IMG/VR virus record: IMGVR_UViG_3300009506_000001
Location: 1-64,000 of that record
DNA length: 64,000 bases
DNA from: a virus
Reading direction: 5' to 3' (one strand)
The notes under the pieces were generated by a model. It ran no database searches and had not been told where the DNA came from. It worked only from the letters and a program-made list of their open reading frames with translations. The translations under genes and the position numbers were made by a program. Of this stretch, positions 1-64,000 are shown in pieces; the stretch's first letter is position 1, and every line of letters starts with the position of its first letter.

Positions 1-645
1 TACGGCGTTAGGCTTTTTCTGGAACTGAGTAGCCCAGTATCTTGGACGGATTAGCGACTCAAGAACGATTCTTTGTTCAGGGGTAGTTTTGTCACGGAAG
101 AACACCATGAACTTGGGACTGTGGAGTAACAGCCAGGGTGAGAGTTTGCGTTCCTTGATCAGCTCTATGACATCATTTGCAGTCAGATACTCAAAGATAT
201 CACCCTCTTTGCACGCTGCTCTTTCGGCCCGATCCAATATTGTGTCGGTTGATATTTCAGCGTGTTCAACGGGAGAAGAGACTCTATCAAGGTGCTCCAT
301 ATAGATAGCATAAGTCTCATCCCGAGTCCACATGGTAGGTGGGAAATCCCGTTGGATCATCAGTTTGATGAACGTATGGGGATTAGGAAGATTCAGTTTC
401 TTTACGTGGTGGGCAAATCGGTTGAACGATTCGTAATAATTGGATTTCAGAAAGGTCTTCTCATCAGGCACACGTTTACGCTGAAATTTCATCCAGTCTT
501 GATAAAATCGCCATGCAGCCTGACCAAGAGGAGTCCGAAGATTCTCATCACGCAACATTGCCTTACACTTGTGCTTGATGAACCTCTGCTCGAACTTGAA
601 CCTCTTGCCACAGAAATGGCATTGGTATGGTGAGCCGTCTTTCAT
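1..645 (-). CDS. Phage protein with N-terminal C2H2-like Zn finger, truncated at window edge
   Basis: Not in the ORF track. Manual translation from ATG at 645 gives MKDGSPYQCHFCGKRFKFEQRFIKHKC... open to position 1; ATGA overlap with the stop of the upstream gene. Confidence 0.75.
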   Translation of the reverse strand, partial: MKDGSPYQCHFCGKRFKFEQRFIKHKCKAMLRDENLRTPLGQAAWRFYQDWMKFQRKRVPDEKTFLKSNYYESFNRFAHHVKKLNLPNPHTFIKLMIQRDFPPTMWTRDETYAIYMEHLDRVSSPVEHAEISTDTILDRAERAACKEGDIFEYLTANDVIELIKERKLSPWLLLHSPKFMVFFRDKTTPEQRIVLESLIRPRYWATQFQKKPNAV

Positions 646-1124
646 CGACCTTTCAGTTCTTTCTTTAGTTTTGTTATGTCGTCTTTCTGTAATCCTAAGT
701 CCTCAGCATACTCCATGATATCATCGTTCGACAACAAAGGAAGTGCTTCGAGGGCGTGTTTGGTGTTGTATCCAAACTGATCACGAACAACACCCACAGT
801 GACAGGCAGCTTTGTTGATTTGCTGGAAACGGTCTTGTTCCAATAGTAACGCTGTGGTTTATTAGGACCGCAAAGCGTCATCAAATCATAGAGAAGCTGT
901 GGGTGTTTGTGCAGGGAGAACACAAAAGGATTGACCAACTCATTGATGTAGATAATCTGAGTTGGGTTGGAGGTGCCTGATAACCAACGAGTGACAATAA
1001 CCGGCAAAAACCCCTTCTTCTCCTCCTCGGAGAGGTTCTCATACCCCTTAGTATTCTTCGTGCTGATCATGTTCAGCACTTTGAAGATATCAAGTTTTCT
1101 AGTTGGAGTCTTTTTTGCTGCCAT
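642..1124 (-). CDS. Clamp loader small subunit (T4 gp62-like)
   Basis: 160 aa, LSEEEKKGFLPVIVTRWLS / INELVN pattern; downstream of gp44. Confidence 0.65.
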   Translation of the reverse strand: MAAKKTPTRKLDIFKVLNMISTKNTKGYENLSEEEKKGFLPVIVTRWLSGTSNPTQIIYINELVNPFVFSLHKHPQLLYDLMTLCGPNKPQRYYWNKTVSSKSTKLPVTVGVVRDQFGYNTKHALEALPLLSNDDIMEYAEDLGLQKDDITKLKKELKGR

Positions 1125-1677
1125 TTACTATTCCAGTATAATATTCGTACAATAGTTTTAATTCTTGTATACTACTATCACCTTTAAGTCTATTAGCTCT
1201 CCAACTAACCACTACAACATTATCTTTTACATATCCTTTTGTAGGATCAATACGGTCTAAAGATGGCGAATAGTCTTTTTCCTTTCTGGTTACTCCTATC
1301 TTCATGGGAATACCAAGGACAGGACACTCGGATGGAATCACTATATCTTCTTTTGTAATAGAGAACTCCAAGTTGTTATCTCTTGCTCGGCACCTTGCTT
1401 GGGCAACCATTTTGGTGATATACCCCTCCTCTGTACTTAAACTTTTACGCTTTCGGTCAACATATCCCTGTTTGTTACTTTCATAGTACGCTTTGCTAAG
1501 TTGTTTTTGCCGATTATATAATTCTTGGTCTTGCCGTCGTTCTCGGTGATACCTGGCATTGCAGGACTTACACACTTTAGCGATTCCGTCAACAGCGGAT
1601 CGGTCTTTCCCAAACTCCTCCACAGGAATTAGTTCGTCACCATGATATTTCCCATAACATTTTCTAAGATTATCCAT
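1099..1677 (-). CDS. HNH/His-Me finger homing endonuclease
   Basis: CKSC Zn motif and CPVLG...SPSLDRIDPTKGYVKDNVVVVSWRANRLK; AT-richer than neighbours; own SD and late promoter; overlaps start of the next gene. Confidence 0.85.
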   Translation of the reverse strand: MDNLRKCYGKYHGDELIPVEEFGKDRSAVDGIAKVCKSCNARYHRERRQDQELYNRQKQLSKAYYESNKQGYVDRKRKSLSTEEGYITKMVAQARCRARDNNLEFSITKEDIVIPSECPVLGIPMKIGVTRKEKDYSPSLDRIDPTKGYVKDNVVVVSWRANRLKGDSSIQELKLLYEYYTGIVNGSKKDSN

Positions 1678-1720
1678 TTACTTTCTCCTATTGAATAATC
1701 TTATTTATGTAGAATGCAAA

Positions 1721-2065
1721 TTATTTCTTGTTATTTACATTCGGCAGCGAAATTCGGCGAGAGCAAAACTTGCACTCGACGTGCGTATCTTTCAGGACCA
1801 ACTGCTCGAACGGATGAACGCATTCCTGTACCATCACATTGCGGAGAACCTGAATACGGTCAAACACCTCATGTTTCTGAGCTGTCAGTTCGATAATCTG
1901 ATCCTCTATTGGTCGTAGTTCAGTAAGAAGCGACACCATGTTCTTCATCTTGCGATTCCATGACGTCTTCTCGCTGCGATCAGCGTTGTTTGCTACTGAC
2001 TCAAGAATGCGACGCTGTTTTGCTTCTTCTGTTGATTCGCCTTCTGGTTTCTTTTTTCTTGCCAT
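1721..2065 (-). CDS. Hypothetical coiled-coil protein with C-terminal CxH...CxxC
   Basis: Likely start MARKKK at 2065 via TAATG overlap. Confidence 0.7.
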   Translation of the reverse strand: MARKKKPEGESTEEAKQRRILESVANNADRSEKTSWNRKMKNMVSLLTELRPIEDQIIELTAQKHEVFDRIQVLRNVMVQECVHPFEQLVLKDTHVECKFCSRRISLPNVNNKK

Positions 2066-2343
2066 TATACTTTTCCTAGTTTGCGTAGTGCGAGACTTAC
2101 ATCGTGCCACCAACTGGATTCAATGTAGTACTCCATGCTAATGCCTTCTTCGTATGCTGAACCAGGCTCGTCTCCAAAATCTCGGTCACACCCTGCACAG
2201 AAGTTATCCCGGTAGTGCAACTCTATTGGTATGAGAGCTTCCATCAGCTCGTTAAGAGCTTCAAGGTTCGGTGTGTCTTCGATGCCCCGTTTGACCTTTT
2301 TAAGGTATGCCTGTGCAATCTCAATGTCTTGCTTGATACTCAT
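2065..2343 (-). CDS. Hypothetical protein
   Basis: 92 aa, overlaps neighbours at both ends. Confidence 0.65.
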   Translation of the reverse strand: MSIKQDIEIAQAYLKKVKRGIEDTPNLEALNELMEALIPIELHYRDNFCAGCDRDFGDEPGSAYEEGISMEYYIESSWWHDVSLALRKLGKV

Positions 2344-2738
2344 ATTCCCCTCATTGCTCGCTCGTAAGCATCGTCATCGCTATTTTCAACTGTGATTGAA
2401 CATTCGCCTTCATTCAGCACTGCTGTCCGATACTCAATTCTGACCTCGGGATAGTAACCATCGTGCGGAATAACATTCCAGCCATGGCCATCATATTGAA
2501 GCACGCCCTCTGGAACCTCTGGAACATGCCAACGCATGTTGGTTTCAAGCTCAGCTACCCGCTTTTTCAGTTTGTCGATTTCATCCTGCAACGGATTACT
2601 TACATCGATAAAAGAGTTGGCCTGTGCAGCAAGCACGCTACCCGAAAACAGTGGTTGGACGGTGCCGGGTTCGTCTGTTAGTTTTTCTTTCTTTTCCAAA
2701 ATCTGATCATACCACCACTGTGGTTCTCCACATGCCAT
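2340..2738 (-). CDS. Hypothetical acidic protein ending DDDAYERAMRGI
   Basis: SD AAGGAG upstream; C-terminus shared with ORF 58634..58870. Confidence 0.7.
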   Translation of the reverse strand: MACGEPQWWYDQILEKKEKLTDEPGTVQPLFSGSVLAAQANSFIDVSNPLQDEIDKLKKRVAELETNMRWHVPEVPEGVLQYDGHGWNVIPHDGYYPEVRIEYRTAVLNEGECSITVENSDDDAYERAMRGI

Positions 2739-2749
2739 GATTGTTCTCC

Positions 2750-3676
2750 TTATAGGTTGGCTAGACGTATAAACATGGCTGCAGCGTTGATTTCTGGATC
2801 TGCTACAACCCCGTGCTTATATAGATGGTCAGCAATGATAACAATCCCCTCTTCCCACTTTGCATCATTACCAAACTTTCTCGACTTGTTAAGGTTCTCA
2901 TAAAGGAAACGATAAACAGCTTCCCATTCTTCCGCTGGAACAGTTGCACAAAGGAGCTTACGAATTTCCAGCCAGTTATCCATAGACAGTAGGTCAAGCA
3001 GCTGGAACTTGTAATCGCCTGCTTCAACTTCCGTCGGAGGCATCAGGTTGCCATCAACAACATTCTGCTGAACGAGGTTGATAATCTTGCGAATGTCAGG
3101 GTAGCCAGCAGCGACATACTTGTACAGAAGGTCTTCGTTAAACTTAACGTGCTCTTCAATAAGAATCATTGCAACACGTTCGGCAATGTCATCTTTATCG
3201 AATGCGTGAAAACGGAACTGCTGACAACGAGACTTTATAGCAGGGATGATCTTGTGGTCATAGTTACAGGTGAGAACAAAACGAGCAGCGTCAGCATACT
3301 CTTCCATCAGCTGGCGTAACACCGCTTGTGCGTTGTGAGTCAGGTAATCGGCCTCTTCCAGTTGAACCACCTTGAAGTTTCCAATTGCCCACGAAGAAAC
3401 AAACCCCTTGATCTTCTCCCTGATCGTATCAACATTGTTCTCATCGGAAGCGTTGATAAGAAGGACGTCGGTTGGATCAACATCGAGGGTGCGAACAAGC
3501 ATTTTCGATAGGGTAGTCTTGCCAGAGCCCTGAACACCCGAAAGGAGCAAGTGAGGAATACTACCCTCACCTATCATGCGAAGAATAGCACGCTTTTGGG
3601 ATTCGTCTTGCCAGATATAATCTTCGACTGTTTGAGGGCGGTATTTCTCCACCCATAATTTCTGTAGGTCTGCCAT
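2750..3676 (-). CDS. Clamp loader AAA+ subunit (T4 gp44 / RFC-like)
   Basis: WVEKYRP, GVQGSGKT Walker A, INASD, EEAD, SRC motif. Confidence 0.95.
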   Translation of the reverse strand: MADLQKLWVEKYRPQTVEDYIWQDESQKRAILRMIGEGSIPHLLLSGVQGSGKTTLSKMLVRTLDVDPTDVLLINASDENNVDTIREKIKGFVSSWAIGNFKVVQLEEADYLTHNAQAVLRQLMEEYADAARFVLTCNYDHKIIPAIKSRCQQFRFHAFDKDDIAERVAMILIEEHVKFNEDLLYKYVAAGYPDIRKIINLVQQNVVDGNLMPPTEVEAGDYKFQLLDLLSMDNWLEIRKLLCATVPAEEWEAVYRFLYENLNKSRKFGNDAKWEEGIVIIADHLYKHGVVADPEINAAAMFIRLANL

Positions 3677-3699
3677 ATTATAATTCTCCTTATCGGAGC

Positions 3700-3729
3700 A
3701 TTATACAGCATTCACGAAAGCGTTGTCAA
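3700..3729 (-). promoter_or_regulatory. Sigma70-type early promoter for the clamp-loader operon
   Basis: TTGACA-N18-TATAAT upstream of SD AAGGAG. Confidence 0.75.
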
Positions 3730-3733
3730 CTAA

Positions 3734-4993
3734 TCACCCATATGGATATGCTGGTGGGGTAAAGTTACTCGTCCAACGTGGTGTTCCTATGCTGAGACGG
3801 AATTCATCAATATATCCATCCATCGAACTAGGTGAATATATTGCACCCGATACATAGAAACTTCCTAGTCTTAGTGAGGACGTGCTGTCGTGCACAACAT
3901 CTGTTGCCATGTTGTATGTTGAAGGTGAACCATATAGCATTCCGTCGATGAAAAGACGGAGGTCCGTACCACTGCGTGTGGCCGCTACATGGTACCATGT
4001 GTTCAATGAAGGTGTCCAAGACCCAACGCCCGTCGTAGCCACTTTGTTGGTTATTCCGTCTGTTGTATAGGTAAACTGTAGTGCGTTGTTGCTGTTACTG
4101 TACTGAAGGAGCCAACCCTTTTGATTTGCTGCGCCGCCATCAAAGTGAGATGCAATACAGTTACCTGGATTGAGACTGTTGAAATTGACCCAACAGTCGA
4201 CGGCAAAGTCGCTTGAACCAAGCGACCAATCTGTGTCGTCTGCTGACTTGATTTCATCTATCGATGGCGAGCCTGACCACGTACGCATAGACGTCGCCCC
4301 AAATTTTGCTCTTGCTGTGCTGTGCTGTGCACCATTCAACATTTGTACTGTGTGAGGACTATGCGTACCGCCAATGCTGCTGTCAACAGCTGTTGTATCG
4401 CCATCAAATGTATCCGAGTGTACCAACAGCTTGGTAAAGGAATCATTACCAGGCACGGTACCCCAAGTAAAAGTTTCTGGGATGTTAATTCTAAATGGAC
4501 CAACTTGGTAGATATTTCCTGCAGTGATGTTAATATCTGGTAGGGTCATGTCGCCAACGGGTGAACCACCAATTTGTGACACTGTTCCGGCTATGCAAGG
4601 AAGCCAATAGTCAGTGGGTGGAGAACCATGGGTACCATGGTCACGTGGATCAAAATTTGTTTTGCCTGTCCAACACCACCACGTAGCTACACCGCTTTGT
4701 ATGGCTGGATAAAACCGTGGTTCAAAATACAAGGCTCCGTCAACTTGGCTTAAATTTAAATAGAGGTTATCAATCTCAATTAGAACATCCTTTGGTGGAG
4801 AACCGGATATACGAGACCAGTCGGGTGCCAAATTATCAAGTTCTGTTTGTGAAGGTAAAGTTCCCTTCATGATACGAACCCGACCTGTACTATGGGCAAA
4901 GCTCGGCGTATAGAGATATGCCGATGAACCATCACGGATTCCGTTAGCTACTACAGCATCTCGTGCATCGATTGAAAGTTTAATGGTAGGCAT
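3734..4993 (-). CDS. Virion protein: N-terminal beta-rich paralog domain plus C-terminal LamG/concanavalin A-like domain
   Basis: WYHVAATRSG...LFIDG, GYIDEFRLSIG...NFTPP LamG signature; likely start MPTIKL at 4993; 5 GSP motifs. Confidence 0.8.
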   Translation of the reverse strand: MPTIKLSIDARDAVVANGIRDGSSAYLYTPSFAHSTGRVRIMKGTLPSQTELDNLAPDWSRISGSPPKDVLIEIDNLYLNLSQVDGALYFEPRFYPAIQSGVATWWCWTGKTNFDPRDHGTHGSPPTDYWLPCIAGTVSQIGGSPVGDMTLPDINITAGNIYQVGPFRINIPETFTWGTVPGNDSFTKLLVHSDTFDGDTTAVDSSIGGTHSPHTVQMLNGAQHSTARAKFGATSMRTWSGSPSIDEIKSADDTDWSLGSSDFAVDCWVNFNSLNPGNCIASHFDGGAANQKGWLLQYSNSNNALQFTYTTDGITNKVATTGVGSWTPSLNTWYHVAATRSGTDLRLFIDGMLYGSPSTYNMATDVVHDSTSSLRLGSFYVSGAIYSPSSMDGYIDEFRLSIGTPRWTSNFTPPAYPYG

Positions 4994-5003
4994 AAAATTA
5001 TTC

Positions 5004-5453
5004 CTAATGTGGTTTAAATGACATGCCAAAATACGTCAATGTTACTGGATTACCGACAGTAAGTGTCAACGAATCCAAACGAACCATAGCAGTGCCGGTC
5101 GTTAAAGAAACGTCACCAAGCACCCATCCGTTCCAGTTATTGGTCGTATATAACGCAAACCACGTAGCTGTACCAGATGCTGAAGCATTAACCGGATTTG
5201 TTGAGGGTGTGACTTGCAATCTAACAAATCCACCATCTTCTACTGATGGTATGGTAGGAATACCCGCCATATAAAATGAAGTAAATGAAGCCAACAAATC
5301 TGCACTTGTGCTAGCTGCAGTCCAGGCATTTACATCGGTGGGGATCGTTCCTTGATATATGTTGAGCGTATTATATACCGTACCACTATATGTGATGCGT
5401 GAGAATCCAATTGCCATGGCTGTAGAATAAGCAAAGTTTACCAAAAGTCCCAT
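5004..5453 (-). CDS. Small virion structural protein, paralog family member
   Basis: IYQGTIP...SGTATWF...GDVSL...LDSLTL shared with 5784, 6342 and the N-terminus of 3734. Confidence 0.7.
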   Translation of the reverse strand: MGLLVNFAYSTAMAIGFSRITYSGTVYNTLNIYQGTIPTDVNAWTAASTSADLLASFTSFYMAGIPTIPSVEDGGFVRLQVTPSTNPVNASASGTATWFALYTTNNWNGWVLGDVSLTTGTAMVRLDSLTLTVGNPVTLTYFGMSFKPH

Positions 5454-5782
5454 TATATAAATCCTAAATCTGGTGAACCAACAAATGTGGCTACTGTAAC
5501 TGTTAGTGTTTCCATTGGCCCTGGTTTTGCGGCACTCGCTGTACCTGCAATAGCTTTGTTACTCATGGTTACTGGCATACTGATTGTATCATCTGTGGCA
5601 CGCAAGGAACCTGCAATACCAGCATTAGACATGGATACTGCAAACGTTACGGTATCATCTGTGGCACGCAAGGAACCTGCAATACCAATGTCAAACAACG
5701 AAACTGGTAAAATAAAATCGCCACCAAATCCTGTTGGTGGAGGTGGAGGTGGTATTTTTCCTGTTATTACAATAACAGCCAT
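5453..5782 (-). CDS. Small putative virion protein with poly-Pro and internal repeat
   Basis: Likely start MAVIVITGK at 5782; GIAGSLRATDDT occurs twice. Confidence 0.6.
   Translation of the reverse strand: MAVIVITGKIPPPPPPTGFGGDFILPVSLFDIGIAGSLRATDDTVTFAVSMSNAGIAGSLRATDDTISMPVTMSNKAIAGTASAAKPGPMETLTVTVATFVGSPDLGFI
5586..5687. repeat. 36-bp exact direct repeat with 66-bp period
   Basis: gtatcatctgtggcacgcaaggaacctgcaatacca at 5586-5621 and 5652-5687. Confidence 0.9.
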
Positions 5783-5783
5783 T

Positions 5784-6332
5784 TTAGTAAGAGAAACTCC
5801 TTGGCATCTTGAATTGAGCTGGTCCAAGTTCGTACGTCTGACCAGCAACGATATTCAAGTCAGCTAGTGTCATAGACCCACTACCACCCACAAGAGTGAT
5901 ATCACCCATTAACATACCAAGCCAAAATGCTGAGCCACCTGGATTGTTACCTCGATCCGCTGGATTATAACTTTGGTATCCTGTCCACAGCCACCAAGAG
6001 GCGACGCCACTATTTGCAGCAATTGCGGTTTGTAGTGTCCACTCTACGTAGGCATCGGTTCCAGTTATAAAGTTACTAAACTGTGCAGTAGTGTGTGCTC
6101 TTTCAATCAGCACTTCGCTTGGTGAGCCAATTAACCGATCCCACTCTGGATAGCCATACATATCGATATCATTTTGAGATGGTACTGTACCACTCATGAT
6201 TCGGAGATAGCCTGTAGTTCCACCTGCTGTGTACGCCATAGCTGGTTGGCCTGTGGTGGCTGTACCCGACGTAATACCATGGTTGTCACAAATTTTGTTT
6301 GCGATCTGTGTTGTAAATTTGATTTCTGCCAT
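5784..6332 (-). CDS. Virion structural protein, paralog family member
   Basis: GYLRIMSGTVP...SGVASWW...GDITLVGG...LADLNIVAG. Confidence 0.75.
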   Translation of the reverse strand: MAEIKFTTQIANKICDNHGITSGTATTGQPAMAYTAGGTTGYLRIMSGTVPSQNDIDMYGYPEWDRLIGSPSEVLIERAHTTAQFSNFITGTDAYVEWTLQTAIAANSGVASWWLWTGYQSYNPADRGNNPGGSAFWLGMLMGDITLVGGSGSMTLADLNIVAGQTYELGPAQFKMPRSFSY

Positions 6333-6341
6333 GGCGATTCC

Positions 6342-6872
6342 TTATGCCTGAAATTTAACTGCCCAATGCAATAGCTGTACTGGAGTACCTGCAACCAGAT
6401 TTAAACTATCTAGGTGTGCTGATCCAATACCACCACTGAGAGAAACGTCACCAATGACAGCACCATATGTTGTCATTGGAAAACTTCCTCCGGAGCCGGT
6501 TCTACTCCACATAGCCCACCATGAAGCTGTTCCCGTTCCAACAGCCGTGACCGTTTGTGGATATGGGTAGTAGCTTGGATCAAAAACAACCTCTTGGACG
6601 TTTAGTGTTGGATCATTGGTAGGTACGGTGTGATCAGTGATCTTAAAGTTATTCCACTCTGCAAGCAAGTTTGAGGAAGGTGAGCCTTCACCAGGAGGAG
6701 AACCACCTACTGGATATCCATCAAAAAAGTCATTTGCGTCAGTGGGTATTGGTCCTTTATATACCTGGAAAACGTTTCTGTCAGGGGTACTAGAAATCCA
6801 TGATGAGGAAGTGTATATAAACCCTTGAATCATCCCAGCGTAAAAACCAAAATTTGCACGTAGTACTGCCAT
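6342..6872 (-). CDS. Virion structural protein, paralog family member
   Basis: VYKGPIP...TGTASWW...GDVSLSGG...LDSLNLVAG. Confidence 0.75.
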   Translation of the reverse strand: MAVLRANFGFYAGMIQGFIYTSSSWISSTPDRNVFQVYKGPIPTDANDFFDGYPVGGSPPGEGSPSSNLLAEWNNFKITDHTVPTNDPTLNVQEVVFDPSYYPYPQTVTAVGTGTASWWAMWSRTGSGGSFPMTTYGAVIGDVSLSGGIGSAHLDSLNLVAGTPVQLLHWAVKFQA

Positions 6873-7882
6873 TACTCTTCCCCATGTTCTTCTACGGTGT
6901 TTTTCTTATTTATCCGCTGAGGATTACGAACCCGCTCTGTTACCCTTTTTCGTGCGAGCATTTCCTCAAGCATCGTCTTTTGCAGCTGTTTTTCTGGTGT
7001 TAGCTCGGCGGCGGTACTCATTTTTGCAAGCATCGCCTCAATTGCTTCCACTGTCATACCACCAACGTCTGTGGGTGAACCGTGCTCGTCTTTTATCTGC
7101 TCATCGAGTCCCATTATTTCTTCGTACACGTGCATTGCCCCTGATACCTTCTCGTGCTTTTTCTCACGGTCAAGTACTGCAATGTTGGCACCAATCGTTA
7201 GAATAACAGCGAGTGGATCAAATGCAAATATGATTAGGAAGATCATATATTTCGTTGCATCATCAATGTCACGGTTGAACGCCTTTGCAATGAAAACGAT
7301 TGGTCCTGTGTGTGCTTCCTGCTGGACGATCGTTGTTCGGAGTTTGCCTTGCTCTGTTGTTACTTGCGTATATTCAGATGCCAGACGTTCCAGTTCAGTA
7401 CGAATACGCTGACGGTCTGCCTCTTGTGACTCACGCATTCTTCTACGGTTCGTACTGTGGTTGCCTGGAATAGCATCAATCTGTGCATCCATTCGAGCCA
7501 CTTCAGCGTTCAATTCAATCTTTTGTTTGTCGATTTCTGCTTTGCGGCTGCTGTAAGTCTCAATCTGAGTCTGCATCTGGTCAAGAGGTAAAACGTCCTG
7601 CTGGTATGCAGATGAGAGGAAACCAAAGATACCAGCCGATGTAATCATCATCAGGACAAGGATGGCTGCAATTAGATAAGTCTTCATGAGGAAACCTATC
7701 TTGTTCCAGTAGCGATACACATAAGATGCTGCAACCAGTTTACCTGCCTCGAGAGAGGAGGCCATTATGACAACTGGCCAGAACGTGCCAGCAAAGATTT
7801 GTGCCAATCCGTAGATCGAGAAGAACGCTGCCGAACTTGCGATCGACAGCGTGGATAGAATTAGGATTGTGATGAAAAACAT
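6872..7882 (-). CDS. Membrane protein with 3 N-terminal TM helices, coiled coil and a further TM
   Basis: Hydrophobic segments, LEAGKLV, TSAGIFGFLS, FDPLAV; late promoter upstream. Confidence 0.8.
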   Translation of the reverse strand: MFFITILILSTLSIASSAAFFSIYGLAQIFAGTFWPVVIMASSLEAGKLVAASYVYRYWNKIGFLMKTYLIAAILVLMMITSAGIFGFLSSAYQQDVLPLDQMQTQIETYSSRKAEIDKQKIELNAEVARMDAQIDAIPGNHSTNRRRMRESQEADRQRIRTELERLASEYTQVTTEQGKLRTTIVQQEAHTGPIVFIAKAFNRDIDDATKYMIFLIIFAFDPLAVILTIGANIAVLDREKKHEKVSGAMHVYEEIMGLDEQIKDEHGSPTDVGGMTVEAIEAMLAKMSTAAELTPEKQLQKTMLEEMLARKRVTERVRNPQRINKKNTVEEHGEE

Positions 7883-7885
7883 GTA

Positions 7886-7915
7886 ACCTCCTTATATTTT
7901 CAGGAGGTATTTATA
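7886..7915 (-). promoter_or_regulatory. T4-type late promoter with SD-occluding hairpin
   Basis: TATAAATA (7908-7915) overlapping ACCTCCT, which pairs with the AGGAGGT SD. Confidence 0.75.
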
Positions 7916-7916
7916 C

Positions 7917-8261
7917 TCAGATTCTTATGTCTGGCTTCTCTTTCGAGACAATCATGACCTTAGATTCATCGGTCTTGCGGATTGGAACACCATCATAATC
8001 GAAGGAATTTGTCCACATTGCGGGTTCAACGCAGATGTAGTCTCCGACTTCCACCTCCTCGCATTCGTTTCCTACAACGAGAACCTTTGCCCAGCGACCT
8101 TCCTTGATTGAACGGTCGAACGCACCATGTCCTTGGCCCTGTCCGTTTTTATCAGCAGCAATTGTAAAGCCCCATGCCGTTTCGTCTTCAAAGTAGCCTT
8201 TCTGGTTGGTCTTTTGCAAAAATGCAAAAAGGATGCCGTTGCGAATGCATCTTAGTTTCAT
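7917..8261 (-). CDS. GroES-like co-chaperonin (T4 gp31 analogue)
   Basis: MKLRCIRNGIL...AKVLVVG...VEVGDYI...ESKVM Cpn10 pattern. Confidence 0.75.
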   Translation of the reverse strand: MKLRCIRNGILFAFLQKTNQKGYFEDETAWGFTIAADKNGQGQGHGAFDRSIKEGRWAKVLVVGNECEEVEVGDYICVEPAMWTNSFDYDGVPIRKTDESKVMIVSKEKPDIRI

Positions 8262-8677
8262 TCAGGTGTATCCTCGTTTTCAGGAGCTTTCTTTTTGATT
8301 GTACGCTTCGTTGTGCTTGTCTTCTTGGTTACAGCTTTCTTTGTAGTAGTTTTCTTTTTGGAAACTTTTTTCTCTACTGGTGCTGGTTCCTCAACCTTTG
8401 GCATGTCCTTTGCAAGATGGCGAACCTCTTCCTTTACCTCAGGAGTTTTCTGTTCTTTCGCATCTACATTAACATCGGCCTGTTTCTTGTTCTCTGCGGC
8501 AGCGGCTGCACGTTCAGCAACACGTTGGCGTCGGCGTAGTTTACGATCTACAAAATCTTCTCGAGCTTGAACTTCTGTGGGCTTAGGAGACGTAGCAAGC
8601 TGATTCTGAATGTCAAGCAAATCAAAATCAACGACGGTACCTCTCATACTTTTAACTTTTCTACCCTGTTTTGGCAT
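8258..8677 (-). CDS. Hypothetical late protein with Lys-rich (KKAVTKK) C-terminus
   Basis: CATAAATA at 8708-8715 and SD upstream. Confidence 0.7.
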   Translation of the reverse strand: MPKQGRKVKSMRGTVVDFDLLDIQNQLATSPKPTEVQAREDFVDRKLRRRQRVAERAAAAAENKKQADVNVDAKEQKTPEVKEEVRHLAKDMPKVEEPAPVEKKVSKKKTTTKKAVTKKTSTTKRTIKKKAPENEDTPE

Positions 8678-8717
8678 ATTGTACTCCCAATAAGTTAATT
8701 CAAGCGTTATTTATGCC

Positions 8718-9098
8718 TTACAGAAATTCACTGCCTGGTGGCATTGGACGACCATCGGGGCCAAGAACAGGAGCTGTTGTGGACCTAGGAACTCCTTCGT
8801 GTTCAGAGGGTTGAAGCTGAATATTGCTCAATGGTACAGGGTTGTGCTGTGGCATTGGCTCAAATGCGGAACGAGATGGTCCTGGTGCCATTGGCGTCAT
8901 TGGAGCCGCTGCGGCGGTTTCGACTTTTACTTCCTTGACTTCAACATCTGGTTTGACTGTGTTGAGTTTCTCTCGAATTGTTTTCCACTGTGTAGGACTT
9001 GGTGTCCAATTTTCTTCTTGCATCGACTCGACACCTTCGAGCCACGCAAGGAATTCTGCGTATGTTACTTTTTTGGTTGATTTCTTTTTGGCTGCCAT
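8718..9098 (-). CDS. Hypothetical protein
   Basis: EFLAWLEGVE...WTPSPTQWKTIREK domain with Pro-rich tail. Confidence 0.7.
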   Translation of the reverse strand: MAAKKKSTKKVTYAEFLAWLEGVESMQEENWTPSPTQWKTIREKLNTVKPDVEVKEVKVETAAAAPMTPMAPGPSRSAFEPMPQHNPVPLSNIQLQPSEHEGVPRSTTAPVLGPDGRPMPPGSEFL

Positions 9099-9112
9099 AA
9101 TATAGATTCCAG

Positions 9113-9601
9113 TTAGACGATGATATCTCCGACTACGAGATCCTTCAAATATTTATTGTACGGATCTGAGGGGCCTACATTCACCCACTCGTTGGGTCCA
9201 ATAGGATGACACAACATTTGATTCTTCGATAGAGAAGGAACATAATTGTAGTCTTCTGGAGTATAATCAAGGAGTTTCACGTTCCCTGGAATAGGCATTG
9301 ATATGTTCGGACCTGAAACCAATGCAGTAAAATCCTTTCCAGCCAATTCCCCGTTCTCAATCACGTCGATCTGCATCGTGTCTTCTGCGTAGACCAACAT
9401 GGTCCACGTTGCAGGCAGTTTGAACCGAAATCCGAGAATCTCAAGCGTGATGGTTGGTGCCACTACCTCTTCCAGAACCAGAAGGGGGGTGAGGGTGAAG
9501 TCTCGCAGCTCCAAATCCAACACCCAGAAGTACTCTGTGGTCATGGGTGTTGTGATACTCTCAACGATGATTGCGTGAGTGTTTTCGTCAAATATTAGCA
9601 T
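9113..9601 (-). CDS. Hypothetical protein
   Basis: 162 aa ORF in operon downstream of UvsW. Confidence 0.7.
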   Translation of the reverse strand: MLIFDENTHAIIVESITTPMTTEYFWVLDLELRDFTLTPLLVLEEVVAPTITLEILGFRFKLPATWTMLVYAEDTMQIDVIENGELAGKDFTALVSGPNISMPIPGNVKLLDYTPEDYNYVPSLSKNQMLCHPIGPNEWVNVGPSDPYNKYLKDLVVGDIIV

Positions 9602-9641
9602 ACTTCCATCTTATTGTTTTAGTTATGGTCTAAGTATACCT

Positions 9642-11138
9642 TTATTCGTCATATTTGACAACAGTCTTTTTGAACGGATAGTGTGCCTCCTTGTAGTACT
9701 TAATTCTTTCTCGTGCGTGTTTCTTTCCATACTTGAGGTCGGAACAAACATCCGACACACTTAGGAAGTCCTTGTCCTTTGCTAAACGCAACCCACGACC
9801 AATACTCTGAATGACCCGAATAAACGACTTACCCAGGTCTATCAACATTAGGTTAAAGATTCTCTTGATGTTCAGTCCCGTGCTTGCAATCTGAACGGAC
9901 GCTATGACAACCAAATCGTTATGTTCTTTGAATAGATCATAGATCTGCTTGCGAACAGCTTGCTTGTCCTTGCCATGAACAAAAATCGCACCCTCAACCT
10001 TTTTGGCCAACTTCTTCCCAAAATTGACACCATCAACAAGACACAGGACGTTGCCTTTGTGTGCATCACGTTTCACTTCAATGAGGTGTGCGATCCATTC
10101 CACACGCTCATCGTATGTCTGTAGGTATCTCTTCTCGTCCGAATACTCAGCAAAGTACGAGTCCTTAAACTGTATGTACGTCTTTGGCTTCTCTGGATTC
10201 TGTCGTAGGTAATCCTCATACTGACGTTTGAAGTTTTCTTCTAGCTGAAAGATATCGATCTTCAACTTGGCTAGATACCCCTCATCAATCAAGACGTGAG
10301 CAGGGATCTCGTAAACCGGATCACCAATAGCAATACGAACAGACATTGCATCAGTTTGTCCTTTGGGCAGCGTGCCTGTCAGTCCAAATCGATACGCAAT
10401 ATTCTTACCGTACTCATTGAGTAGTTTGGTTAGGACGTTACCCTTTGCCCCATGACACTCATCCACAACAACCATCTGGAACTCGTGCATGATGTGGGGA
10501 TTGTTCTGCAACGCCTGCCAGGTAGAAACAACATGCTGATGTTTAATGTCCTTTTCGTCTCCACTATATTCCCCTGTATCCAATCCCCACATAATAAAAT
10601 CAGCTTTCGTCTGCTTGATGAGATCTTGGCTTGGAACGATAGTAATCGTCTTCAAACCAGCTTCACCATAAACGTCACAGAGTGTCGCATTCATTAATGT
10701 TTTACCAGCGCCTGTACCAGCAATGACAATCCCACCGCCGTTGTTAATCAGTGCGTGGACTGCTTCTATCTGGTAATAGCGTAGAACAAATGGCTCTCCC
10801 TCATCGTTCAGTACATGGGAGAAGCGGTCGACAGTAGGCAGTTCAACATCAACGCCTTCATTAACACGACTGTCAATGAGGTCAAGGTTGTATCCCAGTA
10901 CTTTTAGTTTCGGAATGATCTCAGGTAACAGGTAGACATACGTCTTTCCTGTTTTGTGGAAGTAACGGATCTTACCGTCCCACGCACCGAGTTTGTACTT
11001 GGGGTTGAAGAAATAATTTTCCGCCTGACGAGCAAAATGATTGTAAAAGTAATCAGCGTGGTCCGGATGGAGACCGATAATGGCACAATTTACCTCATCG
11101 AGGATCTTTATCTTGGCTGTTCTTTGGTAATTCGACAT
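9642..11138 (-). CDS. uvsW: UvsW-like SF2 DNA helicase
   Basis: WDGKIR, GTGAGKT, DECH, GLTGT, QSIGRGLR. Confidence 0.92.
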   Translation of the reverse strand: MSNYQRTAKIKILDEVNCAIIGLHPDHADYFYNHFARQAENYFFNPKYKLGAWDGKIRYFHKTGKTYVYLLPEIIPKLKVLGYNLDLIDSRVNEGVDVELPTVDRFSHVLNDEGEPFVLRYYQIEAVHALINNGGGIVIAGTGAGKTLMNATLCDVYGEAGLKTITIVPSQDLIKQTKADFIMWGLDTGEYSGDEKDIKHQHVVSTWQALQNNPHIMHEFQMVVVDECHGAKGNVLTKLLNEYGKNIAYRFGLTGTLPKGQTDAMSVRIAIGDPVYEIPAHVLIDEGYLAKLKIDIFQLEENFKRQYEDYLRQNPEKPKTYIQFKDSYFAEYSDEKRYLQTYDERVEWIAHLIEVKRDAHKGNVLCLVDGVNFGKKLAKKVEGAIFVHGKDKQAVRKQIYDLFKEHNDLVVIASVQIASTGLNIKRIFNLMLIDLGKSFIRVIQSIGRGLRLAKDKDFLSVSDVCSDLKYGKKHARERIKYYKEAHYPFKKTVVKYDE

Positions 11139-11269
11139 TTTTATTATAGTTATCTATTTCGGTTTCCGGTAAGGAAAGGTCTTGGCCCTCACCAGAGCGA
11201 CATAGGCTGCACACAACCGAAGGATATCTTCTCATATAGCCACCACGACAAATGTGGCAGTCTATTATG

Positions 11270-11725
11270 TTAGAGGATGACGTCTTCAAGAGCGGCAACT
11301 CTTATTTTTGTAATGTTGTTCAAGGCATACCCTCTCGCCTTAAACGCTTCTACGATCGACACGTATAATTCATACACCTCGTTCGCTGCTAAGTACTTCT
11401 CGTATACTTTCAGGTAAGCCTCTTCCTGGGCAACGTACTTTTCCTTCATGCGTTCAGAAACGTCACGTGGATACTGTTCCATGCCTTGTAGTAAAGTAGC
11501 ACGGACACGATTGATCTCGCTGTCAAAGAATTTTACAAGTGTATGTAATTCAACACGACGCTCATCATAGTACGCCATATGCTGTGGTTGCTCACGATTG
11601 GCAAGCTCAATGGTCTTCCCTTTAATCTCAAGGTGGTGCTCATAGTTTTCCAAGTCCTTCAAATAAGGCTCGAGTACCTTGCTAAGATTAACGTAATCCT
11701 TGCCAACTTGTTCTTTGATGCTCAA
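11270..11725 (-). CDS. uvsY: UvsY-like recombination mediator
   Basis: Helical, ends ARGYALNNITKIRVAALED; lies between UvsX and UvsW. Confidence 0.75.
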   Translation of the reverse strand: MSIKEQVGKDYVNLSKVLEPYLKDLENYEHHLEIKGKTIELANREQPQHMAYYDERRVELHTLVKFFDSEINRVRATLLQGMEQYPRDVSERMKEKYVAQEEAYLKVYEKYLAANEVYELYVSIVEAFKARGYALNNITKIRVAALEDVIL

Positions 11726-12237
11726 TTGACTTTACCCTTTGACTGTTCTGCAAATACAATCATACTAGAGATTTGATCTTTTGACAAACCAGCGGAGCGA
11801 AATTCACCCGCAAGATCAACAGCAGTTTCGATTGAACGATTCTCAGCATCAAAGACGGTTGGGAATTCGGGTGGAGCTTGTTTTTGTAGTTCCTTCAAGT
11901 AATCGACGATTTGGTCAAATGTGCCTGTCTCAGCCAACTCCAACGGAATACCGATGCGGACTACACGTCTCAACTGAGCCTGCAATTCAGGATCGACCGT
12001 AACTTCTGCTCCGTCAGAGGTTGTAAGAATATGACCAAGAGGAAATTCAACTTCACCCGTTACGTAAACCTTGTCGTCGAGTAAAGCAACGTTCTTCCAC
12101 TTTAGTTGGTTCACTACATCATTATCCACCAGACTTGTCGCTGCTTCGATGGCTACAGATAACTCTGCCAACAAAGCGGCCGTAAGATCATGGTAAAGCG
12201 TTTCCCTTTTCTGGTAGATTTCCTGGAGCTGCGACAT
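11722..12237 (-). CDS. Hypothetical protein
   Basis: Likely start MSQLQEIY at 12237, just after the upstream stop. Confidence 0.65.
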   Translation of the reverse strand: MSQLQEIYQKRETLYHDLTAALLAELSVAIEAATSLVDNDVVNQLKWKNVALLDDKVYVTGEVEFPLGHILTTSDGAEVTVDPELQAQLRRVVRIGIPLELAETGTFDQIVDYLKELQKQAPPEFPTVFDAENRSIETAVDLAGEFRSAGLSKDQISSMIVFAEQSKGKVN

Positions 12238-12238
12238 A

Positions 12239-13294
12239 TTACTCCTTGGCCCAGACCAAGTCTTGGACTTCCATGAGAAGTTTCGCAGCAAAATGGATAT
12301 CAGGTTTCTTACGAAGTGGAGTTTCTTTATACCATACATCACGTACTTCTCTATCCTTTTGCTCTGCATATTGCACTAATTGGTCATATGTCCACGCTCC
12401 GTTGCGAATGGCTAACAGCTCCTCCGCATCGGGACGTTTAACGATTACTTCACCGTCACGAAGAGCCTCAACGCCCATACGCAACAGGCGAACCAAGTGC
12501 ATAGCGTGTTTCGTGTCATACCCGAACTGTTCTTCAAGCTCACCACGAGCCTCGTTGCGGTTCTTTTTCCAAGTCCAGTACTGCTCATGCTTTTCTTTGG
12601 CAGTGCGGTACTCGTCCTTGTTGAACCGAACGATCATCTCAGGTGTGCCCAACGTATGACGTTCGCCTTCAAAGTTCGTATTTAGTTTCCCACGAACATC
12701 GTAGGTTTGATAGCCATCAGCAGCGTAAAGGCCATAGAGCTCACCACCATAAGGTACCAACCGATAGTTGTCTTGTACCAGATGGAAGTTGCCAGGCATC
12801 ACCTTAGCGGAGCCGAAGTTTTGCACGAGAGATACAAAGTCCTTAGGAACAGGTGGTTCCTCAGGCTGTGGATTGTTGATCCACTTGTTGTGTCCTTTGA
12901 TCCGTTTTAGCTGAGACAAAGCATATCCACTGAATGTAAATGCAAGTTTGGAAGACAACAGCTCCCTACGATGCTTACGCAACAGATCATAGGCAGGGGT
13001 GCGGAACGTGATGTCAGAATCATCTACCCACAGCGTCTCCACAATATTTGGGTTGCAATCCAAACACAGTTTCATGAAATGAGCAAGCTCGTACAGCTTC
13101 GTGTCTTCCTCGTCAACATCAGCACTTTCACGAACGGTGAAGAAAGGTGTGCGAACATTGACGGGGTCAGCACAGAAGATACCACGAAAGTCCACATCGG
13201 AGGTGGGCAAGTTTGTGCCATACGCAAGTGACCCTGCATAGTGCTTGACCAGCATGTTTTCTTTCATTAATTCTGCTGCTGTTCTCACTTTCAT
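12239..13294 (-). CDS. Pol-beta-superfamily nucleotidyltransferase (RlaP / T4 NrdC.11-like)
   Basis: GSLAYGTNLPTSDVDFRGIF, NPNIVETLW, YDTKHAMHLVRLL. Confidence 0.85.
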   Translation of the reverse strand: MKVRTAAELMKENMLVKHYAGSLAYGTNLPTSDVDFRGIFCADPVNVRTPFFTVRESADVDEEDTKLYELAHFMKLCLDCNPNIVETLWVDDSDITFRTPAYDLLRKHRRELLSSKLAFTFSGYALSQLKRIKGHNKWINNPQPEEPPVPKDFVSLVQNFGSAKVMPGNFHLVQDNYRLVPYGGELYGLYAADGYQTYDVRGKLNTNFEGERHTLGTPEMIVRFNKDEYRTAKEKHEQYWTWKKNRNEARGELEEQFGYDTKHAMHLVRLLRMGVEALRDGEVIVKRPDAEELLAIRNGAWTYDQLVQYAEQKDREVRDVWYKETPLRKKPDIHFAAKLLMEVQDLVWAKE

Positions 13295-13317
13295 TGGAAT
13301 CCCCTAAAACAAATATA

Positions 13318-13359
13318 GCCAGATGGATATAGTATCGTCCATCTGGCCATAAATGTCAA
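13318..13359 (-). promoter_or_regulatory. Sigma70-type promoter overlapped by a 10-bp inverted repeat
   Basis: TTGACA-N17-GATACT; gccagatgga (13318-27) / tccatctggc (13338-47). Confidence 0.65.
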
Positions 13360-13371
13360 CGGGTTAGTTTC

Positions 13372-14451
13372 TTAGTTGTCGTCTTCTGTTAGAAGGCCAA
13401 CTTTGGCGGCACGTCGCTTTTTCCCTGATACTTGTGGCTCAATTTCTTCCTCAGCATCGCCACCAACATCAATAAACTCACGAGACAGAGCCTCACATTT
13501 CATTAAGATGGTTGCAGCATGGTCAGCAACATCTTTCTCATACCAAGACTTGTCCTCGCCAACGATCTGCCAACGAGAACCTTTCTTGACAAGAACGCCC
13601 ATCTCTTCAGCAACGTCACACAGACCAGAATACGGGTCCATACCATCCTCATAAGGAACCATGATTGTAACAGTCTGGAAAGGCTTGGTGAAACGAGTCT
13701 TATATCCCTCTGCCTTCATACGAATACCAGCTACATCGCCTTTGGTCTTATCCTTCAGTTTCAGTTTGGTTAGCATGATGATTTGAGATAGCGAATATTT
13801 AACAGCGTCCTTAACCATCCAGACGCCTTCACCATTCATTACATCCTGATTACGATAGACCTGATCAGTTAGAACGATAGAGATATTTGTGTCCTTAATG
13901 GCCTGAACAAAAGTACGAAGCATCTTCTTGAGCTGCTTGTTCTTCTGCCCTTGATCGCCTTTAATCTGACCTTTGTTAAATTGTTCCTGTTCTGTCTCGG
14001 TTAGAAGCATATCGAGGCTGTCAATACCAATAACAACTGTATCTTCAGCACCGGACGACTTGTAGTTCTTAATGAAATTGGAAACGATCTCCGTGACATT
14101 AGGAATGGTAATCGCTGGAAGGTACATGTAATCTTTTTCAGTGTTGATACCGATAGCCTGAGCGAATCCATCATCGAAGGCATTCTCGGAATCGATCATA
14201 ACTGTAAAAGCACCATCCTTCTGAGCATTTCGGAGGATGTTTCCGAGCACGAAACTCTTACCGGAACCAGCAGGCCCAACAAGACCAACACAACGGCCCT
14301 GTGGAATACCCTTTAAGAAGCTACCAGAGATGATTCGGTTCAGGACGTGGTTGCCAGTCGAGAACCAATAAGAAGGTGGCTTACTTGCCCCTTCTTCAAT
14401 ACCAATCTTGTCTAGGTCCTTTTTGAACCCAGCTAGAAAATCTTTAGACAT
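13372..14451 (-). CDS. uvsX: UvsX/RecA-like recombinase
   Basis: STGNHVLNRIISG, GPAGSGKS, DSENA, IDSL, KTRF; likely start MSKDFL at 14451. Confidence 0.92.
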   Translation of the reverse strand: MSKDFLAGFKKDLDKIGIEEGASKPPSYWFSTGNHVLNRIISGSFLKGIPQGRCVGLVGPAGSGKSFVLGNILRNAQKDGAFTVMIDSENAFDDGFAQAIGINTEKDYMYLPAITIPNVTEIVSNFIKNYKSSGAEDTVVIGIDSLDMLLTETEQEQFNKGQIKGDQGQKNKQLKKMLRTFVQAIKDTNISIVLTDQVYRNQDVMNGEGVWMVKDAVKYSLSQIIMLTKLKLKDKTKGDVAGIRMKAEGYKTRFTKPFQTVTIMVPYEDGMDPYSGLCDVAEEMGVLVKKGSRWQIVGEDKSWYEKDVADHAATILMKCEALSREFIDVGGDAEEEIEPQVSGKKRRAAKVGLLTEDDN

Positions 14452-14512
14452 TATTATTCTCCTACTATGGAAGGGTGTGAGAGGGAGCAATCCCCCTCAC
14501 GTTTACCACTTC

Positions 14513-15418
14513 TTATTCTGCAGCCTTGGACTTACGACGGTTGCGGATCTTCGCTAGAATATCCTCAGACTCGTCGTCAAGCTCGACATCAGAACTTTCT
14601 GCTTCTGTTGTATCTGCCGTTGCAGCAGCAACAGGAGCTTCCTTCTTCTCTGCACGATTGGCAGTTTTCTGAACAGCAGCCGTGAAGCTGGAGTTGTCGT
14701 CGCCTTCAGTTAGAGGTTCACCTGTCATGGCAGCATTTAGAAGAGCTTCGGTCTTCTCGACGCCTGGGTTAGGTGGTAGGAGGGTGTTAAGATCAACGAT
14801 CTCTTCTTCGATCATTGCAATCTCGTCTTCGGTCAGGTCGGATTCACGACGTGCGAAACCTGAACCCAAAGCGTAGGTTGAGTAGTCACCCTGAGCGGAC
14901 TTGATGATGTTGAAGTTACAACCGCCTTCAAAAGCGTAAGGTACATTGTCAAGATCGCCCTTCTCGAAGGCCTTCTTGATAATACCGAACAGCTGGTAGC
15001 CGAGGTTGATGAAACGAACCTTACCTTCGTGCGTCTCACCTGTCTCTTTGTCTGGATCCAGAGGATCTTCAACAACGAGAACCTGACCGATATGCTGACG
15101 CTTCTTCCAGTACTTCTTGCCATTCTCTTCATCGTTGGCTTTGTAGAACTTCTGAGACACAGCACAGATTGGGCAATCCTCACCGTACATGCTCAGACAT
15201 GGAGTGCTACGCTTCTCCCCATTAATAACGAGGTTATGCATAACTTTCTCCACCAAGAACCCCATTGGATTCTCTTCGTTTCTATCTGGAAGGAAACGTA
15301 CCGTAGCCTGTCCGTCCATAGGCATAAGGAAGAATGGGTAGTAGTTGTTTGGGCGGGAACCTGATTGACGCTCAGGTGTGGAAAATGCGTTTTTTAGTTC
15401 GTCAAGACTCTTTTTCAT
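14513..15418 (-). CDS. Single-stranded DNA-binding protein (T4 gp32-like)
   Basis: VRFLP, CLSMYGEDCPIC Zn site, GCNFNI, acidic tail; start MKKSLDEL with SD AGGAG. Confidence 0.9.
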   Translation of the reverse strand: MKKSLDELKNAFSTPERQSGSRPNNYYPFFLMPMDGQATVRFLPDRNEENPMGFLVEKVMHNLVINGEKRSTPCLSMYGEDCPICAVSQKFYKANDEENGKKYWKKRQHIGQVLVVEDPLDPDKETGETHEGKVRFINLGYQLFGIIKKAFEKGDLDNVPYAFEGGCNFNIIKSAQGDYSTYALGSGFARRESDLTEDEIAMIEEEIVDLNTLLPPNPGVEKTEALLNAAMTGEPLTEGDDNSSFTAAVQKTANRAEKKEAPVAAATADTTEAESSDVELDDESEDILAKIRNRRKSKAAE

Positions 15419-15524
15419 TTCTATTCTCCTGTCTATTCTTGTCAAGTTATGATTGTTGTCTTGTTGATCTGGAGTGGTACCCTTTGTACCTTATTCGACG
15501 CTCCACGCCGACCAGATGGCAAAT

Positions 15525-15570
15525 AGTCTAACACTAGATGTTGCTTTTGTCAACTGTAAAAGTATTTATA
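15525..15570 (-). promoter_or_regulatory. Tandem late (TATAAATA, 15563-70) and sigma70 promoters of gp32
   Basis: TTGACA-N17-TAGACT with extended -10 TGn. Confidence 0.75.
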
Positions 15571-15592
15571 CTATTCGCCATCTGGTGGTCTA

Positions 15593-16276
15593 TTAAATTG
15601 CAACCAATTTAACATCCCAAATCTCTTCAACTTTTCGGATAGGACCATTATCAGAAATTTGAACTAATTCACTACAGACCTCTGCATAAGGTTCCTCCCA
15701 CCCAGAATACGCCGCTGCCTCCTGTGAGGGTCTTAGCAGTTGGTTCTCTTTCTCAGTTGTATGATGAACCTGACGGAACACGTCGAAGAAAGCACGCAGT
15801 GTTTCCTTTGTGATACCCTCATTGTGGTAGATGTAACTCATAATTACGTTCCCGGCCCACTGACGAGGATGGAAGTGTTCCTTGCAAGGTTTCTCACTTG
15901 AATCAATGCACGCCTGTGTTCTATAACCCGTCCACCGTGCAGGAAGGTCGTGAATTAGGTTGCCAAGATCCCGAGCGTGTACTCGAAACTCTTCGGGAGT
16001 AATTTCCTCTCGATGTTCCCATAGCCAGTGGTACTTGCGGTATGTTGCATCTACCTTCGCTTGAATCTTAGCCTCTTGTTCTAAGCGACGAATCTCTGCT
16101 TTCATGTTCTTTATGCATTCAGCAAAGTGATCGCTAAACAATTTTGTTGCGGTTGGAATACCAAACTGTTTGAAGCAGTCTTGTCCGAGAGGACCCGCTT
16201 TATTCTCGAGTGTCTTTAATTTACGTTGAAAGGCCCGTTCCCACTTAACGGTTGGATCTAGCTTTCTAGCAGCCAT
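15593..16276 (-). CDS. Hypothetical protein with possible His-Me nuclease motif
   Basis: KEHFHP...HHTTEKEN; SD AAGGAG; own promoter. Confidence 0.6.
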   Translation of the reverse strand: MAARKLDPTVKWERAFQRKLKTLENKAGPLGQDCFKQFGIPTATKLFSDHFAECIKNMKAEIRRLEQEAKIQAKVDATYRKYHWLWEHREEITPEEFRVHARDLGNLIHDLPARWTGYRTQACIDSSEKPCKEHFHPRQWAGNVIMSYIYHNEGITKETLRAFFDVFRQVHHTTEKENQLLRPSQEAAAYSGWEEPYAEVCSELVQISDNGPIRKVEEIWDVKLVAI

Positions 16277-16326
16277 GGTATTCTCCTTCTTTATTCTTAT
16301 TCTTATATGAAGTGAATACTATGTAT

Positions 16327-16389
16327 ATAATATTCTACCTCGGTTTCTTTTGTTCGAGGTAGAATATTATGGTTGGAACACTAAGTCAA
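16327..16389 (-). promoter_or_regulatory. Sigma70-type promoter with a 16-bp perfect inverted repeat over the -10
   Basis: TTGACT-N17-TATTCT; ataatattctacctcg (16327-42) / cgaggtagaatattat (16355-70). Confidence 0.6.
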
Positions 16390-16392
16390 CTA

Positions 16393-19086
16393 TTAGAATG
16401 CTGGAATGTAGATAATTCCCTGTGCCGTAGTAATACCAGCCACACTAAACACCGTAGCCTGCACCTTATAGTAGCGAGAAGGGAAGATCGACAAAAATTG
16501 CAAGTGTAGGTCTGTTAAAGCGGATGTGAAGTAATCCGATTCACTGTTAAGTGTTGTGTAGCTAATACCATCTTCACTCAACTGAATACCTCTATTGGTA
16601 TCACTATGCTCATTTGCATCTAATGGCCACCAAGTTGAGCCATCTGGTGAAGTAGCAACACAGCTGTACTCGATATATGTATAGTCTCCGACAACATTTA
16701 GATTCAAGCTGCTTGGGATTGCACCAATAGGTGAACCAATGTAAGGAGGGGAACCTGTTGATAATCCTATGAAGTTAGCTGAAACGGTTCCCACGGGAAC
16801 ATTAGGCCCAACGGCCCCACGCAACGTGATTGAAACATCATCAAAGCCTGTAATTGGCGAGGGAGGAGAACCAACCGATGGGGTATAAATACGAATAATG
16901 TCACCCCGCGAAACCCTCCAAAGTGGTTCAGGGGTATGTGTTGGAGATCCAGCTGGAACCCCCTCTGTTAGTGCAGTACCCAGACCCATATCAAATGCTG
17001 CCGGTGCGCGAGATATTGCAGACTGATAGAATCTGAACGTACCAATGCGTTGCTCCGTTGTACCATCATCAAGCGTGATAGCAAAATCACGATCAACTGT
17101 AGGTGGACGCGTTCGGCTCTGTGCCTGGTGTCCGTAACTATAGAGAATGAAGTCACGGGGAGCAACGTACTTGAACATAATAGAATCAGAACCAACTTCA
17201 GCAAAAGACTGAGCTGCAAAGTCGTAAGGTCGAGGTAGTTCAAAGGTTGGAACAGAAGCTGTTGGAATTGGCTGAGCCAACCAACGGCTACCAACCTTCG
17301 TTAGTACATCACCCTCTGCAGGTGCAGGTGAGCCTGTTAGATCTACATCACTTAGATCGGTTAAGCTAGCAGTCCAGTCGATTCTCAATTCATTAATAGG
17401 GCTTCCACCTTCGGTACCAGTGGTAGTAATATTACTACCACCAGCCACTTTAAGTGTATCCGTAGTACTGGCAGCAATAACAGAACCGGTGTCACCAATA
17501 ACAGTTTTGAACACATCCTGAATGTAGGCAGTATCGCCATCAAATCCTATCCAATTTGTTCCGTTATAGCGAAGAAGGTTGCCTGTACCCAGTGCTGGTG
17601 AGCCGCCACTGACATCAGTATCGATGAGGTCCGATAAAGAAATTGCAAGGATAGCCTTTACCTCTGCTACTGTTTTAGCAACAAACGTACTTGCACTACC
17701 AACAATAAACTGGTTAGTCGCTGCCGATAAGCCAGAGATTTCTGTTAGGTGAGCGTTATAAGGTTGAACACCAGAAGTTGCACCTGGTACTGCTGATCTC
17801 CATTTGCTATCCACACCGCTAAGATACAGAATATGGCCAACACTTGGGTTTAGAGAATCATATACATCTGTTAGGTTTTTAAGCACTGCACCAAACTCTA
17901 GCTTTGATTCAGCGGCATTTACCCGAGGAATTAGCAGAGCGGAAGAGCCATATGAGGTTGGTGTATCAGATAGTTCAAGGAACGTATCAATACCACCAAC
18001 AGCCAATACAAGTTCGGATGCACGTAGCAAAATGGTTGTTGAATCAATTGCTACAGCGATCGGTTTCTGGTTTGGGAGAGGAGCGTATCCATCATTCTCA
18101 ACAGAAACAAGAACACCTGGCTGGTTCTTGTCAACATAAATCTGTTCATTGACAGCTGTCCACGTCCATGCAGAGTTATTGACAACCCCATCCATTGTAA
18201 CCTTAACAAGATCCCCCGAAGAGTTAGCAGCCTCCTCGATGATACCAAAGATGACATTTTCTTGTCCAGAAATTGTATCTGTTGCTTGTAAAGGCATTAA
18301 CTGATATAGATCAGAATAGTAAACAGCCTGGTAAGCAGCAATTGGCTGCTGAGCGATACCATCAACAACAAATGATTCTAGTCTTGTGCGAGAGGAAGTA
18401 GGAAGACCGGTAGCAAAAATATCTTCGGTTGTGAAGAATGTTGTATTGTTGTTTGAAGTTGTACGCTTCTGTGGGTTTCCATTGACATCAAAGATCAAAG
18501 CACCGGCACGATAGCTACCATTCAGTCCAACCGTTGTACCTTTGTAGTTTGGTGCTTGGTCGGACATACTTGTGAAGCCCTGACCAAAAGTGTACTGAGC
18601 GACAAAGCAACGAACCTTCTCGACCCAAACCTGAGTCGTTGAGTTCCAGACCTTCATTATAACGTTGGATGTGTCAAACCAGTGCTGATCATTATAGCGT
18701 GTTGCATTTGTGGCTGGGGCGGATGCACCAGCAGTTGGACGATATTTTGACCAACCATAAGAAACAAGACCCGTTGAGCGGTCTATGTCGATCCATAGGA
18801 AAAACGAGTTGTTGCCCTGTTCGCTGCCACCACCACTTGTGAACGGAGCATTGTTGTTTAATGCTGACCCATATCCCCACGCATCAATCAGCCCGTCTTC
18901 ACGGATGGTGAGCAAGTAGTTTGTATCACGGTGAGCGTAGGCTAGTTCGATCCAACGCCCCGAAGATGGTGCATTTAGCTGTACCTTTGTGTTTGAAACA
19001 GCCGGAACAAGAAAGGTTTGATCGCCCGCATCTGTTCCAGTTGCAGTAGCATACAGATTAAGACCCTGAGTAAACGTGAGATTCAT
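16393..19086 (-). CDS. Large tail-fibre/virion structural protein
   Basis: S/T/G-rich; LxDLxDV...W fibre repeats; late promoter AATAAATA at 19117-24; 7 GSP. Confidence 0.8.
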   Translation of the reverse strand: MNLTFTQGLNLYATATGTDAGDQTFLVPAVSNTKVQLNAPSSGRWIELAYAHRDTNYLLTIREDGLIDAWGYGSALNNNAPFTSGGGSEQGNNSFFLWIDIDRSTGLVSYGWSKYRPTAGASAPATNATRYNDQHWFDTSNVIMKVWNSTTQVWVEKVRCFVAQYTFGQGFTSMSDQAPNYKGTTVGLNGSYRAGALIFDVNGNPQKRTTSNNNTTFFTTEDIFATGLPTSSRTRLESFVVDGIAQQPIAAYQAVYYSDLYQLMPLQATDTISGQENVIFGIIEEAANSSGDLVKVTMDGVVNNSAWTWTAVNEQIYVDKNQPGVLVSVENDGYAPLPNQKPIAVAIDSTTILLRASELVLAVGGIDTFLELSDTPTSYGSSALLIPRVNAAESKLEFGAVLKNLTDVYDSLNPSVGHILYLSGVDSKWRSAVPGATSGVQPYNAHLTEISGLSAATNQFIVGSASTFVAKTVAEVKAILAISLSDLIDTDVSGGSPALGTGNLLRYNGTNWIGFDGDTAYIQDVFKTVIGDTGSVIAASTTDTLKVAGGSNITTTGTEGGSPINELRIDWTASLTDLSDVDLTGSPAPAEGDVLTKVGSRWLAQPIPTASVPTFELPRPYDFAAQSFAEVGSDSIMFKYVAPRDFILYSYGHQAQSRTRPPTVDRDFAITLDDGTTEQRIGTFRFYQSAISRAPAAFDMGLGTALTEGVPAGSPTHTPEPLWRVSRGDIIRIYTPSVGSPPSPITGFDDVSITLRGAVGPNVPVGTVSANFIGLSTGSPPYIGSPIGAIPSSLNLNVVGDYTYIEYSCVATSPDGSTWWPLDANEHSDTNRGIQLSEDGISYTTLNSESDYFTSALTDLHLQFLSIFPSRYYKVQATVFSVAGITTAQGIIYIPAF

Positions 19087-19147
19087 TATTTTTCCTCTAA
19101 TTCTATGTGTGTCACGTATTTATTTTAAGGGACACCTAATTGGGCTG

Positions 19148-20473
19148 TTATACAAACGTCGGATTGGCGATTTTTACCGAACCAACTAGCGTCTCCGAAA
19201 ATGTTGGATTGGTTTTGTCAAGCCGACGAACATTTTCAAGCCATACTCTTCCACCATTATCTGTAACTTGTATATCGACATTGTATGTAGGAGGTGAACC
19301 CGCCACTGCAGTATGATCAACAATTCCACCACGTAGTGTTACTTCACAGGTAACTGGTAACAATGGGCTTCCACCCGGATTGCCACTAACTTTGACTGCC
19401 ACACCAGCAGCATTTGAAACTTCATCAACGATGTGAATTCCATCGACAAAAAGTTGAAAAATATTGGTGGTATCACCACGCCCGGCAACCTGAAACAATG
19501 CCATTGGTCCAGATGATTCATCAACCTGTCCTGGCTGTCGATGCATAGTTAAATCACGAATTATTTTCTCGTGAGACGTACTATCCATGTTATTGCCATT
19601 ACTAACGGTAAAGAGTTCCCACCAACGGTATCCCGTCACAGTCATCCCTTTAATATCAATATAATCAGCACCAAGTAGGACTCCGTGATCGCCAACATCA
19701 TAAAAATTGAGATTTTTGCCGATAAATGCAGCACAGGGTAATTTTCCAGCCCATACTGTGCTATCTGCCAAATGCCAGTACTGGTCTTCTAGTGTTATTC
19801 GTGCCATCCCTTCACCGTAGTTAGTAAAGACACTTAGATCCCCTGGTGTTAACCAAGGACCATCATAACAACTTATTTGGTATGCAGAAAGAAATCCATA
19901 GTAAGGAGCACCTATTCCAGTAAATGCTGTTGGCGATGTCATTAGTAATGGAGAAGCTTCACCGTGACCTACAAATGTTACATTTGCCCCTGCTAGAATG
20001 TTTGTATTATCCCAGTCGGCGGTATGCTCCTGCCCTGGTAGGAGTTCAAACACATACCGCCGTGGACGCCAAATTTGAAGTGGTAGTGCTGAACCTGTGC
20101 GTGATTGTATGGCGGTGCCAAGTATCACGTTTGTGTTAGTGCTTGGTGAAAATGCTGAACTGAGAATCGGATAATAATGAACCGTTGGGCCAGTACCGGC
20201 TGGTACTTGATCGTTTGGGACGCGCAGCATGTCACCAGTTCTTACACCAGCTGTGTATGGGTTGGAGCTACATGTAACAATATTTGAACCAGCTGTAACC
20301 GTAAAAGTTAATCCGGTGATAATTTGATCCATTGGTGTTTGTTTAGATAGCCACGTTAGTGCACTGGATAGCGTTGGAAAATGTCCACCTTCACCTATTG
20401 TCTTGTAGACAGCTGATGGGTTACCACGTATGCCGAGTATAGCATGTGCTCTTGTGTATTCTTCCATATTCAT
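19148..20473 (-). CDS. Putative tailspike / beta-helix virion protein
   Basis: KTIGEGGHFPTLSSAL N-terminal motif typical of spike/beta-helix proteins; beta-rich. Confidence 0.65.
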   Translation of the reverse strand: MNMEEYTRAHAILGIRGNPSAVYKTIGEGGHFPTLSSALTWLSKQTPMDQIITGLTFTVTAGSNIVTCSSNPYTAGVRTGDMLRVPNDQVPAGTGPTVHYYPILSSAFSPSTNTNVILGTAIQSRTGSALPLQIWRPRRYVFELLPGQEHTADWDNTNILAGANVTFVGHGEASPLLMTSPTAFTGIGAPYYGFLSAYQISCYDGPWLTPGDLSVFTNYGEGMARITLEDQYWHLADSTVWAGKLPCAAFIGKNLNFYDVGDHGVLLGADYIDIKGMTVTGYRWWELFTVSNGNNMDSTSHEKIIRDLTMHRQPGQVDESSGPMALFQVAGRGDTTNIFQLFVDGIHIVDEVSNAAGVAVKVSGNPGGSPLLPVTCEVTLRGGIVDHTAVAGSPPTYNVDIQVTDNGGRVWLENVRRLDKTNPTFSETLVGSVKIANPTFV

Positions 20474-20494
20474 AACATTTTTATACCTGTTGTG

Positions 20495-22324
20495 TTATTG
20501 TTTTATCCAGCCCGATGTAGCTATTAATGTACCACCTGGGTTATAGGTATGTGTATTTACCCACGCATTGGTACCATCTGTTACGGTTACAGTTCTAACA
20601 TTCGAAGGATACAAATATGTTATTGGACTACCTACAGAAACTGCTGGGCTGCCCACTCCAATTGGATTGGTTCCGTAAGCAAAGGTCATTACCCAACTAG
20701 TGACCCCGTCCGTTTTTGAGACTGTGTTTAATGATCCATCAGCGTTGTAGCTGTATGTTTCTGGATACTGATCGGGGAAAACCAAATTATCATGGTCATC
20801 ATATGTGCCTGGGATAGTAAAACTATCAACGGATCGCCAACTTGTTCCATCGGATATAGCAGCAGTGCCATCTATGGGACTGCCATCTTTCCCATCACTG
20901 ATGTATATAATTTGCCCTGCTGTGCCGGCACTTGGAAGCGTTGCAACATTATATGTTGGAAGGGTGAGTGGACCTGTTGGAACACGCGTTCCGTTGGTTA
21001 GCAAATATTGTTTATGGTCATCGTCGGCCAAACCAGAAAGATTGCCATGGTCTGTCGCCGAACTGCCAATTGTAGCTGAGAAAACTTGTGTATTTCTCCA
21101 ATCAACGTAGCTACTGCCCTGGTCCGTTAATCTGAAGCGTACTTGTGGAGTATTTGTATATAGTGTTCTTGCTTGGCAGATAAATGTTGCTATGGGTGTG
21201 AATTCCTGGAACGGTAGCCCTGATAGTGAGTTTAACTCTGAATTGGCTCCTGCCTGTGCAGCTGGAGCCGTAGCATATTCAGCGATACCCTGTAGTGCAA
21301 TTATAGGGTGTCTCATGTCGTTTGTTGCAAGTATGTGGAAAAGAAAGAAACTATTATCCGACACTTCTGTCAATGCCCACCCTCCCGGTGAGCCAGCAAC
21401 AAAAGAATTATATGGTGGAAGACCATTTACAGCACCAGTAAAATTAACACCATCGCTATAGATGAATGGAAAGTTAGTTGGCGTTGATTTGTACCATACG
21501 GCCTTTGTTCCCATTCTGTAAAATACAGGGAGCTGAGCAATTGGTGTCAAATCCTGCAAAAGATCATAACTATTGACACCACTCCCAATATCGTAAATGT
21601 GATGTGGAATATCCTCGTCACGAATGAACCCATTGCCAATATCAATCTGAACATCCGCATCTATTGGAGTACCAGGATCGGCGGTAAATGTTCCACCGGG
21701 GGCCAGACCAGAAATGAACTGTGTACCAAATGAAAGGTGGAAATGGGCGTGCGTGACACCATCCATAACCATACCATGACGTTCATCACCAAAATATATT
21801 GCCTGCTGTAGATCTGCATTCCAATAGAGAACTGCGACGTATACATTGTCGACGAACAGTAGCGTTGCATCAAAAATAGTGGTGTACTGAATTGTATTGT
21901 TTACGTCAATGTAAAGAAAGTACTCCCCTGTTATATTTGGAATTGTCAGCGAAATGGGAGTGTAACTTTCATATCGGATACCGTGAATATAGTAGTCGAA
22001 GTATGGAGGGGACCCTGATATAGAACCCGCTCTTGGTGCAATTGTAAATGTTCGTGTTGCAGGGCTACCATCGTCAAAGGCCATGTATGATTGATCTCGA
22101 TTAAGATATCCTGTGTATGCCTCCCCATCTCGCCAAACATTAAAAATTGGAACATTCATAAAATCACGAACATTATTGGCTCTGTGCCGTTTCGTGGATG
22201 TTCCATCACAGATGGCAATTGCAGAGTTGAGATCAATCGTTGCAGGGCTCCCAGCAGCCTCTGGCAAGTGGCATACGTCAGCATAGCTCGCTGGTGTTGA
22301 TTTTGTGAGGACTAAATTCGCCAT
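20495..22324 (-). CDS. Tail-fibre/virion structural protein
   Basis: Likely start MANLVLTK at 22324; DHGNLSGLADDDHKQY fibre motif; LPTYNVATLP...SDG module; 7 GSP. Confidence 0.8.
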   Translation of the reverse strand: MANLVLTKSTPASYADVCHLPEAAGSPATIDLNSAIAICDGTSTKRHRANNVRDFMNVPIFNVWRDGEAYTGYLNRDQSYMAFDDGSPATRTFTIAPRAGSISGSPPYFDYYIHGIRYESYTPISLTIPNITGEYFLYIDVNNTIQYTTIFDATLLFVDNVYVAVLYWNADLQQAIYFGDERHGMVMDGVTHAHFHLSFGTQFISGLAPGGTFTADPGTPIDADVQIDIGNGFIRDEDIPHHIYDIGSGVNSYDLLQDLTPIAQLPVFYRMGTKAVWYKSTPTNFPFIYSDGVNFTGAVNGLPPYNSFVAGSPGGWALTEVSDNSFFLFHILATNDMRHPIIALQGIAEYATAPAAQAGANSELNSLSGLPFQEFTPIATFICQARTLYTNTPQVRFRLTDQGSSYVDWRNTQVFSATIGSSATDHGNLSGLADDDHKQYLLTNGTRVPTGPLTLPTYNVATLPSAGTAGQIIYISDGKDGSPIDGTAAISDGTSWRSVDSFTIPGTYDDHDNLVFPDQYPETYSYNADGSLNTVSKTDGVTSWVMTFAYGTNPIGVGSPAVSVGSPITYLYPSNVRTVTVTDGTNAWVNTHTYNPGGTLIATSGWIKQ

Positions 22325-22373
22325 TGATTTTGTACCTTTTAGGGTTATATTACTCCATAATGTTCCGTTAAAG

Positions 22374-22390
22374 TATTTATCAAATAAATA
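22374..22390. promoter_or_regulatory. Divergent late promoters
   Basis: GATAAATA on minus and AATAAATA on plus between divergent structural genes. Confidence 0.6.
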
Positions 22391-22417
22391 AACATGCACA
22401 TTTAATAAGGAGAAATC

Positions 22418-23083
22418 ATGGCCGAGATCATCATTGCCTCGTATTTTGAGGACGGAACAGGCCCCGCTACGGGTCTTAGCCCAACAGTTCGCATCTGGGA
22501 AGTCACAGCCTCCGGACAGAGTTTGGTTGTTGGTGCTCCTTGTGGTTCCGGACAAGCAACCGATGGCGTAATGACGGAAATGTCTGATTGTGGTTCTCCA
22601 CTAGCAAAAGATGGTTTCTATCGGTTTACCTTCACGGATCTGATTGGATATGACCCAACCAAAGTTTACGCTATTCGTATAGACGGTGGGGCTTCGTTGG
22701 GTATTCCATTTAGATACCAGACAAATAGCATCTCCCCATCAGACGCACTGGACGCAGCTGCTGTTGAAGGTGCTGTATGGGACGCCCCAATAGCCGCACA
22801 CACAACCGCTGCTACAATGGGTTACTTGGAAAACCTTATTGATCTTATCCGCAAATACAGCACAAACCGAACAAAAATCGACGTCAATAATAAGACGCTC
22901 ACCATCTACGACGACGATTGTGCCACTGTGCTTCGTGTCTTCCGTCTACTCGATCACACTGGAACTCCAAGCATTACAGAGGTATGTGAACGAACATCCA
23001 TTGGTGGTACGCTAAGCGGATCTTCACCAACAGGCTCGGTTGGCCCAGATGGTCAGCCAACCTGTTCAACCGCTGCACCGTAA
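22418..23083 (+). CDS. Putative virion structural protein
   Basis: SD AAGGAG; VWDAPIAAH and NRTKID...LTIYDDD motifs; Cys-containing. Confidence 0.75.
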   Translation: MAEIIIASYFEDGTGPATGLSPTVRIWEVTASGQSLVVGAPCGSGQATDGVMTEMSDCGSPLAKDGFYRFTFTDLIGYDPTKVYAIRIDGGASLGIPFRYQTNSISPSDALDAAAVEGAVWDAPIAAHTTAATMGYLENLIDLIRKYSTNRTKIDVNNKTLTIYDDDCATVLRVFRLLDHTGTPSITEVCERTSIGGTLSGSSPTGSVGPDGQPTCSTAAP

Positions 23084-23086
23084 TCT

Positions 23087-23539
23087 ATGGCTGTTGACGT
23101 AGGAATCACTGGTGGCATTATTACAGGTGGAATGGGACGCCCTGCCTGCCGTAGTATCATTACAATGTCGATTTTTTCTTTGTATGCAGATGTTTCATCT
23201 GTTACAGGTGGTGGCATACCACTAGCACCAGGCCAAATCAAGGACTTTTTCCAGCCTGTTGATACAACTAACATTACTCAGAACCCCGTTGAAGGTGATT
23301 TTGTCAACCCTGCAGTTTACGGTAAGAAGTTGGTCCGTGTTGGTATCAAGTTCAACGAACACACAATGGAAAAGGAGTATCTTATTTCCGAACAACGTGC
23401 TAAGCACGTCATTAGTGTGATTAATCTGGTCAATGGAGCAAAAACACGTTTGAATGCAGTTACAAGTAACATTCGCACAGTCACGACACGTTTGAATGTT
23501 GTTGCGAAGAATTTGCGTACAAAATACTTTGGGAAATAA
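23087..23539 (+). CDS. Hypothetical protein
   Basis: Starts 3 nt after the upstream stop. Confidence 0.65.
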   Translation: MAVDVGITGGIITGGMGRPACRSIITMSIFSLYADVSSVTGGGIPLAPGQIKDFFQPVDTTNITQNPVEGDFVNPAVYGKKLVRVGIKFNEHTMEKEYLISEQRAKHVISVINLVNGAKTRLNAVTSNIRTVTTRLNVVAKNLRTKYFGK

Positions 23540-23564
23540 ATACATAGTATAATTGGGGCCAACT

Positions 23565-24179
23565 ATGAGTACAAATATTCTAACAATAACAAACACCAAA
23601 AAGAACGACATAGAGTTTGATCTTGAGATTGAGGGACTAAAGGAAAGTCCTTCAGACGTTCGCTTTGTTATTGAAACATCTGACATGAATCTTGCCTTCA
23701 AGTGTACTCAGCAAAAGGGTAAGACCTGTTCGGTCAAGATCCCTCCACTTGCCCATCTTGAAAAAACCCTATACCCATTTCATATTGAAGTTGTTGTAGA
23801 CGGGTATTATTTTGTTCCTATGAAGGGTCAGATTAACATTGTCGGTTCTTTCGATGTATACACAACAGAGCCAAAAAACAAAACCATTGCTCCACCAAAG
23901 AAAGAAGAAAAGGAAGAGCCCAAGAAGGTTGTGAAGAAAGAGGTCAAAAAGGAAGAGCCCAAGAAACGGACAAAGGAATCAGTCTCAGTGGTTGCTGGTG
24001 ATCTCATCCGTGAAACTAGCAAAAGGGTTACAGAAACCAAGGTTGAACTTCCAGAGACCCCAAAGGCAGAGAAGGAGCCGTTTTTTAAGCCTGTTACATT
24101 TGTTGAAAAGAAAGACCCTGTTGTACCTAGTGAAAAAGATGTGCGTGTTCACGACATCCTTTCTGGTATCAAGAAGTAA
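23565..24179 (+). CDS. Hypothetical protein, beta-rich N-terminus and K/E-rich tail
   Basis: Late promoter AATAAATA at 23535-42; likely start MSTNIL. Confidence 0.7.
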   Translation: MSTNILTITNTKKNDIEFDLEIEGLKESPSDVRFVIETSDMNLAFKCTQQKGKTCSVKIPPLAHLEKTLYPFHIEVVVDGYYFVPMKGQINIVGSFDVYTTEPKNKTIAPPKKEEKEEPKKVVKKEVKKEEPKKRTKESVSVVAGDLIRETSKRVTETKVELPETPKAEKEPFFKPVTFVEKKDPVVPSEKDVRVHDILSGIKK

Positions 24180-24728
24180 TTATCCCCTAGCAACAATTCC
24201 CATTTTCTGCAGCTCGTCTACCAGAGCAAGCAGATGTTTACACATGCCTGGAACCTGCATTGGGTTCGCTGGTGGACGTGTTTCTGTTTTTCTGTGATAT
24301 TTTGGTGGTGCTTCACCATACAAAGCATTGTTTTTTGCATTTTGACGGGCAAAGCGATAATGAAAATCTAGACAGTTGCAACGCACCTGCACATCATTTC
24401 CAGCTAATGGAACTGGCTGAGTGATGTTATACTCATGATTATCAGAACCAGTGAAAGTTATGTTTGTGTTGGTTTCTTCATCTTCGTAAGCAACATCCGA
24501 GAAGAATATTTCTGGATTGTACCGTCTTCCCATGTTGTTGGCTTGTGACTCTGCTAAAAGAGCGCGAGATGGCACATAGGGTGTTAATTTCACAATTGGA
24601 ACCTGAACTGGACCAACGGCGTGCTGACGTGCTTTTGTGTTTGGAAATCCACGCTGTATGTTGGTTTCCAAATCACGAATTGACGCTTCGTCCATATTCT
24701 GAATTAAAGGGTATTTTGGTTCATCCAT
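24180..24728 (-). CDS. SWIM-type Zn-finger protein
   Basis: VRCNCLDF...MCKHL; likely start MDEPK. Confidence 0.75.
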   Translation of the reverse strand: MDEPKYPLIQNMDEASIRDLETNIQRGFPNTKARQHAVGPVQVPIVKLTPYVPSRALLAESQANNMGRRYNPEIFFSDVAYEDEETNTNITFTGSDNHEYNITQPVPLAGNDVQVRCNCLDFHYRFARQNAKNNALYGEAPPKYHRKTETRPPANPMQVPGMCKHLLALVDELQKMGIVARG

Positions 24729-24733
24729 AAGCA

Positions 24734-24745
24734 TATTTATAAATA
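24734..24745. promoter_or_regulatory. Palindromic bidirectional late promoter
   Basis: tatttataaata contains TATAAATA on both strands between divergent genes. Confidence 0.75.
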
Positions 24746-24775
24746 CAACAAAGTGTATTCATAGGAAATTTTACC

Positions 24776-27700
24776 ATGCGAGTATTTGAGTTCTACACAG
24801 CGAACACCCTTGAGATGATCATCGAAGCAAACGTCATGAACGTCAAGGACGAGTATCAGGGTACCAGCATCCACAATTTTCTGAACAATTATGTAGATAG
24901 CTTCCGTACCAAAGAAGCAAAGCAGATGTGGTTGAAGAAACTCGCTAAGTTGTTTATCAATGACAACCGATACCTCAACGTTGTTCGTGACCTCCCTGCT
25001 GATGCACCAGAGTGGGCTCAGAAAGCGGCTGCTACCGGAGATCTCTTCTATTTCCAGCCTACACCTGAACTTAAAGATCACATGGATCACCTTTCTCACT
25101 ACGTCGCCGGTCTTGAAGCCGACATGACAGGCAACAATCCTGATGCCAAGGCATATGCCAATCGTGAATTCCAGGGCTTCATGAAAGCTGAAAATCTTGA
25201 GACTCTCGTCAAGAAATCCAACGAATACTTCAAGCGCGGTTCCAAAAAGGCTGGTCGTGATATCGAAGGTATGACTAAGCTCATGGATGTTGATGGTGGG
25301 TTCTCGTGGTGGAAGCTTGACACACAGGCCGCATATGCTCGTGAAGGTAAAGCTCTACAGAACTGTATTGGCTCACACTGGACAAAAGCCAAAACAGATC
25401 AGGGTGGCTACTCAATTGTTGTTATGAAGAACCACAACATGGAGTCTGTTGTTGCAGCTCGCATTAGTAACAAAAGTAATGCTCTTGATGAAATGAAAGG
25501 TAAGAATAATAAGCCACCTATTCCAAAATATATGCCTGGTGTCCAGGCACTGATGAACAAATTTAAGCTTGATGCTAATCGTGGTGCTCTATATGATATC
25601 AAGCGAGCTGGTTACTACTACCAAGACCAAAAGCTGTACACAAAGGCACAGGCCGCTCGTGATCTTGTCCAGGCAAACCCAATTACAAAGATTAGCAATC
25701 GCCTGACAATGAATGAGATCACCAGCTCCAACCAGGAGCTATTAAAAGATCTTTATGGAACAAACTACAGCCAGTACCGCAATTACAGCCCAGAAGAAAT
25801 TGGTAAAGTATATGATGTTCGTACAAAAGATAACATCCCTCTTCTCTCTGCTGTTGTTGTGCAAGGTGAGCTTACTCACCTTCAGCGTTATATTCAGCCT
25901 ACCATCAACCAAGGGGCAATGCATGAAGCTGCTGAGCAGAGCATGAAAGACACAACTGCTCGTCAGTTCTTGTCGGCTCTAATGCGGATGGGTCTTGTTA
26001 AAACAGTTACACCTAAACTCCAGCGTGAAATTTTTTGGAATGACAAAATGGCGTACAATGCAGAGAAGGGTGACTTTGAAGAGACAAAGGCCGATGAAGA
26101 TGTTACAGTTGATAAGAAGCAGCACAGGTGGCAAGCGTACACGGGTAGCTCTGTTCGGGATCTTGCTAATTCCCTACGCCGTGAGCACGTATACACAAGT
26201 GATCAGGAGAAAGATAAAAAGGAAAGAGCCTTTCTTGATTCTGTAAATCGAATTTATGTTACAACAGCTGCTAAGGCAACAGGTGAGCAAGGCCGTGAGA
26301 CAGATAAGATTCTAGCTCTGGCCGTTAATCCAAAAGGTGAAACTGCCCCATATATCATTCGTGGTGCAGATGTGCATCGTGGCAAGACACTCTATGACCG
26401 TGATAACAATCTCGATGAGAAGACGCTGAATTCTATTATTGGTCTTGCCAATGCAAAGGACTTCAGCATACCTCGCACATTGCTTATCCGTCATGGTATT
26501 GGTAAAACAAAAGATGGACATTACTCCCGTGAAGTTCTAAGTGTTAAGCCAGAAAGTATGGCCGGTGACATTCCAGCCAAGAAATGGGACTTCACTAAGA
26601 TCCCCATTGAAGATCGTCTTGCTGCTGTTGTCCGTGCCATAACGGAAGACATCCGTTCAAACAAAGATCACTGGAACCCTGGTAAGACAGACGAGTTTGG
26701 TATTATGAAAGCTCTCCGTGAATTCACGACAGGGAGTACGTGGGGTGACTGGGAAGAAGCTGATTTCTATTGGGGAGACAAAGATACAAAGAAATGGCTT
26801 TCCGACCACTTTGCTGGTAAGATTCCTGATGGACTGATCAGTGTTGATATTGGTTATGGACATGACAAGAAACATGCCATCAACATGCTCACACATGGCA
26901 ACAAGATTATCCAGATCGATGATGATTCTAAGAACAACAACTGGCAGAAGTGGGATGATTTTGAAACTATCACTGAGCAGCTGAATAAATTTGCTAAGGC
27001 AAACCACTTGACCTTTGATCCGCAGTCTACCAACAAGTCGAAAGAGTTCAACGTTGACAAGCAAGGCCAAATCCGTCCCGAAGCTGCCCTCAAGAAGGAA
27101 CAGATTGAGCGACTACGATCTCAGGGTCGTTATGGCAAAGAAGGTGTTGATGAACTACCATTTGCAAATGGTGCCAAACTAAAGCGTATGGATCCGGAGC
27201 AACAGGGTAAGTGGCTGCGTCTTGGTATTGAGAAGAAAACAGCAGGTGAGGCATGGTACCTTGAAATGCCTGATGGTTCCACACCAGCCGCATTCTTTGT
27301 TAGTAAGGGCAAGGTTACACAGATGTACCATACCGCATCTCGAACTGAAACAGAGGCTCAGACCCAGCGTTTGGGAGCTCGTAGTAAAGTTGGTGTTACA
27401 CTTCCAACCGAACGTGGTCCTCGTAGAGCAGAACTGCCTTACATAAAGGCTGCAGCAGAAAAATTTGGTTGGCAGATGGGTCCACAAATGCAGTTTAGTG
27501 CTCGTAACCGTTTAACAAGTGTCCTACAAGATTATGATGCTCGTGGTACTCGCAATCGGTATTCTATCAAACCTACAACCGAACGCCCACTTGTTAATCT
27601 TGGACTGCTCAATGCTGAACGGCGCGGACGACATATGGTGACAATGTCCGTGTCCCATAAAGGTAAACAAGTGCTTCGACATATTGCTGCGGGAACGCCT

Positions 27701-28069
27701 GTTGATCTGACGGACCTTGTTACTGGGCAGCCTGTTAGTCCTGATTTCAATCTTCCAGAGAAGCCTGCACAGACTACACGCCGTGCAGCTGGTCCAAGAG
27801 CTCCTCGTCAGGCCACGGAAGGCGGTGGCACAAAATCACAGCGTGCTCTTACTAGGTACAATGAGATGACGGCTGAGAATGGACGTGCTCCATCCCGTAG
27901 TGAGTTTATGCAGGTGCTTATGGACGATCCATTCAACATGTCCAGTGCTGGTGCTCAGACATATTACTACAACGTCAAGAAGAAAGCACAGCAGGCTAAC
28001 GAAGGCGTTCGGGCAGGGCGTCCTTTGGGATTGTCCGATCTATTTGACGCTTACTTGAGGTCGAAATAA
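24776..28069 (+). CDS. 1097-aa protein with PcfJ-like domain; candidate internal head protein
   Basis: REGKALQNCIG PcfJ-like motif; C-terminal MSSAGAQTYYYNVKK helical domain; late promoter. Confidence 0.75.
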   Translation: MRVFEFYTANTLEMIIEANVMNVKDEYQGTSIHNFLNNYVDSFRTKEAKQMWLKKLAKLFINDNRYLNVVRDLPADAPEWAQKAAATGDLFYFQPTPELKDHMDHLSHYVAGLEADMTGNNPDAKAYANREFQGFMKAENLETLVKKSNEYFKRGSKKAGRDIEGMTKLMDVDGGFSWWKLDTQAAYAREGKALQNCIGSHWTKAKTDQGGYSIVVMKNHNMESVVAARISNKSNALDEMKGKNNKPPIPKYMPGVQALMNKFKLDANRGALYDIKRAGYYYQDQKLYTKAQAARDLVQANPITKISNRLTMNEITSSNQELLKDLYGTNYSQYRNYSPEEIGKVYDVRTKDNIPLLSAVVVQGELTHLQRYIQPTINQGAMHEAAEQSMKDTTARQFLSALMRMGLVKTVTPKLQREIFWNDKMAYNAEKGDFEETKADEDVTVDKKQHRWQAYTGSSVRDLANSLRREHVYTSDQEKDKKERAFLDSVNRIYVTTAAKATGEQGRETDKILALAVNPKGETAPYIIRGADVHRGKTLYDRDNNLDEKTLNSIIGLANAKDFSIPRTLLIRHGIGKTKDGHYSREVLSVKPESMAGDIPAKKWDFTKIPIEDRLAAVVRAITEDIRSNKDHWNPGKTDEFGIMKALREFTTGSTWGDWEEADFYWGDKDTKKWLSDHFAGKIPDGLISVDIGYGHDKKHAINMLTHGNKIIQIDDDSKNNNWQKWDDFETITEQLNKFAKANHLTFDPQSTNKSKEFNVDKQGQIRPEAALKKEQIERLRSQGRYGKEGVDELPFANGAKLKRMDPEQQGKWLRLGIEKKTAGEAWYLEMPDGSTPAAFFVSKGKVTQMYHTASRTETEAQTQRLGARSKVGVTLPTERGPRRAELPYIKAAAEKFGWQMGPQMQFSARNRLTSVLQDYDARGTRNRYSIKPTTERPLVNLGLLNAERRGRHMVTMSVSHKGKQVLRHIAAGTPVDLTDLVTGQPVSPDFNLPEKPAQTTRRAAGPRAPRQATEGGGTKSQRALTRYNEMTAENGRAPSRSEFMQVLMDDPFNMSSAGAQTYYYNVKKKAQQANEGVRAGRPLGLSDLFDAYLRSK

Positions 28070-28071
28070 GA

Positions 28072-28091
28072 GAAGGGCCTTTCGGCCCTTC
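28072..28091. terminator. Hairpin between convergent genes
   Basis: gaagggcc-tttc-ggcccttc. Confidence 0.7.
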
Positions 28092-28092
28092 G

Positions 28093-29262
28093 TTATAGGT
28101 TAGAGTCAAGCACCCACACGTTGTCCACTTCGCCAAACTCTGGCAGCTGAACAGCCATGTAGTGCTGCCTTACAGCAGCTTCTGGCACAGACTTGTCGTC
28201 ACGAGAAGACTGGCGACGAAGCACTTCTGCCAAAGGAATTGGCATCATTACCGCAATTACAAAGTAACCGTGCTTACGAGCCTCGTCAATGAAGAACCGA
28301 CGACGCTTCTTGGACAAGTTTGTGTTGTCCACAACCACGTCCTTGCCAGTCTTTATCAGCTCAACAAAGTGCTTGTTAGCTTTGTTGTTGAACGCACCGT
28401 CCTTGATCTGTCGCTCGTATGCCAAACGATACATTTCCTTTGAAGTCATCTGGCCGTATGCCAACTGCTGGTACTCAGCGTCGGTGCAATACCAATCCAA
28501 ACGGAGATCGTCCCACGAGAACTTCTCCACATCTGAAAGTGTACTCATGAACGTGGACTTGCCCGTACCGGATGCACCGATTGGCATGTACAGAACTGGC
28601 TGCGATAACTCACGTTCACGCTTCCGCTCGGCGTTCATAACATTCTCGACGAGATCGTTGAATCCCTCGATCCAGCTATGAACTTTCGCACGCTTCTCAA
28701 CGTAGTCATCGCTCATGCGACCGTACGTATCGGCAAGCAGCATGTTCGTGAAAGCGGTTGGACCGTCTTCATCAAACAGTTCCAAAGCCGTCAGTGCGAT
28801 GTTGTGCAGCTTGTCGGCTTTCTTGATTCCCCATGGCAGGTGCTTCTCGATTATCCAACCAACACGATAGATGTCGGAGGATGTGAACTCGAAGCGTTCC
28901 ACCAAGTCGGAAAAGTTGGTTGCTGCCCAGTCCTCCCACAGACGAGCGGAGATCTGCTCATGACCACCGAATGACTTGTAGTGGCCACGCTCTGGCTTGT
29001 ACTTGATCCCGTTCTGTTCGCAGGCTGCAGGCTTTCCTACATCGTGAAATGCACAGGCCAAAGCACCCAGCAAGTCTGCCCACTTCCACTCCTTTGGAGC
29101 GAAAGTCATGTAGCTAGACACCACCATATCAGTGTGAGTAGCGATGTTTCGCTCACGGTGCCATGGAGACTCCTCCGCAATATTGGCCATGTTACGGTAA
29201 AGTGGAGTGAGCTGGAACTCGTTGAAATACCAATACAAAAATCTGGAACGGAAATCCATCAT
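28093..29262 (-). CDS. HD phosphohydrolase fused to a P-loop (PNK/AAA_33-like) kinase
   Basis: WHRE..HT, HDVGK, GHE, LADTYGR; GASGTGKST, VVDNTN, RQSSR. Confidence 0.85.
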   Translation of the reverse strand: MMDFRSRFLYWYFNEFQLTPLYRNMANIAEESPWHRERNIATHTDMVVSSYMTFAPKEWKWADLLGALACAFHDVGKPAACEQNGIKYKPERGHYKSFGGHEQISARLWEDWAATNFSDLVERFEFTSSDIYRVGWIIEKHLPWGIKKADKLHNIALTALELFDEDGPTAFTNMLLADTYGRMSDDYVEKRAKVHSWIEGFNDLVENVMNAERKRERELSQPVLYMPIGASGTGKSTFMSTLSDVEKFSWDDLRLDWYCTDAEYQQLAYGQMTSKEMYRLAYERQIKDGAFNNKANKHFVELIKTGKDVVVDNTNLSKKRRRFFIDEARKHGYFVIAVMMPIPLAEVLRRQSSRDDKSVPEAAVRQHYMAVQLPEFGEVDNVWVLDSNL

Positions 29263-29285
29263 TGAATCCTCTTTTAACAGCTTGC

Positions 29286-29314
29286 ATTATCTGAAATTTT
29301 GGGGTAAAAGTCAA
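29286..29314 (-). promoter_or_regulatory. Sigma70-type promoter
   Basis: TTGACT-N17-GATAAT upstream of the HD-kinase gene. Confidence 0.7.
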
Positions 29315-30867
29315 CCGAAAACCATTGGCATTGGGTCGTCGTCTTCAGGGTTAGACGATCCTTGGCCGTTGTTGTCAAACCAGTTGTCTTCTTTGAATGC
29401 ATATAGTTTGTTGTATGCATTTTGGTCATAGGATGAAATCTCTTCCAATATACGCATAATGATCAATATGGCCGAGATGCTGTCATCTGTGCCACCAATC
29501 TGGGCGGCGTAGGAACCAGACTTACGAACGTACATTTTCAACTCTTTCAGTGTCATAACAGAGTTGAGTTTTAGGTTTCCTTTCTCAACCATCTCCTTAA
29601 AGTTGACACAAGCACGCATTTTGGACTTAGCTGTGGTCGTCATGCCACGACGAGTTGCTCCTGGCTCAGAAACAAATTCGGCTGTTTCGATTGGCTGCTC
29701 ATCGGCTTCATACAATGATATAATACCTTCGCCAACACCATTATTCTCAACTGAGAAGTACACTTGTCCACCTTCCTTCTCTATGTAACGAATGACATTC
29801 TTTAAGACATTGTAGACGTGTGGAGGCGACATGGAGTTCGAGCGGAACTCAGCGACCTGTTCCATATTTGGAAACTGGAAGACAGTGATGACACTAAAGT
29901 CTTCACCGGAACCCGTAGACGGATCGACCCCCACCAAGTAAGTAGACTCACTTTCAATCTTCTTCCAAAAGTGAACCTCACGTAGATCAAACTTAGGTGG
30001 CAGGTTGTCTGCCAGTTCAAATCTCTTAGATTCGTTTGCAAGCCATATCGAGTCAAGCAAGAGAGCATCGGACGACAGGAAGATGCACTCGAACTCCTGC
30101 TCCCACTTTCTCTGCCCAAACTTACCGATCATTGCTTCCTTGAATGCCTCATCACGGCCAGGTGGAGCATCCCACTTAACCCACTTCGAATGGAAACCGT
30201 TGACACCAATTTCAGCACCTCGCCAAAGCTGTGCAAAGAGATTCATATCACCATTTGGTGTAGAGGTAATAATACAGTCACCACCTGTAGACAAGGTAGG
30301 TGCGATAGCGGCCCAGAACTCTTCCGCAATGTTAGGAGCAACGAAAGCAAACTCGTCAAGATATAGGAGGGAGATGGACATGCCTCGACCAGAGTCTTCT
30401 GACGTTGCTGTTGATTCTATTCTTGATCCGTTATCAAAGCCAACGCTGTGTTTGTTCCATCCATCATCGACAACACCAGGCTTTAACCACATTGGTAAGT
30501 GCTCATATGCGTAACGAATACGAGCAATCATTTCTTTAGCACCTTTCTCTTTGTTGGATGCTATAAGGATCGTCTTATCAAAATTGAAGATTGAGTACCA
30601 AAGGAGGTACGCAGAGGCAGTTGTTGATTTACCAGTCTGTCGAGCGGAAAGGATGATGTTATCTCTGTTCTTCCAGTACATCGTTATCAGCTCACGCTGA
30701 TACTCATATAGCTCAAAGTGAACAGCACCTTTCGTTGGATGAACGATCTTTACATACTTCTCGATGAAGTATAGAGGATTCTCCATACACTTCTCAAACT
30801 CGAGAACCTGTTCAGGAGTGAATTCCGTTTCTTCGTGGGCCTTCTTGATAAACCTATTCTTTGCCAT
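29311..30867 (-). CDS. Terminase large subunit (T4 gp17-like)
   Basis: LYEYQ, ARQTGKS, YLDEFAF, TSTPNG, QEFEC, GVDPS, VENN, DDS. Confidence 0.95.
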   Translation of the reverse strand: MAKNRFIKKAHEETEFTPEQVLEFEKCMENPLYFIEKYVKIVHPTKGAVHFELYEYQRELITMYWKNRDNIILSARQTGKSTTASAYLLWYSIFNFDKTILIASNKEKGAKEMIARIRYAYEHLPMWLKPGVVDDGWNKHSVGFDNGSRIESTATSEDSGRGMSISLLYLDEFAFVAPNIAEEFWAAIAPTLSTGGDCIITSTPNGDMNLFAQLWRGAEIGVNGFHSKWVKWDAPPGRDEAFKEAMIGKFGQRKWEQEFECIFLSSDALLLDSIWLANESKRFELADNLPPKFDLREVHFWKKIESESTYLVGVDPSTGSGEDFSVITVFQFPNMEQVAEFRSNSMSPPHVYNVLKNVIRYIEKEGGQVYFSVENNGVGEGIISLYEADEQPIETAEFVSEPGATRRGMTTTAKSKMRACVNFKEMVEKGNLKLNSVMTLKELKMYVRKSGSYAAQIGGTDDSISAILIIMRILEEISSYDQNAYNKLYAFKEDNWFDNNGQGSSNPEDDDPMPMVFG

Positions 30868-30907
30868 AACACGACTATTTAGACAGCGTTATGAATAGGG
30901 TTACCAA

Positions 30908-31348
30908 TTACTTCTTGCTTTCCAGCATTTTCATTAGCTGGTTTCGGTCCATAACAATGTTCTCTCTTGCTTGAGACGGATCGGAAGTCATGGCTTTGAC
31001 AACCAACTTATCCTTGTTGGCTTTCACGTTGGCTTTGGAATTGACAGCATTCAGGGCGGCTGTTAGGAACTGGACTGCAACCTCAGCGTTTCGGGCAGCG
31101 TACTTGCCTTCTACTTCTTCACAGACGCCTGTCTGAACCTCAAACTGGGTCATAGCACTTTCGTAGATTTCCTGGAGCTGGTCTTCGATTTCGGCGTCTT
31201 TCTCGTCGTACACACCTTCTATTTTGACTGCTTCCACAGGTACAGCTGGTTCAACAAAATCAACCATTGTTGTTCCTGGCTCTATATCTAGAACCTCCTC
31301 AAGTGGATGTTCCTTTGCCTTTTCCGTCTTTTTTATTTGTCTAGCCAT
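30908..31348 (-). CDS. Putative terminase small subunit
   Basis: Directly upstream of the large subunit; helical; ends DRNQLMKML. Confidence 0.55.
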   Translation of the reverse strand: MARQIKKTEKAKEHPLEEVLDIEPGTTMVDFVEPAVPVEAVKIEGVYDEKDAEIEDQLQEIYESAMTQFEVQTGVCEEVEGKYAARNAEVAVQFLTAALNAVNSKANVKANKDKLVVKAMTSDPSQARENIVMDRNQLMKMLESKK

Positions 31349-31352
31349 AATG

Positions 31353-31790
31353 TCACCTGAATATTTCCCTTTCTGTTAGGACCCTAAACTTCATCCCATA
31401 TTTATCACAGAATTGTTGTGCGGCTTGCCACTTTGCCATGTTTACGGCGTACTGCACATCTTCATAAAGTCGGTTCTTTGAGTTGCGAGAACGAGAGCGT
31501 TTGGTTTGGCTATGTGGCTTGACTTCCCAGACTTCCTGTATCTGTTGTCCAGCCTTGTTACGAAAAAGGACCCAGTAGTCCGGAAAGTACCTGTGTACAC
31601 GGTTGTCTGTTGGTTTCAGGTAGGGAATAACCAGCTCTTCAGACGACCACTTCAGAATGTTGGGATTGTTATCCAGGAACTGGTGTGTTTTCAGTTCCCA
31701 TGAGGACATATAGCGAATCTTCATTGGATCGCCAACGTACTTTTCTGGATGTTTTAGTTGATACCAACCTTGCCGAAATCTAGAAGCCAT
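31353..31790 (-). CDS. Head completion nuclease (T4 gp4-like)
   Basis: PEKYVGD, YMSSWE, WSSE, HRYFPD, EVKP, KWQAA. Confidence 0.9.
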   Translation of the reverse strand: MASRFRQGWYQLKHPEKYVGDPMKIRYMSSWELKTHQFLDNNPNILKWSSEELVIPYLKPTDNRVHRYFPDYWVLFRNKAGQQIQEVWEVKPHSQTKRSRSRNSKNRLYEDVQYAVNMAKWQAAQQFCDKYGMKFRVLTEREIFR

Positions 31791-31798
31791 GCCCCTAT

Positions 31799-32827
31799 TT
31801 AGAAGCTAAATGGTCCGGCGTTCACAACTGGACCATCAACCTTAATTGGATATGCTGGTGGCAGATCAAGTGAATTGACAGACTCTTCGGTAAATGCACC
31901 CTTATAGCTGATCTCGAATGCGTCATATACAAACGTGCCCTCAACTGTGGAAGGACCACTCTGCTCCCAATCCAACTCATTGAAACGAATCTCAGTGAAC
32001 TTTGGATTTCGATATGTGTAGATGACTGCTTTCTTACCAAACTCTATAATGTGCATCACTTGTATAGATTTAAGGATCTGAATGTTGCCAAGATCAGAAC
32101 TGGATGGTAGGACTCCGGTCCCTGCTGCATAATCCAGTCCAGGTTGGTTTGTGTTAATTCCACCTGTTGCTCGATCTGGAGTTCTCAGATCCTCTGTTAG
32201 AAGAGATGCTGTTTCGGCAGCGTTCCAATCCATTCCAGATTCTTCATATTCGCTTGCATAAGCATCTTCCATAATGTTTGTGATAGGACTCATCAAACGG
32301 ATGTACGTATTCCACCAGCTTCCTGTTGCATCTTTCAAGTCGTCATACATTGTGATGGTTGCAGGTTGAAATTCAGAGCGTCGAAGAACCTGAGTACGGT
32401 AATTGTACATATTGACTTCTTCATATTGGTAATTCATATTGGGGCGGGTCGCCTGTTTCACAAACCAATAAGGTGCACCATCAGGAAAAGCTGTGCCACC
32501 AAATAGTGTCTGGAAGTCCGGATACAACTCAAACTTCGTTGCAAACATGAACGGAAATTTTGGTGGCTGCAAGGCCGAGAAGAAACTTGCATAAGGTGTT
32601 GGGGGACAGCGAAGTTCATTTAGTGCACTTGAAAACTGCCCGGCTACAATATCACCACGCTTGAAAGCATTGACGCCACCTTCAATACGATCACCAATGT
32701 TCTCCAGCGTTTGCTGAACATTATCATAGTCACGACGAAGATCACGGGTACGGAAAGATGGGGATCGGCCACCCAAATTGGTACCTGTTGTTGTAAAACT
32801 TGTCAAACACATGCGTGGATCTGGCAT
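31799..32827 (-). CDS. Tail-tube-fold protein (tube initiator, gp54/gp48-like)
   Basis: VKQATRP, F.PATITMYDD, Y.NP..I.F.ELD; next to gp19; late promoter at 32849-56. Confidence 0.65.
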   Translation of the reverse strand: MPDPRMCLTSFTTTGTNLGGRSPSFRTRDLRRDYDNVQQTLENIGDRIEGGVNAFKRGDIVAGQFSSALNELRCPPTPYASFFSALQPPKFPFMFATKFELYPDFQTLFGGTAFPDGAPYWFVKQATRPNMNYQYEEVNMYNYRTQVLRRSEFQPATITMYDDLKDATGSWWNTYIRLMSPITNIMEDAYASEYEESGMDWNAAETASLLTEDLRTPDRATGGINTNQPGLDYAAGTGVLPSSSDLGNIQILKSIQVMHIIEFGKKAVIYTYRNPKFTEIRFNELDWEQSGPSTVEGTFVYDAFEISYKGAFTEESVNSLDLPPAYPIKVDGPVVNAGPFSF

Positions 32828-32870
32828 ACTATCTCCTTATTGTGGGAGTATTTATGTTTGGGAACCAGGC

Positions 32871-32898
32871 AAAAAAGAGGGTGCTTTTGCACCCTCTT
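32871..32898 (-). terminator. Rho-independent terminator after the tail tube gene
   Basis: aagagggtgc-N4-gcaccctctt followed by a U-tract on minus. Confidence 0.8.
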
Positions 32899-32947
32899 AA
32901 CCACTTCCTGTGGAGCTTTCGTCCTTGATTACTTCCTCCGTGAAGTA

Positions 32948-33541
32948 TTAGTTGTTATCCTGGCCTGGACCACCTGTTGCAACACCCTGACCCTGATCAT
33001 ATCCACCAATCAACTGGCGAGCATGGTCGTAGCGAATCATCATTGTGATCTTCACAGGCTCACTTCCGGAGTAATCAAGTTCACCCCAATCTATGTTTTG
33101 TAGCCAGCAACCTTCAACGAACCACTGTTCAATAACGGTTTCGTTACCATCCAGCAGGTCAAGTGTTGTAACAAACTTGTAGAGAGAACCCTCACCACGT
33201 GCTGCCAACCACTGTCCTTCAGAACCAATCAACCACTGCTGTGCCTGCTCCTGATCCTGAATGACTCTTGATGCTGTACCCGTAACGTCATCTTCAACCG
33301 TTAGTGTCATTGGCTCAAAGTTGTGCTTACCAGCAACCCAAGCGACAGAATTGTAACGGTGTAGAGGAACTTCTTCAAAGTTCAATACTGGTCGTGTAAC
33401 AGTAACAGCCTGCATTGACAGTGGCTGGGAGTCAACACCTCCACCCATGTTACTGAACGTAACACGCCATCTGTTGTTTAGCTTTGGCTGTAGAATACCA
33501 TTACCAACGCCTGGGATTCCGATATCGTTTATAGTTGCCAT
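32948..33541 (-). CDS. Tail tube protein (T4 gp19-like)
   Basis: QPKLNNRWRV, AGKHNFEP, GCW...GELDY, IRYDHA; TATAAATA at 33568-75. Confidence 0.9.
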   Translation of the reverse strand: MATINDIGIPGVGNGILQPKLNNRWRVTFSNMGGGVDSQPLSMQAVTVTRPVLNFEEVPLHRYNSVAWVAGKHNFEPMTLTVEDDVTGTASRVIQDQEQAQQWLIGSEGQWLAARGEGSLYKFVTTLDLLDGNETVIEQWFVEGCWLQNIDWGELDYSGSEPVKITMMIRYDHARQLIGGYDQGQGVATGGPGQDNN

Positions 33542-33595
33542 GTCGTTTTTCCTTAAATGTTTAACATTATTTATATTATCAGCGTTATCTCTCTA

Positions 33596-35812
33596 TTAGA
33601 TCTCAGCCCCAGTAGAGACGATTCTGATTGGTATATAAATGAATTCAGCAGCCTTGACTGGCTTCAATGCCACGTCAATGTACATCTCGTTACGGTCAAT
33701 ACGAGCTGGTGTATTATTTGTTTCATCACAAATCGTAGCAAAGTCATACAAACCACGCTTGACGACGATGTCGCTCAAGAATGCATCCACAACAGCCTTC
33801 AAGTTATTACGTGTTAGCTGATCGTTTGGCTGGAACACAAAGCTCATTGTATTCTTACGTAGCTGACGACGGATGTACGCAATCAGACGAGTAACATTGA
33901 TGCGGTCAAGAGCACTTGCATCTGGTGCAGATGTCTTCTGACCCCAAACCAGAATACCACGACCTGGGAAGAACGCAATTGGGTTAACATTGACAAAGTA
34001 GCGATATAGATCGTCACGCTGTCCCTGATCAACATAAGTTGGAACAAATGTTGTTGGTAGTCCGAGAGTACCGGACACATAACCAAGCTCAGATACGCCT
34101 GTAACAAGACCACGACGAGTACCTGCTGGTGCAAACCAAACCTCAGAAACGCTGTCACTGTATGCCCAAGTCTTCAGTGCTGTACCAGAAGGAGCTACAA
34201 CAATCTCCTTACCATCGACATTTGTAACAACCTGCCATGGGTAGTAGTAAGAGATCAAGTTACTTGATGCACGATCTGCTGTCTGTGCCCAAGCAACAGC
34301 CTGGGAAGGTGTCATGTAAGAAGGTGTGTCACCAATTACAACAGCCTCCTGCTTGATAGCATTGCTAACTGCTAGATCAACTAGCTCAGCATTTGTTTCC
34401 CAGTAACCTGGGCAAACGATAATGTTGTATTCAAAGTTCTCAGAGCGAACATCGCTGTTACCAACAATCTCTGCCTGTAGAGCTGTCACAATAGCCGTAC
34501 GACGGGCAGCATCGTTAGCACCTAGGCTTGTTAGGTTAAAGAACTCATGTGTGTACTTGTAGTCATCTGCAGCAGCGATCAGATCGTCTGCAGCATCCTG
34601 TGCTGTCCACTCTTCTGGGAAGGATGGATTAGAACCAGCACCTGGGAATGTACCATCGGAACCTGGACCAACTGTATCACCGTTTGCATTAATGTTATTG
34701 GTTGTACCAGAACGACCTTCGATACCAACATATGGTGGTGCAACTGCTGGCTGGTCAAAGCCGTTAGGAAATACATCCAAACCACCGGTTAGAGAGGAGT
34801 CATCCTCAAATGTTGCTTCTACGTTTGAGAAGGAATACAGAGGATAAACAACATCGGTCATTGCATCGTTTAGCAGAGATAGGTACTCGGAAGAATCAAT
34901 TGTCTCCTTGTAACCATCAACACCGGTTGTAGTTGTTGCTGTGTAGCCATCTGGGCTACCTGGAACCATTGTCTGGAAGAAGCCAGGAGTTGTCATAACA
35001 ACAGATGTGCTAGAACCTAGCTCTGTACCACCACCGTTAACAGCATCGCTCTTGATCTGGATGGCACCAGATACTAGTGTTGCTGTTGCAGCAGAGCCAA
35101 GCTGGGCATTAATGTCATTTAGTAGCGATCCAACATTGTGAACGTCTGGAGAACCTGCTGGTGTACCACCTGGGGAACCAACACCTGGAAGTGGGGAACC
35201 TGTTGGTGCACTCAAAGTTAGGACAATTGGAGTACCATCAACAGTAACTGTGGCTGTATCACCTGCAACAACGTTTAGCACTGTTGCATTTGTCAAAGCT
35301 GCCGTGTAAGATAAAGTAACGTAGGCATTTACCCAAGGATCACCTGGGAACTTCTGGTTTGTTAGGTTTGTCTCTGTAAGGTAAGTATTGACAAGGTTTT
35401 CCAATACAAAGGAAGCTTCCGTAACCTTCGTATCCCAAAGGGTGCGAAGATTGTCAATGTTGTCATCAAGGTTAACATTTGCACGAACCACATATGCAAG
35501 GGAACCCTGATTCAAATACTGTTGCAGAGCAGCCAGACCGTACTCGTTACGAGCATCGCCATCGTGACGGTTTCCAGAAGAATCTTCTAGGAAAGCTGGA
35601 ACACCGTAAAGTTCCAGAGCTGTCTTCTGAGAAGTAACGGTTCGAACAACACCACTCTCATAAGTGCCTGGTGCTGGCGTCACACCGTCCTGCTGGACTT
35701 TTTCATCCTGTGTTGCGATGAAGAACAAAGGAACTGTGGAAGAGCCTGCTGGAATGAAAAAGCTCTCATCAGTTACCGTTACACTTACACCTGGGCTTAC
35801 TAATGTTGCCAT
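33596..35812 (-). CDS. Tail sheath protein (T4 gp18-like)
   Basis: LVSPGVSV, WFAPAGTRRG, WGQKT, LDRINV, DETNNTP, KPVKAAEFIYI; TATAAATA at 35868-75. Confidence 0.95.
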   Translation of the reverse strand: MATLVSPGVSVTVTDESFFIPAGSSTVPLFFIATQDEKVQQDGVTPAPGTYESGVVRTVTSQKTALELYGVPAFLEDSSGNRHDGDARNEYGLAALQQYLNQGSLAYVVRANVNLDDNIDNLRTLWDTKVTEASFVLENLVNTYLTETNLTNQKFPGDPWVNAYVTLSYTAALTNATVLNVVAGDTATVTVDGTPIVLTLSAPTGSPLPGVGSPGGTPAGSPDVHNVGSLLNDINAQLGSAATATLVSGAIQIKSDAVNGGGTELGSSTSVVMTTPGFFQTMVPGSPDGYTATTTTGVDGYKETIDSSEYLSLLNDAMTDVVYPLYSFSNVEATFEDDSSLTGGLDVFPNGFDQPAVAPPYVGIEGRSGTTNNINANGDTVGPGSDGTFPGAGSNPSFPEEWTAQDAADDLIAAADDYKYTHEFFNLTSLGANDAARRTAIVTALQAEIVGNSDVRSENFEYNIIVCPGYWETNAELVDLAVSNAIKQEAVVIGDTPSYMTPSQAVAWAQTADRASSNLISYYYPWQVVTNVDGKEIVVAPSGTALKTWAYSDSVSEVWFAPAGTRRGLVTGVSELGYVSGTLGLPTTFVPTYVDQGQRDDLYRYFVNVNPIAFFPGRGILVWGQKTSAPDASALDRINVTRLIAYIRRQLRKNTMSFVFQPNDQLTRNNLKAVVDAFLSDIVVKRGLYDFATICDETNNTPARIDRNEMYIDVALKPVKAAEFIYIPIRIVSTGAEI

Positions 35813-35884
35813 TTTTGTTTCTCCTTACTAGAAATCCTTTACTTTGTATTGTTTAAGATTGTACCTATATTTATATGCGGGACC

Positions 35885-36655
35885 TTAAAAGTCGGGCAAA
35901 TCCAACGTGTCACCGTCAAACCACAGCTCATATCCAATTCCCTGTGCATCCAATTCGGCAACCATTTCCTCGTTTGTTATTGCTGCGTTACTTACGGTGC
36001 CAATTCTGGCGTAAATGTCCTTAACAAACTCATCCTTGAGATTTGCTGGTGCTGATATCCAAATTGGAACCGTAAAAGTCAAATTACTGATCAGCATTCG
36101 ACGATCTGTACCAATAGGGTAATTATCCTCATAATCAACGCCAGTTAGCTCAACTGTTGTTAGTTTGGTCCAATCAAACATTGAATCGTTTATTTGAATT
36201 TGCACAATAGGGTCAAAGACCATCAGCAGCTGTTCCAGAATCTGATAACGCTGTTCGTGGTTGCTTGCCCAGATTGCAACGTTTGTGGTTAGCTTGTACG
36301 GAATAGGCATCTGCTGACGAACAGCTGTAATGTCATCTGGAATAGCACCACCACGTGGCAAATACGTGTTACGACGAACTTGTCCAACACCTTTTCGCAT
36401 GTCGGGGGCGAGTTCAATTCCCGCAACGTTGGCACTCATGATTGGAAGGCGAATAGGTTTATTCTGAGTAAACTGGCCTTTAATCCAAGCCACAACACGA
36501 TCTCTATTACCAAACATAATTGGAACAGAAATAAGCTCCTCCTCGTCAGATCGATCGCTCTTTCCAACAGCCACCTGCAACCCTGCAAATATTGCCATAA
36601 ACTGCAACATGTACTTTTTAATTTGCTGATCGTAATAGTAGTGTTTAATTGCCAT
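35885..36655 (-). CDS. Tail terminator / sheath stabiliser (T4 gp15-like)
   Basis: HYYYDQQIKKY, VPIMFG, LPIMS, PIPY, QILEQ. Confidence 0.85.
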   Translation of the reverse strand: MAIKHYYYDQQIKKYMLQFMAIFAGLQVAVGKSDRSDEEELISVPIMFGNRDRVVAWIKGQFTQNKPIRLPIMSANVAGIELAPDMRKGVGQVRRNTYLPRGGAIPDDITAVRQQMPIPYKLTTNVAIWASNHEQRYQILEQLLMVFDPIVQIQINDSMFDWTKLTTVELTGVDYEDNYPIGTDRRMLISNLTFTVPIWISAPANLKDEFVKDIYARIGTVSNAAITNEEMVAELDAQGIGYELWFDGDTLDLPDF

Positions 36656-36664
36656 GCTAATACC

Positions 36665-38338
36665 TTACTTTGCTATATCATCTGATGGTGTTCGTGTTGA
36701 GCTTCCAAGGAACTCCTGTAAAACTGGTTTCGTCATATCAGATGCTGAACGCTTATCGGATTCCATGAATACCCATCTGCCCTTTGCAACTGAATACCTA
36801 AACAGCCGTGCTGGAATTGATGCATCGTAACCTGTGTAAGTTAAACGGTGCCAGTCACCGTCCGATGGACTTGCTGGCATTACATCGCCTTCTGTGTATG
36901 GCAAACCATTTGGTGGTAGACCATCCTGCACATATAATTGTTTTGGGTTTAGACCTATGTTACGCAATCCTTGAGCCGCACCTCTTTGCTGAGCCTCTGC
37001 TGCCTCCAACTGTGCTTCACTAAATTGGGTGACATCAGCCGGATCAACGCCTCTTTCGGGTAAATCATTTTGATCGGACGCTGTCTGTTCAACAGTCTGT
37101 GAAATATCCGAGTAATCCTGAAAGATAGGGTGTAGACCGTCGTCCATACCATGAGTCTGGTCGAAGTTCTGGAGGTAACCTGTACCGTCGTCATATCCTT
37201 CTAATCCACCAAATATGTCTGCTGTCTCTTCCGTTGCAAGCATTGGGGCAACAATGACACGTTGCAACAGTGGCTGCCAACCAGGCGTGTATCCATCCGT
37301 TGCCCATGCAATGTCAGTCACCTCCATATACTTCTTGATAGGCTCAAGAGTTGGTGTGTACTGTTGCTCACTTGGCATCTCTATGATATCACCAATAACC
37401 AAAGGACGACCAAGAACCTTAACCACAGCATTGAAGCTGACTGTCAAGTAAAATGTCTGCGATGGTAACTCAATACCAAATCGAGCCATATCAGATTGGA
37501 CATCCAACAAGTCATATGATGCTTTTATTTCAACACTTTGATCAGCATAATCACGATCTCGGTTCTCATGCCAGATCTTATCTTGGATGTCATCGATTGT
37601 TGTTAGGTCGTAATCAAACATCTCAAGGGCTTGTACAGCCCAAGGATCACTTGCACCACCATTAAATTCTACTGGACGCAACCTCCAGTACCGCATTGGA
37701 ACTGTGTTGTTGAATCGAATTGTATTCCAACAATCATCATCGGGAAGTGTTAGGAGAGCAGCACCATACCACTTAATCTTGTCCGCAGATCGTTCAAGCC
37801 GAATCTTTGTAGCTCGGTTAACAGCATTTGCCCCCTGTTTAATCTTGATCGATGCAACGTTATGCTTAATGGATGTATCAACACCATAACGAGCACGGCC
37901 ATTGTCAAGTCTTATTTCACCAAAGTCATAGCCGATGTATGCTGATACAGTAACACCAGATCCTTTTTGTGCAGATCGCCATTCCGTTGTGTACGTGGTG
38001 AATGCTTGTTCTTTTGGAAACCCTGTTTGATCACCACTTGAAATAGCGGATCCATTTTCTGTTAAGTCAACGAGACGACCCTGCTCATGTACACCAAGCA
38101 GCTTGAATACATTGATATCTGCACCACCAATCTGAAGGTTCTCCTCAACTACGTCATCTATGAAGCAGTTATCTCGGTTTTTAGACAACTCCCAAGGCTT
38201 ACAAGTAGCACCGTGGTTGGATGTTGGACAGCCATCACTAGTGCAGCTTCCTGTATCTTCCTCGGGTGTTGTTCCGATTAGATTTCCTTCGTCATCGTAT
38301 TCGGCTGAGCAGATTGAGTCGTTATCGCAATTTGCCAT
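36665..38338 (-). CDS. Neck protein (T4 gp14-like) with discoidin-like insertion
   Basis: ENRDRDY, MARFGI, GDIIEMP core; YIGYDFG...RYWRLRP insert; position between gp13 and gp15. Confidence 0.7.
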   Translation of the reverse strand: MANCDNDSICSAEYDDEGNLIGTTPEEDTGSCTSDGCPTSNHGATCKPWELSKNRDNCFIDDVVEENLQIGGADINVFKLLGVHEQGRLVDLTENGSAISSGDQTGFPKEQAFTTYTTEWRSAQKGSGVTVSAYIGYDFGEIRLDNGRARYGVDTSIKHNVASIKIKQGANAVNRATKIRLERSADKIKWYGAALLTLPDDDCWNTIRFNNTVPMRYWRLRPVEFNGGASDPWAVQALEMFDYDLTTIDDIQDKIWHENRDRDYADQSVEIKASYDLLDVQSDMARFGIELPSQTFYLTVSFNAVVKVLGRPLVIGDIIEMPSEQQYTPTLEPIKKYMEVTDIAWATDGYTPGWQPLLQRVIVAPMLATEETADIFGGLEGYDDGTGYLQNFDQTHGMDDGLHPIFQDYSDISQTVEQTASDQNDLPERGVDPADVTQFSEAQLEAAEAQQRGAAQGLRNIGLNPKQLYVQDGLPPNGLPYTEGDVMPASPSDGDWHRLTYTGYDASIPARLFRYSVAKGRWVFMESDKRSASDMTKPVLQEFLGSSTRTPSDDIAK

Positions 38339-38784
38339 TACATTACATCCGTATCACCGTCATAGTGCTCTTCGTGTTCCTCTGCATCTTTCTTTGTTTT
38401 ACGAACTGTATTCTTTAGGTGGTTAGGTGGTGAATAAATTGTGTAGACTTTTAGGTCTTCATCACCATCATTCACAAGGTTGTGCTCTGTGCCCTGTGGG
38501 ACAACGAAAGCAAACCCATCACTGATCTGCTCTTCCTTACCATTCAGGATGACTTTACCTTTACCTTTCTCCACTCTGATAAACTGATCAATTGCTTCGT
38601 GCACTTCCATTCCAATGTCACCACCTGGTGGAATGCTCATTACAACCACTTGTAGATTTCGTGCGGTAAACAGAACTCGACGATAGTCATCATTTTTGAT
38701 TGTATCTTTCTCGATATCGGTAACAAAGTGATCGTGCCCCTTCTCACCTTTGATTGCTTTTTCAAATAGGTCCCAGAGATGCAT
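38338..38784 (-). CDS. Cupin-2 domain protein
   Basis: GDIGMEVH..DQFIRVEKG, VVPQGTEHNLVN, YTIYSPPNH. Confidence 0.9.
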   Translation of the reverse strand: MHLWDLFEKAIKGEKGHDHFVTDIEKDTIKNDDYRRVLFTARNLQVVVMSIPPGGDIGMEVHEAIDQFIRVEKGKGKVILNGKEEQISDGFAFVVPQGTEHNLVNDGDEDLKVYTIYSPPNHLKNTVRKTKKDAEEHEEHYDGDTDVM

Positions 38785-39011
38785 TATTTTATCCTCTTTT
38801 CTAAGTCACGAAGTGCTTTTGACTTCTTCTTTTTCTTTTCTTTTTGCTCACACCAGTCACGGTCTTTGCAGAATTTGTTTGGTAAAGGGGCATTCACATC
38901 ACCATAGTGCTGCAACATTGATGCTGGAGTAGGACGGGAGGCATCCGGTCCCGATGCTGGAACACCTCCACCGCCCCAATCCTGTCCTTCTATAATCTCG
39001 TGCAGTTTCAT
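38784..39011 (-). CDS. Small basic protein, candidate internal head protein
   Basis: MKLHEIIE N-terminus; translationally coupled to neighbours. Confidence 0.6.
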   Translation of the reverse strand: MKLHEIIEGQDWGGGGVPASGPDASRPTPASMLQHYGDVNAPLPNKFCKDRDWCEQKEKKKKKSKALRDLEKRIK

Positions 39012-39012
39012 G

Positions 39013-42000
39013 TTAACCTATGATAAACTCGTTGTGCATGCCGTACTCTTCGACATTGTTTGTGACGTTGTCCATGATTTCCTGTAGCAACAGTTCTTGC
39101 TCATCCTTTGCTTCCTGTGCTAGATCAGAGGCATTCAAGGAAACACCACCACCTGCACCTGGCAACGAACCATACTTACCACGGATCTGTGCAAGCATCT
39201 TCTTGCATTCAGATACTGCCCATCTTTCAATCCAACGTCCCGTGAAGCGATCAGTTAGTAGCTCCTGCTCTGTTCTTTCTACTGCCACGTCCATTAAGAT
39301 TGTTTCACCTATTGAAAATCTCTGATGTAGTGTTAGTGCACGAGCTGCTTCATTCCAATGGAATCCTAAACGGGAAGCAAATAGATGTTCCATCTGTTCA
39401 ATGTATTCACTCACCAAATGGAAACTTAACAGATCAAACGTTCCCATGTTGTACAAGTGCTGAAGAACAACCTGACCAAATACACCTGAACCGTGTGCAC
39501 TTGACAAGAAAGCAGAAGTAACACGGAAGCAACCCATAACCTGAACAATCTTATCAAAGCCATACTGTCCATCAGGCAACGTGTAACCCTGTCCTTCATT
39601 ATCATCGTCTGCATCTGGTTTTGTTAGCTTATAGATTTGCTTGCCTGGCTCAATGTACAGCTTCATGAAACCACGATGATAACCAGAACCACTATGTCGA
39701 CGCAATTCCTTCAAAGCAATATCAATTGCCTTGTACATCTGGTTCTTTGTTAGCTCCACTTCTACAGTTGGATAGCCAAGCAAGAACAAAATCTCATTCA
39801 TCATCTCACGACGCTCATCCTGAGATCCATCTGTACCAATACCCTCCTGTTCGTAAGAAGGGATGCAAGATAGTCCATCTGTACCTGCCAATGGGCAGTG
39901 AATTGTTGGCTGTGGACTGAATGCAAACATCAATTCGTTTAGGTTTGGATCTTTCGATAGATCAACCAATGAATCATTACCGGTTGAACCAGTTGTGAAA
40001 ACAATCGTTGTGGATGATGCAATGGCTGCGGTTGCAATAGCAGAGGCCGCAACCCATGTTGTTCCATCCCATTCCTTCAAGGTATTTGTTGCCAAATCAA
40101 ACCACAAATCACCCGTATCTGGTGTCAATGGTGTCGTACTGAAGATAATGTTAACCCAGTTTGTACCATTCCACATCGACAGCGTAGAGTGTTGTGTATC
40201 ATACCAGAAGGTTCCTGCAGGGAGCGTTGCCTGTGAAGGATCATCTGGAGAATCCACTGGATTAAACTCTACCCATGCCCCTGCAACAAGCTCTGACCAT
40301 TCTCCTGTTGTTGGATTATACCATACCGTTCCATTTGCAACAGAGGTTGGATCAGTTGGAGATGAAATGAATGTAGCCTCTTGCCACTTTGTACCATCCC
40401 AAACATACATGAGCTCTGTTGCACTGCTGTACCAAACGACCCCTGCTGGGAGAGCAATATCAGCTGTTGGATCAAGCGTACTTTGTGTGAAACTTACAAC
40501 TGGTACCCATGCACCTGCAACTGAGTCCCAAACATTTAGTACGTCTGTGTCAGAGTTCCACCACGTATCACAAGACTCTATGTCAGTTGGATCTACACCA
40601 TAGACGATTGCACACTGAGAAACCCAAGCTGTATTTGCTCCATTACGTTGGAACACTTCACCATCATTGTTAACCCAATACTGATTAGCAGTTGGACTCG
40701 TAGGTTTTGCTCCAACCGTCAATAGCTCACCTATAACTGTTGATCCTGTAGAGCTGTAGTCGGCAAGCGATGTAAACAAGTTTCCACCAGCTGTGATTAC
40801 TGGCTCCGACTCATCTGCACTAATTAGTCGAACTGTTGTTGATGGCTGCGAACCAACAAAACCAATTGTTGCAAGTAAATTAAGTGGTGACTGATCGCCC
40901 AGCTGAGCATTAATAGCTGCGAATACTTTATCAAATCGACCATCGGTTGCATTGCAGACGTTTACAACAATGTTGAAAACCTCACCACCAACAGTAATTG
41001 TTTCGGTGTACTCACCAACTGCCAATGCCAAGTCACTTGCAGAGTGTCCTGCACCAAGTGTAAAGTCAATGTAACTTCTTCCGATTGGATTCCAGATTCC
41101 AACAACCGGTGTATCATATTGCCACAATAGGCTATTGATATCATCAAACCAATATGTACCAGCCGTTAATGCTGTTGGATCTTCGTTCCAGTATAAAGCT
41201 TCGATTTCTTCCCACGTGCAAGTGTCTTCGTTGTATTGGCGAAGGAGAAGGTCTGTAGGATTATACCAATAGTAACCACAGTTGGCTGTAACACCAACTG
41301 ATGGATCTGTTGTCTGGTCATATAGTGTATCTTCACACCATACGTTACCACACCAATGGAATGCTGCTGATGGGGATCCTGAACGGTACCAATAGTCGGT
41401 CCCACTCAAGTTTACTGTTAGTAGTGGATCCTTTGAGTATCGTAGAATCTGACTCTCAGGGATTACATCCCAAGAAGCACCATTCCACTGATATAGAATA
41501 TCATCGTCATTGTCATACCAGTAATTGCCAACTGCTAGTGCGGTTGGATCCGTAGGCTCATTAAGCACAGGGATTTCAGTGTGCTCATAGCCATCCCACT
41601 GATAGAGGACACCTGTTGTTGTATTATAATAGTAGGAGTTTGTATTAGGTGGTATAGTACTCTGTGGAGCCGTTGTAAGCTGTTCCAATTGAACATTAAT
41701 GGCATCAATAAGATCTGCATATGTCTGTGCATCGGAACCATTTACAATAATTGTGTACTCTGTGCCATCGATCTCCATTAACATGGAGTAGTCTCGACCA
41801 GCTGTCAATCCTGTTCCATCCGTTGGCTCAAAAGCAGTTGCCCATTCAACAGTAACTGTACCAGCTGTATCTGGTGTGCTCTGCAAACACTTGTCTAGGG
41901 AGTAGGCATATACACCTTCGCAGTGATAACGGTTTTCACAATCAACAGCATAAGCATTGACGAAATATGCAACACCTTCTTGCATGCCTGTGATATCAAG

Positions 42001-42354
42001 AGTCGTGGTAAAGGTTCCACCTGTACCTTTTTCAACGCATTCGTAGAAGGCACCAACCACCAGAGCTGTCCCAATAACATCTCCTACGTGCAGATCGCTG
42101 TCTGCTGTTGGATCGGCAGTATATTGCGTTCCATTCGTTGGACACGGCGTATCACGGTTTGCACCAACAGTATCGATTGTGATAACGATACCACCGTAAG
42201 CCTGATTTTCAGATGTACACCCTAATGCTGGAGGTGGAATGTTCCACGAAATACGACCAGTTGTAGCACTCGTACGATCGAGTGTTACTGTGATTTCACG
42301 GCCCTCTTGAATGATCAGGTTTGGTGCATCAGCAAAAGCGTCAAATGTTCCCAT
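39013..42354 (-). CDS. Neck protein (T4 gp13-like C-terminus) with a large Trp-rich repeat extension
   Basis: LLGYPTVEVEL, WIERWA..CKKMLAQIRGKYGSLPGAGGGVSLN at C-terminus; G.YWYD...WDG repeats. Confidence 0.8.
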   Translation of the reverse strand: MGTFDAFADAPNLIIQEGREITVTLDRTSATTGRISWNIPPPALGCTSENQAYGGIVITIDTVGANRDTPCPTNGTQYTADPTADSDLHVGDVIGTALVVGAFYECVEKGTGGTFTTTLDITGMQEGVAYFVNAYAVDCENRYHCEGVYAYSLDKCLQSTPDTAGTVTVEWATAFEPTDGTGLTAGRDYSMLMEIDGTEYTIIVNGSDAQTYADLIDAINVQLEQLTTAPQSTIPPNTNSYYYNTTTGVLYQWDGYEHTEIPVLNEPTDPTALAVGNYWYDNDDDILYQWNGASWDVIPESQILRYSKDPLLTVNLSGTDYWYRSGSPSAAFHWCGNVWCEDTLYDQTTDPSVGVTANCGYYWYNPTDLLLRQYNEDTCTWEEIEALYWNEDPTALTAGTYWFDDINSLLWQYDTPVVGIWNPIGRSYIDFTLGAGHSASDLALAVGEYTETITVGGEVFNIVVNVCNATDGRFDKVFAAINAQLGDQSPLNLLATIGFVGSQPSTTVRLISADESEPVITAGGNLFTSLADYSSTGSTVIGELLTVGAKPTSPTANQYWVNNDGEVFQRNGANTAWVSQCAIVYGVDPTDIESCDTWWNSDTDVLNVWDSVAGAWVPVVSFTQSTLDPTADIALPAGVVWYSSATELMYVWDGTKWQEATFISSPTDPTSVANGTVWYNPTTGEWSELVAGAWVEFNPVDSPDDPSQATLPAGTFWYDTQHSTLSMWNGTNWVNIIFSTTPLTPDTGDLWFDLATNTLKEWDGTTWVAASAIATAAIASSTTIVFTTGSTGNDSLVDLSKDPNLNELMFAFSPQPTIHCPLAGTDGLSCIPSYEQEGIGTDGSQDERREMMNEILFLLGYPTVEVELTKNQMYKAIDIALKELRRHSGSGYHRGFMKLYIEPGKQIYKLTKPDADDDNEGQGYTLPDGQYGFDKIVQVMGCFRVTSAFLSSAHGSGVFGQVVLQHLYNMGTFDLLSFHLVSEYIEQMEHLFASRLGFHWNEAARALTLHQRFSIGETILMDVAVERTEQELLTDRFTGRWIERWAVSECKKMLAQIRGKYGSLPGAGGGVSLNASDLAQEAKDEQELLLQEIMDNVTNNVEEYGMHNEFIIG

Positions 42355-42359
42355 AGATT

Positions 42360-42387
42360 ATACTCCTAGTATGCAGGAGTATTTATG
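42360..42387 (-). promoter_or_regulatory. Late promoter with SD-occluding hairpin
   Basis: CATAAATA (42380-87); ATACTCCT pairs with AGGAGTAT. Confidence 0.7.
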
Positions 42388-42412
42388 CGGAGTTATGAAA
42401 AGACTTGGGGTG

Positions 42413-42928
42413 TTACGCAGGGACTGCTTGTTTCATTTGGGCCAATAGCTTGTCCATCTGGTTGATGTAAGCCTTGAAGGTCTGGGGAGATACTTGGCCC
42501 TGTTGCTGCGGAGCCTCTTGACCCTGTTGTGGAGTTCCTGCGGTTTGTGCAGCCTGACGGGTCTGGCGAAGTGGTGTACTTTTTACTGCCGTCGCCAATG
42601 CTTGTTTGGCCTGTGGCATCATTTGAGCGAGAGGAGTTCTCCCAGCTTTCTTCAACTCATCGGGAGCGACAAGCCCCTTTGAGGCTAGAAACGTCTGGAG
42701 ATCTTTTGCGGTTACTTGCTTTGCACTTTTGCCTTGAGATCCAGCCCACTTGTTGAATTCAATATTGAGGTCCTTGATTTTACGTTCAGCATCGGCCTTT
42801 GCACCAAGGTTAGCTGCTGTTCCCTTCATGCCAGGAATTTTGCCTGCAACCTTTGCTAGACCACGATTGATAAATTCAACTTCGTCTAGCTGTTTGACTT
42901 CAGTATTGATTGATTGGAGCAGTTTCAT
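42413..42928 (-). CDS. Basic Gln/Ala-rich late protein, candidate internal head protein
   Basis: Start MKLLQS 5 nt after AATAAATA; QLDE possible cleavage site. Confidence 0.65.
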   Translation of the reverse strand: MKLLQSINTEVKQLDEVEFINRGLAKVAGKIPGMKGTAANLGAKADAERKIKDLNIEFNKWAGSQGKSAKQVTAKDLQTFLASKGLVAPDELKKAGRTPLAQMMPQAKQALATAVKSTPLRQTRQAAQTAGTPQQGQEAPQQQGQVSPQTFKAYINQMDKLLAQMKQAVPA

Positions 42929-43586
42929 CATCGTATTTATTGTGATGAAGATTTTCAACTGCTTTTTTGATAAGGAGAATTCGGTTCAGTTTCGGGATTG
43001 AGGTAGAACACAGGTTCTGTAAAGTCTTGCGAGCAACAAGGATTTTCGTGGCTTGCAACTCAACTGGTCCGGAGGCCACAAACATAGACATCTGTCCGAA
43101 AATATCTTCGGCATCAATTCCTACAGCTTCACTATCCAGTACTTTGAAAATTTCGGACGGACTGAACTTTCCGATTTCGTCTAAAACAGGGTGAATAACG
43201 AGCTTCATTACTCGACGGATCATTGGATGAACACTAATCTTCGTTGCACCAGACAGCTGGACGGATCGAGTGAAATGAGTGTAGAGGGCATCCTCTACTT
43301 CCTCAGCAATGTCGTTCCAGAAAGCAACAAACGTTGTGTCTTTACGACGCTTCTTACCGGTTCCAGTAACAACAGGAGCACCGTTGTCAACGACAATCGT
43401 TTCCGGTGTGAGGTGGTCCAGTAGGATCTCACGTGTCATGTCGATCGCTTCGATGATCTCAAAGGTGCTGAGAGTGTTTCGCAGATCTTCAACCGCAAGC
43501 GGTGTATTTGCCCGAACGAGCATTTTCATAGCAGGTTCGATCATGGGCAAAACATTCTCAGAAGTAAAACCGAGATCATTCGACAT
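42900..43586 (-). CDS. Hypothetical protein
   Basis: 228 aa; SD AAGG upstream. Confidence 0.65.
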   Translation of the reverse strand: MSNDLGFTSENVLPMIEPAMKMLVRANTPLAVEDLRNTLSTFEIIEAIDMTREILLDHLTPETIVVDNGAPVVTGTGKKRRKDTTFVAFWNDIAEEVEDALYTHFTRSVQLSGATKISVHPMIRRVMKLVIHPVLDEIGKFSPSEIFKVLDSEAVGIDAEDIFGQMSMFVASGPVELQATKILVARKTLQNLCSTSIPKLNRILLIKKAVENLHHNKYDDETAPINQY

Positions 43587-43606
43587 AGCTTGTTACCTTT
43601 GTAATG

Positions 43607-43951
43607 TTAGCAGAAATCAGGGTCGTAGTTTAGCTCTTCAAAAGCGTTCTTCGACAACCAACTTTTTAGTTTCTCACCTGTCCAATACACAGACATCTCC
43701 TCATCAGGGTTGATACTTTCGAGGATAACTGATACTGGCTCAGGGGTGTTGATGTCATCATAACGCCACTCAACAATAATCGATTGTTTTGGCTTGAGAG
43801 CAACTTCCTGACGCTCGTCACGAGATTCACCTACACGAATCTTACAGTACTTTTTGACTGTATATTTTGTGGAGGCGATAGGAGTTTCTTGGATGGCTTG
43901 ACGAAGCCTCTCCTTAGAGTCTAGGTAATCTCTGAAGGTCATTTTCTCCAT
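43607..43951 (-). CDS. Hypothetical late protein
   Basis: AATAAATA at 43958-65; MTFRDYLDSKE N-terminus. Confidence 0.7.
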   Translation of the reverse strand: MEKMTFRDYLDSKERLRQAIQETPIASTKYTVKKYCKIRVGESRDERQEVALKPKQSIIVEWRYDDINTPEPVSVILESINPDEEMSVYWTGEKLKSWLSKNAFEELNYDPDFC

Positions 43952-43978
43952 GACTAATATTTATTCGAATACTCCGTT

Positions 43979-44293
43979 TTACTCGCCAACTATTAACCAA
44001 AACACACGTTTACCAATCTTGAACTCCGTAAACTCGGGGCGAATTATGTTTCGCCACAAGTCTTGGTCAGGATCATTTTTGAACTTTTCGTTACCTTGCC
44101 GCTGTTTATTGATCTGTCTTACTTGACCAGTAGACTTAAAAAAGCCTACCTTAACCAACAAGGCAGGAAGGAAGATGTCACCTTTTTCGTTACGGACATC
44201 ATCCATATCGAACGTGATGGTCTCTTCCTTTTTGGAAACACCCAATAGCTCGAGGGCCACCAACGGTGAGCCGATAACGATATTGTCGATCAC
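43979..44293 (-). CDS. Stand-alone S4-like RNA-binding domain (resembles TyrRS C-terminus)
   Basis: LPALLVKVGFFKSTGQVRQ...FKIGKRVF. Confidence 0.55.
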   Translation of the reverse strand: MIDNIVIGSPLVALELLGVSKKEETITFDMDDVRNEKGDIFLPALLVKVGFFKSTGQVRQINKQRQGNEKFKNDPDQDLWRNIIRPEFTEFKIGKRVFWLIVGE

Positions 44294-44472
44294 TTTGCTT
44301 CACTCTCTTTTCTGGATGCTCGCCACGCTTCGTTGGCCCCAGATTGAGCACGGGCCGCACATTGACGAACGCCAATAATGTCACCTTCTTCAAGTGCGTT
44401 GAGGGCTGCCCACAGCTCGGATTCAATTTCCTTTTTCAGGTCATCAAGTTGGCTCACGTGGCCTCCAGGCAC
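44290..44472 (-). CDS. Small hypothetical protein
   Basis: GTGA overlap with the next gene; start uncertain. Confidence 0.5.
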   Translation of the reverse strand: MPGGHVSQLDDLKKEIESELWAALNALEEGDIIGVRQCAARAQSGANEAWRASRKESEAK

Positions 44473-44487
44473 TATTCAATGGAGTAT

Positions 44488-44516
44488 ACAGTACAGTGGA
44501 AAACCTGAAAAGTCAA
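44488..44516 (-). promoter_or_regulatory. Sigma70-type promoter just after the capsid terminator
   Basis: TTGACT-N17-TACTGT. Confidence 0.5.
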
Positions 44517-44524
44517 CAGGCAAT

Positions 44525-44552
44525 AAAAAAGGGCGTCCGAAGACGCCCTTTT
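44525..44552 (-). terminator. Rho-independent terminator after the major capsid gene
   Basis: aaagggcgtc-TTCG-gacgcccttt with U-tract on minus. Confidence 0.85.
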
Positions 44553-44579
44553 CTGCTTTACGACTAACGTCGCTACTAC

Positions 44580-46043
44580 TTAGGCAATATCAAGAGCCTG
44601 AACTGTGATCTTACCGTAGTAGTCACGGCTGTTACCCAACGATGTTGTTGGATCCGTGAAGCTGGTCTTACCATAACGAGTCATCAAGGAGACAACTGGC
44701 TGGAATGTGACTGGGTTAACAATCACGCCAGAGCTCATCAATGGGATGTATGGTGCGTAGAAGTAACCAGCATCCGTTTCACCGTTACCACCCTTGTAAC
44801 CAAGGAGGATTGTGTCGTTACCGTCGTTACGAGCGGCAGCAGTTGGATCAGAGAAAATACCATCTGCAGGTGAGTTAACACCTAGAACACCAGCCTGGTT
44901 CCATAGGTAGCTGTAGACCTTGATTGTGCCGTTAAGCGTACCAACTAGCATTGTGTTGTTAGGACCCTTGAAGGAACCGCTAACAGCTGGAGCAAAGACG
45001 GACTTAGCAGCAGACTGTAGAACGGAAACGACCATTGGGGAAGCAACCATGAAGTTAGCAGAACCACGACGTGTACGACGGCCAATCTCGTTAGCAACGA
45101 AGTTAACAAGAACACCTAGGTTAGCTAGGCGGTCACCGATGTAAGCTGGGGTGTAGTTACCAGCTGTACCGTATGCACCAGCACCAGCACCGTCAAATAC
45201 AGCTGTTGTACCAGCAAGAGCGATAAGATCACCAAGGATCTCGGAATCGATTTCCTGAACGATTTCAGCGGAAAGACCCTGAGTCATCTCGGACTCTAGA
45301 TCCAAACCGTGCTGTGCGTTCAAGTCCTGCATGGCCTCGATTGTCCAACCAGCCTGTAGCTTACGGCTACGAGCTTCAACTGCCTGGCTGACAACCTCTA
45401 GGCTCATCTTACGACCACCAGAACCTTCGATTGTGGAACCGGAACCACCAACCGTACAACCAGCTGTTGCGTCAAGGGTGGAACCCCAACCTTCACCAGT
45501 TGTTGTAGTAGCTGCGATATCAGCAACACCATCCTGCTCACCAAGACCGGAAGCACCAGCTGTCTGGGCATCGTCTGGAGCACCTAGTGGGGAAGCACTA
45601 GAAACAGCACCGGAATAGAAGCTACGTAGGTATGGGTTGAAACCAGCAACCGAAGTTGGGTTACCAAATGCTTCATCACCAGCTGTGATGCTCTGCTCGC
45701 CAACGGTAGTAGATGGGAAACGACCGTTATCGGTAGCAGCCTCACCATACTTGTAACGTAGGGAGTAAACTAGGCCAACTGGACCGGACATTGGCTGAAC
45801 ACCAACAAGCTCAGTAGCAATTGTACCTGGGATGACACGACGGATCATTGGGATAAGAATCTTACGGAAACCGGCGATGTCGTGTGCAGCTGTGGAACCA
45901 TGTGGCTGACCAGCTGCTGTTTCATGAAGAACGTAGTTCTTCTGGTTTTCTAGAAGAGGACCAACGACCTTGGCCTGTGCGGCATCAAGACCTTCCATCA
46001 AGGCTTCTTTGGTCTCACTCCAATTTTCAAACATTTCGTCCAT
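44580..46043 (-). CDS. Major capsid protein (T4 gp23-like)
   Basis: LIPMIRR, GVQPMSGPVGL, VEARSRKL, EAMQDL, EIDSEI, YAPYIPL, MTRYG. Confidence 0.96.
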   Translation of the reverse strand: MDEMFENWSETKEALMEGLDAAQAKVVGPLLENQKNYVLHETAAGQPHGSTAAHDIAGFRKILIPMIRRVIPGTIATELVGVQPMSGPVGLVYSLRYKYGEAATDNGRFPSTTVGEQSITAGDEAFGNPTSVAGFNPYLRSFYSGAVSSASPLGAPDDAQTAGASGLGEQDGVADIAATTTTGEGWGSTLDATAGCTVGGSGSTIEGSGGRKMSLEVVSQAVEARSRKLQAGWTIEAMQDLNAQHGLDLESEMTQGLSAEIVQEIDSEILGDLIALAGTTAVFDGAGAGAYGTAGNYTPAYIGDRLANLGVLVNFVANEIGRRTRRGSANFMVASPMVVSVLQSAAKSVFAPAVSGSFKGPNNTMLVGTLNGTIKVYSYLWNQAGVLGVNSPADGIFSDPTAAARNDGNDTILLGYKGGNGETDAGYFYAPYIPLMSSGVIVNPVTFQPVVSLMTRYGKTSFTDPTTSLGNSRDYYGKITVQALDIA

Positions 46044-46089
46044 TTTAATCTCCTTAGAGTTGAGTTTGTTTGTTAATACTTACTAGCGA

Positions 46090-47037
46090 TTACTTAAGCC
46101 CTGCTAGACGCTGTAGGCGAACACGAGCAGCCTCTGTTAGGTGCTCTTTGCCTGCTACATCTTCAGCAGCTCTTTCTTCTTTCAAGGTTTCATCGTCACC
46201 AGTGACAACCTTACCGTCACTTTCGGACAACACTTCACCTTCATCTTCGGTGCCTTCAGCTAGTACTGTATCTTCCTTCTCTGAAGCCTCCTCAACGACC
46301 TCTGCACTCTCACGTAGTACACGGCCGATGAAGGTTTGATAGCCCTCTTCAAGCTGTTCTGTTGCAACGTTACGAAGGATAGCCTCCATAACCTCACGGG
46401 AACGACCTGTCAAAGGTTTTAGCACTGTCGTGAGCTTAGCGTCACGCTCCATCTTGGCCAACTTACGCTCGCTCTCTTCAAGAGCAGCAGTTGTGTCAGA
46501 TAGACGCTCTTCTGTCTCACGTAGTGTTCCTTCTAGGGACTCGTCATCAGCATAGTTTGTTGCGTACTCGTTAGCGAATGCTTCGAAGAGCTTACGGCCA
46601 AACTGGACCTTACGTGCGTCTTCGATATCTTCACGGAGTTCTTCAACTTCAGCTGCTAGGCGAATCTCCAAAAATGCGTCGAGTTTCTCGACAAGTTCTG
46701 CTAGGTCAGACTTGAGCTCCTCGCCCATCTCCGACTTAGCTTCAACCACCTTTTCAGCATACTCAGCTTCTAGGTCACGGAAACGATTAATGTCGTCCTT
46801 AAGCTCAGCAACTTCTTCCGCTAGGAAATCACCAATCTTGGTGTCAATTGCTTCGATTAGGGCATCACGCTCCTGCATCCACTGCTCAGTTAGCTCGGTG
46901 CGAACGTCAGCCTCAGTAGCCTTACGGACTTCTTCGACTGCCTCAGTTAGCTTTGTGCTTAGAGCTGTTTCAAGTTCTTTCTTTGTATCCTCAGAAAGCA
47001 CTTCAGCCTCTAGCAATTTTTGAAGTAGTTCTTCCAT
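46090..47037 (-). CDS. Prohead scaffold (T4 gp22-like)
   Basis: Acidic coiled coil upstream of capsid; FGRKLFEAF; ends RLQRLAGL; likely start MEELLQ. Confidence 0.85.
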   Translation of the reverse strand: MEELLQKLLEAEVLSEDTKKELETALSTKLTEAVEEVRKATEADVRTELTEQWMQERDALIEAIDTKIGDFLAEEVAELKDDINRFRDLEAEYAEKVVEAKSEMGEELKSDLAELVEKLDAFLEIRLAAEVEELREDIEDARKVQFGRKLFEAFANEYATNYADDESLEGTLRETEERLSDTTAALEESERKLAKMERDAKLTTVLKPLTGRSREVMEAILRNVATEQLEEGYQTFIGRVLRESAEVVEEASEKEDTVLAEGTEDEGEVLSESDGKVVTGDDETLKEERAAEDVAGKEHLTEAARVRLQRLAGLK

Positions 47038-47133
47038 TCTTTCGCTCCTCTGTAACTTAGAGTTTGTTGTGTTCAAATGAAGTTTACGTAAACTTATTGT
47101 TTTACAATTGTTATTTATGTTGCTTTAATACAC

Positions 47134-47168
47134 AAAAAGGTTTTTATCCCCTTGCGGAGATAAAAACC
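47134..47168 (-). terminator. Rho-independent terminator after the tandem small genes
   Basis: ggtttttatc / gataaaaacc stem with U-tract on minus. Confidence 0.65.
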
Positions 47169-47225
47169 CTATAGTTTTGGGGAAGTTATGATAACCCTAA
47201 AGTAGGTATTTATTTGAACTTTTTG

Positions 47226-47438
47226 TTATGCAACAACTGCATATGTGGCAATATCGTACCAGTCGGCAGCTTCACCTGCTGGGGAGCCAGCAGCCTGACG
47301 TGCAACTGCAACTGCACCCAAACCACCATTTGCATCAGATACAAAAACCAAGTTACCAAGATAATCAGCTGCTACAGGTAGAGTTGCTAGTGTATACGAG
47401 ACCAGTTGAGCTGGACGTCCATTATTTAATAGTGCCAT
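47226..47438 (-). CDS. 70-aa putative head decoration/fibre module, copy 2
   Basis: Start MALLNNG at 47438; about 76% identical to 47465..47677. Confidence 0.75.
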   Translation of the reverse strand: MALLNNGRPAQLVSYTLATLPVAADYLGNLVFVSDANGGLGAVAVARQAAGSPAGEAADWYDIATYAVVA

Positions 47439-47464
47439 TTGCGTATTCCTTTTAAAACTTTGTA

Positions 47465-47677
47465 TTAGGCTACAACTGTGTAGTCGACAACATCGACCCA
47501 TTCAGCAGCTTCACCAATTGGAGAACCACTGGTGTAACGTGCAACTGCAACTGCACCCAAACCACCATTTGCATCAGATACGTAGACCAAGCTGCCAACG
47601 TGCAGTGCAGCTGCTGGTAGAGTTGCTAGCGTGTAAGAGACCAGCTCAGCTGGACGTCCGTTATTTAATAGTGCCAT
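47465..47677 (-). CDS. 70-aa putative head decoration/fibre module, copy 1
   Basis: YTLATLP...G.LVYVSDANGG; TATAAATA at 47720-27. Confidence 0.75.
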   Translation of the reverse strand: MALLNNGRPAELVSYTLATLPAAALHVGSLVYVSDANGGLGAVAVARYTSGSPIGEAAEWVDVVDYTVVA

Positions 47678-47735
47678 TTTTCTTTCTCCCGTTAAGTAAG
47701 TTTAAAGTATTTGTTATATTATTTATAAAACAAAG

Positions 47736-48371
47736 TTATTTCTTGGCGTACAAACCCTGGTTGATGAAATCAATAATTGCTTTCTTGAAGTACTCTTGAG
47801 CATCAGGATCTTCCTTAACGGTCTCTGCCAAGGTCATTGCTTTGCGTCCTTTGCTGTTCATCATCATGGATTCATAAACGGCTTCTGGTACTGCACCAGG
47901 TGCAGAAGGTGTTGCAACAAGATCAACTGTAACAAAGTTGAAATCCGAAACACCACCACCTTCATTGACAGCACCAGCACCACGACTGGAGACGCCAATC
48001 TTCACACCACTCTTTACGAGCTCACGAGCAATGTTGCCCATTGGAGTGCCAAGTAGCTTAGCCTTCCCAACAGCATTGTTGCCCTCCATACGCATCTCTG
48101 TGATGACGTGAGAGATACGGTCAAGATTGATTGTAAGCGTCTGTGGATGATCTAGCTCACCGAAGATACCACCATGTTCCTTAATAGTCTGCTGAGCATT
48201 GTCAACAGCCTTAGTAAGTTCAGATAGTGGGTAGATACGACCGTTCCGATTCTTCAGTTCTGCCTGCATATACACGCCAGAAAGCCAGACATTTTTACCG
48301 TCATGGCTAGCTTCTGTGATAAGACCAGCCTCTTCAGCACCAAGTGATTCGATCAGTAGTGAATGTTCCAT
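47736..48371 (-). CDS. Prohead protease (T4 gp21-like)
   Basis: NRNGRIYP, GELDHP, ISHVI, GVSSRG, DLVATPSAPGA. Confidence 0.95.
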   Translation of the reverse strand: MEHSLLIESLGAEEAGLITEASHDGKNVWLSGVYMQAELKNRNGRIYPLSELTKAVDNAQQTIKEHGGIFGELDHPQTLTINLDRISHVITEMRMEGNNAVGKAKLLGTPMGNIARELVKSGVKIGVSSRGAGAVNEGGGVSDFNFVTVDLVATPSAPGAVPEAVYESMMMNSKGRKAMTLAETVKEDPDAQEYFKKAIIDFINQGLYAKK

Positions 48372-48394
48372 GATTCTTTCCTTGTCAAATTGAC

Positions 48395-49201
48395 TTATTC
48401 GACCTTACCGAATTTATTCTTTGCACGAAGAGCAAATTCAATCTCGTTCTGTCTTTCAAACTCTGCGGAACCTTTCTTGTGAGGACCAGACTTCTTGAGT
48501 TTTGCAAGCATTGACTTTAGCTCTGCTTCGGTCTTGCCTTTGTACTTGCCCTTTTCCTTGGTGTCCATTTTACCTGGGTGTGCCCACTTTTCGGCAAGCT
48601 CTTTACCATCACGGGAACCGTGAACGTTGCGAGCCTTATCGGTGCGACGATCTTCTTTCATGCCGTCACCGTGAGGGCTCTTTGTACCCATTGGAGCATC
48701 CTTTAGGCCCCTAGCACCTTTGTCTTCGGACTTGGCACCACGGGAATTATCCTTGTGAGGAACATCTTTGTAAGCGTCACCACACTTCTCGTCGGCACCA
48801 GACTTGCTATCTGCCTTTAGCTTACGAGCGTCTTTCTTGACCTTCTCATAGCCATATCCACGAGAGTTATCCTTGTGAACAACTTTCTTGTATGCTTCAC
48901 CACGATCACGATTCATCATAGACTTGTCGTGGGACATTGCGGACTCCTTCATTTTTTCTTTCTTTTCTTCCTTCTCGTCGTCCTCGTCTTCGTCCTCATC
49001 CTCGTCTTCGTCTTCGTCGTCTTCTTTCTCTTCCTTCTCGCCCTTTTCTTCCTTCTCTTCTTTCTCGTCTTCCTCTTCCTTTTCTTCACCTAGGACGATT
49101 CCACGAGTCTTAGAAGCAAGATAGTCATGAAGGTGCTTGGATGCAGCATCCGTGTCATCAGAGATGATTGCTTCAAGCATAGCACGTAGATGTTTCTTCA
49201 T
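48395..49201 (-). CDS. Highly charged prohead core protein (gp67/gp68-like)
   Basis: D/E/K runs, repeated AYK.V.HKDNSRG; lies between portal and protease. Confidence 0.7.
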   Translation of the reverse strand: MKKHLRAMLEAIISDDTDAASKHLHDYLASKTRGIVLGEEKEEEDEKEEKEEKGEKEEKEDDEDEDEDEDEDEDDEKEEKKEKMKESAMSHDKSMMNRDRGEAYKKVVHKDNSRGYGYEKVKKDARKLKADSKSGADEKCGDAYKDVPHKDNSRGAKSEDKGARGLKDAPMGTKSPHGDGMKEDRRTDKARNVHGSRDGKELAEKWAHPGKMDTKEKGKYKGKTEAELKSMLAKLKKSGPHKKGSAEFERQNEIEFALRAKNKFGKVE

Positions 49202-49213
49202 TGTCGTATCCTT

Positions 49214-49366
49214 TTAGTCGTCTGTGTCTGGAGTCTCATCAGGAACTCCGTGAATTTCTTCACGCATTCTATCACTTAGATAGTCATGGAATGCGATCTG
49301 AGCCTCTTCAGGTTTGTCATTGATCAATGCGTCTAGCATTGTATTCAGCTTGTCTTTATCAGCCAT
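49214..49366 (-). CDS. 50-aa prohead core protein (gp67-like), not in the ORF track
   Basis: MADKDKLNTMLDALINDKPEEAQIAFHDYLSDRMREE...; SD GAGGAG; resembles the N-terminus of 48395. Confidence 0.75.
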   Translation of the reverse strand: MADKDKLNTMLDALINDKPEEAQIAFHDYLSDRMREEIHGVPDETPDTDD

Positions 49367-49435
49367 AACAAATTCTCCTCTTACTATTTATGGGTTTAGA
49401 CGTATTTACTTTTGTTTTTACGCCGCTCCCTAATA

Positions 49436-50275
49436 TTAAAGGTCGAATTCTAGACGATAACCAACGATTGTACCGCTGTCGCTGATTGCAGTCTGTGCAG
49501 TTGTCAAGGCTGTGCCAGAAAGAGCAGCACCCCAATCGGAGGTCCCATCCCACATACGAATCGTTGTACCATCAACTAGATAGTAATCTGTGGAAACCTT
49601 GTAAACAGTTGCTGCAGAGCTCCAGTTGACATCGTCGGAAGTTTTCACATGATCCTGGAACCATGCACCTGCATCAGGGTCATGGTATTCAAAAGTCCAA
49701 GCAACTGGAGCACCTGTATCGACCATTGCTGCTGGAACAGTGATGGCGTAAGACGTTACATCTGGAAGAGTACGGCTTGGAGCGTCCGCACCCGTGTAGA
49801 ACATGTACTGCAATGAAAATGGATCAGCCGCTGTAACCTTATCGGTTGTCGTCCAGTAGGTGAGGAAGTTGTTATCAATTAGGGTATAAATCTGACGACG
49901 TGTTTTGATAGCTGCACGCCAATCCGATACAATCGTGATTGTTGTGTTAGGCTCACCACGTCGGTTTGATGTGAATGTGTCACAACCGACCTCATATGTA
50001 CCTGCATATGTTCCACTTGTGATTACACGTGACCACGTATGTGCACCTGCACTACAAGCGGTGTGACCCAAATCAGCTTCAAACATATCAACGTCTGGGG
50101 TAGCGGAACTACTATCGTCGTCGTAGAGATATTCAATCTCCATGATGCTGACAGGTGTTTCATTATCAGCGGATTCTGTGATGTTTAGCCGCCAACCATT
50201 TGCCTGCAGTGCAAAGGTGGATGCTGAAGCAACAAGTAGCATTAGGCCTGCAAAAGCAGCAAAGAATTTGTTCAT
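49436..50275 (-). CDS. Exported protein with signal peptide and discoidin-like beta domain
   Basis: MNKFFAAFAGLMLLVASASTFA signal; WRLNIT...IMEIEY and APVAWTFE motifs; AATAAATA at 50303-10. Confidence 0.7.
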   Translation of the reverse strand: MNKFFAAFAGLMLLVASASTFALQANGWRLNITESADNETPVSIMEIEYLYDDDSSSATPDVDMFEADLGHTACSAGAHTWSRVITSGTYAGTYEVGCDTFTSNRRGEPNTTITIVSDWRAAIKTRRQIYTLIDNNFLTYWTTTDKVTAADPFSLQYMFYTGADAPSRTLPDVTSYAITVPAAMVDTGAPVAWTFEYHDPDAGAWFQDHVKTSDDVNWSSAATVYKVSTDYYLVDGTTIRMWDGTSDWGAALSGTALTTAQTAISDSGTIVGYRLEFDL

Positions 50276-50305
50276 GTTCATCTCCTCAAGAAGTTATAAC
50301 GGTAT

Positions 50306-52045
50306 TTATTGTAGACCGCCTGCTTCTGCGGCTCCTGGACCACCTGCTTCGGCTTGTGCGGCTTCTATGCCAGCTCCACCACCTGCTTCGCCACCTGCAC
50401 CGGCCTCCATTCCCATTTCACCGCCAGGTGCTCCTAAAGGTGCTGGACCACCCATTGCGGACATGCCGCCAACGCCACCAAGTGCACCCATTTCCTCACC
50501 AGTACCATACAACATAGGCAGATCACCAGGCTTTTGGTTATCTGGGTCCATGCCACGCTCTTCACGCAGCATACGCTCGTTCATAATAATCTCTTCGTCT
50601 TCCATCTGTAGGTAACGAGACAGAATGAAACGCTTAGACAGATATGGAATCGAATCTGCAGAACCATACGTACCAAGTAATGCAGCATCCGTCTCCTGCT
50701 GACGATATACACCAAAGTTTGTTGGGTCTGGAAGACGAATTCGATATAAAGCCTCATCAATAATGATGTTGGAACGGCGAAGATATTTCTTGAACTCTGC
50801 ATCAAGAACCTGTTCTATATAGCCCTGTAGTCGCTGAATGTAAAGAGCAAAACGTAACTCCTGGATGTAAGCAACACCAACTTTACCATCATTAAAGACT
50901 GCACCTTCTGCACCTTCTGTCATGTAGGAAGTAGGTATACGAAGACCACGCCATACTTTCTTCTGGAAGTATTCCAAGTCAGCCAATTCACCAAGGCCCT
51001 GACCACCAGGCAATGTATCAACTTTGGAACCACGACCATCAGCACGCTGAGCAAAGAAGAAGTCTTCACTCATTGATTGTGGATTGTAAACAGAATCTAC
51101 GTTCTGCTGGCCACCATTGATGGTTGGAACCTTCTTCTGTTTGATTTCATTCTTGATCTGCTCCAGGTACGTCTTAACACGCTGTGGAGGCATTTTACCA
51201 ACGTCAATATAGAAAACACGACGTTCTGGTGCACGCTGAATACGATAAATGATAACAGCATCTTCGAGCAGTTCCTTTTGCTTGTGAGCACGATAGACTG
51301 GTCCAAGAACAGAGTCACCAAATGGTGCTGCATCGGACATGTCATCATTTAGTGTGAAGCGAACGATTTCATCTGATGGAACAAGCTCTGTGCTAATGTC
51401 TGAGGAGGCACTTGAGACGGGTACACCATAGCTTGCCTTTACTTTCTTTGAATCTGTTTTAACCTGCCAACCGAGAACATTTGTAACATCATTTTCATCA
51501 ACTAAGGCACCAACAATGTTCTTTGGATGAATGTACTGCCACTTGACTGTTGGTTCTTGTTTAATTTTTCGGAAGAAACAATCCCCATACTTTGCGGTCA
51601 TTCGGGAAACTTTAAACAGCCGTGTCTCCCAGTCGTGAATCTGGCTCCAATACTTCAGAGCAGCTTTTAGGGTCAATACTGTGGAGTTTGAAACTCGCTC
51701 TTCCTTTTCGGCGTCAACCTGAACGATTAGGCACTCGTCGGTTTTGGGTTCGTTACCCGTCATTTCTTCGGCAATTGTGTCAAGGGCACGAGCGACCTCA
51801 ACGTCGTTGTCCATAAGATCGTATTCACGGTAACGGGTGAGACGAGAAGCAGAACCCTGAACAAGACGCTGATACCAGCTGAAATTACCATACGCACCTT
51901 GGTCACCAATTGACTGATTGTCGGTAACTTTCGTGACGTTAGGCTTTGGTTCAACCAATTTGTAGAAACCAGTCCACTTTGCGTGGTTACTGGTTCGTCT
52001 TGGCTGTTGTTCCTGAGCTGAAAAGTCTTGTGCTAGTTCTGGCAT
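50306..52045 (-). CDS. Portal protein (T4 gp20-like)
   Basis: LEDAVIIYRIQRAPERRVFYIDVGKMP, EDFFF, VDTLPGG, QELRF; TATAAATA at 52068-75. Confidence 0.95.
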   Translation of the reverse strand: MPELAQDFSAQEQQPRRTSNHAKWTGFYKLVEPKPNVTKVTDNQSIGDQGAYGNFSWYQRLVQGSASRLTRYREYDLMDNDVEVARALDTIAEEMTGNEPKTDECLIVQVDAEKEERVSNSTVLTLKAALKYWSQIHDWETRLFKVSRMTAKYGDCFFRKIKQEPTVKWQYIHPKNIVGALVDENDVTNVLGWQVKTDSKKVKASYGVPVSSASSDISTELVPSDEIVRFTLNDDMSDAAPFGDSVLGPVYRAHKQKELLEDAVIIYRIQRAPERRVFYIDVGKMPPQRVKTYLEQIKNEIKQKKVPTINGGQQNVDSVYNPQSMSEDFFFAQRADGRGSKVDTLPGGQGLGELADLEYFQKKVWRGLRIPTSYMTEGAEGAVFNDGKVGVAYIQELRFALYIQRLQGYIEQVLDAEFKKYLRRSNIIIDEALYRIRLPDPTNFGVYRQQETDAALLGTYGSADSIPYLSKRFILSRYLQMEDEEIIMNERMLREERGMDPDNQKPGDLPMLYGTGEEMGALGGVGGMSAMGGPAPLGAPGGEMGMEAGAGGEAGGGAGIEAAQAEAGGPGAAEAGGLQ

Positions 52046-52092
52046 TGTGATTCCTATAGGTTTTCGGTATTTATACTCTGGAATATCGTCGC

Positions 52093-53850
52093 TTACTTGT
52101 TCTTGCCTTTACCCTTACCAATGACCTGTGGTTTAGTGTTTGCAACAACCTTTCCTTGCATCTTCAGCTGCTCTTCTAGTTTGGCTAGTGTCTCTTTCAG
52201 TATCTGGATGCTTTGCTGGTCTGTCATTCGCTGTTGTTCAGTATCAGTTGCTAGCCGTTCATTCAATGTAGCGAGTGTCACATTCACGTCCCCAATTTTT
52301 TGGGCGGTTTCCTGTGTTGCTTTAATTGCATCATCACGCTGTTGGGCTGCCGCTCTTTCTTGTTCTTCCTGTGTTGTAAAATATCCTTTAAGTGCTCCAA
52401 TGACTCCCTTCTCAGCGACGTCAGAGCCAACCTTCAAAGCAGCCACTGCTGCCCCTGCCTTCAATGCAAACGTTCCAACATCTTTGATCATGCCAGGAAC
52501 TTCCGGTACCCAGCTCTTTTCCATAACAGCACTGAGTTTGTCAAGAGCACTTGCAACTCCTGCAAGGTTCTCCGTGTTCTTACCCATTATTTTGATGTTA
52601 TCACGTTGGGCTTGAGTGATCTTGCCTCCTGCTTCCCCTAGCTTTGTTGCAAATACATCTGGAAGCTTATCTAGACCAGTCTTCATTGCTATCATGCTGA
52701 CAGATAGCTCTTTACCAAGTCCCTGTGTGCGAGACTCCTTAGCTAATGTTTGGAATTGGCCGAGAGCTTTTGCCATCGTCTGACGCTCTTGCTCAGTTGC
52801 TCGATCACCTTTGCGGTAAATGTTTGCAACCTCTTGAGCATTCTCAATACCCAGAGCAGCCATACCAGCCTGCATTTTCGCTGCTTCCTTAATACGATCG
52901 AGAGGCCCCTTACCACTTAACTTCTCAAGAGCTTTTGATGCAGCCTCTGCTTGCTCCGTCGACATACCCATTGCCTTCAGGTTCTTGTAGCGATCCTGAA
53001 TTTCTAGTAGTATTTGTAGGCGACGTTTTTTATCAGCGGCACTCATCAAACGGGTACGAACTTCATCCTCTTTTACCATGCCTTTGAGGTAATCTCTGGA
53101 CTCTTCATACGTGATACCCATCTTCAACAAATCATCGTTTGTCCTATCGAGTCGCTTTCCAAATTCTCCATATAGATCACTTGCCTTTCCACCTGAGTAG
53201 GTAAGAAGATTCATCATCTCAGTCTGATGCTTCATGGCTTCTACATGATCACCAATTCGATCAAAGTATTTGCTCTGCTGCGATGCCAACTTATCTTGCC
53301 ATTGACTGAAGCCCCCCATGTTGATAGATGCAATACGGGAAGTTTTATTAAACTCATTTAGTTCCTTGATTGAAACACCAAGCATTTGGAATGTTTTTGC
53401 TGTACGATCAGCGTAGGCCTTAAAGCCCGTTGATGCACCTTTCAAACCATCCTGCAATTCAGAAAAATCACCGTCCAGTGCCTTTGCAATTGCCGATTGT
53501 AGGCTACCAGCATCCGAAAATGCCTCCATGCTGCCATCTAGTGCTTGCACACCACCAGTTATGCCCGATCGGAACTCATCCATAAGCATACCAATGCCTC
53601 GGTTTCCAGTGAGGTTCCGAATCGAATCCATTGTGTCAGAAAGGTAACCAGTGAATTTCTTAGTTGCTGTTGTGGCTTTTTGGAAGGCAGTAGTATTCTG
53701 GGTTACTGCATTTGTGTTGTCACCACGGCCACCACCTCCGCCACCACCAGCAGCTGCTCCGTTGCCACCAGCCGCATTACGGAATGCTTCCTCAATCTGG
53801 CCGATTGCTTGACGGGAATAACTTTGTATAATTACTGTTTGGTCAGTCAT
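52093..53850 (-). CDS. Tape-measure-like helical protein
   Basis: A/G/K/M-rich helical 585 aa, divergent from the gp26-like gene; CATAAATA at 53881-88. Confidence 0.6.
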   Translation of the reverse strand: MTDQTVIIQSYSRQAIGQIEEAFRNAAGGNGAAAGGGGGGGRGDNTNAVTQNTTAFQKATTATKKFTGYLSDTMDSIRNLTGNRGIGMLMDEFRSGITGGVQALDGSMEAFSDAGSLQSAIAKALDGDFSELQDGLKGASTGFKAYADRTAKTFQMLGVSIKELNEFNKTSRIASINMGGFSQWQDKLASQQSKYFDRIGDHVEAMKHQTEMMNLLTYSGGKASDLYGEFGKRLDRTNDDLLKMGITYEESRDYLKGMVKEDEVRTRLMSAADKKRRLQILLEIQDRYKNLKAMGMSTEQAEAASKALEKLSGKGPLDRIKEAAKMQAGMAALGIENAQEVANIYRKGDRATEQERQTMAKALGQFQTLAKESRTQGLGKELSVSMIAMKTGLDKLPDVFATKLGEAGGKITQAQRDNIKIMGKNTENLAGVASALDKLSAVMEKSWVPEVPGMIKDVGTFALKAGAAVAALKVGSDVAEKGVIGALKGYFTTQEEQERAAAQQRDDAIKATQETAQKIGDVNVTLATLNERLATDTEQQRMTDQQSIQILKETLAKLEEQLKMQGKVVANTKPQVIGKGKGKNK

Positions 53851-53972
53851 TTATTAATTCTCTTTGAATGGAATCCTTTATATTTATGGTTGGTATCTCC
53901 CCGAAGTTTGCGATGTAAATAATTATTGAGGAGGATGTAAATATCCTGCACTTACTTTACGAGGAAAACTAA

Positions 53973-54758
53973 ATGTCTGAACCAAATACCCAAAATCCAC
54001 TATTACAACGTGCTCACATTCCAGGGCAGACGTTTGCATTGCCGTCTGGAGGTATCTTCTACACGCACGGAGAGTTGGATGAAAGTGTTGAGAATGGTGA
54101 GGTTGTGGTTCATCCTATGGTCACTATGGACGAGATCATTATGAAGACCCCCGACAAGATCCTTAACGGTGTAGCTATCTCAGAGGTGTTCAAACGCTGC
54201 ATACCACAAGTCCTGAAGCCAAACCAGCTCCTTGCTCGTGACGTTGATTTTCTAGTCGTATGTCTTCGCAAGGTTACATATGGAAATCAGATTGAGCTAA
54301 GCTACACCCACAACTGCAAAGATGCCCAGGAACACTCTTATCTCGTTCCTCTCGATCCACTCATTTCTCACGCTAAGAAGATTGATGCTGCATCGGCCAA
54401 ACAAGACTACACTCTCACGTTGCCTAATCAGCAGGTGGTGAAATTGCTACCACCGAAGTATGAGCAGATGCTACATTTCTATCAATCCTACAATGCAAAT
54501 GCAACGCAGGAGGAGGCTCATCGTCGGCTAATGGAAACGACGTCATCGTTGATCGAATCCGTAGATGGAATTACAAACCGTGACAATATTGTAGAATGGG
54601 CAATGACAATCCCTGCAGGTTACACAAAGGCCATCGGAGATCGTGTTGCTAGTGTTAGCACGTGGGGCCCGGAATTGAAGTCAAAGATTAAGTGTAGGGA
54701 CTGCGAAGAGGAAGTGGAGGTTGATATCTCACTTAACCCTATGCATTTTTTTTCATAA
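53973..54758 (+). CDS. Baseplate hub assembly protein / tail chaperone (T4 gp26-like)
   Basis: LPSGGIFY, PMVTMDE, DVDFLVVCLRKVTYG, C..C..E, ends HFFS. Confidence 0.75.
   Translation: MSEPNTQNPLLQRAHIPGQTFALPSGGIFYTHGELDESVENGEVVVHPMVTMDEIIMKTPDKILNGVAISEVFKRCIPQVLKPNQLLARDVDFLVVCLRKVTYGNQIELSYTHNCKDAQEHSYLVPLDPLISHAKKIDAASAKQDYTLTLPNQQVVKLLPPKYEQMLHFYQSYNANATQEEAHRRLMETTSSLIESVDGITNRDNIVEWAMTIPAGYTKAIGDRVASVSTWGPELKSKIKCRDCEEEVEVDISLNPMHFFS
54746..54754 (+). other. Candidate -1 ribosomal frameshift site (T8 run)
   Basis: CAT TTT TTT TCA TAA; the -1 frame is open into ORF 54794..54976. Confidence 0.6.
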
Positions 54759-54793
54759 CGCTGAAAACAGGAACTCATGAAGACATCATCAAG

Positions 54794-54976
54794 ATGTTTA
54801 ATGAGATGGACAGGTCAGTTAAGAACCTTCTCAAATCTGTCATCCAATTGGTTTACTTTATGAACGGCTCAATACAATACGACGACATGATGTGGAGAAC
54901 GCCCTTTGAAAGGGATCTAATGGAAGAGTTTGTTATAGAGCACTTGAACGCAAAGGCCAAAGCATTGAAACGATAG
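54794..54976 (+). CDS. gp51-like baseplate assembly protein, possibly a frameshift extension
   Basis: YFMNGSIQYDDMMWRTPFER; no SD before the ATG. Confidence 0.65.
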   Translation: MFNEMDRSVKNLLKSVIQLVYFMNGSIQYDDMMWRTPFERDLMEEFVIEHLNAKAKALKR

Positions 54977-55000
54977 GATCTGGTTTTCAGCGATCCAACA

Positions 55001-55027
55001 AAAACGGCCCGAAGGGCCGTTTTCTTT
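55001..55027. terminator. Bidirectional terminator
   Basis: aaaacggccc-gaa-gggccgtttt between convergent genes. Confidence 0.8.
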
Positions 55028-55227
55028 TAGTAGTAGTTGGTAGGTTTCCTGCCTTGTGCCTTTTGGTACTGTGCATCGATCCAGGCACCAAGACGAGGGC
55101 CACTATTGGAAACACGAGTGTTCAGTGCCTTTTCAGTCTCCGACTTGCCCCTGAAAAAGACTTTATCGATTGTTTGGCCAACAATGCAGATCACAATCAG
55201 CCAAAGCATGTAGCCCATAAAAGTCAT
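55027..55227 (-). CDS. Small early membrane-anchored protein
   Basis: N-terminal TM; SD AGGAG; TTGACC-N16-TATAAT at 55252-79. Confidence 0.65.
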   Translation of the reverse strand: MTFMGYMLWLIVICIVGQTIDKVFFRGKSETEKALNTRVSNSGPRLGAWIDAQYQKAQGRKPTNYY

Positions 55228-55282
55228 ATCAATCTCCTATTCAATGACGATATTATACCCTAATTGGTAGAAAGGTCAACAA

Positions 55283-56887
55283 TTAGATGGGTTTGTATGC
55301 GTCTTTCCACCACTGAGGAATGCGGTTTCGTGTCTGATTGTACAGATATCCCCACGATTCATCAAGTATATACACAACTCCCCAGTCATCCTTTGATCTG
55401 ACCACACGGCCTCCTCCCTGTATGATATCAATCAAGGCACGTCGTTGGTACCATTCCTTCGACATCTGCATGCGTCGTTTGATCCACTGGTCACCCATGT
55501 AGCCAAATGGCACCTTTGCAAAGATGGCAAATCTAGCCAAGTCACCATGAAGGTCAAGTCCCTCAGTTATGCTCGGTGAAATCAGAATCGATGGTTTCTT
55601 CAAACCAGTGAACTGACGGATAACAGCATTGCGGTCATCTCCGCTGTCAGGGTTGTGGTGGATAATCTGATGTTCAATTGTACCATCGAGTTGTTCCACT
55701 AGCCATTTGCTAATTGCAAAGTTGGCAGTATGGATGATTCCAGACTCTCCTTCGTGAAAGGCTGCGATGTCTCGAATCTTAGTCAGCATGTTTTGACGTT
55801 CGATCTCCTTTTCATCATCCTGATTTCGCCACGATGCATTCATCTTCATAACAGGAGAGTAGAGCACATGGCGATTCTCAACAGGGAACTCGGAATCAAG
55901 TGAAAGGAATGCAGTCTCTTCTGGAGGCAGTCCCAAGTCAGCACAGAAGCCTTCCTTGTTCAGTATCGTGGACGACATGAAAAGGAACTGATCGGCTTGT
56001 GGCTTCAGTATCTCATGGAAGTTGCGAGCACCTGTCACCTGCTTAAATTTCAACATCATTTTGTCAAACGTAAGCACGTATTCCCGTTCCAGCTGGGAAT
56101 TCATTATGAGGCCGAATTCCATCAGCTCGTCAATGTGGTCTTCTAGTGACGAGTACTCACGTATCTTTTTAATTTCAGATCTACTCAGTTCGTTGCCGCC
56201 TTTATCAAGCAACGGTTCAACTTCGTGAAACATGCTGGTCAGGGCTTCTTCCGCTTTGGGTAAGTACGTCTGCTTTACCCAATCACGTGCAGAGAGGAGG
56301 TTGTGTTGGGAAAGGTCGGGGAACTCTACACCAAATTTATCGCAGCGTTTCTTTGATACTGAAACAGCGTTGAATTCCACAAGGTGCTCTTCAACGGTAT
56401 GACATTCATCAAGGATCATAACCCTGCGTTTATCTTTTTCAGTAAACACTGGTGTAAATGCAAACAGGAGAAGGGCCAGCTTGTAATTGAAAACAGTATT
56501 AGGTGAGGATTTAGCTCTACCCACTGCCATGCTAAAAGGGCAGCTGTCACACCTAGGCTTGACTAGGCTTCCAATGTCGCATGTGGTGTTCTTAGAACGG
56601 CACTCGTAGTTTCCTTTTCCGTACAGAGATGCAATTAGCGATGCATCAAAGGACCGCTCATATTGCTCTTGTAAAATACGTTGAGGTGTCAGTATAAAAG
56701 AGCTTCCTCGTTCATCTTTAAGCCAACGGGAGAAACAAATGCCGATAGCGGATTTGCCCACACCTACCGGTGCTTCGAGTAAGAGGTATTTGGCCTTTTG
56801 TGTGGCCAGCCACTCCAATGCCTCTACCTGCTTGGGTCTTGGCTCGGAGTCTAGGGGGAAGTAATCTAAGATATTTTTCTCGTTCAT
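55283..56887 (-). CDS. DinG/XPD-family helicase
   Basis: PRPKQ, APVGVGKS, Cys cluster, DECH, MSST, EGLD, KVPF, QGGGRVVRSKDDWG, LDE; likely start MNEKN. Confidence 0.88.
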   Translation of the reverse strand: MNEKNILDYFPLDSEPRPKQVEALEWLATQKAKYLLLEAPVGVGKSAIGICFSRWLKDERGSSFILTPQRILQEQYERSFDASLIASLYGKGNYECRSKNTTCDIGSLVKPRCDSCPFSMAVGRAKSSPNTVFNYKLALLLFAFTPVFTEKDKRRVMILDECHTVEEHLVEFNAVSVSKKRCDKFGVEFPDLSQHNLLSARDWVKQTYLPKAEEALTSMFHEVEPLLDKGGNELSRSEIKKIREYSSLEDHIDELMEFGLIMNSQLEREYVLTFDKMMLKFKQVTGARNFHEILKPQADQFLFMSSTILNKEGFCADLGLPPEETAFLSLDSEFPVENRHVLYSPVMKMNASWRNQDDEKEIERQNMLTKIRDIAAFHEGESGIIHTANFAISKWLVEQLDGTIEHQIIHHNPDSGDDRNAVIRQFTGLKKPSILISPSITEGLDLHGDLARFAIFAKVPFGYMGDQWIKRRMQMSKEWYQRRALIDIIQGGGRVVRSKDDWGVVYILDESWGYLYNQTRNRIPQWWKDAYKPI

Positions 56888-57190
56888 GCAAACACCATAC
56901 ACCAACTCAGACCCAATGACAAGAGATAAAATACTTCGGCCTTCGGCCTCGTATTTTATCTCTCGCATTAGATTTCTAAACTAATCGGCGTTCTTAATAT
57001 AATGTACAATTCCCCCGTTTTGGGGTTCAAGATAAATTCCCCAGCAGTACTCAAAATCGGGTTCGCACCGCAGACGTCTACGCCCATAACGAAGTCTTTA
57101 AGCACGAGTCTGCCTGACGGCATTTAGACCAATGTCGTGCGTTTAACGAAATCTCCGTTCGCTGTAGGATTTGTGTGTAAACACTGCTAA

Positions 57191-57535
57191 TTAAATAGCC
57201 AGTGCTGAACCCTGTTCGATTAAGTCGGTAGCTCTTCTGCTTTCCGTAGCAGGTTTGTTATTTTCTATGATTTGGAAGCTTGTCTGGGTTTTTGTCTGGA
57301 AGTAGTCTAGTAGTTCTTCGTCTGTGTAAACATTGTTGGGATATACATCTTTCTTGTCAATTTTCAATCGGGACCAAAAAATTCGGAAACCTTCAGATTT
57401 TTCGTAGATTGAAATTTTTTCGGGGAGGGAGAGTTCTGATTGATGGGAGGAAAAATAATTGAGAATAGAAGACCACTGGATTAAATCACTAAAGTCAGCT
57501 TCTAAGGCTGTCCGAATATTATTCGGGATGGTCAT
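57191..57535 (-). CDS. Hypothetical protein
   Basis: SD AAGGAG; TATAAATA at 57570-77 and TTGCCA-N17-TATAGT at 57585-613 upstream. Confidence 0.6.
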   Translation of the reverse strand: MTIPNNIRTALEADFSDLIQWSSILNYFSSHQSELSLPEKISIYEKSEGFRIFWSRLKIDKKDVYPNNVYTDEELLDYFQTKTQTSFQIIENNKPATESRRATDLIEQGSALAI

Positions 57536-57615
57536 TTCATCTCCTTTACGTTTCTGCCTAAATCGGAACTATTTATAACTCCCTACTATAACCCATCGAA
57601 AAAATTTTGGCAACG

Positions 57616-57813
57616 CTACGAGCGTAAACTTGAAGTCGGTCTGTGCACACCTCGGCCCCAAATTCTGAAGCCACCAGCAGTGGAGACAATAATACGCTCC
57701 AGCACGTCCTTCTTCTCACAATATGGACAATCTGTGAGCTTGTCATCTTTCATGCTCTGCTGTGTTTCGAATACTTCGTTACAATCGTGACACTTGTATG
57801 TGTACGTAGCCAT
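57616..57813 (-). CDS. FmdB-family zinc-ribbon protein
   Basis: YTYKCHDC...CPYC...RII. Confidence 0.85.
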   Translation of the reverse strand: MATYTYKCHDCNEVFETQQSMKDDKLTDCPYCEKKDVLERIIVSTAGGFRIWGRGVHRPTSSLRS

Positions 57814-58101
57814 TTAGTCATCTCCTAGTAGTTTCATTGCATCGTCATAATTGGTTATCTGATCACGTACTCGTTCCCGTACTTTAGCAACAATATCAGG
57901 AACGGCCGCAGGTTGTCCGTCACGGATAGGTAGGTACAGAACCTCAAATCCACGCTTGTTAAACAAAGGACCTACGCTTTCCTTTACTTTCTCCAGGTAG
58001 TCCCTGACACGCTGTGGAGGCATTTTACCAACGTCCACGTACATTACTATCAGGTCCATCTCTGGATCGTATTCGCTCAAGTTTAACATTTCAACCTGCA
58101 T
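57814..58101 (-). CDS. Small protein containing a portal-like motif
   Basis: YVDVGKMPPQRVRDYLEKVK versus portal YIDVGKMPPQRVKTYLEQIK; start may be 58089. Confidence 0.7.
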   Translation of the reverse strand: MQVEMLNLSEYDPEMDLIVMYVDVGKMPPQRVRDYLEKVKESVGPLFNKRGFEVLYLPIRDGQPAAVPDIVAKVRERVRDQITNYDDAMKLLGDD

Positions 58102-58585
58102 TGTGTTTGTCCTCTGCGACCTTTGCTATCCAATATGCATCTGTAAGGTCGTATAATCCTGTTGTTTTCTTCACCCCTAATTTTAAAAACTGTTTTTGGG
58201 CGTTTTCGGGTAATGCCTCATATAGCGCTTCCTTCTTGGCTTTACCATCATCTGTCGCAAATTTCTTTACGGTCTTTGGGGAGACGATTTCAATTGGAAA
58301 TTGTCCCCTGCAATGAAATCTAAGTTTGTTGATGATAACAAACTGTAGTCCAGCTAAGTCACGTGTTGCGTCGCCTCGCATTCCAAATGCCAACCCTTCA
58401 ATGGCAATAACGTCCGGTTTGTGCACATCCGCAAGCATCTGAATATGTGTACCGATCCAATTTGCTCGTTCGTGCACATCCATTGCTTTCGGAGACTTGA
58501 GGGCTTCGGTATGAACCAACTCATCATCTCTCAAAAGAACAAGCCCAGTGCAACTGTAACTTTGGTCTATTCCTAATACTTTCAT
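58091..58585 (-). CDS. RuvC-like Holliday junction resolvase
   Basis: VLGIDQS..TG, IAIEG, PKTVKKFAT..GKA.K, DLTDAY. Confidence 0.88.
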   Translation of the reverse strand: MKVLGIDQSYSCTGLVLLRDDELVHTEALKSPKAMDVHERANWIGTHIQMLADVHKPDVIAIEGLAFGMRGDATRDLAGLQFVIINKLRFHCRGQFPIEIVSPKTVKKFATDDGKAKKEALYEALPENAQKQFLKLGVKKTTGLYDLTDAYWIAKVAEDKHNAG

Positions 58586-58633
58586 GACCGTATATAGGAT
58601 GACCCTTGTAGCTAGATACCTTTCATTGCCTCC

Positions 58634-58870
58634 TTATATGCCTTTCATCGCACGGTCGTAAGCGTCGTCAGAAGACTCTTCGTCATCCTCAATCACGGGT
58701 AGTTCTTCAACAAAGAAGTCATTTTCTTCGATTAGAATCTCTTCTAGGATCTCGAACAGGTCATCTAGTGACTCAACGATCTCTTCGACTGTTTTGAAAT
58801 CATCCTGCTGCTGTTGTGGCTGTGCCATAACAAGGTTCCAGCCCCGCATTCTCCAATAATCGTATTCCAT
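58634..58870 (-). CDS. Small acidic protein ending DDAYDRAMKGI
   Basis: TAATG coupling to gp46; SD GGAGG. Confidence 0.7.
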   Translation of the reverse strand: MEYDYWRMRGWNLVMAQPQQQQDDFKTVEEIVESLDDLFEILEEILIEENDFFVEELPVIEDDEESSDDAYDRAMKGI

Positions 58871-60657
58871 TAGTCCTCCTTGATGTAACTGAATCCCTTT
58901 GTCATTTGTATTGTCATCACATTATCAAAGGCAGCGTTTATTTCGTCTCTGTGTGAGATCACATATAGTGATAGTTTCTCATCACGGGACTTCCGTTTTA
59001 GCATTTTAGCAGCAGCCTGGACACCAACAGCGTCTAGACCAACATCTAGCACTTCGTCCAGCATGCATACATTGATCTTTGTGTGCAACTGCTGCAGGAC
59101 ATCTCTGAACGCAAGCGATAGTGCCAAATTAACACGAGCACGTTGGCCGTTCGAAAGGTTACCGAAGTCTAGCGGATGACCGAACTGGTTAATCTCAGCG
59201 GTCAACTCATGCGTAAACTCAACAGTATGTGGCAGACCAAGATCACTCAAATACTGTTGCAGTTTCTTATTTAGGTACGGAATGTTCTTGTTCAGTAGAG
59301 CCTTACGGACAAAACTATCCTTCTTTGTCAACAGCTTATGCAAAAACTTTTGGTGATCAATAAGTTTCACGAGAGCATTGGTTTCATCGTGCACAACTGG
59401 ATCCAGTTCAACGGCCTCAAGTTCCTCGAGAGGTTCGATGTATGGATTGACGGACTCCTTGAGATCCTCAATGCGGGTTTCAATGTTAGCAGCTTGGCTT
59501 TTGATTTCCAAAAGCTCATTCAAATTGGATACGGTGATCGTTTCTTTCACGGCAGCCAATTGCTTGGTGAGATCGTCTGTCTCAGCATCGTACGTAGCGA
59601 GGCCTTCTTCGGCTATCTTAACCGCTTCGGTCTTCACTGCAATCTTGTCGTGCAGTTCCTCTATCTTTTCGTCTGCGTCAGCGAATTTCTGTAAGCAGTA
59701 AGGACACTTCTCATCTTGGAGGTGTCCAAGTTCCTTTTGGTACTTGGCAAGGTCTCTTTCGATGCGTTTTAATTCTGTTGATACTTCTCGCTGCTGGGCA
59801 ATGTTGGCGTTAATGTTACTCTCGAGAATATTCTTTCTCTCGTGAGCCTCACGCTCTGCCTCAACATCAACATCCGCCACCTTAGCAAGTTTCGCTTCTA
59901 ATGAGGCAATTTGTTTTTCATTTTGTTGCTCCCAACCAACAACACGCTGCTTGGCAGCCTTTAACTGCTGTGAATGTCTTTCGTGCTCACGCTCAAGTTG
60001 CGTCTGTTTGGCCTTGACGATCTCAAGCCTCTGCTCATTTTCCTTGATGGTAGTCTTGAGTGCCTCAGCCTTTTCGGTCAGGGTTGTGAGGTCAAATAAT
60101 TCCTCAATGATTCGGGTCTGGCAAGCCTGCGTTGGATGCCTTACAGGCAAATCCAAGAACGGAATGTGGATTGCAGAGAAGACTACAATGCGGCTGAATA
60201 GCTCGTGTGGAATACCAATGACCTCTTCGATGGCCTTGTTTGTATTGGACACGCTATCACGGGTGCGTTCGTCTTCGTCTGTGAAATCGTAAGATCCTTC
60301 TTTCACATAGTATTTGACATAGTTGCCAGCAGCGTAAGACTTTGACTTACGGACACGCTTGATGTGGTAATATGTACCGTCCTTTTCAAAGGTAACAGTG
60401 ACTTCCATGTTCTTTTTGTTGATGTTGTTGACAAGGTTGTCGAGCGAGATGTTGGACAGCGGCTTACCGTAAACAGCGTAAGCGAGTGCGTTGATGATGA
60501 CAGTTTTACCAACACCATTAGCACCAGTACCGCCAGATGTGTTATCAAGGTCCTCACCAACAATAAGTGTTGTGCCATTACGATCCAGTTGGACGACCGT
60601 CGTGTTATTACCGTACGACATGAAGTTTCGCATTGTGATGGAGATGAATCTAATCAT
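58870..60657 (-). CDS. Rad50/SbcC-like ATPase (T4 gp46-like)
   Basis: RNFMSYGN, NGVGKT, CPYC hook, LSNGQ, LDEVLD, ISH. Confidence 0.95.
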   Translation of the reverse strand: MIRFISITMRNFMSYGNNTTVVQLDRNGTTLIVGEDLDNTSGGTGANGVGKTVIINALAYAVYGKPLSNISLDNLVNNINKKNMEVTVTFEKDGTYYHIKRVRKSKSYAAGNYVKYYVKEGSYDFTDEDERTRDSVSNTNKAIEEVIGIPHELFSRIVVFSAIHIPFLDLPVRHPTQACQTRIIEELFDLTTLTEKAEALKTTIKENEQRLEIVKAKQTQLEREHERHSQQLKAAKQRVVGWEQQNEKQIASLEAKLAKVADVDVEAEREAHERKNILESNINANIAQQREVSTELKRIERDLAKYQKELGHLQDEKCPYCLQKFADADEKIEELHDKIAVKTEAVKIAEEGLATYDAETDDLTKQLAAVKETITVSNLNELLEIKSQAANIETRIEDLKESVNPYIEPLEELEAVELDPVVHDETNALVKLIDHQKFLHKLLTKKDSFVRKALLNKNIPYLNKKLQQYLSDLGLPHTVEFTHELTAEINQFGHPLDFGNLSNGQRARVNLALSLAFRDVLQQLHTKINVCMLDEVLDVGLDAVGVQAAAKMLKRKSRDEKLSLYVISHRDEINAAFDNVMTIQMTKGFSYIKED

Positions 60658-61723
60658 GGACTACTCTTATTTCTTTATATTGTTGTATGAGCATCTTGTT
60701 GTCAATGTGATCACTTTCGATACCTTCGAGCATCATTATGACCAAATCATCAACACCTTGAAGTTCGACATTGTCCCAATCGATGTCAGCTTCTGTCTCG
60801 GAAAGAGCGGTCTTAATTTCAGGTGACTCTTCCAGTACGAATTCTCGGAGTTGGTAGTTGTCGAGAAACTTCTGTTTCAGATACGTACTCTCCTCGAAAG
60901 TGATAGGAACATCAACAAGGCAATTGACACGGGCATCAGGGTAAAGGATATCTTTACGTTTCTCCTTGTCAAGAATGTCGGTTAGACGAGTCTTGGTATA
61001 CCGAGGTAGCTCGTCCCAATTCTCAAACCACATCTCGTCACTTTCGTGGTCGTAAATCATCATGCCACGATCATCATCACCTGCATCACCAAAGTCCATT
61101 GGGAATGTATTACCAATGTAAACAACGTTAGAATCAGGTTGAGTCTGGCGTTTGTGGAAGTGACCGGACACAATGTGCTTTGGACCTTTGAAGTCAGCAC
61201 TATCAGGACCGGTTGGCATTGTGATGTTGTAACCCGTAACAATGAAGCCTTTGAATTCAAAGTGCCCTGCCCAAAAAGGAACGTCAAGGTATTGCATCAA
61301 GTCGGAATACTCTTCGTGAAATAAGTAAGGTGCAAAGAGTACCGAACCCATAATTTCGGAACGAACAGTCGGCTGGTCAATAATGACAAAGTTTTTGAAT
61401 TCGCTGTGTGTTACGACCGAGTGAACGTCACGGGAGTTTCGATAGTACAGGTCATGGTTGCCGACAACGAAGTATACAGGCAGACCAAGAGCATCCAGCA
61501 TTTTTGCTCCTTGGTAGGAGTAATGCAGGGTGTGGATGTTCAACGCACTGCGGTTCTCGTTCCAGTCGCCTAGGAACGCAACGTAATCAATGTCATTCTT
61601 TTTGACTTGTTCGCAGAACCATTCAATGTAGCGAATACAATCCTGATTGTGCTGAATCGAGTTTGCTTTCTTACCGAAATGAATGTCGGTGAAGTAGGCT
61701 CCTCGTTTTAGCCTATGACCCAT
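60650..61723 (-). CDS. Mre11/SbcD-like nuclease (T4 gp47-like)
   Basis: TDIHFG, LGD, GNHD, GHFE, SGHFH. Confidence 0.95.
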   Translation of the reverse strand: MGHRLKRGAYFTDIHFGKKANSIQHNQDCIRYIEWFCEQVKKNDIDYVAFLGDWNENRSALNIHTLHYSYQGAKMLDALGLPVYFVVGNHDLYYRNSRDVHSVVTHSEFKNFVIIDQPTVRSEIMGSVLFAPYLFHEEYSDLMQYLDVPFWAGHFEFKGFIVTGYNITMPTGPDSADFKGPKHIVSGHFHKRQTQPDSNVVYIGNTFPMDFGDAGDDDRGMMIYDHESDEMWFENWDELPRYTKTRLTDILDKEKRKDILYPDARVNCLVDVPITFEESTYLKQKFLDNYQLREFVLEESPEIKTALSETEADIDWDNVELQGVDDLVIMMLEGIESDHIDNKMLIQQYKEIRVVHD

Positions 61724-61756
61724 AAACCACCCTTTTTCGAATTTTTATTTTTAGGG

Positions 61757-62491
61757 TTAAAATTCTAATATGTCCGATGATTGTTCATCGACATGTTTCT
61801 TTTCTTGCTCGAGTTGTTTTCTCAACCTTTCGTTTTCTTCAAAATCTTGTTCGTCATGAGCAAAGTTTCTATCATGCTGCTTTTCGTTTCCAAAGGCAAC
61901 ATTTTTCGTTTTTTGTTGCTCCTCATACGCAGCCGTATAGGTAAAAGAGGGTGAGAGACCCTGGCTAACAAGCACTTCGTCCCTGATGTCACGCTGACGA
62001 CGCTCTTGGTTCAAATACTGTATGAATGAATTCTTGACGCACTGAGTAAAGAAGGCAAACGCATTTGTGCTCCGTTCAGGATTAAATGACTTCCAAGTTT
62101 TCACCAATGACATTAGAGCATATGCCTGCATGTCATCATTGTAAGTGTAGTTTGCAAAGTTCCCCTTTTTACCATAACGGGCAACCAACGTCAAAAGCAT
62201 ATGGGCAAGTTTGTCGGTCATCTTGTCCTGTTCCTTGCTTTTCACAGCCTCTGCAAGAAGGTCAGCATTGTTTAGATAATTGGTTTTACGCTTCTTTTTA
62301 GGTGCAACGACAGGGGGCTTGCTTGAAGTTTTCTTGGCAGCAGCCTTCTTCTTGGCTACTTTCTTTTTAGCAACCTTCTTCTTTGTGACCGCTTTCTTTT
62401 TGGTAACGGCCTGCTTCTTGGTAGGAGCCTTTTTGGTAACGGCTTTCTTTTTGGTGACTTTTTTCTTCGTGGTCTTTGTTGTTTTCGCCAT
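61757..62491 (-). CDS. Late sigma factor (T4 gp55-like) with Lys-rich N-terminal extension
   Basis: NYLNNADL, NFANYTYNDDM, FNPERSTNAFAFFTQ...F; upstream of gp47/46 as in T4-like phages. Confidence 0.9.
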   Translation of the reverse strand: MAKTTKTTKKKVTKKKAVTKKAPTKKQAVTKKKAVTKKKVAKKKVAKKKAAAKKTSSKPPVVAPKKKRKTNYLNNADLLAEAVKSKEQDKMTDKLAHMLLTLVARYGKKGNFANYTYNDDMQAYALMSLVKTWKSFNPERSTNAFAFFTQCVKNSFIQYLNQERRQRDIRDEVLVSQGLSPSFTYTAAYEEQQKTKNVAFGNEKQHDRNFAHDEQDFEENERLRKQLEQEKKHVDEQSSDILEF

Positions 62492-62612
62492 TGTGTTTCC
62501 TATACACTTATTGTTATTATGCCAGCGTATACTTTGAATGGTCCAAGTATACGGTGGATTTTACTTCATGTCAACAGACATAAATATCTCAACAGGATAC
62601 GAGGAGAACTCC

Positions 62613-63221
62613 GTGTTAAAGTTTAAAGCATACGCAAACATCAACGAGGCAACCAAAGAAAAGCTAGACACAAGCAACGATCAGCCTGTTGTAATTGCAC
62701 CAGGACGATTTAATCCGCCTACACGAGGACATCAGCTGATGATCCGTGAGCTGATTGCTTTGGGGCAGAAGCTGAATGCTAAGCCAGTTGTTATTGTGGT
62801 TGATTCGGGAAAGTATGATGAGCGTAATCCTCTCACAGGCGAAGTCCGCAAAGAGTATATACTAAAAATGTTCCCTGGGGTGACCATTCACGTCGCCAAA
62901 AATCCTTATGAAGCAGTTTTTGATCTGCATGATAAGCACGGTGAAGTTCCTGTTGGTGGTGTGACGGGTGCGGATCGTGCCAAGAACTACAAGAACATGA
63001 TCGGCCGAATATTTGGTCCTAAAGAGGAAGAACAGTACGAAGCGGTTATTCTCAATAGAGACCCTGATGCGGTGGACGATGTGGCAGGAGTTAGTGGAAC
63101 GAAAGCTCGTGAGGCAGCAGTCGCAAACGATGAAGGTGCTTTTCGGGCAATGACAGGTCTAGGGCATGAAGATGCAATGCAGCTCATGTCACAAATACGC
63201 AAGGGAATGGGAATTAGTTAA
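62613..63221 (+). CDS. HIGH-superfamily cytidylyltransferase-like protein
   Basis: GRFNPPTRGH, NPL, GADR, SGTKAR; likely GTG start with SD GAGGAG; CATAAATA at 62579-86. Confidence 0.85.
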   Translation: MLKFKAYANINEATKEKLDTSNDQPVVIAPGRFNPPTRGHQLMIRELIALGQKLNAKPVVIVVDSGKYDERNPLTGEVRKEYILKMFPGVTIHVAKNPYEAVFDLHDKHGEVPVGGVTGADRAKNYKNMIGRIFGPKEEEQYEAVILNRDPDAVDDVAGVSGTKAREAAVANDEGAFRAMTGLGHEDAMQLMSQIRKGMGIS

Positions 63222-63979
63222 TGGCAACAATTTCGAGAGCATCTGACGTTGAAAACCAATATAAGGTCCGACTAGGAGTAGCAACCAAATACACCGGAAT
63301 GGCTACGGATATCCAAGAGCTCCGTAGGCGTCAAGTTACGTTTAATGTGACTCCAGAAGTAACGGAAAACCGAAACGTCAACTATAAGTCACTGGAACCA
63401 CTGCACATGCCAGGCCAGATATTGGTATATGGTGGCACATCATCACGAACTTTCGCTTTGAACAACGTTCGGCTAATTTCTCGAACCACAAGAGAAGCGA
63501 CAGAAAACATGCGAACGCTACACTTGCTACGAAGTTGGGCAATGCCTTATTTTGGCAATTCATCTACGCTGTCCCCTAAACAGAAGCAAAATCGTGTCGA
63601 TCAAAACTATCAAGGCGGAAATGTACCACAAGCCAACGCAAACCCGGACTCCCGCACAGGAGTTGGTATGGAGCTTTTAGGTGCTCCACCCGACGTCTTG
63701 CTTCTCTCGGCATATTCGGCAGAGGGTGAGTATGTGACGCAGGGTAACAATTCAAAGCGTACAAGAATGGTTGCAACAAACATTCACAATGTCCCTGTTG
63801 TTATTACAAACCTAACAATTCCATATCCATCAGATGTTGACTACATTCCAGCTGAGGATGGTCAGCCAATGCCAAGAATGATGACGATTGATTTGCAGCT
63901 AACGGAAACACATTCACCACAAGAATATAATCAGTTCTCGTTGCAAGATTTTCGTAAGGGAATACTCTCAAACTTTTAA
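63221..63979 (+). CDS. Baseplate / tube-initiator-like protein
   Basis: VTF.VTP, NY, GAPPDVLLLSAY, VPVVITNL..YPSDVDYI, P..M.I...L.E. Confidence 0.6.
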   Translation: MATISRASDVENQYKVRLGVATKYTGMATDIQELRRRQVTFNVTPEVTENRNVNYKSLEPLHMPGQILVYGGTSSRTFALNNVRLISRTTREATENMRTLHLLRSWAMPYFGNSSTLSPKQKQNRVDQNYQGGNVPQANANPDSRTGVGMELLGAPPDVLLLSAYSAEGEYVTQGNNSKRTRMVATNIHNVPVVITNLTIPYPSDVDYIPAEDGQPMPRMMTIDLQLTETHSPQEYNQFSLQDFRKGILSNF

Positions 63980-63988
63980 GGAACCAGT

Positions 63989-64000
63989 ATGGCATCAAGA
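63989..64000 (+). CDS. Start of the next gene (truncated)
   Basis: SD AAGGA then ATG GCA TCA AGA. Confidence 0.45.

Follow-up and report, generated by a model that had tools for sequence, protein, structure and literature searches.

The virion proteins of an uncultured phage carry the tripeptide Gly-Ser-Pro (GSP) in large excess, and comparison with related genomes gives good support to the motif being a selected recognition tag on exterior loops of the particle. This reading is favored because the motif is close to an on/off trait, turns over in position among relatives, sits in optional loops, and is excluded from internal proteins. Most likely, and we hold this with moderate confidence, the tag would be a sequon for O-glycosylation of its Ser. 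The preliminary description of this DNA had proposed that an enzyme or a decorating protein targets GSP; the selected tag on exterior loops is borne out, whereas its chemical modification is our interpretation of the pattern.

GSP excess and its placement on virion proteins

The dataset is a 155-kb contig of an XacN1-like jumbo myovirus, about 44% complete, and within it a 64-kb window, the whole stretch of DNA first described. Recounting the 12 named proteins of the window (5,143 aa) reproduced all 12 earlier per-protein counts (from five in the protein at 3734 to one in that at 47465) and their total, with 33 GSP compared to 2.2 expected from per-protein composition, in line with the earlier estimate of only a few by chance. 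Three further occurrences in the window were also confirmed (1..645, 6872, and 43979), the last of which exists only with an upstream GTG start. Over the whole contig, 73 GSP are found for 9.99 expected (log10 p = -37), while the second-ranked tripeptide reaches a log10 p of only -6.3. The excess belongs to the virion module, where at least 24 proteins bear the motif (71 GSP versus 6.1 expected, about 12 times chance); the other contig proteins have 2 for 3.9 expected. Shuffling, a check proposed at the outset, left the excess standing: 500 per-protein shuffles of the contig gave a mean of 9.7 and a maximum of 21 GSP, and shuffling inside windows of 10-25 residues gave at most 24, ruling out an artefact of composition or linkers.

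The motif is strict for Gly, Ser, and Pro at each position and shows no preference in flanking residues. No comparable excess was found for GTP, DSP, NSP, ASP, or the permuted motifs (GTP 17, GPS 7, SGP 15, and PSG 17 on the contig), the runner-up to GSP in the XSP class reaches 14, and Ser-Pro lacking a preceding Gly shows no enrichment among virion proteins (47 versus 65.5 expected). Neighboring sites are frequently 6-8 residues apart, and the carrier proteins are very different from one another.

A DNA-level repeat or mobile mini-element encoding GSP by chance is extremely improbable, although GGNTCNCC is quasi-palindromic. The Ser codons at the 73 sites come from both families (TCA 25, TCT 17, AGC 11, TCC 9, AGT 7, TCG 4; AGY at 18 of 73), the flanking DNA has nothing in common, and the motif occurs 73 times in the coding frame compared to 2-21 times in every other frame. 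Since the excess is restricted to the coding frame and the Ser codons are mixed, the codon, flank, and frame tests reject a DNA repeat and agree with the selection at the protein level originally suggested.

Table 1. Positions and properties of the features discussed (window coordinates unless the contig is named)
Feature	Position	Strand	Properties
LamG-domain virion protein	3734..4993	-	PF13385, E 4e-17; 5 GSP (nt 3923, 4265, 4559, 4619, 4796)
Small LamG-cluster protein	5453..5782	-	1 GSP (nt 5471); putative virion role, from position
Paralogue of the 3734 protein	5784..6332	-	1 GSP (nt 6120)
Small protein, LamG cluster	6342..6872	-	2 GSP (nt 6678, 6696); no family match
897-aa fiber/connector-like protein	16393..19086	-	phrog_677, E 4.5e-12; 7 GSP
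441-aa putative virion protein	19148..20473	-	2 GSP; no family match
Putative fiber protein, at most 686 aa (start uncertain)	20495..22555	-	7 GSP; no family match
221-aa family-conserved protein	22418..23083	+	1 GSP (nt 22592), in an insertion
Tail sheath, T4 gp18-like fold	33596..35812	-	4 GSP
Sheath loop with three GSP	35147..35200	-	residues 205-222; pLDDT <50 at 212-220
gp13-like neck/head-tail adaptor	39013..42354	-	1 GSP (nt 41371)
Major capsid protein	44580..46043	-	no GSP; Ala-Ser-Pro in variable loop
Small protein, paralogue 1	47226..47501	-	1 GSP (nt 47280); possible decoration role
70-aa small protein, paralogue 2	47465..47677	-	1 GSP (nt 47519)
122-aa protein resembling a stand-alone sheath C-terminal domain	contig 126851-127219		
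PrkA-YeaH-SpoVR operon	contig 134444-139345		identified with Pfam

In the predicted monomer model of the sheath, all four GSP lie in coil of an inserted beta-rich domain (about residues 163-305), consistent with the loops first described. Judging from this model and the alignments, the putative Ser acceptors are exposed on outer virion proteins. The insertion holding the GSP of the 221-aa protein is absent from distant homologues, and its 108 homologues contain 113 GSP for 7.8 expected, at nine positions. In relatives, the gp13-like adaptor carries 0-5 GSP spread over seven positions. The capsid protein was described as free of the motif, which is correct for the source phage; relatives depart from this, seven of them having one GSP each in this protein and six GSP-positive ones having it in the variable loop, at the place of the Ala-Ser-Pro of the source phage. 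As for the claim that GSP varies in placement within the YTLATLP...SDG module, its position is identical in the two copies compared, the paralogues at 47226 and 47465.

Distribution of the motif among relatives

By sequence comparison, GSP in the XacN1-like family is a trait close to on/off: matched orthologues contain 106 GSP for 12.6 expected in GSP-positive genomes and 7 for 13.2 expected in GSP-negative ones. The complete relative G022 has 85 GSP compared to 15.2 expected, and the negative genome G014 is nested among positive ones. The genome G026 is probably positive, as G050 from the same sample has 7 for 0.84 expected. No excess is seen in RsoM2USA (8 versus 7.0), and L597, a 341-kb NCBI contig, has none in 20 kb (1.4 expected). 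Counts of DNA patterns against a reversed control were noisy (54 versus 24 in GSP-negative G012) and served as leads only. In the positive genomes, no GSP was found in tube, portal, gp14, gp25, hub, gp27, gp48, scaffold, protease, or enzymes, so that the absence from portal, tube, and enzymes noted for the source phage holds across them.

Aligned homologues, as proposed in the preliminary description, show GSP loops often missing from negative orthologues and sites that shift. At 54% of GSP sites, at least half of the negative orthologues are gapped, compared to 12-22% for other turn-like tripeptides, and in gp7, 60 GSP sites occupy 39 positions. Between the source phage and a close relative, all 19 base differences within 16 shared GSP sites are synonymous, which also speaks against a DNA repeat.

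These data bear on whether GSP could be a favored tight turn or linker of beta-rich proteins, spread by module duplication with neither reader nor writer. Turns are favored by Gly and Pro, and between close relatives other Gly/Pro tripeptides are retained as well (GTP 5/6, PSG 5/5, SGP 3/3, beside 38/48 for GSP). However, the same folds in negative relatives lack the excess, neither local shuffles nor related or permuted tripeptides reproduce it, the sites occupy non-homologous positions of unrelated proteins, and the GSP loop of the 221-aa protein is missing in distant homologues. A beta-turn would be expected to persist at equivalent positions throughout the homologues of a fold, and GSP does not. 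Shifting sites, optional loops, and avoidance of portal, tube, hub, and enzymes thus argue against a folding turn; this explanation appears largely refuted already, and we consider it very improbable.

Alternatively, GSP could be a non-covalent docking tag through which a small phage protein (decoration, fiber tip, or chaperone) coats or sorts the particle. Such a role would suit a linear motif of three strict residues that lies in flexible, exposed loops, and the 122-aa protein resembling a sheath C-terminal domain tracks the PrkA operon, being present in 7/7 other family records with this operon and in no GSP-negative record. On the other hand, it is missing from the GSP-rich phages G040 and G041, three residues with no flanking preference offer little binding surface, the motif sits on very different proteins and often at short spacing, and an invariant hydroxyl residue fits an acceptor site. 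We therefore regard docking as unlikely; if true, it would point to an undescribed decoration system.

Candidate writers of the tag

Pfam scans of about 150 proteins of the 155-kb contig (about 44% complete) found no glycosyltransferase, and searches with PF00535, PF01973, Maf, and GT8 profiles gave no match, so that the lack of an evident transferase in the window extends to the rest of the contig. An unannotated 425-aa protein (contig 128145) matches unknown PHROGs only and has zero Atlas matches. The complete relative G022 contains a block with two PF01973 genes (above the cut-off), a GT8-like gene, methyltransferases, and a radical SAM gene. In GSP-negative G014, the genes flanking this block adjoin each other and the block is missing; the Maf-like gene is likewise missing from near-complete GSP-negative G049 and RsoM2USA. 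Among GSP-positive jumbo genomes, the module was seen together with virion genes on one contig in G022 only, so that this in-family contrast counts as one event. Other contigs from the sample of the closest relative showed no trace of the module when searched, and GTDB contigs yielded just two mis-binned pieces, both short.

Outside the family, the G022-type module, in which a 266-aa partner accompanies the Maf-like and GT8-like proteins, occurs at 48-65% identity in two unrelated phages of 66-69 kb, G040 and G041. In the stretches read, which were picked where DNA matches clustered, these phages have 8 GSP for 0.55 expected and 9 for 0.5, respectively, in tail-region proteins. The GSP proteins of G040 have no homologue in the jumbo-phage set, and those of G041, which are akin to jumbo-phage proteins, may have been imported together with their motifs. 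More distant Maf/GT8 homologues occur without GSP excess in P1 (0 versus 4.6 expected), CcrBL9 (4 versus 4.1), XacN1 (6 versus 6.9), and G010 (11 versus 11.6), contradicting the notion that any Maf/GT8 gene implies GSP; D3 has just 5 for 2.4 expected. The model of the Maf-like protein (pLDDT 70) has the MptE diphosphokinase as its top fold match (8SD5, E 3e-4), which leaves room for a donor other than a sugar. It also matches Maf (5MU5; prob 0.99, E 0.011, TM 0.54) and the sialyltransferases ST8SiaIII and CstII.

Another enzyme may be considered, either the PrkA-YeaH-SpoVR system, acting by phosphorylation or remodeling, or a host or other activity distinct from Maf/GT8. In eukaryotes, kinases classically target Ser-Pro, PrkA is annotated as a serine kinase, and within the family the operon, encoded on the source contig, matches the trait: it is present in 5/5 clearly GSP-positive records covering the locus and in G026, and absent from 5/5 GSP-negative records covering its flanks as well as from G049 and XacN1. 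This match nevertheless amounts to about two independent events, and it fails beyond the family. RsoM2USA has PrkA with no GSP excess, the GSP-rich G040 and G041 lack it, and other PrkA phages, several of them complete, show no clear excess in the noisy DNA-pattern test. Furthermore, Pfam finds only the AAA_PrkA and PrkA C-terminal domains in PrkA and no protein-kinase domain. From these sequences, the operon is neither required nor enough for GSP, and modification by PrkA or another such enzyme seems about as unlikely as docking, if not slightly more so. The proposed co-occurrence with a transferase gene is thus seen for Maf/GT8 in G022, G040, and G041 and breaks down for PrkA beyond the family. 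Genes for prolyl-hydroxylase-like, C92 amidase, caspase-like, RlaP, and HD-kinase proteins have distributions unlike that of the trait. The comparative evidence favors the Maf-like/GT8-like module over a kinase and makes it the best candidate writer.

Under the glycosylation reading, a cytoplasmic transferase would act during infection, reading the exposed GSP loops of folded virion subunits and modifying the hydroxyl of the Ser; the likeliest addition is a sugar, transferred by a phage-encoded Maf-like plus GT8-like module. Modification of the Ser, the sugar, and the identity of the writer are the steps that we infer. A dense coat would result on sheath, neck, baseplate wedge, and fibers, and in most relatives on the capsid too. 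With a writer present, GSP loops would be gained wherever the surface tolerates insertion, and with its loss the motif would be lost; the source phage would encode the module in the unsequenced half of its genome.

Comparison with known glycosylation systems

To our knowledge, virion glycosylation is documented for very few phages. For mycobacteriophages of the Che8 type, it was reportedly described by Freeman et al. in 2023. Two reports that refer to this system describe a covalent glycan coat on particle proteins, with the capsid as the reported target, and phage-encoded glycosyltransferases (PMC11256854, PMC12582341). The source phage would share with it a coat on particle proteins, proposed here from sequence comparison, and differs in that capsid and tube lack GSP, a strict internal tripeptide recurs across its virion proteins, and the transferases are found in the relative G022 and not on its own contig. 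The flagellin Maf of Magnetospirillum (5MU5), which shares PF01973 with the relatives' candidate writer, acts in the cytoplasm, O-glycosylating Ser and Thr in domains exposed on a surface polymer. It has 632 aa, compared to about 257 for the phage protein, and no primary-sequence consensus is known for the O-glycosylation of flagellin (PMC7591256), whereas the phage motif is strict and GTP is not comparably enriched.

Searching the literature, we found neither a description of a GSP motif in phage virions nor an acceptor rule for phage virion glycosylation. If the coat-writing reading is true, it would provide a case of bacterial O-glycosylation that takes place in the cytoplasm and relies on a strict, minimal sequon, and it would imply a surface-motif code particular to each writer subfamily, with GSP here and Thr-Pro tracts in XacN1. 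It is plausible, if somewhat short of an even chance, that such coat writing is portable, a small Maf-like module recognizing its three-residue sequon on whatever folded protein displays it, and unrelated phages that acquire the module evolving the sequon independently in loops across the whole particle. A strict outer-loop tripeptide would allow coated phages and outward-facing residues to be predicted by sequence only, the "sialyltransferase-like" genes that lie next to phage capsid genes with no assigned function would gain a testable role, and site-specific protein glycosylation could benefit from a transferase that reads a three-residue tag.

The nearest cultured phage, XacN1, belongs to the same broad group, with a capsid protein 58% identical to that of the source phage. 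It has virion proteins that stain with Schiff, which favors the glycosylation reading, and the available part of the report does not give their identities (PMC5852040). It encodes distant Maf-like and GT8-like homologues of the G022-type module. Where the source phage has dispersed GSP, Thr-Pro forms tandem tracts in XacN1 and RAS14 (TPT 76 versus 10.9), and those of XacN1 lie in proteins homologous to the GSP-bearing proteins of its relatives.

Gly-Ser-Pro excess in virion proteins

The source phage is a T4-like jumbo myovirus, with a capsid protein 58% identical to that of Xanthomonas phage XacN1 and a tail sheath of T4 gp18-like fold. Ranking all tripeptides of its 155,245-base contig places Gly-Ser-Pro (GSP) first, with 73 copies against 9.99 expected (log10 p -37, compared with -6.3 for the runner-up). 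The preliminary description had counted 33 copies in 12 named proteins, and this count is exact (5,143 aa, 2.2 expected). The enrichment it proposed also withstands shuffling, which yields at most 21 copies for whole proteins and 24 within windows of 10-25 residues. The 42 virion-module proteins contain 71 copies (6.1 expected) and the remaining 142 proteins only 2 (3.9 expected); module membership was set by family hits and position with the GSP counts already known, so that the orthologue comparison is the cleaner test. Beyond the window, small baseplate-region proteins also carry GSP, in addition to the proteins listed in the table. The motif is strict at each position (GTP 17, next XSP 14, permutations 7-17), and the residues flanking it on the contig show no consensus. 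As its varied serine codons had indicated, all six are in use and the enrichment is confined to the coding frame, which leaves next to no chance that GSP is the product of a DNA repeat.

Locations of the features discussed (L-numbers denote fetched DNA stretches)
Feature	Location	Strand	Remark
gp6	contig, beyond window		1 GSP
3,016-aa wedge protein	contig, beyond window		10 GSP
603-aa fibre-like protein	contig, beyond window		8 GSP
849-aa fibre-like protein	contig, beyond window		5 GSP
221-aa protein	window 22418
1097-aa protein	window 24776-28069
Variable capsid loop	window 44580-46043
Sheath-domain-like protein, 122 aa	L004:6602-6970 = contig 126851-127219	minus	remote from structural genes
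PrkA-YeaH-SpoVR operon, complete	L004:14195-19096 = contig 134444-139345	minus	between phoH and mazG
Caspase-family (C14) peptidase and probable Acb1	L005:9351-10448 and L004:5210-5698
Maf-like/GT8-like block	G022, 44-51 kb
XacN1 ORF233-237	L076:683-8105
P1 Maf-like and GT8-like genes	L501:34593-37151		pmgO to pmgQ, late operon
D3 Maf-like/GT8-like gene	L329:5951-6409		orf7, behind capsid gene
PF01973 fusion protein	G010, 78367-81243 (L248-L249)		965 aa

Distribution and turnover among relatives

Counts were made on 18 related contigs and, for cultured relatives, on stretches of the genome. GSP exceeds expectation in G001 (46 vs 10.2), G003 (29 vs 4.1), G004 (19 vs 3.6), G005 (32 vs 3.9), G015 (75 vs 6.8), G022 (85 vs 15.2), G023 (23 vs 7.1), and G025 (17 vs 3.1). 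It stays at expectation in G010, G011, G012, G014, G016, G024, G029, and the cultured relatives XacN1 and RsoM2USA. Three others (G002, G007, and G026) give intermediate values or are short. Orthologue sets were compiled for capsid, sheath, neck, gp6, gp7, and a single baseplate protein; over these six, GSP-positive genomes contain 106 copies against 12.6 expected and negative genomes 7 against 13.2. In the positive genomes, GSP is absent from tube, portal, gp14, gp25, gp5, gp27, gp48, scaffold, and protease, and likewise from terminase, polymerase, helicase, and gp46. In a gp6 tree with 37 rows, explaining the GSP label takes six changes; well-supported branches force four or more of these, and some of the changes are an effect of thresholding a graded count. 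We conclude that GSP is a genuine surface tag, under strong selection and switchable between lineages.

The sites turn over in position: across relatives, 20 sheath sites fall in 10 positional clusters and 60 gp7 sites in 39. For 54% of the GSP serines, half or more of the negative orthologues have a gap in the alignment, compared with 12-22% for other turn-like tripeptides. All four GSP sites of the sheath model lie in coil of an inserted beta-rich domain, three sharing one low-confidence loop; judging by gp18, inserted domains of tail sheaths would face outward. The 221-aa protein has 113 copies in 108 homologues (7.8 expected) at nine positions, and its main GSP loop is missing from distant members, in line with the possibility of lineage-specific loop insertions raised earlier. 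A close relative retains 38 of 48 sites at 59% flanking identity, with several losses being deletions; other Gly/Pro tripeptides are retained as well, making this test non-discriminating. A structural turn is a very improbable explanation of the motif, since identical folds in negative relatives manage without it. At the variable capsid loop, the source phage has Ala-Ser-Pro; six relatives show GSP there, and G010, G011, and G024 carry Gly-Thr-Pro, with GTP raised mildly at most in these three genomes.

A candidate writer module

No glycosyltransferase was found on the 155-kb contig (estimated completeness 44%), which extends to the whole contig what had been remarked for the window. In the complete positive relative G022, two PF01973 (Maf-like) genes and one GT8-like gene form a block together with methyltransferases and a radical SAM gene. 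In GSP-negative G014 (90% complete), nested among positive genomes, the genes flanking this block are directly adjacent, and the Maf-like gene is missing from GSP-negative G049 (94% complete) and RsoM2USA. The unrelated 66-69-kb phages G040 and G041 have the same module at 48-65% identity. Their presumed tail-region stretches contain 8 GSP against 0.55 and 9 against 0.5, ratios inflated by selection of the stretches from clustered DNA matches; the G040 proteins have no homologues in the jumbo protein set examined, and those of G041 are homologous to jumbo-phage proteins.

The anticipated co-occurrence with a transferase gene holds for the close module (G022, G040, and G041) and fails for distant Maf/GT8 homologues, which lack a GSP excess in P1 (0 vs 4.6), CcrBL9, XacN1, and G010 and are marginal in D3. 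That Maf/GT8 genes in general act as the writer is thereby ruled out, and the role is possible for the close subfamily only, whose module is a plausible but unproven writer. The predicted Maf-like structure matches MptE diphosphokinase, Maf, and sialyltransferases, a mixture that leaves the donor open; another modification, or a writer other than this module, seems unlikely to us. We somewhat favor a coat in which a G022-type, phage-encoded cytoplasmic transferase would add a sugar to the serine of exposed GSP loops, with gain and loss of the writer driving gain and decay of the loops. Speculatively, such a coat might shield against proteases or host defences, provide charge or hydration, or reduce sticking to matrix.

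Two publications describe glycans on the capsid proteins of mycobacteriophages Che8 and Rita (PMC11256854) and Schiff-positive virion proteins together with glycosyltransferases in XacN1 (PMC5852040). The GSP system may work like these or Maf. XacN1 has Thr-Pro tracts instead of GSP within homologues of the GSP-bearing proteins, and flagellin O-glycosylation, Maf included, has no known sequence consensus (PMC7591256), unlike the strict tripeptide. As the glycan is putative, the enzyme absent from the contig, and the tripeptide unlike Maf, membership in these systems is not assignable. A literature search returned no paper on the motif. Mucin-like Thr-Pro tracts mark a paralogue family comprising XacN1 ORF233-237 and the RAS14 paralogues (L504), whose homologues in G003, G004, and G022 bear GSP; the XacN1 members are candidates for the Schiff-positive bands.

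Close module copies with extra glycosyltransferase and methyltransferase-like genes occur in other uncultured phages (L333, L362, L366, L378, and L379), the fetched stretches being module regions with virion genes outside. Maf-like/GT8-like genes lie immediately behind the capsid gene in D3 and several uncultured siphoviruses (L609, L611, and L617); such placement, together with that in the P1 late operon, hints that common laboratory phages modify their virions. GSP-negative G010 has a PF01973 domain fused to a methyltransferase-like part.

The PrkA operon and other genes

By gene-content clustering, the PrkA-YeaH-SpoVR operon is the top correlate of GSP, present in every positive record covering the locus and missing in five negatives retaining its flanks. 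Co-occurrence with a kinase-type gene, also proposed earlier, stands within the family and breaks down outside it: RsoM2USA has PrkA and is GSP-negative, and G040 and G041 are GSP-rich with no PrkA. Pfam detects no kinase domain in the contig's operon, whose PrkA shares 68% identity with an Enterobacter YeaG; PrkA is common in large phages. We read the operon as a clade-linked trait.

The 122-aa protein looks like a tail-sheath C-terminal domain encoded on its own; it accompanies this operon in GSP-positive family members and occurs in no GSP-negative record. It is possibly a GSP reader, the sole candidate found, or alternatively a decoy or assembly factor; that GSP serves as a docking tag is a doubtful reading overall. 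A caspase-family peptidase and a probable Acb1 anti-CBASS protein, the latter detected by family hit and assigned to its gene by our reading, were also noticed. The 1097-aa protein has a weak PcfJ-like match and nothing else, and is missing at the corresponding site of the closest relative, L006.

Follow-up and report, generated by a model that had tools for sequence, protein, structure and literature searches.

Why should a phage encode, some distance from its portal gene, a small protein that repeats the part of the portal on which the packaging motor docks? This question is raised by a 95-aa ORF in the 64,000-nt stretch of DNA that was analysed here as a whole and is called the window. The window comes from an uncultured phage and covers the opening 64 kb of an IMG/VR virus record that is 155 kb long and estimated to be 44% complete, and a record of this length and completeness therefore belongs to a giant T4-like phage. 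The stretch is present in marine-sediment sequencing runs, and no RNA run containing it is listed among them. The part of the portal in question is the tip of the clip, which is the dock of the packaging motor and the neck and also the sensing site of at least two bacterial defences.

A short gene carrying the portal clip tip

The portal gene, the short gene and the segments that they share lie in the window as follows.

50306-52045, minus strand: T4-type portal (gp20 homologue), 579 aa, assigned by Pfam Portal_T4 (E 2e-94) and by alignment to T4 gp20 structures; clip-tip residues 277-301 correspond to 51143-51217
51177-51205, no strand assigned: 29-nt exact repeat, copy in the portal gene
57814-58101, minus strand: gene of the 95-aa mini-protein, supported by the ORF list, a family profile and an AF2 model (pLDDT 82)
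57973-58047, minus strand: portal-like segment VMYVDVGKMPPQRVRDYLEKVKESV, mini-protein residues 19-43, seen by BLASTP, by the Pfam Portal_T4 profile (positions 208-231, E 0.01) and by hhalign
58007-58035, no strand assigned: 29-nt exact repeat, copy in the mini-protein gene, taken as the minimum gene-conversion tract

The 29-mer ACACGCTGTGGAGGCATTTTACCAACGTC has exactly two copies in the window, and a 29-nt repeat was matched in 0 of 100 shuffles. On the minus strand it encodes the peptide D-V-G-K-M-P-P-Q-R-V, in frame in both the portal and the 95-aa ORF. A sequence-only reading of this DNA had pointed out the exact 29-nt repeat in the same frame; we confirmed it, and the peptides quoted there were right. 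BLASTP of the portal against the mini-protein gave 16 identical residues out of 25 (E 7e-10), and no DNA or protein likeness between the two genes was found outside the shared stretch. Misassembly, which had been named as another possible source of the repeat, is excluded because both ORFs align at full length to their homologues, and these alignments cross the tract on both sides. Two other features of the portal region were observed. The C-terminus of the portal (50306-50560) is a long low-complexity tail rich in Gly, Ala and Glu, and the adjoining 268-aa ORF (48395-49201, minus strand) contains a long run of Glu, Asp and Lys.

We compared the shared segment with gp20 of T4, in which residues 279-358 form the clip domain (PMC4493910). 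The gp20 tip residues N291, M292, R295 and K296 project from the capsid and touch the terminase gp17, and their mutation abolishes packaging; a 24-residue gp20 peptide (288-311) binds gp17 and inhibits packaging (PMC4493910). After packaging, the partner of the clip domain is the neck protein gp13, and the clip itself forms an inter-subunit three-stranded sheet (PMC4493910). Portal residues 277-301 of the window (VFYIDVGKMPPQRVKTYLEQIKNEI) align to gp20 284-308 (HMMER, structures 3JA7 / 6UZC). This range takes in all of the gp17-contacting residues named above and overlaps the inhibitory peptide. The segment had earlier been placed in or next to the clip region, which was right but imprecise, as the HMMER alignment to gp20 identifies the shared peptide as the docking loop itself plus helix alpha6. 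In the portal of the related 178-kb contig L014 (18738-20423), an intein was observed directly after VYNPHSM, within the clip domain.

The mini-protein gene has a GAGGA Shine-Dalgarno sequence about 8 nt upstream, and its ATG overlaps the stop codon of a RuvC-like gene by 11 nt. A profile of the first 60 residues of the mini-protein was searched against 1.84 billion cluster representatives. The search gave 58 proteins at E<=1e-3, of which 17 had E<=1e-10, and almost all were 66-255 aa long; three long repetitive proteins among the 58 (P0041, P0051 and P0054) were taken to be spurious. A word-based protein search with the mini-protein profile added few members. No match was obtained with blastn and tblastn against GenBank phages, a scan of IMG/VR with the mini-protein profile returned portals only, and a scan of JGI metagenomes with the RGF region gave no confirmed match. 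There is no Pfam or PHROGs family for the mini-protein. From these data, the 95-aa ORF is predicted to be a genuine gene, and its family is one that has not been described before.

An alignment of 46 members (A4), which are 23-58% identical to the protein of the window, has four conserved features: an N-terminal strand with ExLxLSxYDPxxD, the tip [VI]D[VI]GKMPPxR[VA]xxY[LI]xx[VI]K, a strand with RGFxVLY, and the C-terminal tail [YF][DE]xAM[KR]x[VIL]. All four, the tip in the form VGKMPPxR, are present in the mini-protein of the window. G25 is the sole nearly invariant column among all 46 aligned members, and G25, M27, P28 and P29 are invariant in nine closer members. Therefore, no part of the mini-protein is better kept than the tip loop. 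The sequence-only reading had made its case depend on conservation of the motif in homologues, and the motif is indeed conserved, with the tip best kept among the 46 family members.

We then compared the family with portals. By hhalign, the 46-member family matched three portals with a probability of 98.2% (E 4.9e-14) over portal residues 277-393, and in each of about 80 related portals the family HMM matched the clip, with E values of 1e-6 to 1e-10. The register of the hhalign match suggested that the C-terminal tail was derived from the portal segment VYNPQSM; this was set aside as unsupported. The longer members P0012, P0018, P0022 and P0023 add YDPxSxVEDFVFPxxDxRGSKVETL and EDLEYFxKK, which are the remaining clip and the start of the stem helix alpha7. 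In P0025, P0027, P0028, P0029 and further members, the clip-like unit occurs in tandem repeats. The mini-protein is not itself a portal, since it scores 15.0 bits against Pfam PF07230 Portal_T4, below the cut-off of 22.9, and matches only 24 of the 433 profile positions (208-231). These alignments show the predicted mini-protein to be a homologue of one sub-domain element of the portal, comprising the clip strand, the G-K-M-P-P loop and helix alpha6. We found no description of such putative separately encoded copies of the portal clip in Pfam, PHROGs or the literature searched. A short relative of another virion protein was observed in L103, a more distant phage contig. There, the match of a 107-aa ORF (7529-7852, minus strand) to the major capsid profile (Pfam Gp23, E 1.7e-13) is confined to the N-terminal 60 profile positions, and the ORF adjoins P0028 (8001-8582, plus strand), a 193-aa protein with two clip-like units.

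An AF2 model of the mini-protein (pLDDT 82, built with A4) has a strand at residues 2-6, a strand at 17-23, a helix at 29-49, a strand at 53-60 and a helix at 68-92. The clip-like strand, tip and helix are residues 17-49, and the C-terminal helix ends in the tail YDDAMKLL. In fold, the model is strand-helix-strand with an extra N-terminal strand, and the clip is three strands and one helix. A structure search of the Atlas aligned residues 13-74 to a Portal_T4 cluster with a TM score of 0.50. Foldseek of the model against the PDB gave nothing at E<=0.001. A wide search with VIA-align reached a best Z of 5.1, with generic alpha/beta folds only. In BFVD the best E value was 0.026, and a few portals appeared at E 0.07-0.45, none of them significant.

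Gene conversion from the portal gene

Since identical peptides can be written in different codons, we examined codon choice in the two genes. At the 15 identical non-Met residues, the portal and the mini-protein use the same codon 12 times, and 6.1 would be expected from the codon usage of the genome (P ~0.002). Nine of the identical codons stand in a run (P ~7e-4). Homologous mini-proteins and related portals encode the motif with other codons. We considered whether the tract might be a conserved DNA or RNA element and rejected this, as synonymous sites in it are no more conserved than those in the rest of the portal gene among 46 portals. In these 46 distinct portals of the clade, the codon entropy of the tract is 1.32 and the gene mean is also 1.32 (rank 77 of 179), and because the two are equal, the identity is not due to a constraint at the nucleotide level.

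The portals of the closest relatives carry nearly the same tract DNA, and the portal of L024 has 31 consecutive bases in common with the mini-protein gene of the window. The closest homologue of the mini-protein, P0007, which is 58% identical overall, reads IGNMPPKNANRHMQAVRD at the tract, in quite different DNA. Because the portals of relatives nearly match and the DNA of P0007 differs, the tract belongs ancestrally to the portal lineage, from which the mini-protein gene received its copy. These comparisons show the 29-nt identity to be a recent gene conversion of at least 29 nt from the portal gene to the mini-protein gene. The patch is a clean example of gene conversion from a phage structural gene to a short paralogue.

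L014 is the only other genome in which both genes are visible. There, the tip motifs of the portal and the mini-protein differ, and the same codon is used at 4 of 11 identical residues. The conversion is lineage-specific and not universal, since the motifs of L014 differ without an excess of codon identity. Strict co-variation of the mini-protein tip with the tip of the cognate portal, which we also considered, is ruled out by L014.

It had also been proposed that the direct repeat drives deletion or amplification of the 6.8 kb between its copies. This proposal fared poorly. A deletion would remove the N-terminal half of the portal, a baseplate-like gene (Pfam T4_baseplate) and a helicase, and would presumably be lethal; the repeat is unlikely to serve rearrangement because the deletion is taken as lethal. 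No joint deleting the 6.8 kb was found in the contigs of four sediment runs, although contigs cannot reveal rare forms. One Logan contig from the probable source run spans exactly 51179-58034, and we read its ends as a break of the assembly graph at the repeat and not as biological ends.

The RuvC-linked operon and its tail-bearing genes

The mini-protein gene lies in a set of genes on the minus strand. The following features of this operon and of the rest of the window bear on its possible role.

58870-60657, minus strand: gp46/SbcC-like ATPase (Pfam AAA_23/SMC_N), the first operon gene among those examined
58634-58870, minus strand: acidic 78-aa protein (p78) from the ORF list, upstream of RuvC, which ends in DDAYDRAMKGI, the same tail as in the mini-protein
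58091-58585, minus strand: RuvC-like resolvase, 164 aa (Pfam RuvC, 24.1 bits); its stop overlaps the start of the mini-protein gene
57826-57849, minus strand: C-terminal tail Y-D-D-A-M-K-L-L of the mini-protein, common to other small ORFs around RuvC
57616-57813, minus strand: Zn-ribbon protein, 65 aa (Pfam Zn_ribbon_8); its ATG directly follows the stop codon of the mini-protein gene
52068-52075, minus strand: T4-type late-promoter motif TATAAATA, just upstream of the portal
29311-30867, minus strand: large terminase of the T4 gp17 type (Pfam Terminase_6N/6C), a candidate partner of a clip mimic
2340-2738, minus strand: 132-aa ORF ending in DDAYERAMRGI, the only tail-bearing ORF found far from RuvC

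The late-promoter motif has 10 matches on both strands of the window, and 1.6 are expected. None lies within the gp46-p78-RuvC-mini-Zn-ribbon operon. With no copy in the operon and one before the portal, the mini-protein is therefore probably made with the DNA-metabolism genes, and, judged from this one promoter motif, it is probably expressed before the portal. Another copy of the motif was observed at 57570-57577, upstream of a 114-aa ORF. Elsewhere in the window, two genes upstream of the large terminase, lies the gene of a protein with a TnsA-like endonuclease N-terminal domain (31353-31790, minus strand; Pfam PF08722, E 4e-23).

We examined 80 portal loci from related IMG/VR phages, the portals of which are 57-92% identical. 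RuvC was present in the flank of 28 of the 80, and the mini-protein gene in 0 of these 28. In the nearest relative, L024, the portal is 91% identical and gp46 and the Zn ribbon are each 87% identical, and the gene order is gp46, p80, RuvC, Zn ribbon. The mini-protein gene is a clean indel, since the Zn-ribbon gene of L024 begins about 10 nt past the RuvC stop. RuvC is also present without the mini-protein gene in G001 and G002. By this distribution, the mini-protein gene is an accessory gene.

The mini-protein gene was found at or near RuvC in 10 of 10 loci with any flank. The order is RuvC followed by the mini-protein gene in the window, L013, L020, L104 and L105, and the reverse in L003, L021 and L022; in L014/L015 the two are three small genes apart. 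The RuvC of the window is 60% identical to that of L024 (3954-4442), where the flanking gp46 and Zn ribbon reach 87%, and 76% identical to that of the mini-bearing contig L013. In a RuvC tree, seven mini-linked genes fall within one weakly supported half, interspersed with genes that have no mini-protein gene beside them. The presence of the mini-protein gene requires five changes on this tree, and 36 of 500 shuffles do as well. The pattern points to repeated gain and loss of the mini-protein gene, and the identities of RuvC and its neighbours suggest an exchange of RuvC as a cassette, perhaps together with the mini-protein gene.

The tail of the mini-protein is found on other proteins as well. 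The pattern [YF][DE]xAM[KR], often as DDAYDRAMKGI and more loosely as [YF][DE]xAM[KRS]x[IVL], ends about 20 otherwise unlike small ORFs around RuvC. In the last 14 residues, the strict pattern occurred in 21 distinct small ORFs of 4919, nearly all within 1.5 kb of RuvC and on the same strand, and a slightly looser pattern gave 22 distinct ORFs. Three tail-bearing ORFs are in the window, namely the mini-protein, p78 and the 132-aa ORF; other tail-bearing regions are L014 9598-11197, L026 41-771, L021 194-1209, L035 2217-3651 and L056 2321-2958. The common tail looks like a shared docking or targeting peptide.

Several of these ORFs carry pieces of virion proteins. P0064 (L014 10420-10656) has the portal stem/alpha7 segment EDIEYFRRKLLQGLRIP (E 9e-8), and a 243-aa ORF (L021 194-925) has the portal crown segment PYLSKxFxxxxYL (E 2e-4). 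A 129-aa ORF (L026 382-771) is a copy of the C-terminal domain of the tail sheath (Pfam PF17482, E 2e-7), 31% identical to the sheath of its own phage, and retains the extreme C-terminal strand LKPxKxAEFxYIPI. Because tail-bearing ORFs carry several virion pieces, the mini-protein is one case of an array of small proteins in which a fragment of a virion protein is followed by the same tail. The tail that they have in common, and the paralogues built from other virion fragments, suggest that the system is a wider one. No description of such a tail-tagged array was found in Pfam, PHROGs or the literature searched. We speculate, at low odds, that these marine giant phages have a cassette array in the flank of RuvC, in which a virion-protein piece (portal clip, stem or crown, or sheath C-domain) is joined to one tail. 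Its products would be host-sensor decoys or tail-docked adaptors; the copies would be kept up to date by conversion from the structural genes, and conversion in reverse could seed variant epitopes into those genes.

Possible partners of the mini-protein

Taken as a protein, the mini-protein is probably a mimic of the clip and would compete with the portal for a partner that binds there, a reading to which we give a probability of roughly 0.55. It would present the exposed docking loop of the portal as a soluble monomer. As to the partner, we rank first, although only tentatively and at well under even odds, a SpbK-like or Avs4-like immune sensor by which the host would detect the portal clip; the mini-protein would be its decoy. 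The portal clip is sensed by SpbK and Avs4 (PMC12847820). SpbK docks onto the clip domains of the assembled portal, and phages escape it via mutation of the clip helix. Anti-Avs proteins are mentioned in 10.1101/2025.06.06.658234. Made from the DNA-metabolism operon, plausibly ahead of the portal, the mini-protein could occupy such a sensor but would not activate it, as activation takes the multivalent or full-length portal, and gene conversion from the portal would keep its copy matched to the portal. The accessory distribution of the gene, its likely early expression and the other virion fragments of the array favour the decoy. The pieces of portal stem, crown and sheath C-domain also fit general imitations of the virion better than a terminase-specific regulator. 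On the other side, a decoy does not account for the strict linkage to RuvC, the timing is read from one promoter motif, and a clip tip in monomeric form may also capture the terminase of the phage itself, which would be costly. The matching of copies is not universal, as the tips of L014 differ with no excess of codon identity, and for the clip-mimic fold the searches return generic small alpha/beta matches only. If binding to a sensor is true, a fragment of a virion protein would for the first time be known to serve anti-defence; no protein of this kind is described in the literature searched.

The partner could instead be the terminase, or the neck, an alternative that we regard as unlikely. 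Like the gp20 288-311 peptide, the mini-protein would dock where TerL binds the portal. It would be either a holdase, by which unbound terminase is kept in an inactive state until proheads are available, or a weapon directed at related phages in the same cell, whose packaging it would block. In T4 gp20, packaging is lost on mutation of the residues to which the segment corresponds; the segment also overlaps the inhibitory 24-mer, and the tip residues are the most conserved of the mini-protein family. The TerL proteins of the clade are at least 57% identical among the 120 matches listed, and their docking surface may be shared. However, the gene is dispensable in most relatives, and after conversion its tip equals that of the phage's own portal, so the protein would inhibit its own packaging. 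The stem, crown and sheath fragments of the array are, moreover, not terminase contacts. Co-folding of the mini-protein (A4) with TerL (A7), in a run without controls, gave a score of 0.00 and weighs neither way. If binding to the terminase is true, the mini-protein would be a natural regulator or inhibitor of packaging. Several TerL homologues of the clade were observed to bear intein/LAGLIDADG domains (Pfam PF14528).

The linkage that the decoy leaves unexplained is the basis of a partnership with RuvC, for which we also see only a small chance. The portal clip may be a docking site of the resolvase, and the mini-protein, translated together with RuvC, would be a soluble clip that chaperones, restrains or targets RuvC; its tail may be the RuvC-binding peptide of an adaptor set. 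The mini-protein gene lies beside RuvC in either order, or three small genes away, in every locus with any flank, its start overlaps the RuvC stop, and small tail-bearing ORFs are found almost only within 1.5 kb of RuvC. There is also a precedent in T4, since its endonuclease VII is portal-bound; the association with gp20 is established (Golz and Kemper 1999, as cited in PMC10893049 and PMC9958956). However, RuvC is unrelated to endonuclease VII, and most RuvC genes of the clade have no mini-protein gene. The five gains or losses on the RuvC tree, equalled in 36 of the 500 shuffles, also speak against a partnership. The flank of RuvC is a variable hot spot, and the adjacency may reflect where accessory genes accumulate or duplicate. 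If binding to RuvC is true, junction resolution would be linked to packaging in phages without endonuclease VII.

It is rather improbable that the mini-protein has no mimic function and is a small protein of another function that has an old beta-alpha unit in common with the portal, with the 29-nt identity as a neutral conversion patch. The short tract and the generic small alpha/beta folds returned by the searches would fit such a by-product. However, the tip loop is kept better than any other part across the 46 members, despite their identities of 23-58% to the protein of the window, and at least three other virion-protein pieces recur in the array.

Least probable is an assembly cap, in which fragments with inter-subunit interface elements (clip strand, stem helix, sheath C-terminal strand) would cap unassembled subunits and prevent premature or aberrant oligomers of the phage itself or poison the assembly of a competitor: the inter-subunit sheet of the clip, the C-terminal strand retained by the sheath-derived paralogue and the variety of structural proteins represented agree with it, but the most conserved part of the mini-protein is the exposed tip loop and not the strand, and the distribution of the gene is accessory.

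The preferred reading, a clip mimic that may be a decoy of a host sensor, has counterparts among known proteins. Phages have anti-defence proteins of the mimic type, such as the DNA mimic Ocr and the nucleotide sponges. In these, a host sensor is occupied by an imitation of its ligand, as is proposed for the mini-protein. Satellites encode hijackers of packaging and capsids, such as the SaPI protein Ppi, which binds TerS, the PICI homologues of capsid proteins, and Sid of P4. Like the mini-protein, these proteins are small and accessory; they target packaging or assembly, and some do so by a likeness to parts of the machinery involved. However, they act against a helper phage, whereas the mini-protein gene sits in the phage itself and copies its own portal. 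With endonuclease VII on gp20 of T4, the locus has in common that a junction resolvase is tied to the portal and packaging motor; here, the gene of a resolvase is tied to a copy of the portal clip, the enzyme has a RuvC fold, and the link is known from the genome only. The nearest comparison is the T4 gp20 clip (279-358; PDB 3JA7) and its 288-311 peptide, with which the mini-protein shares the strand, the G-x-M-P loop and the helix, aligned residue by residue. In contrast to them, it is a natural, separately encoded 95-aa protein, a candidate terminase binder known from sequence, which has its own N-terminal strand, RGF strand and C-terminal tail and is without the wing, stem and crown. Satellite imitation of packaging parts and mimic anti-defence proteins are known kinds, and what is new is the undescribed family of the mini-protein.
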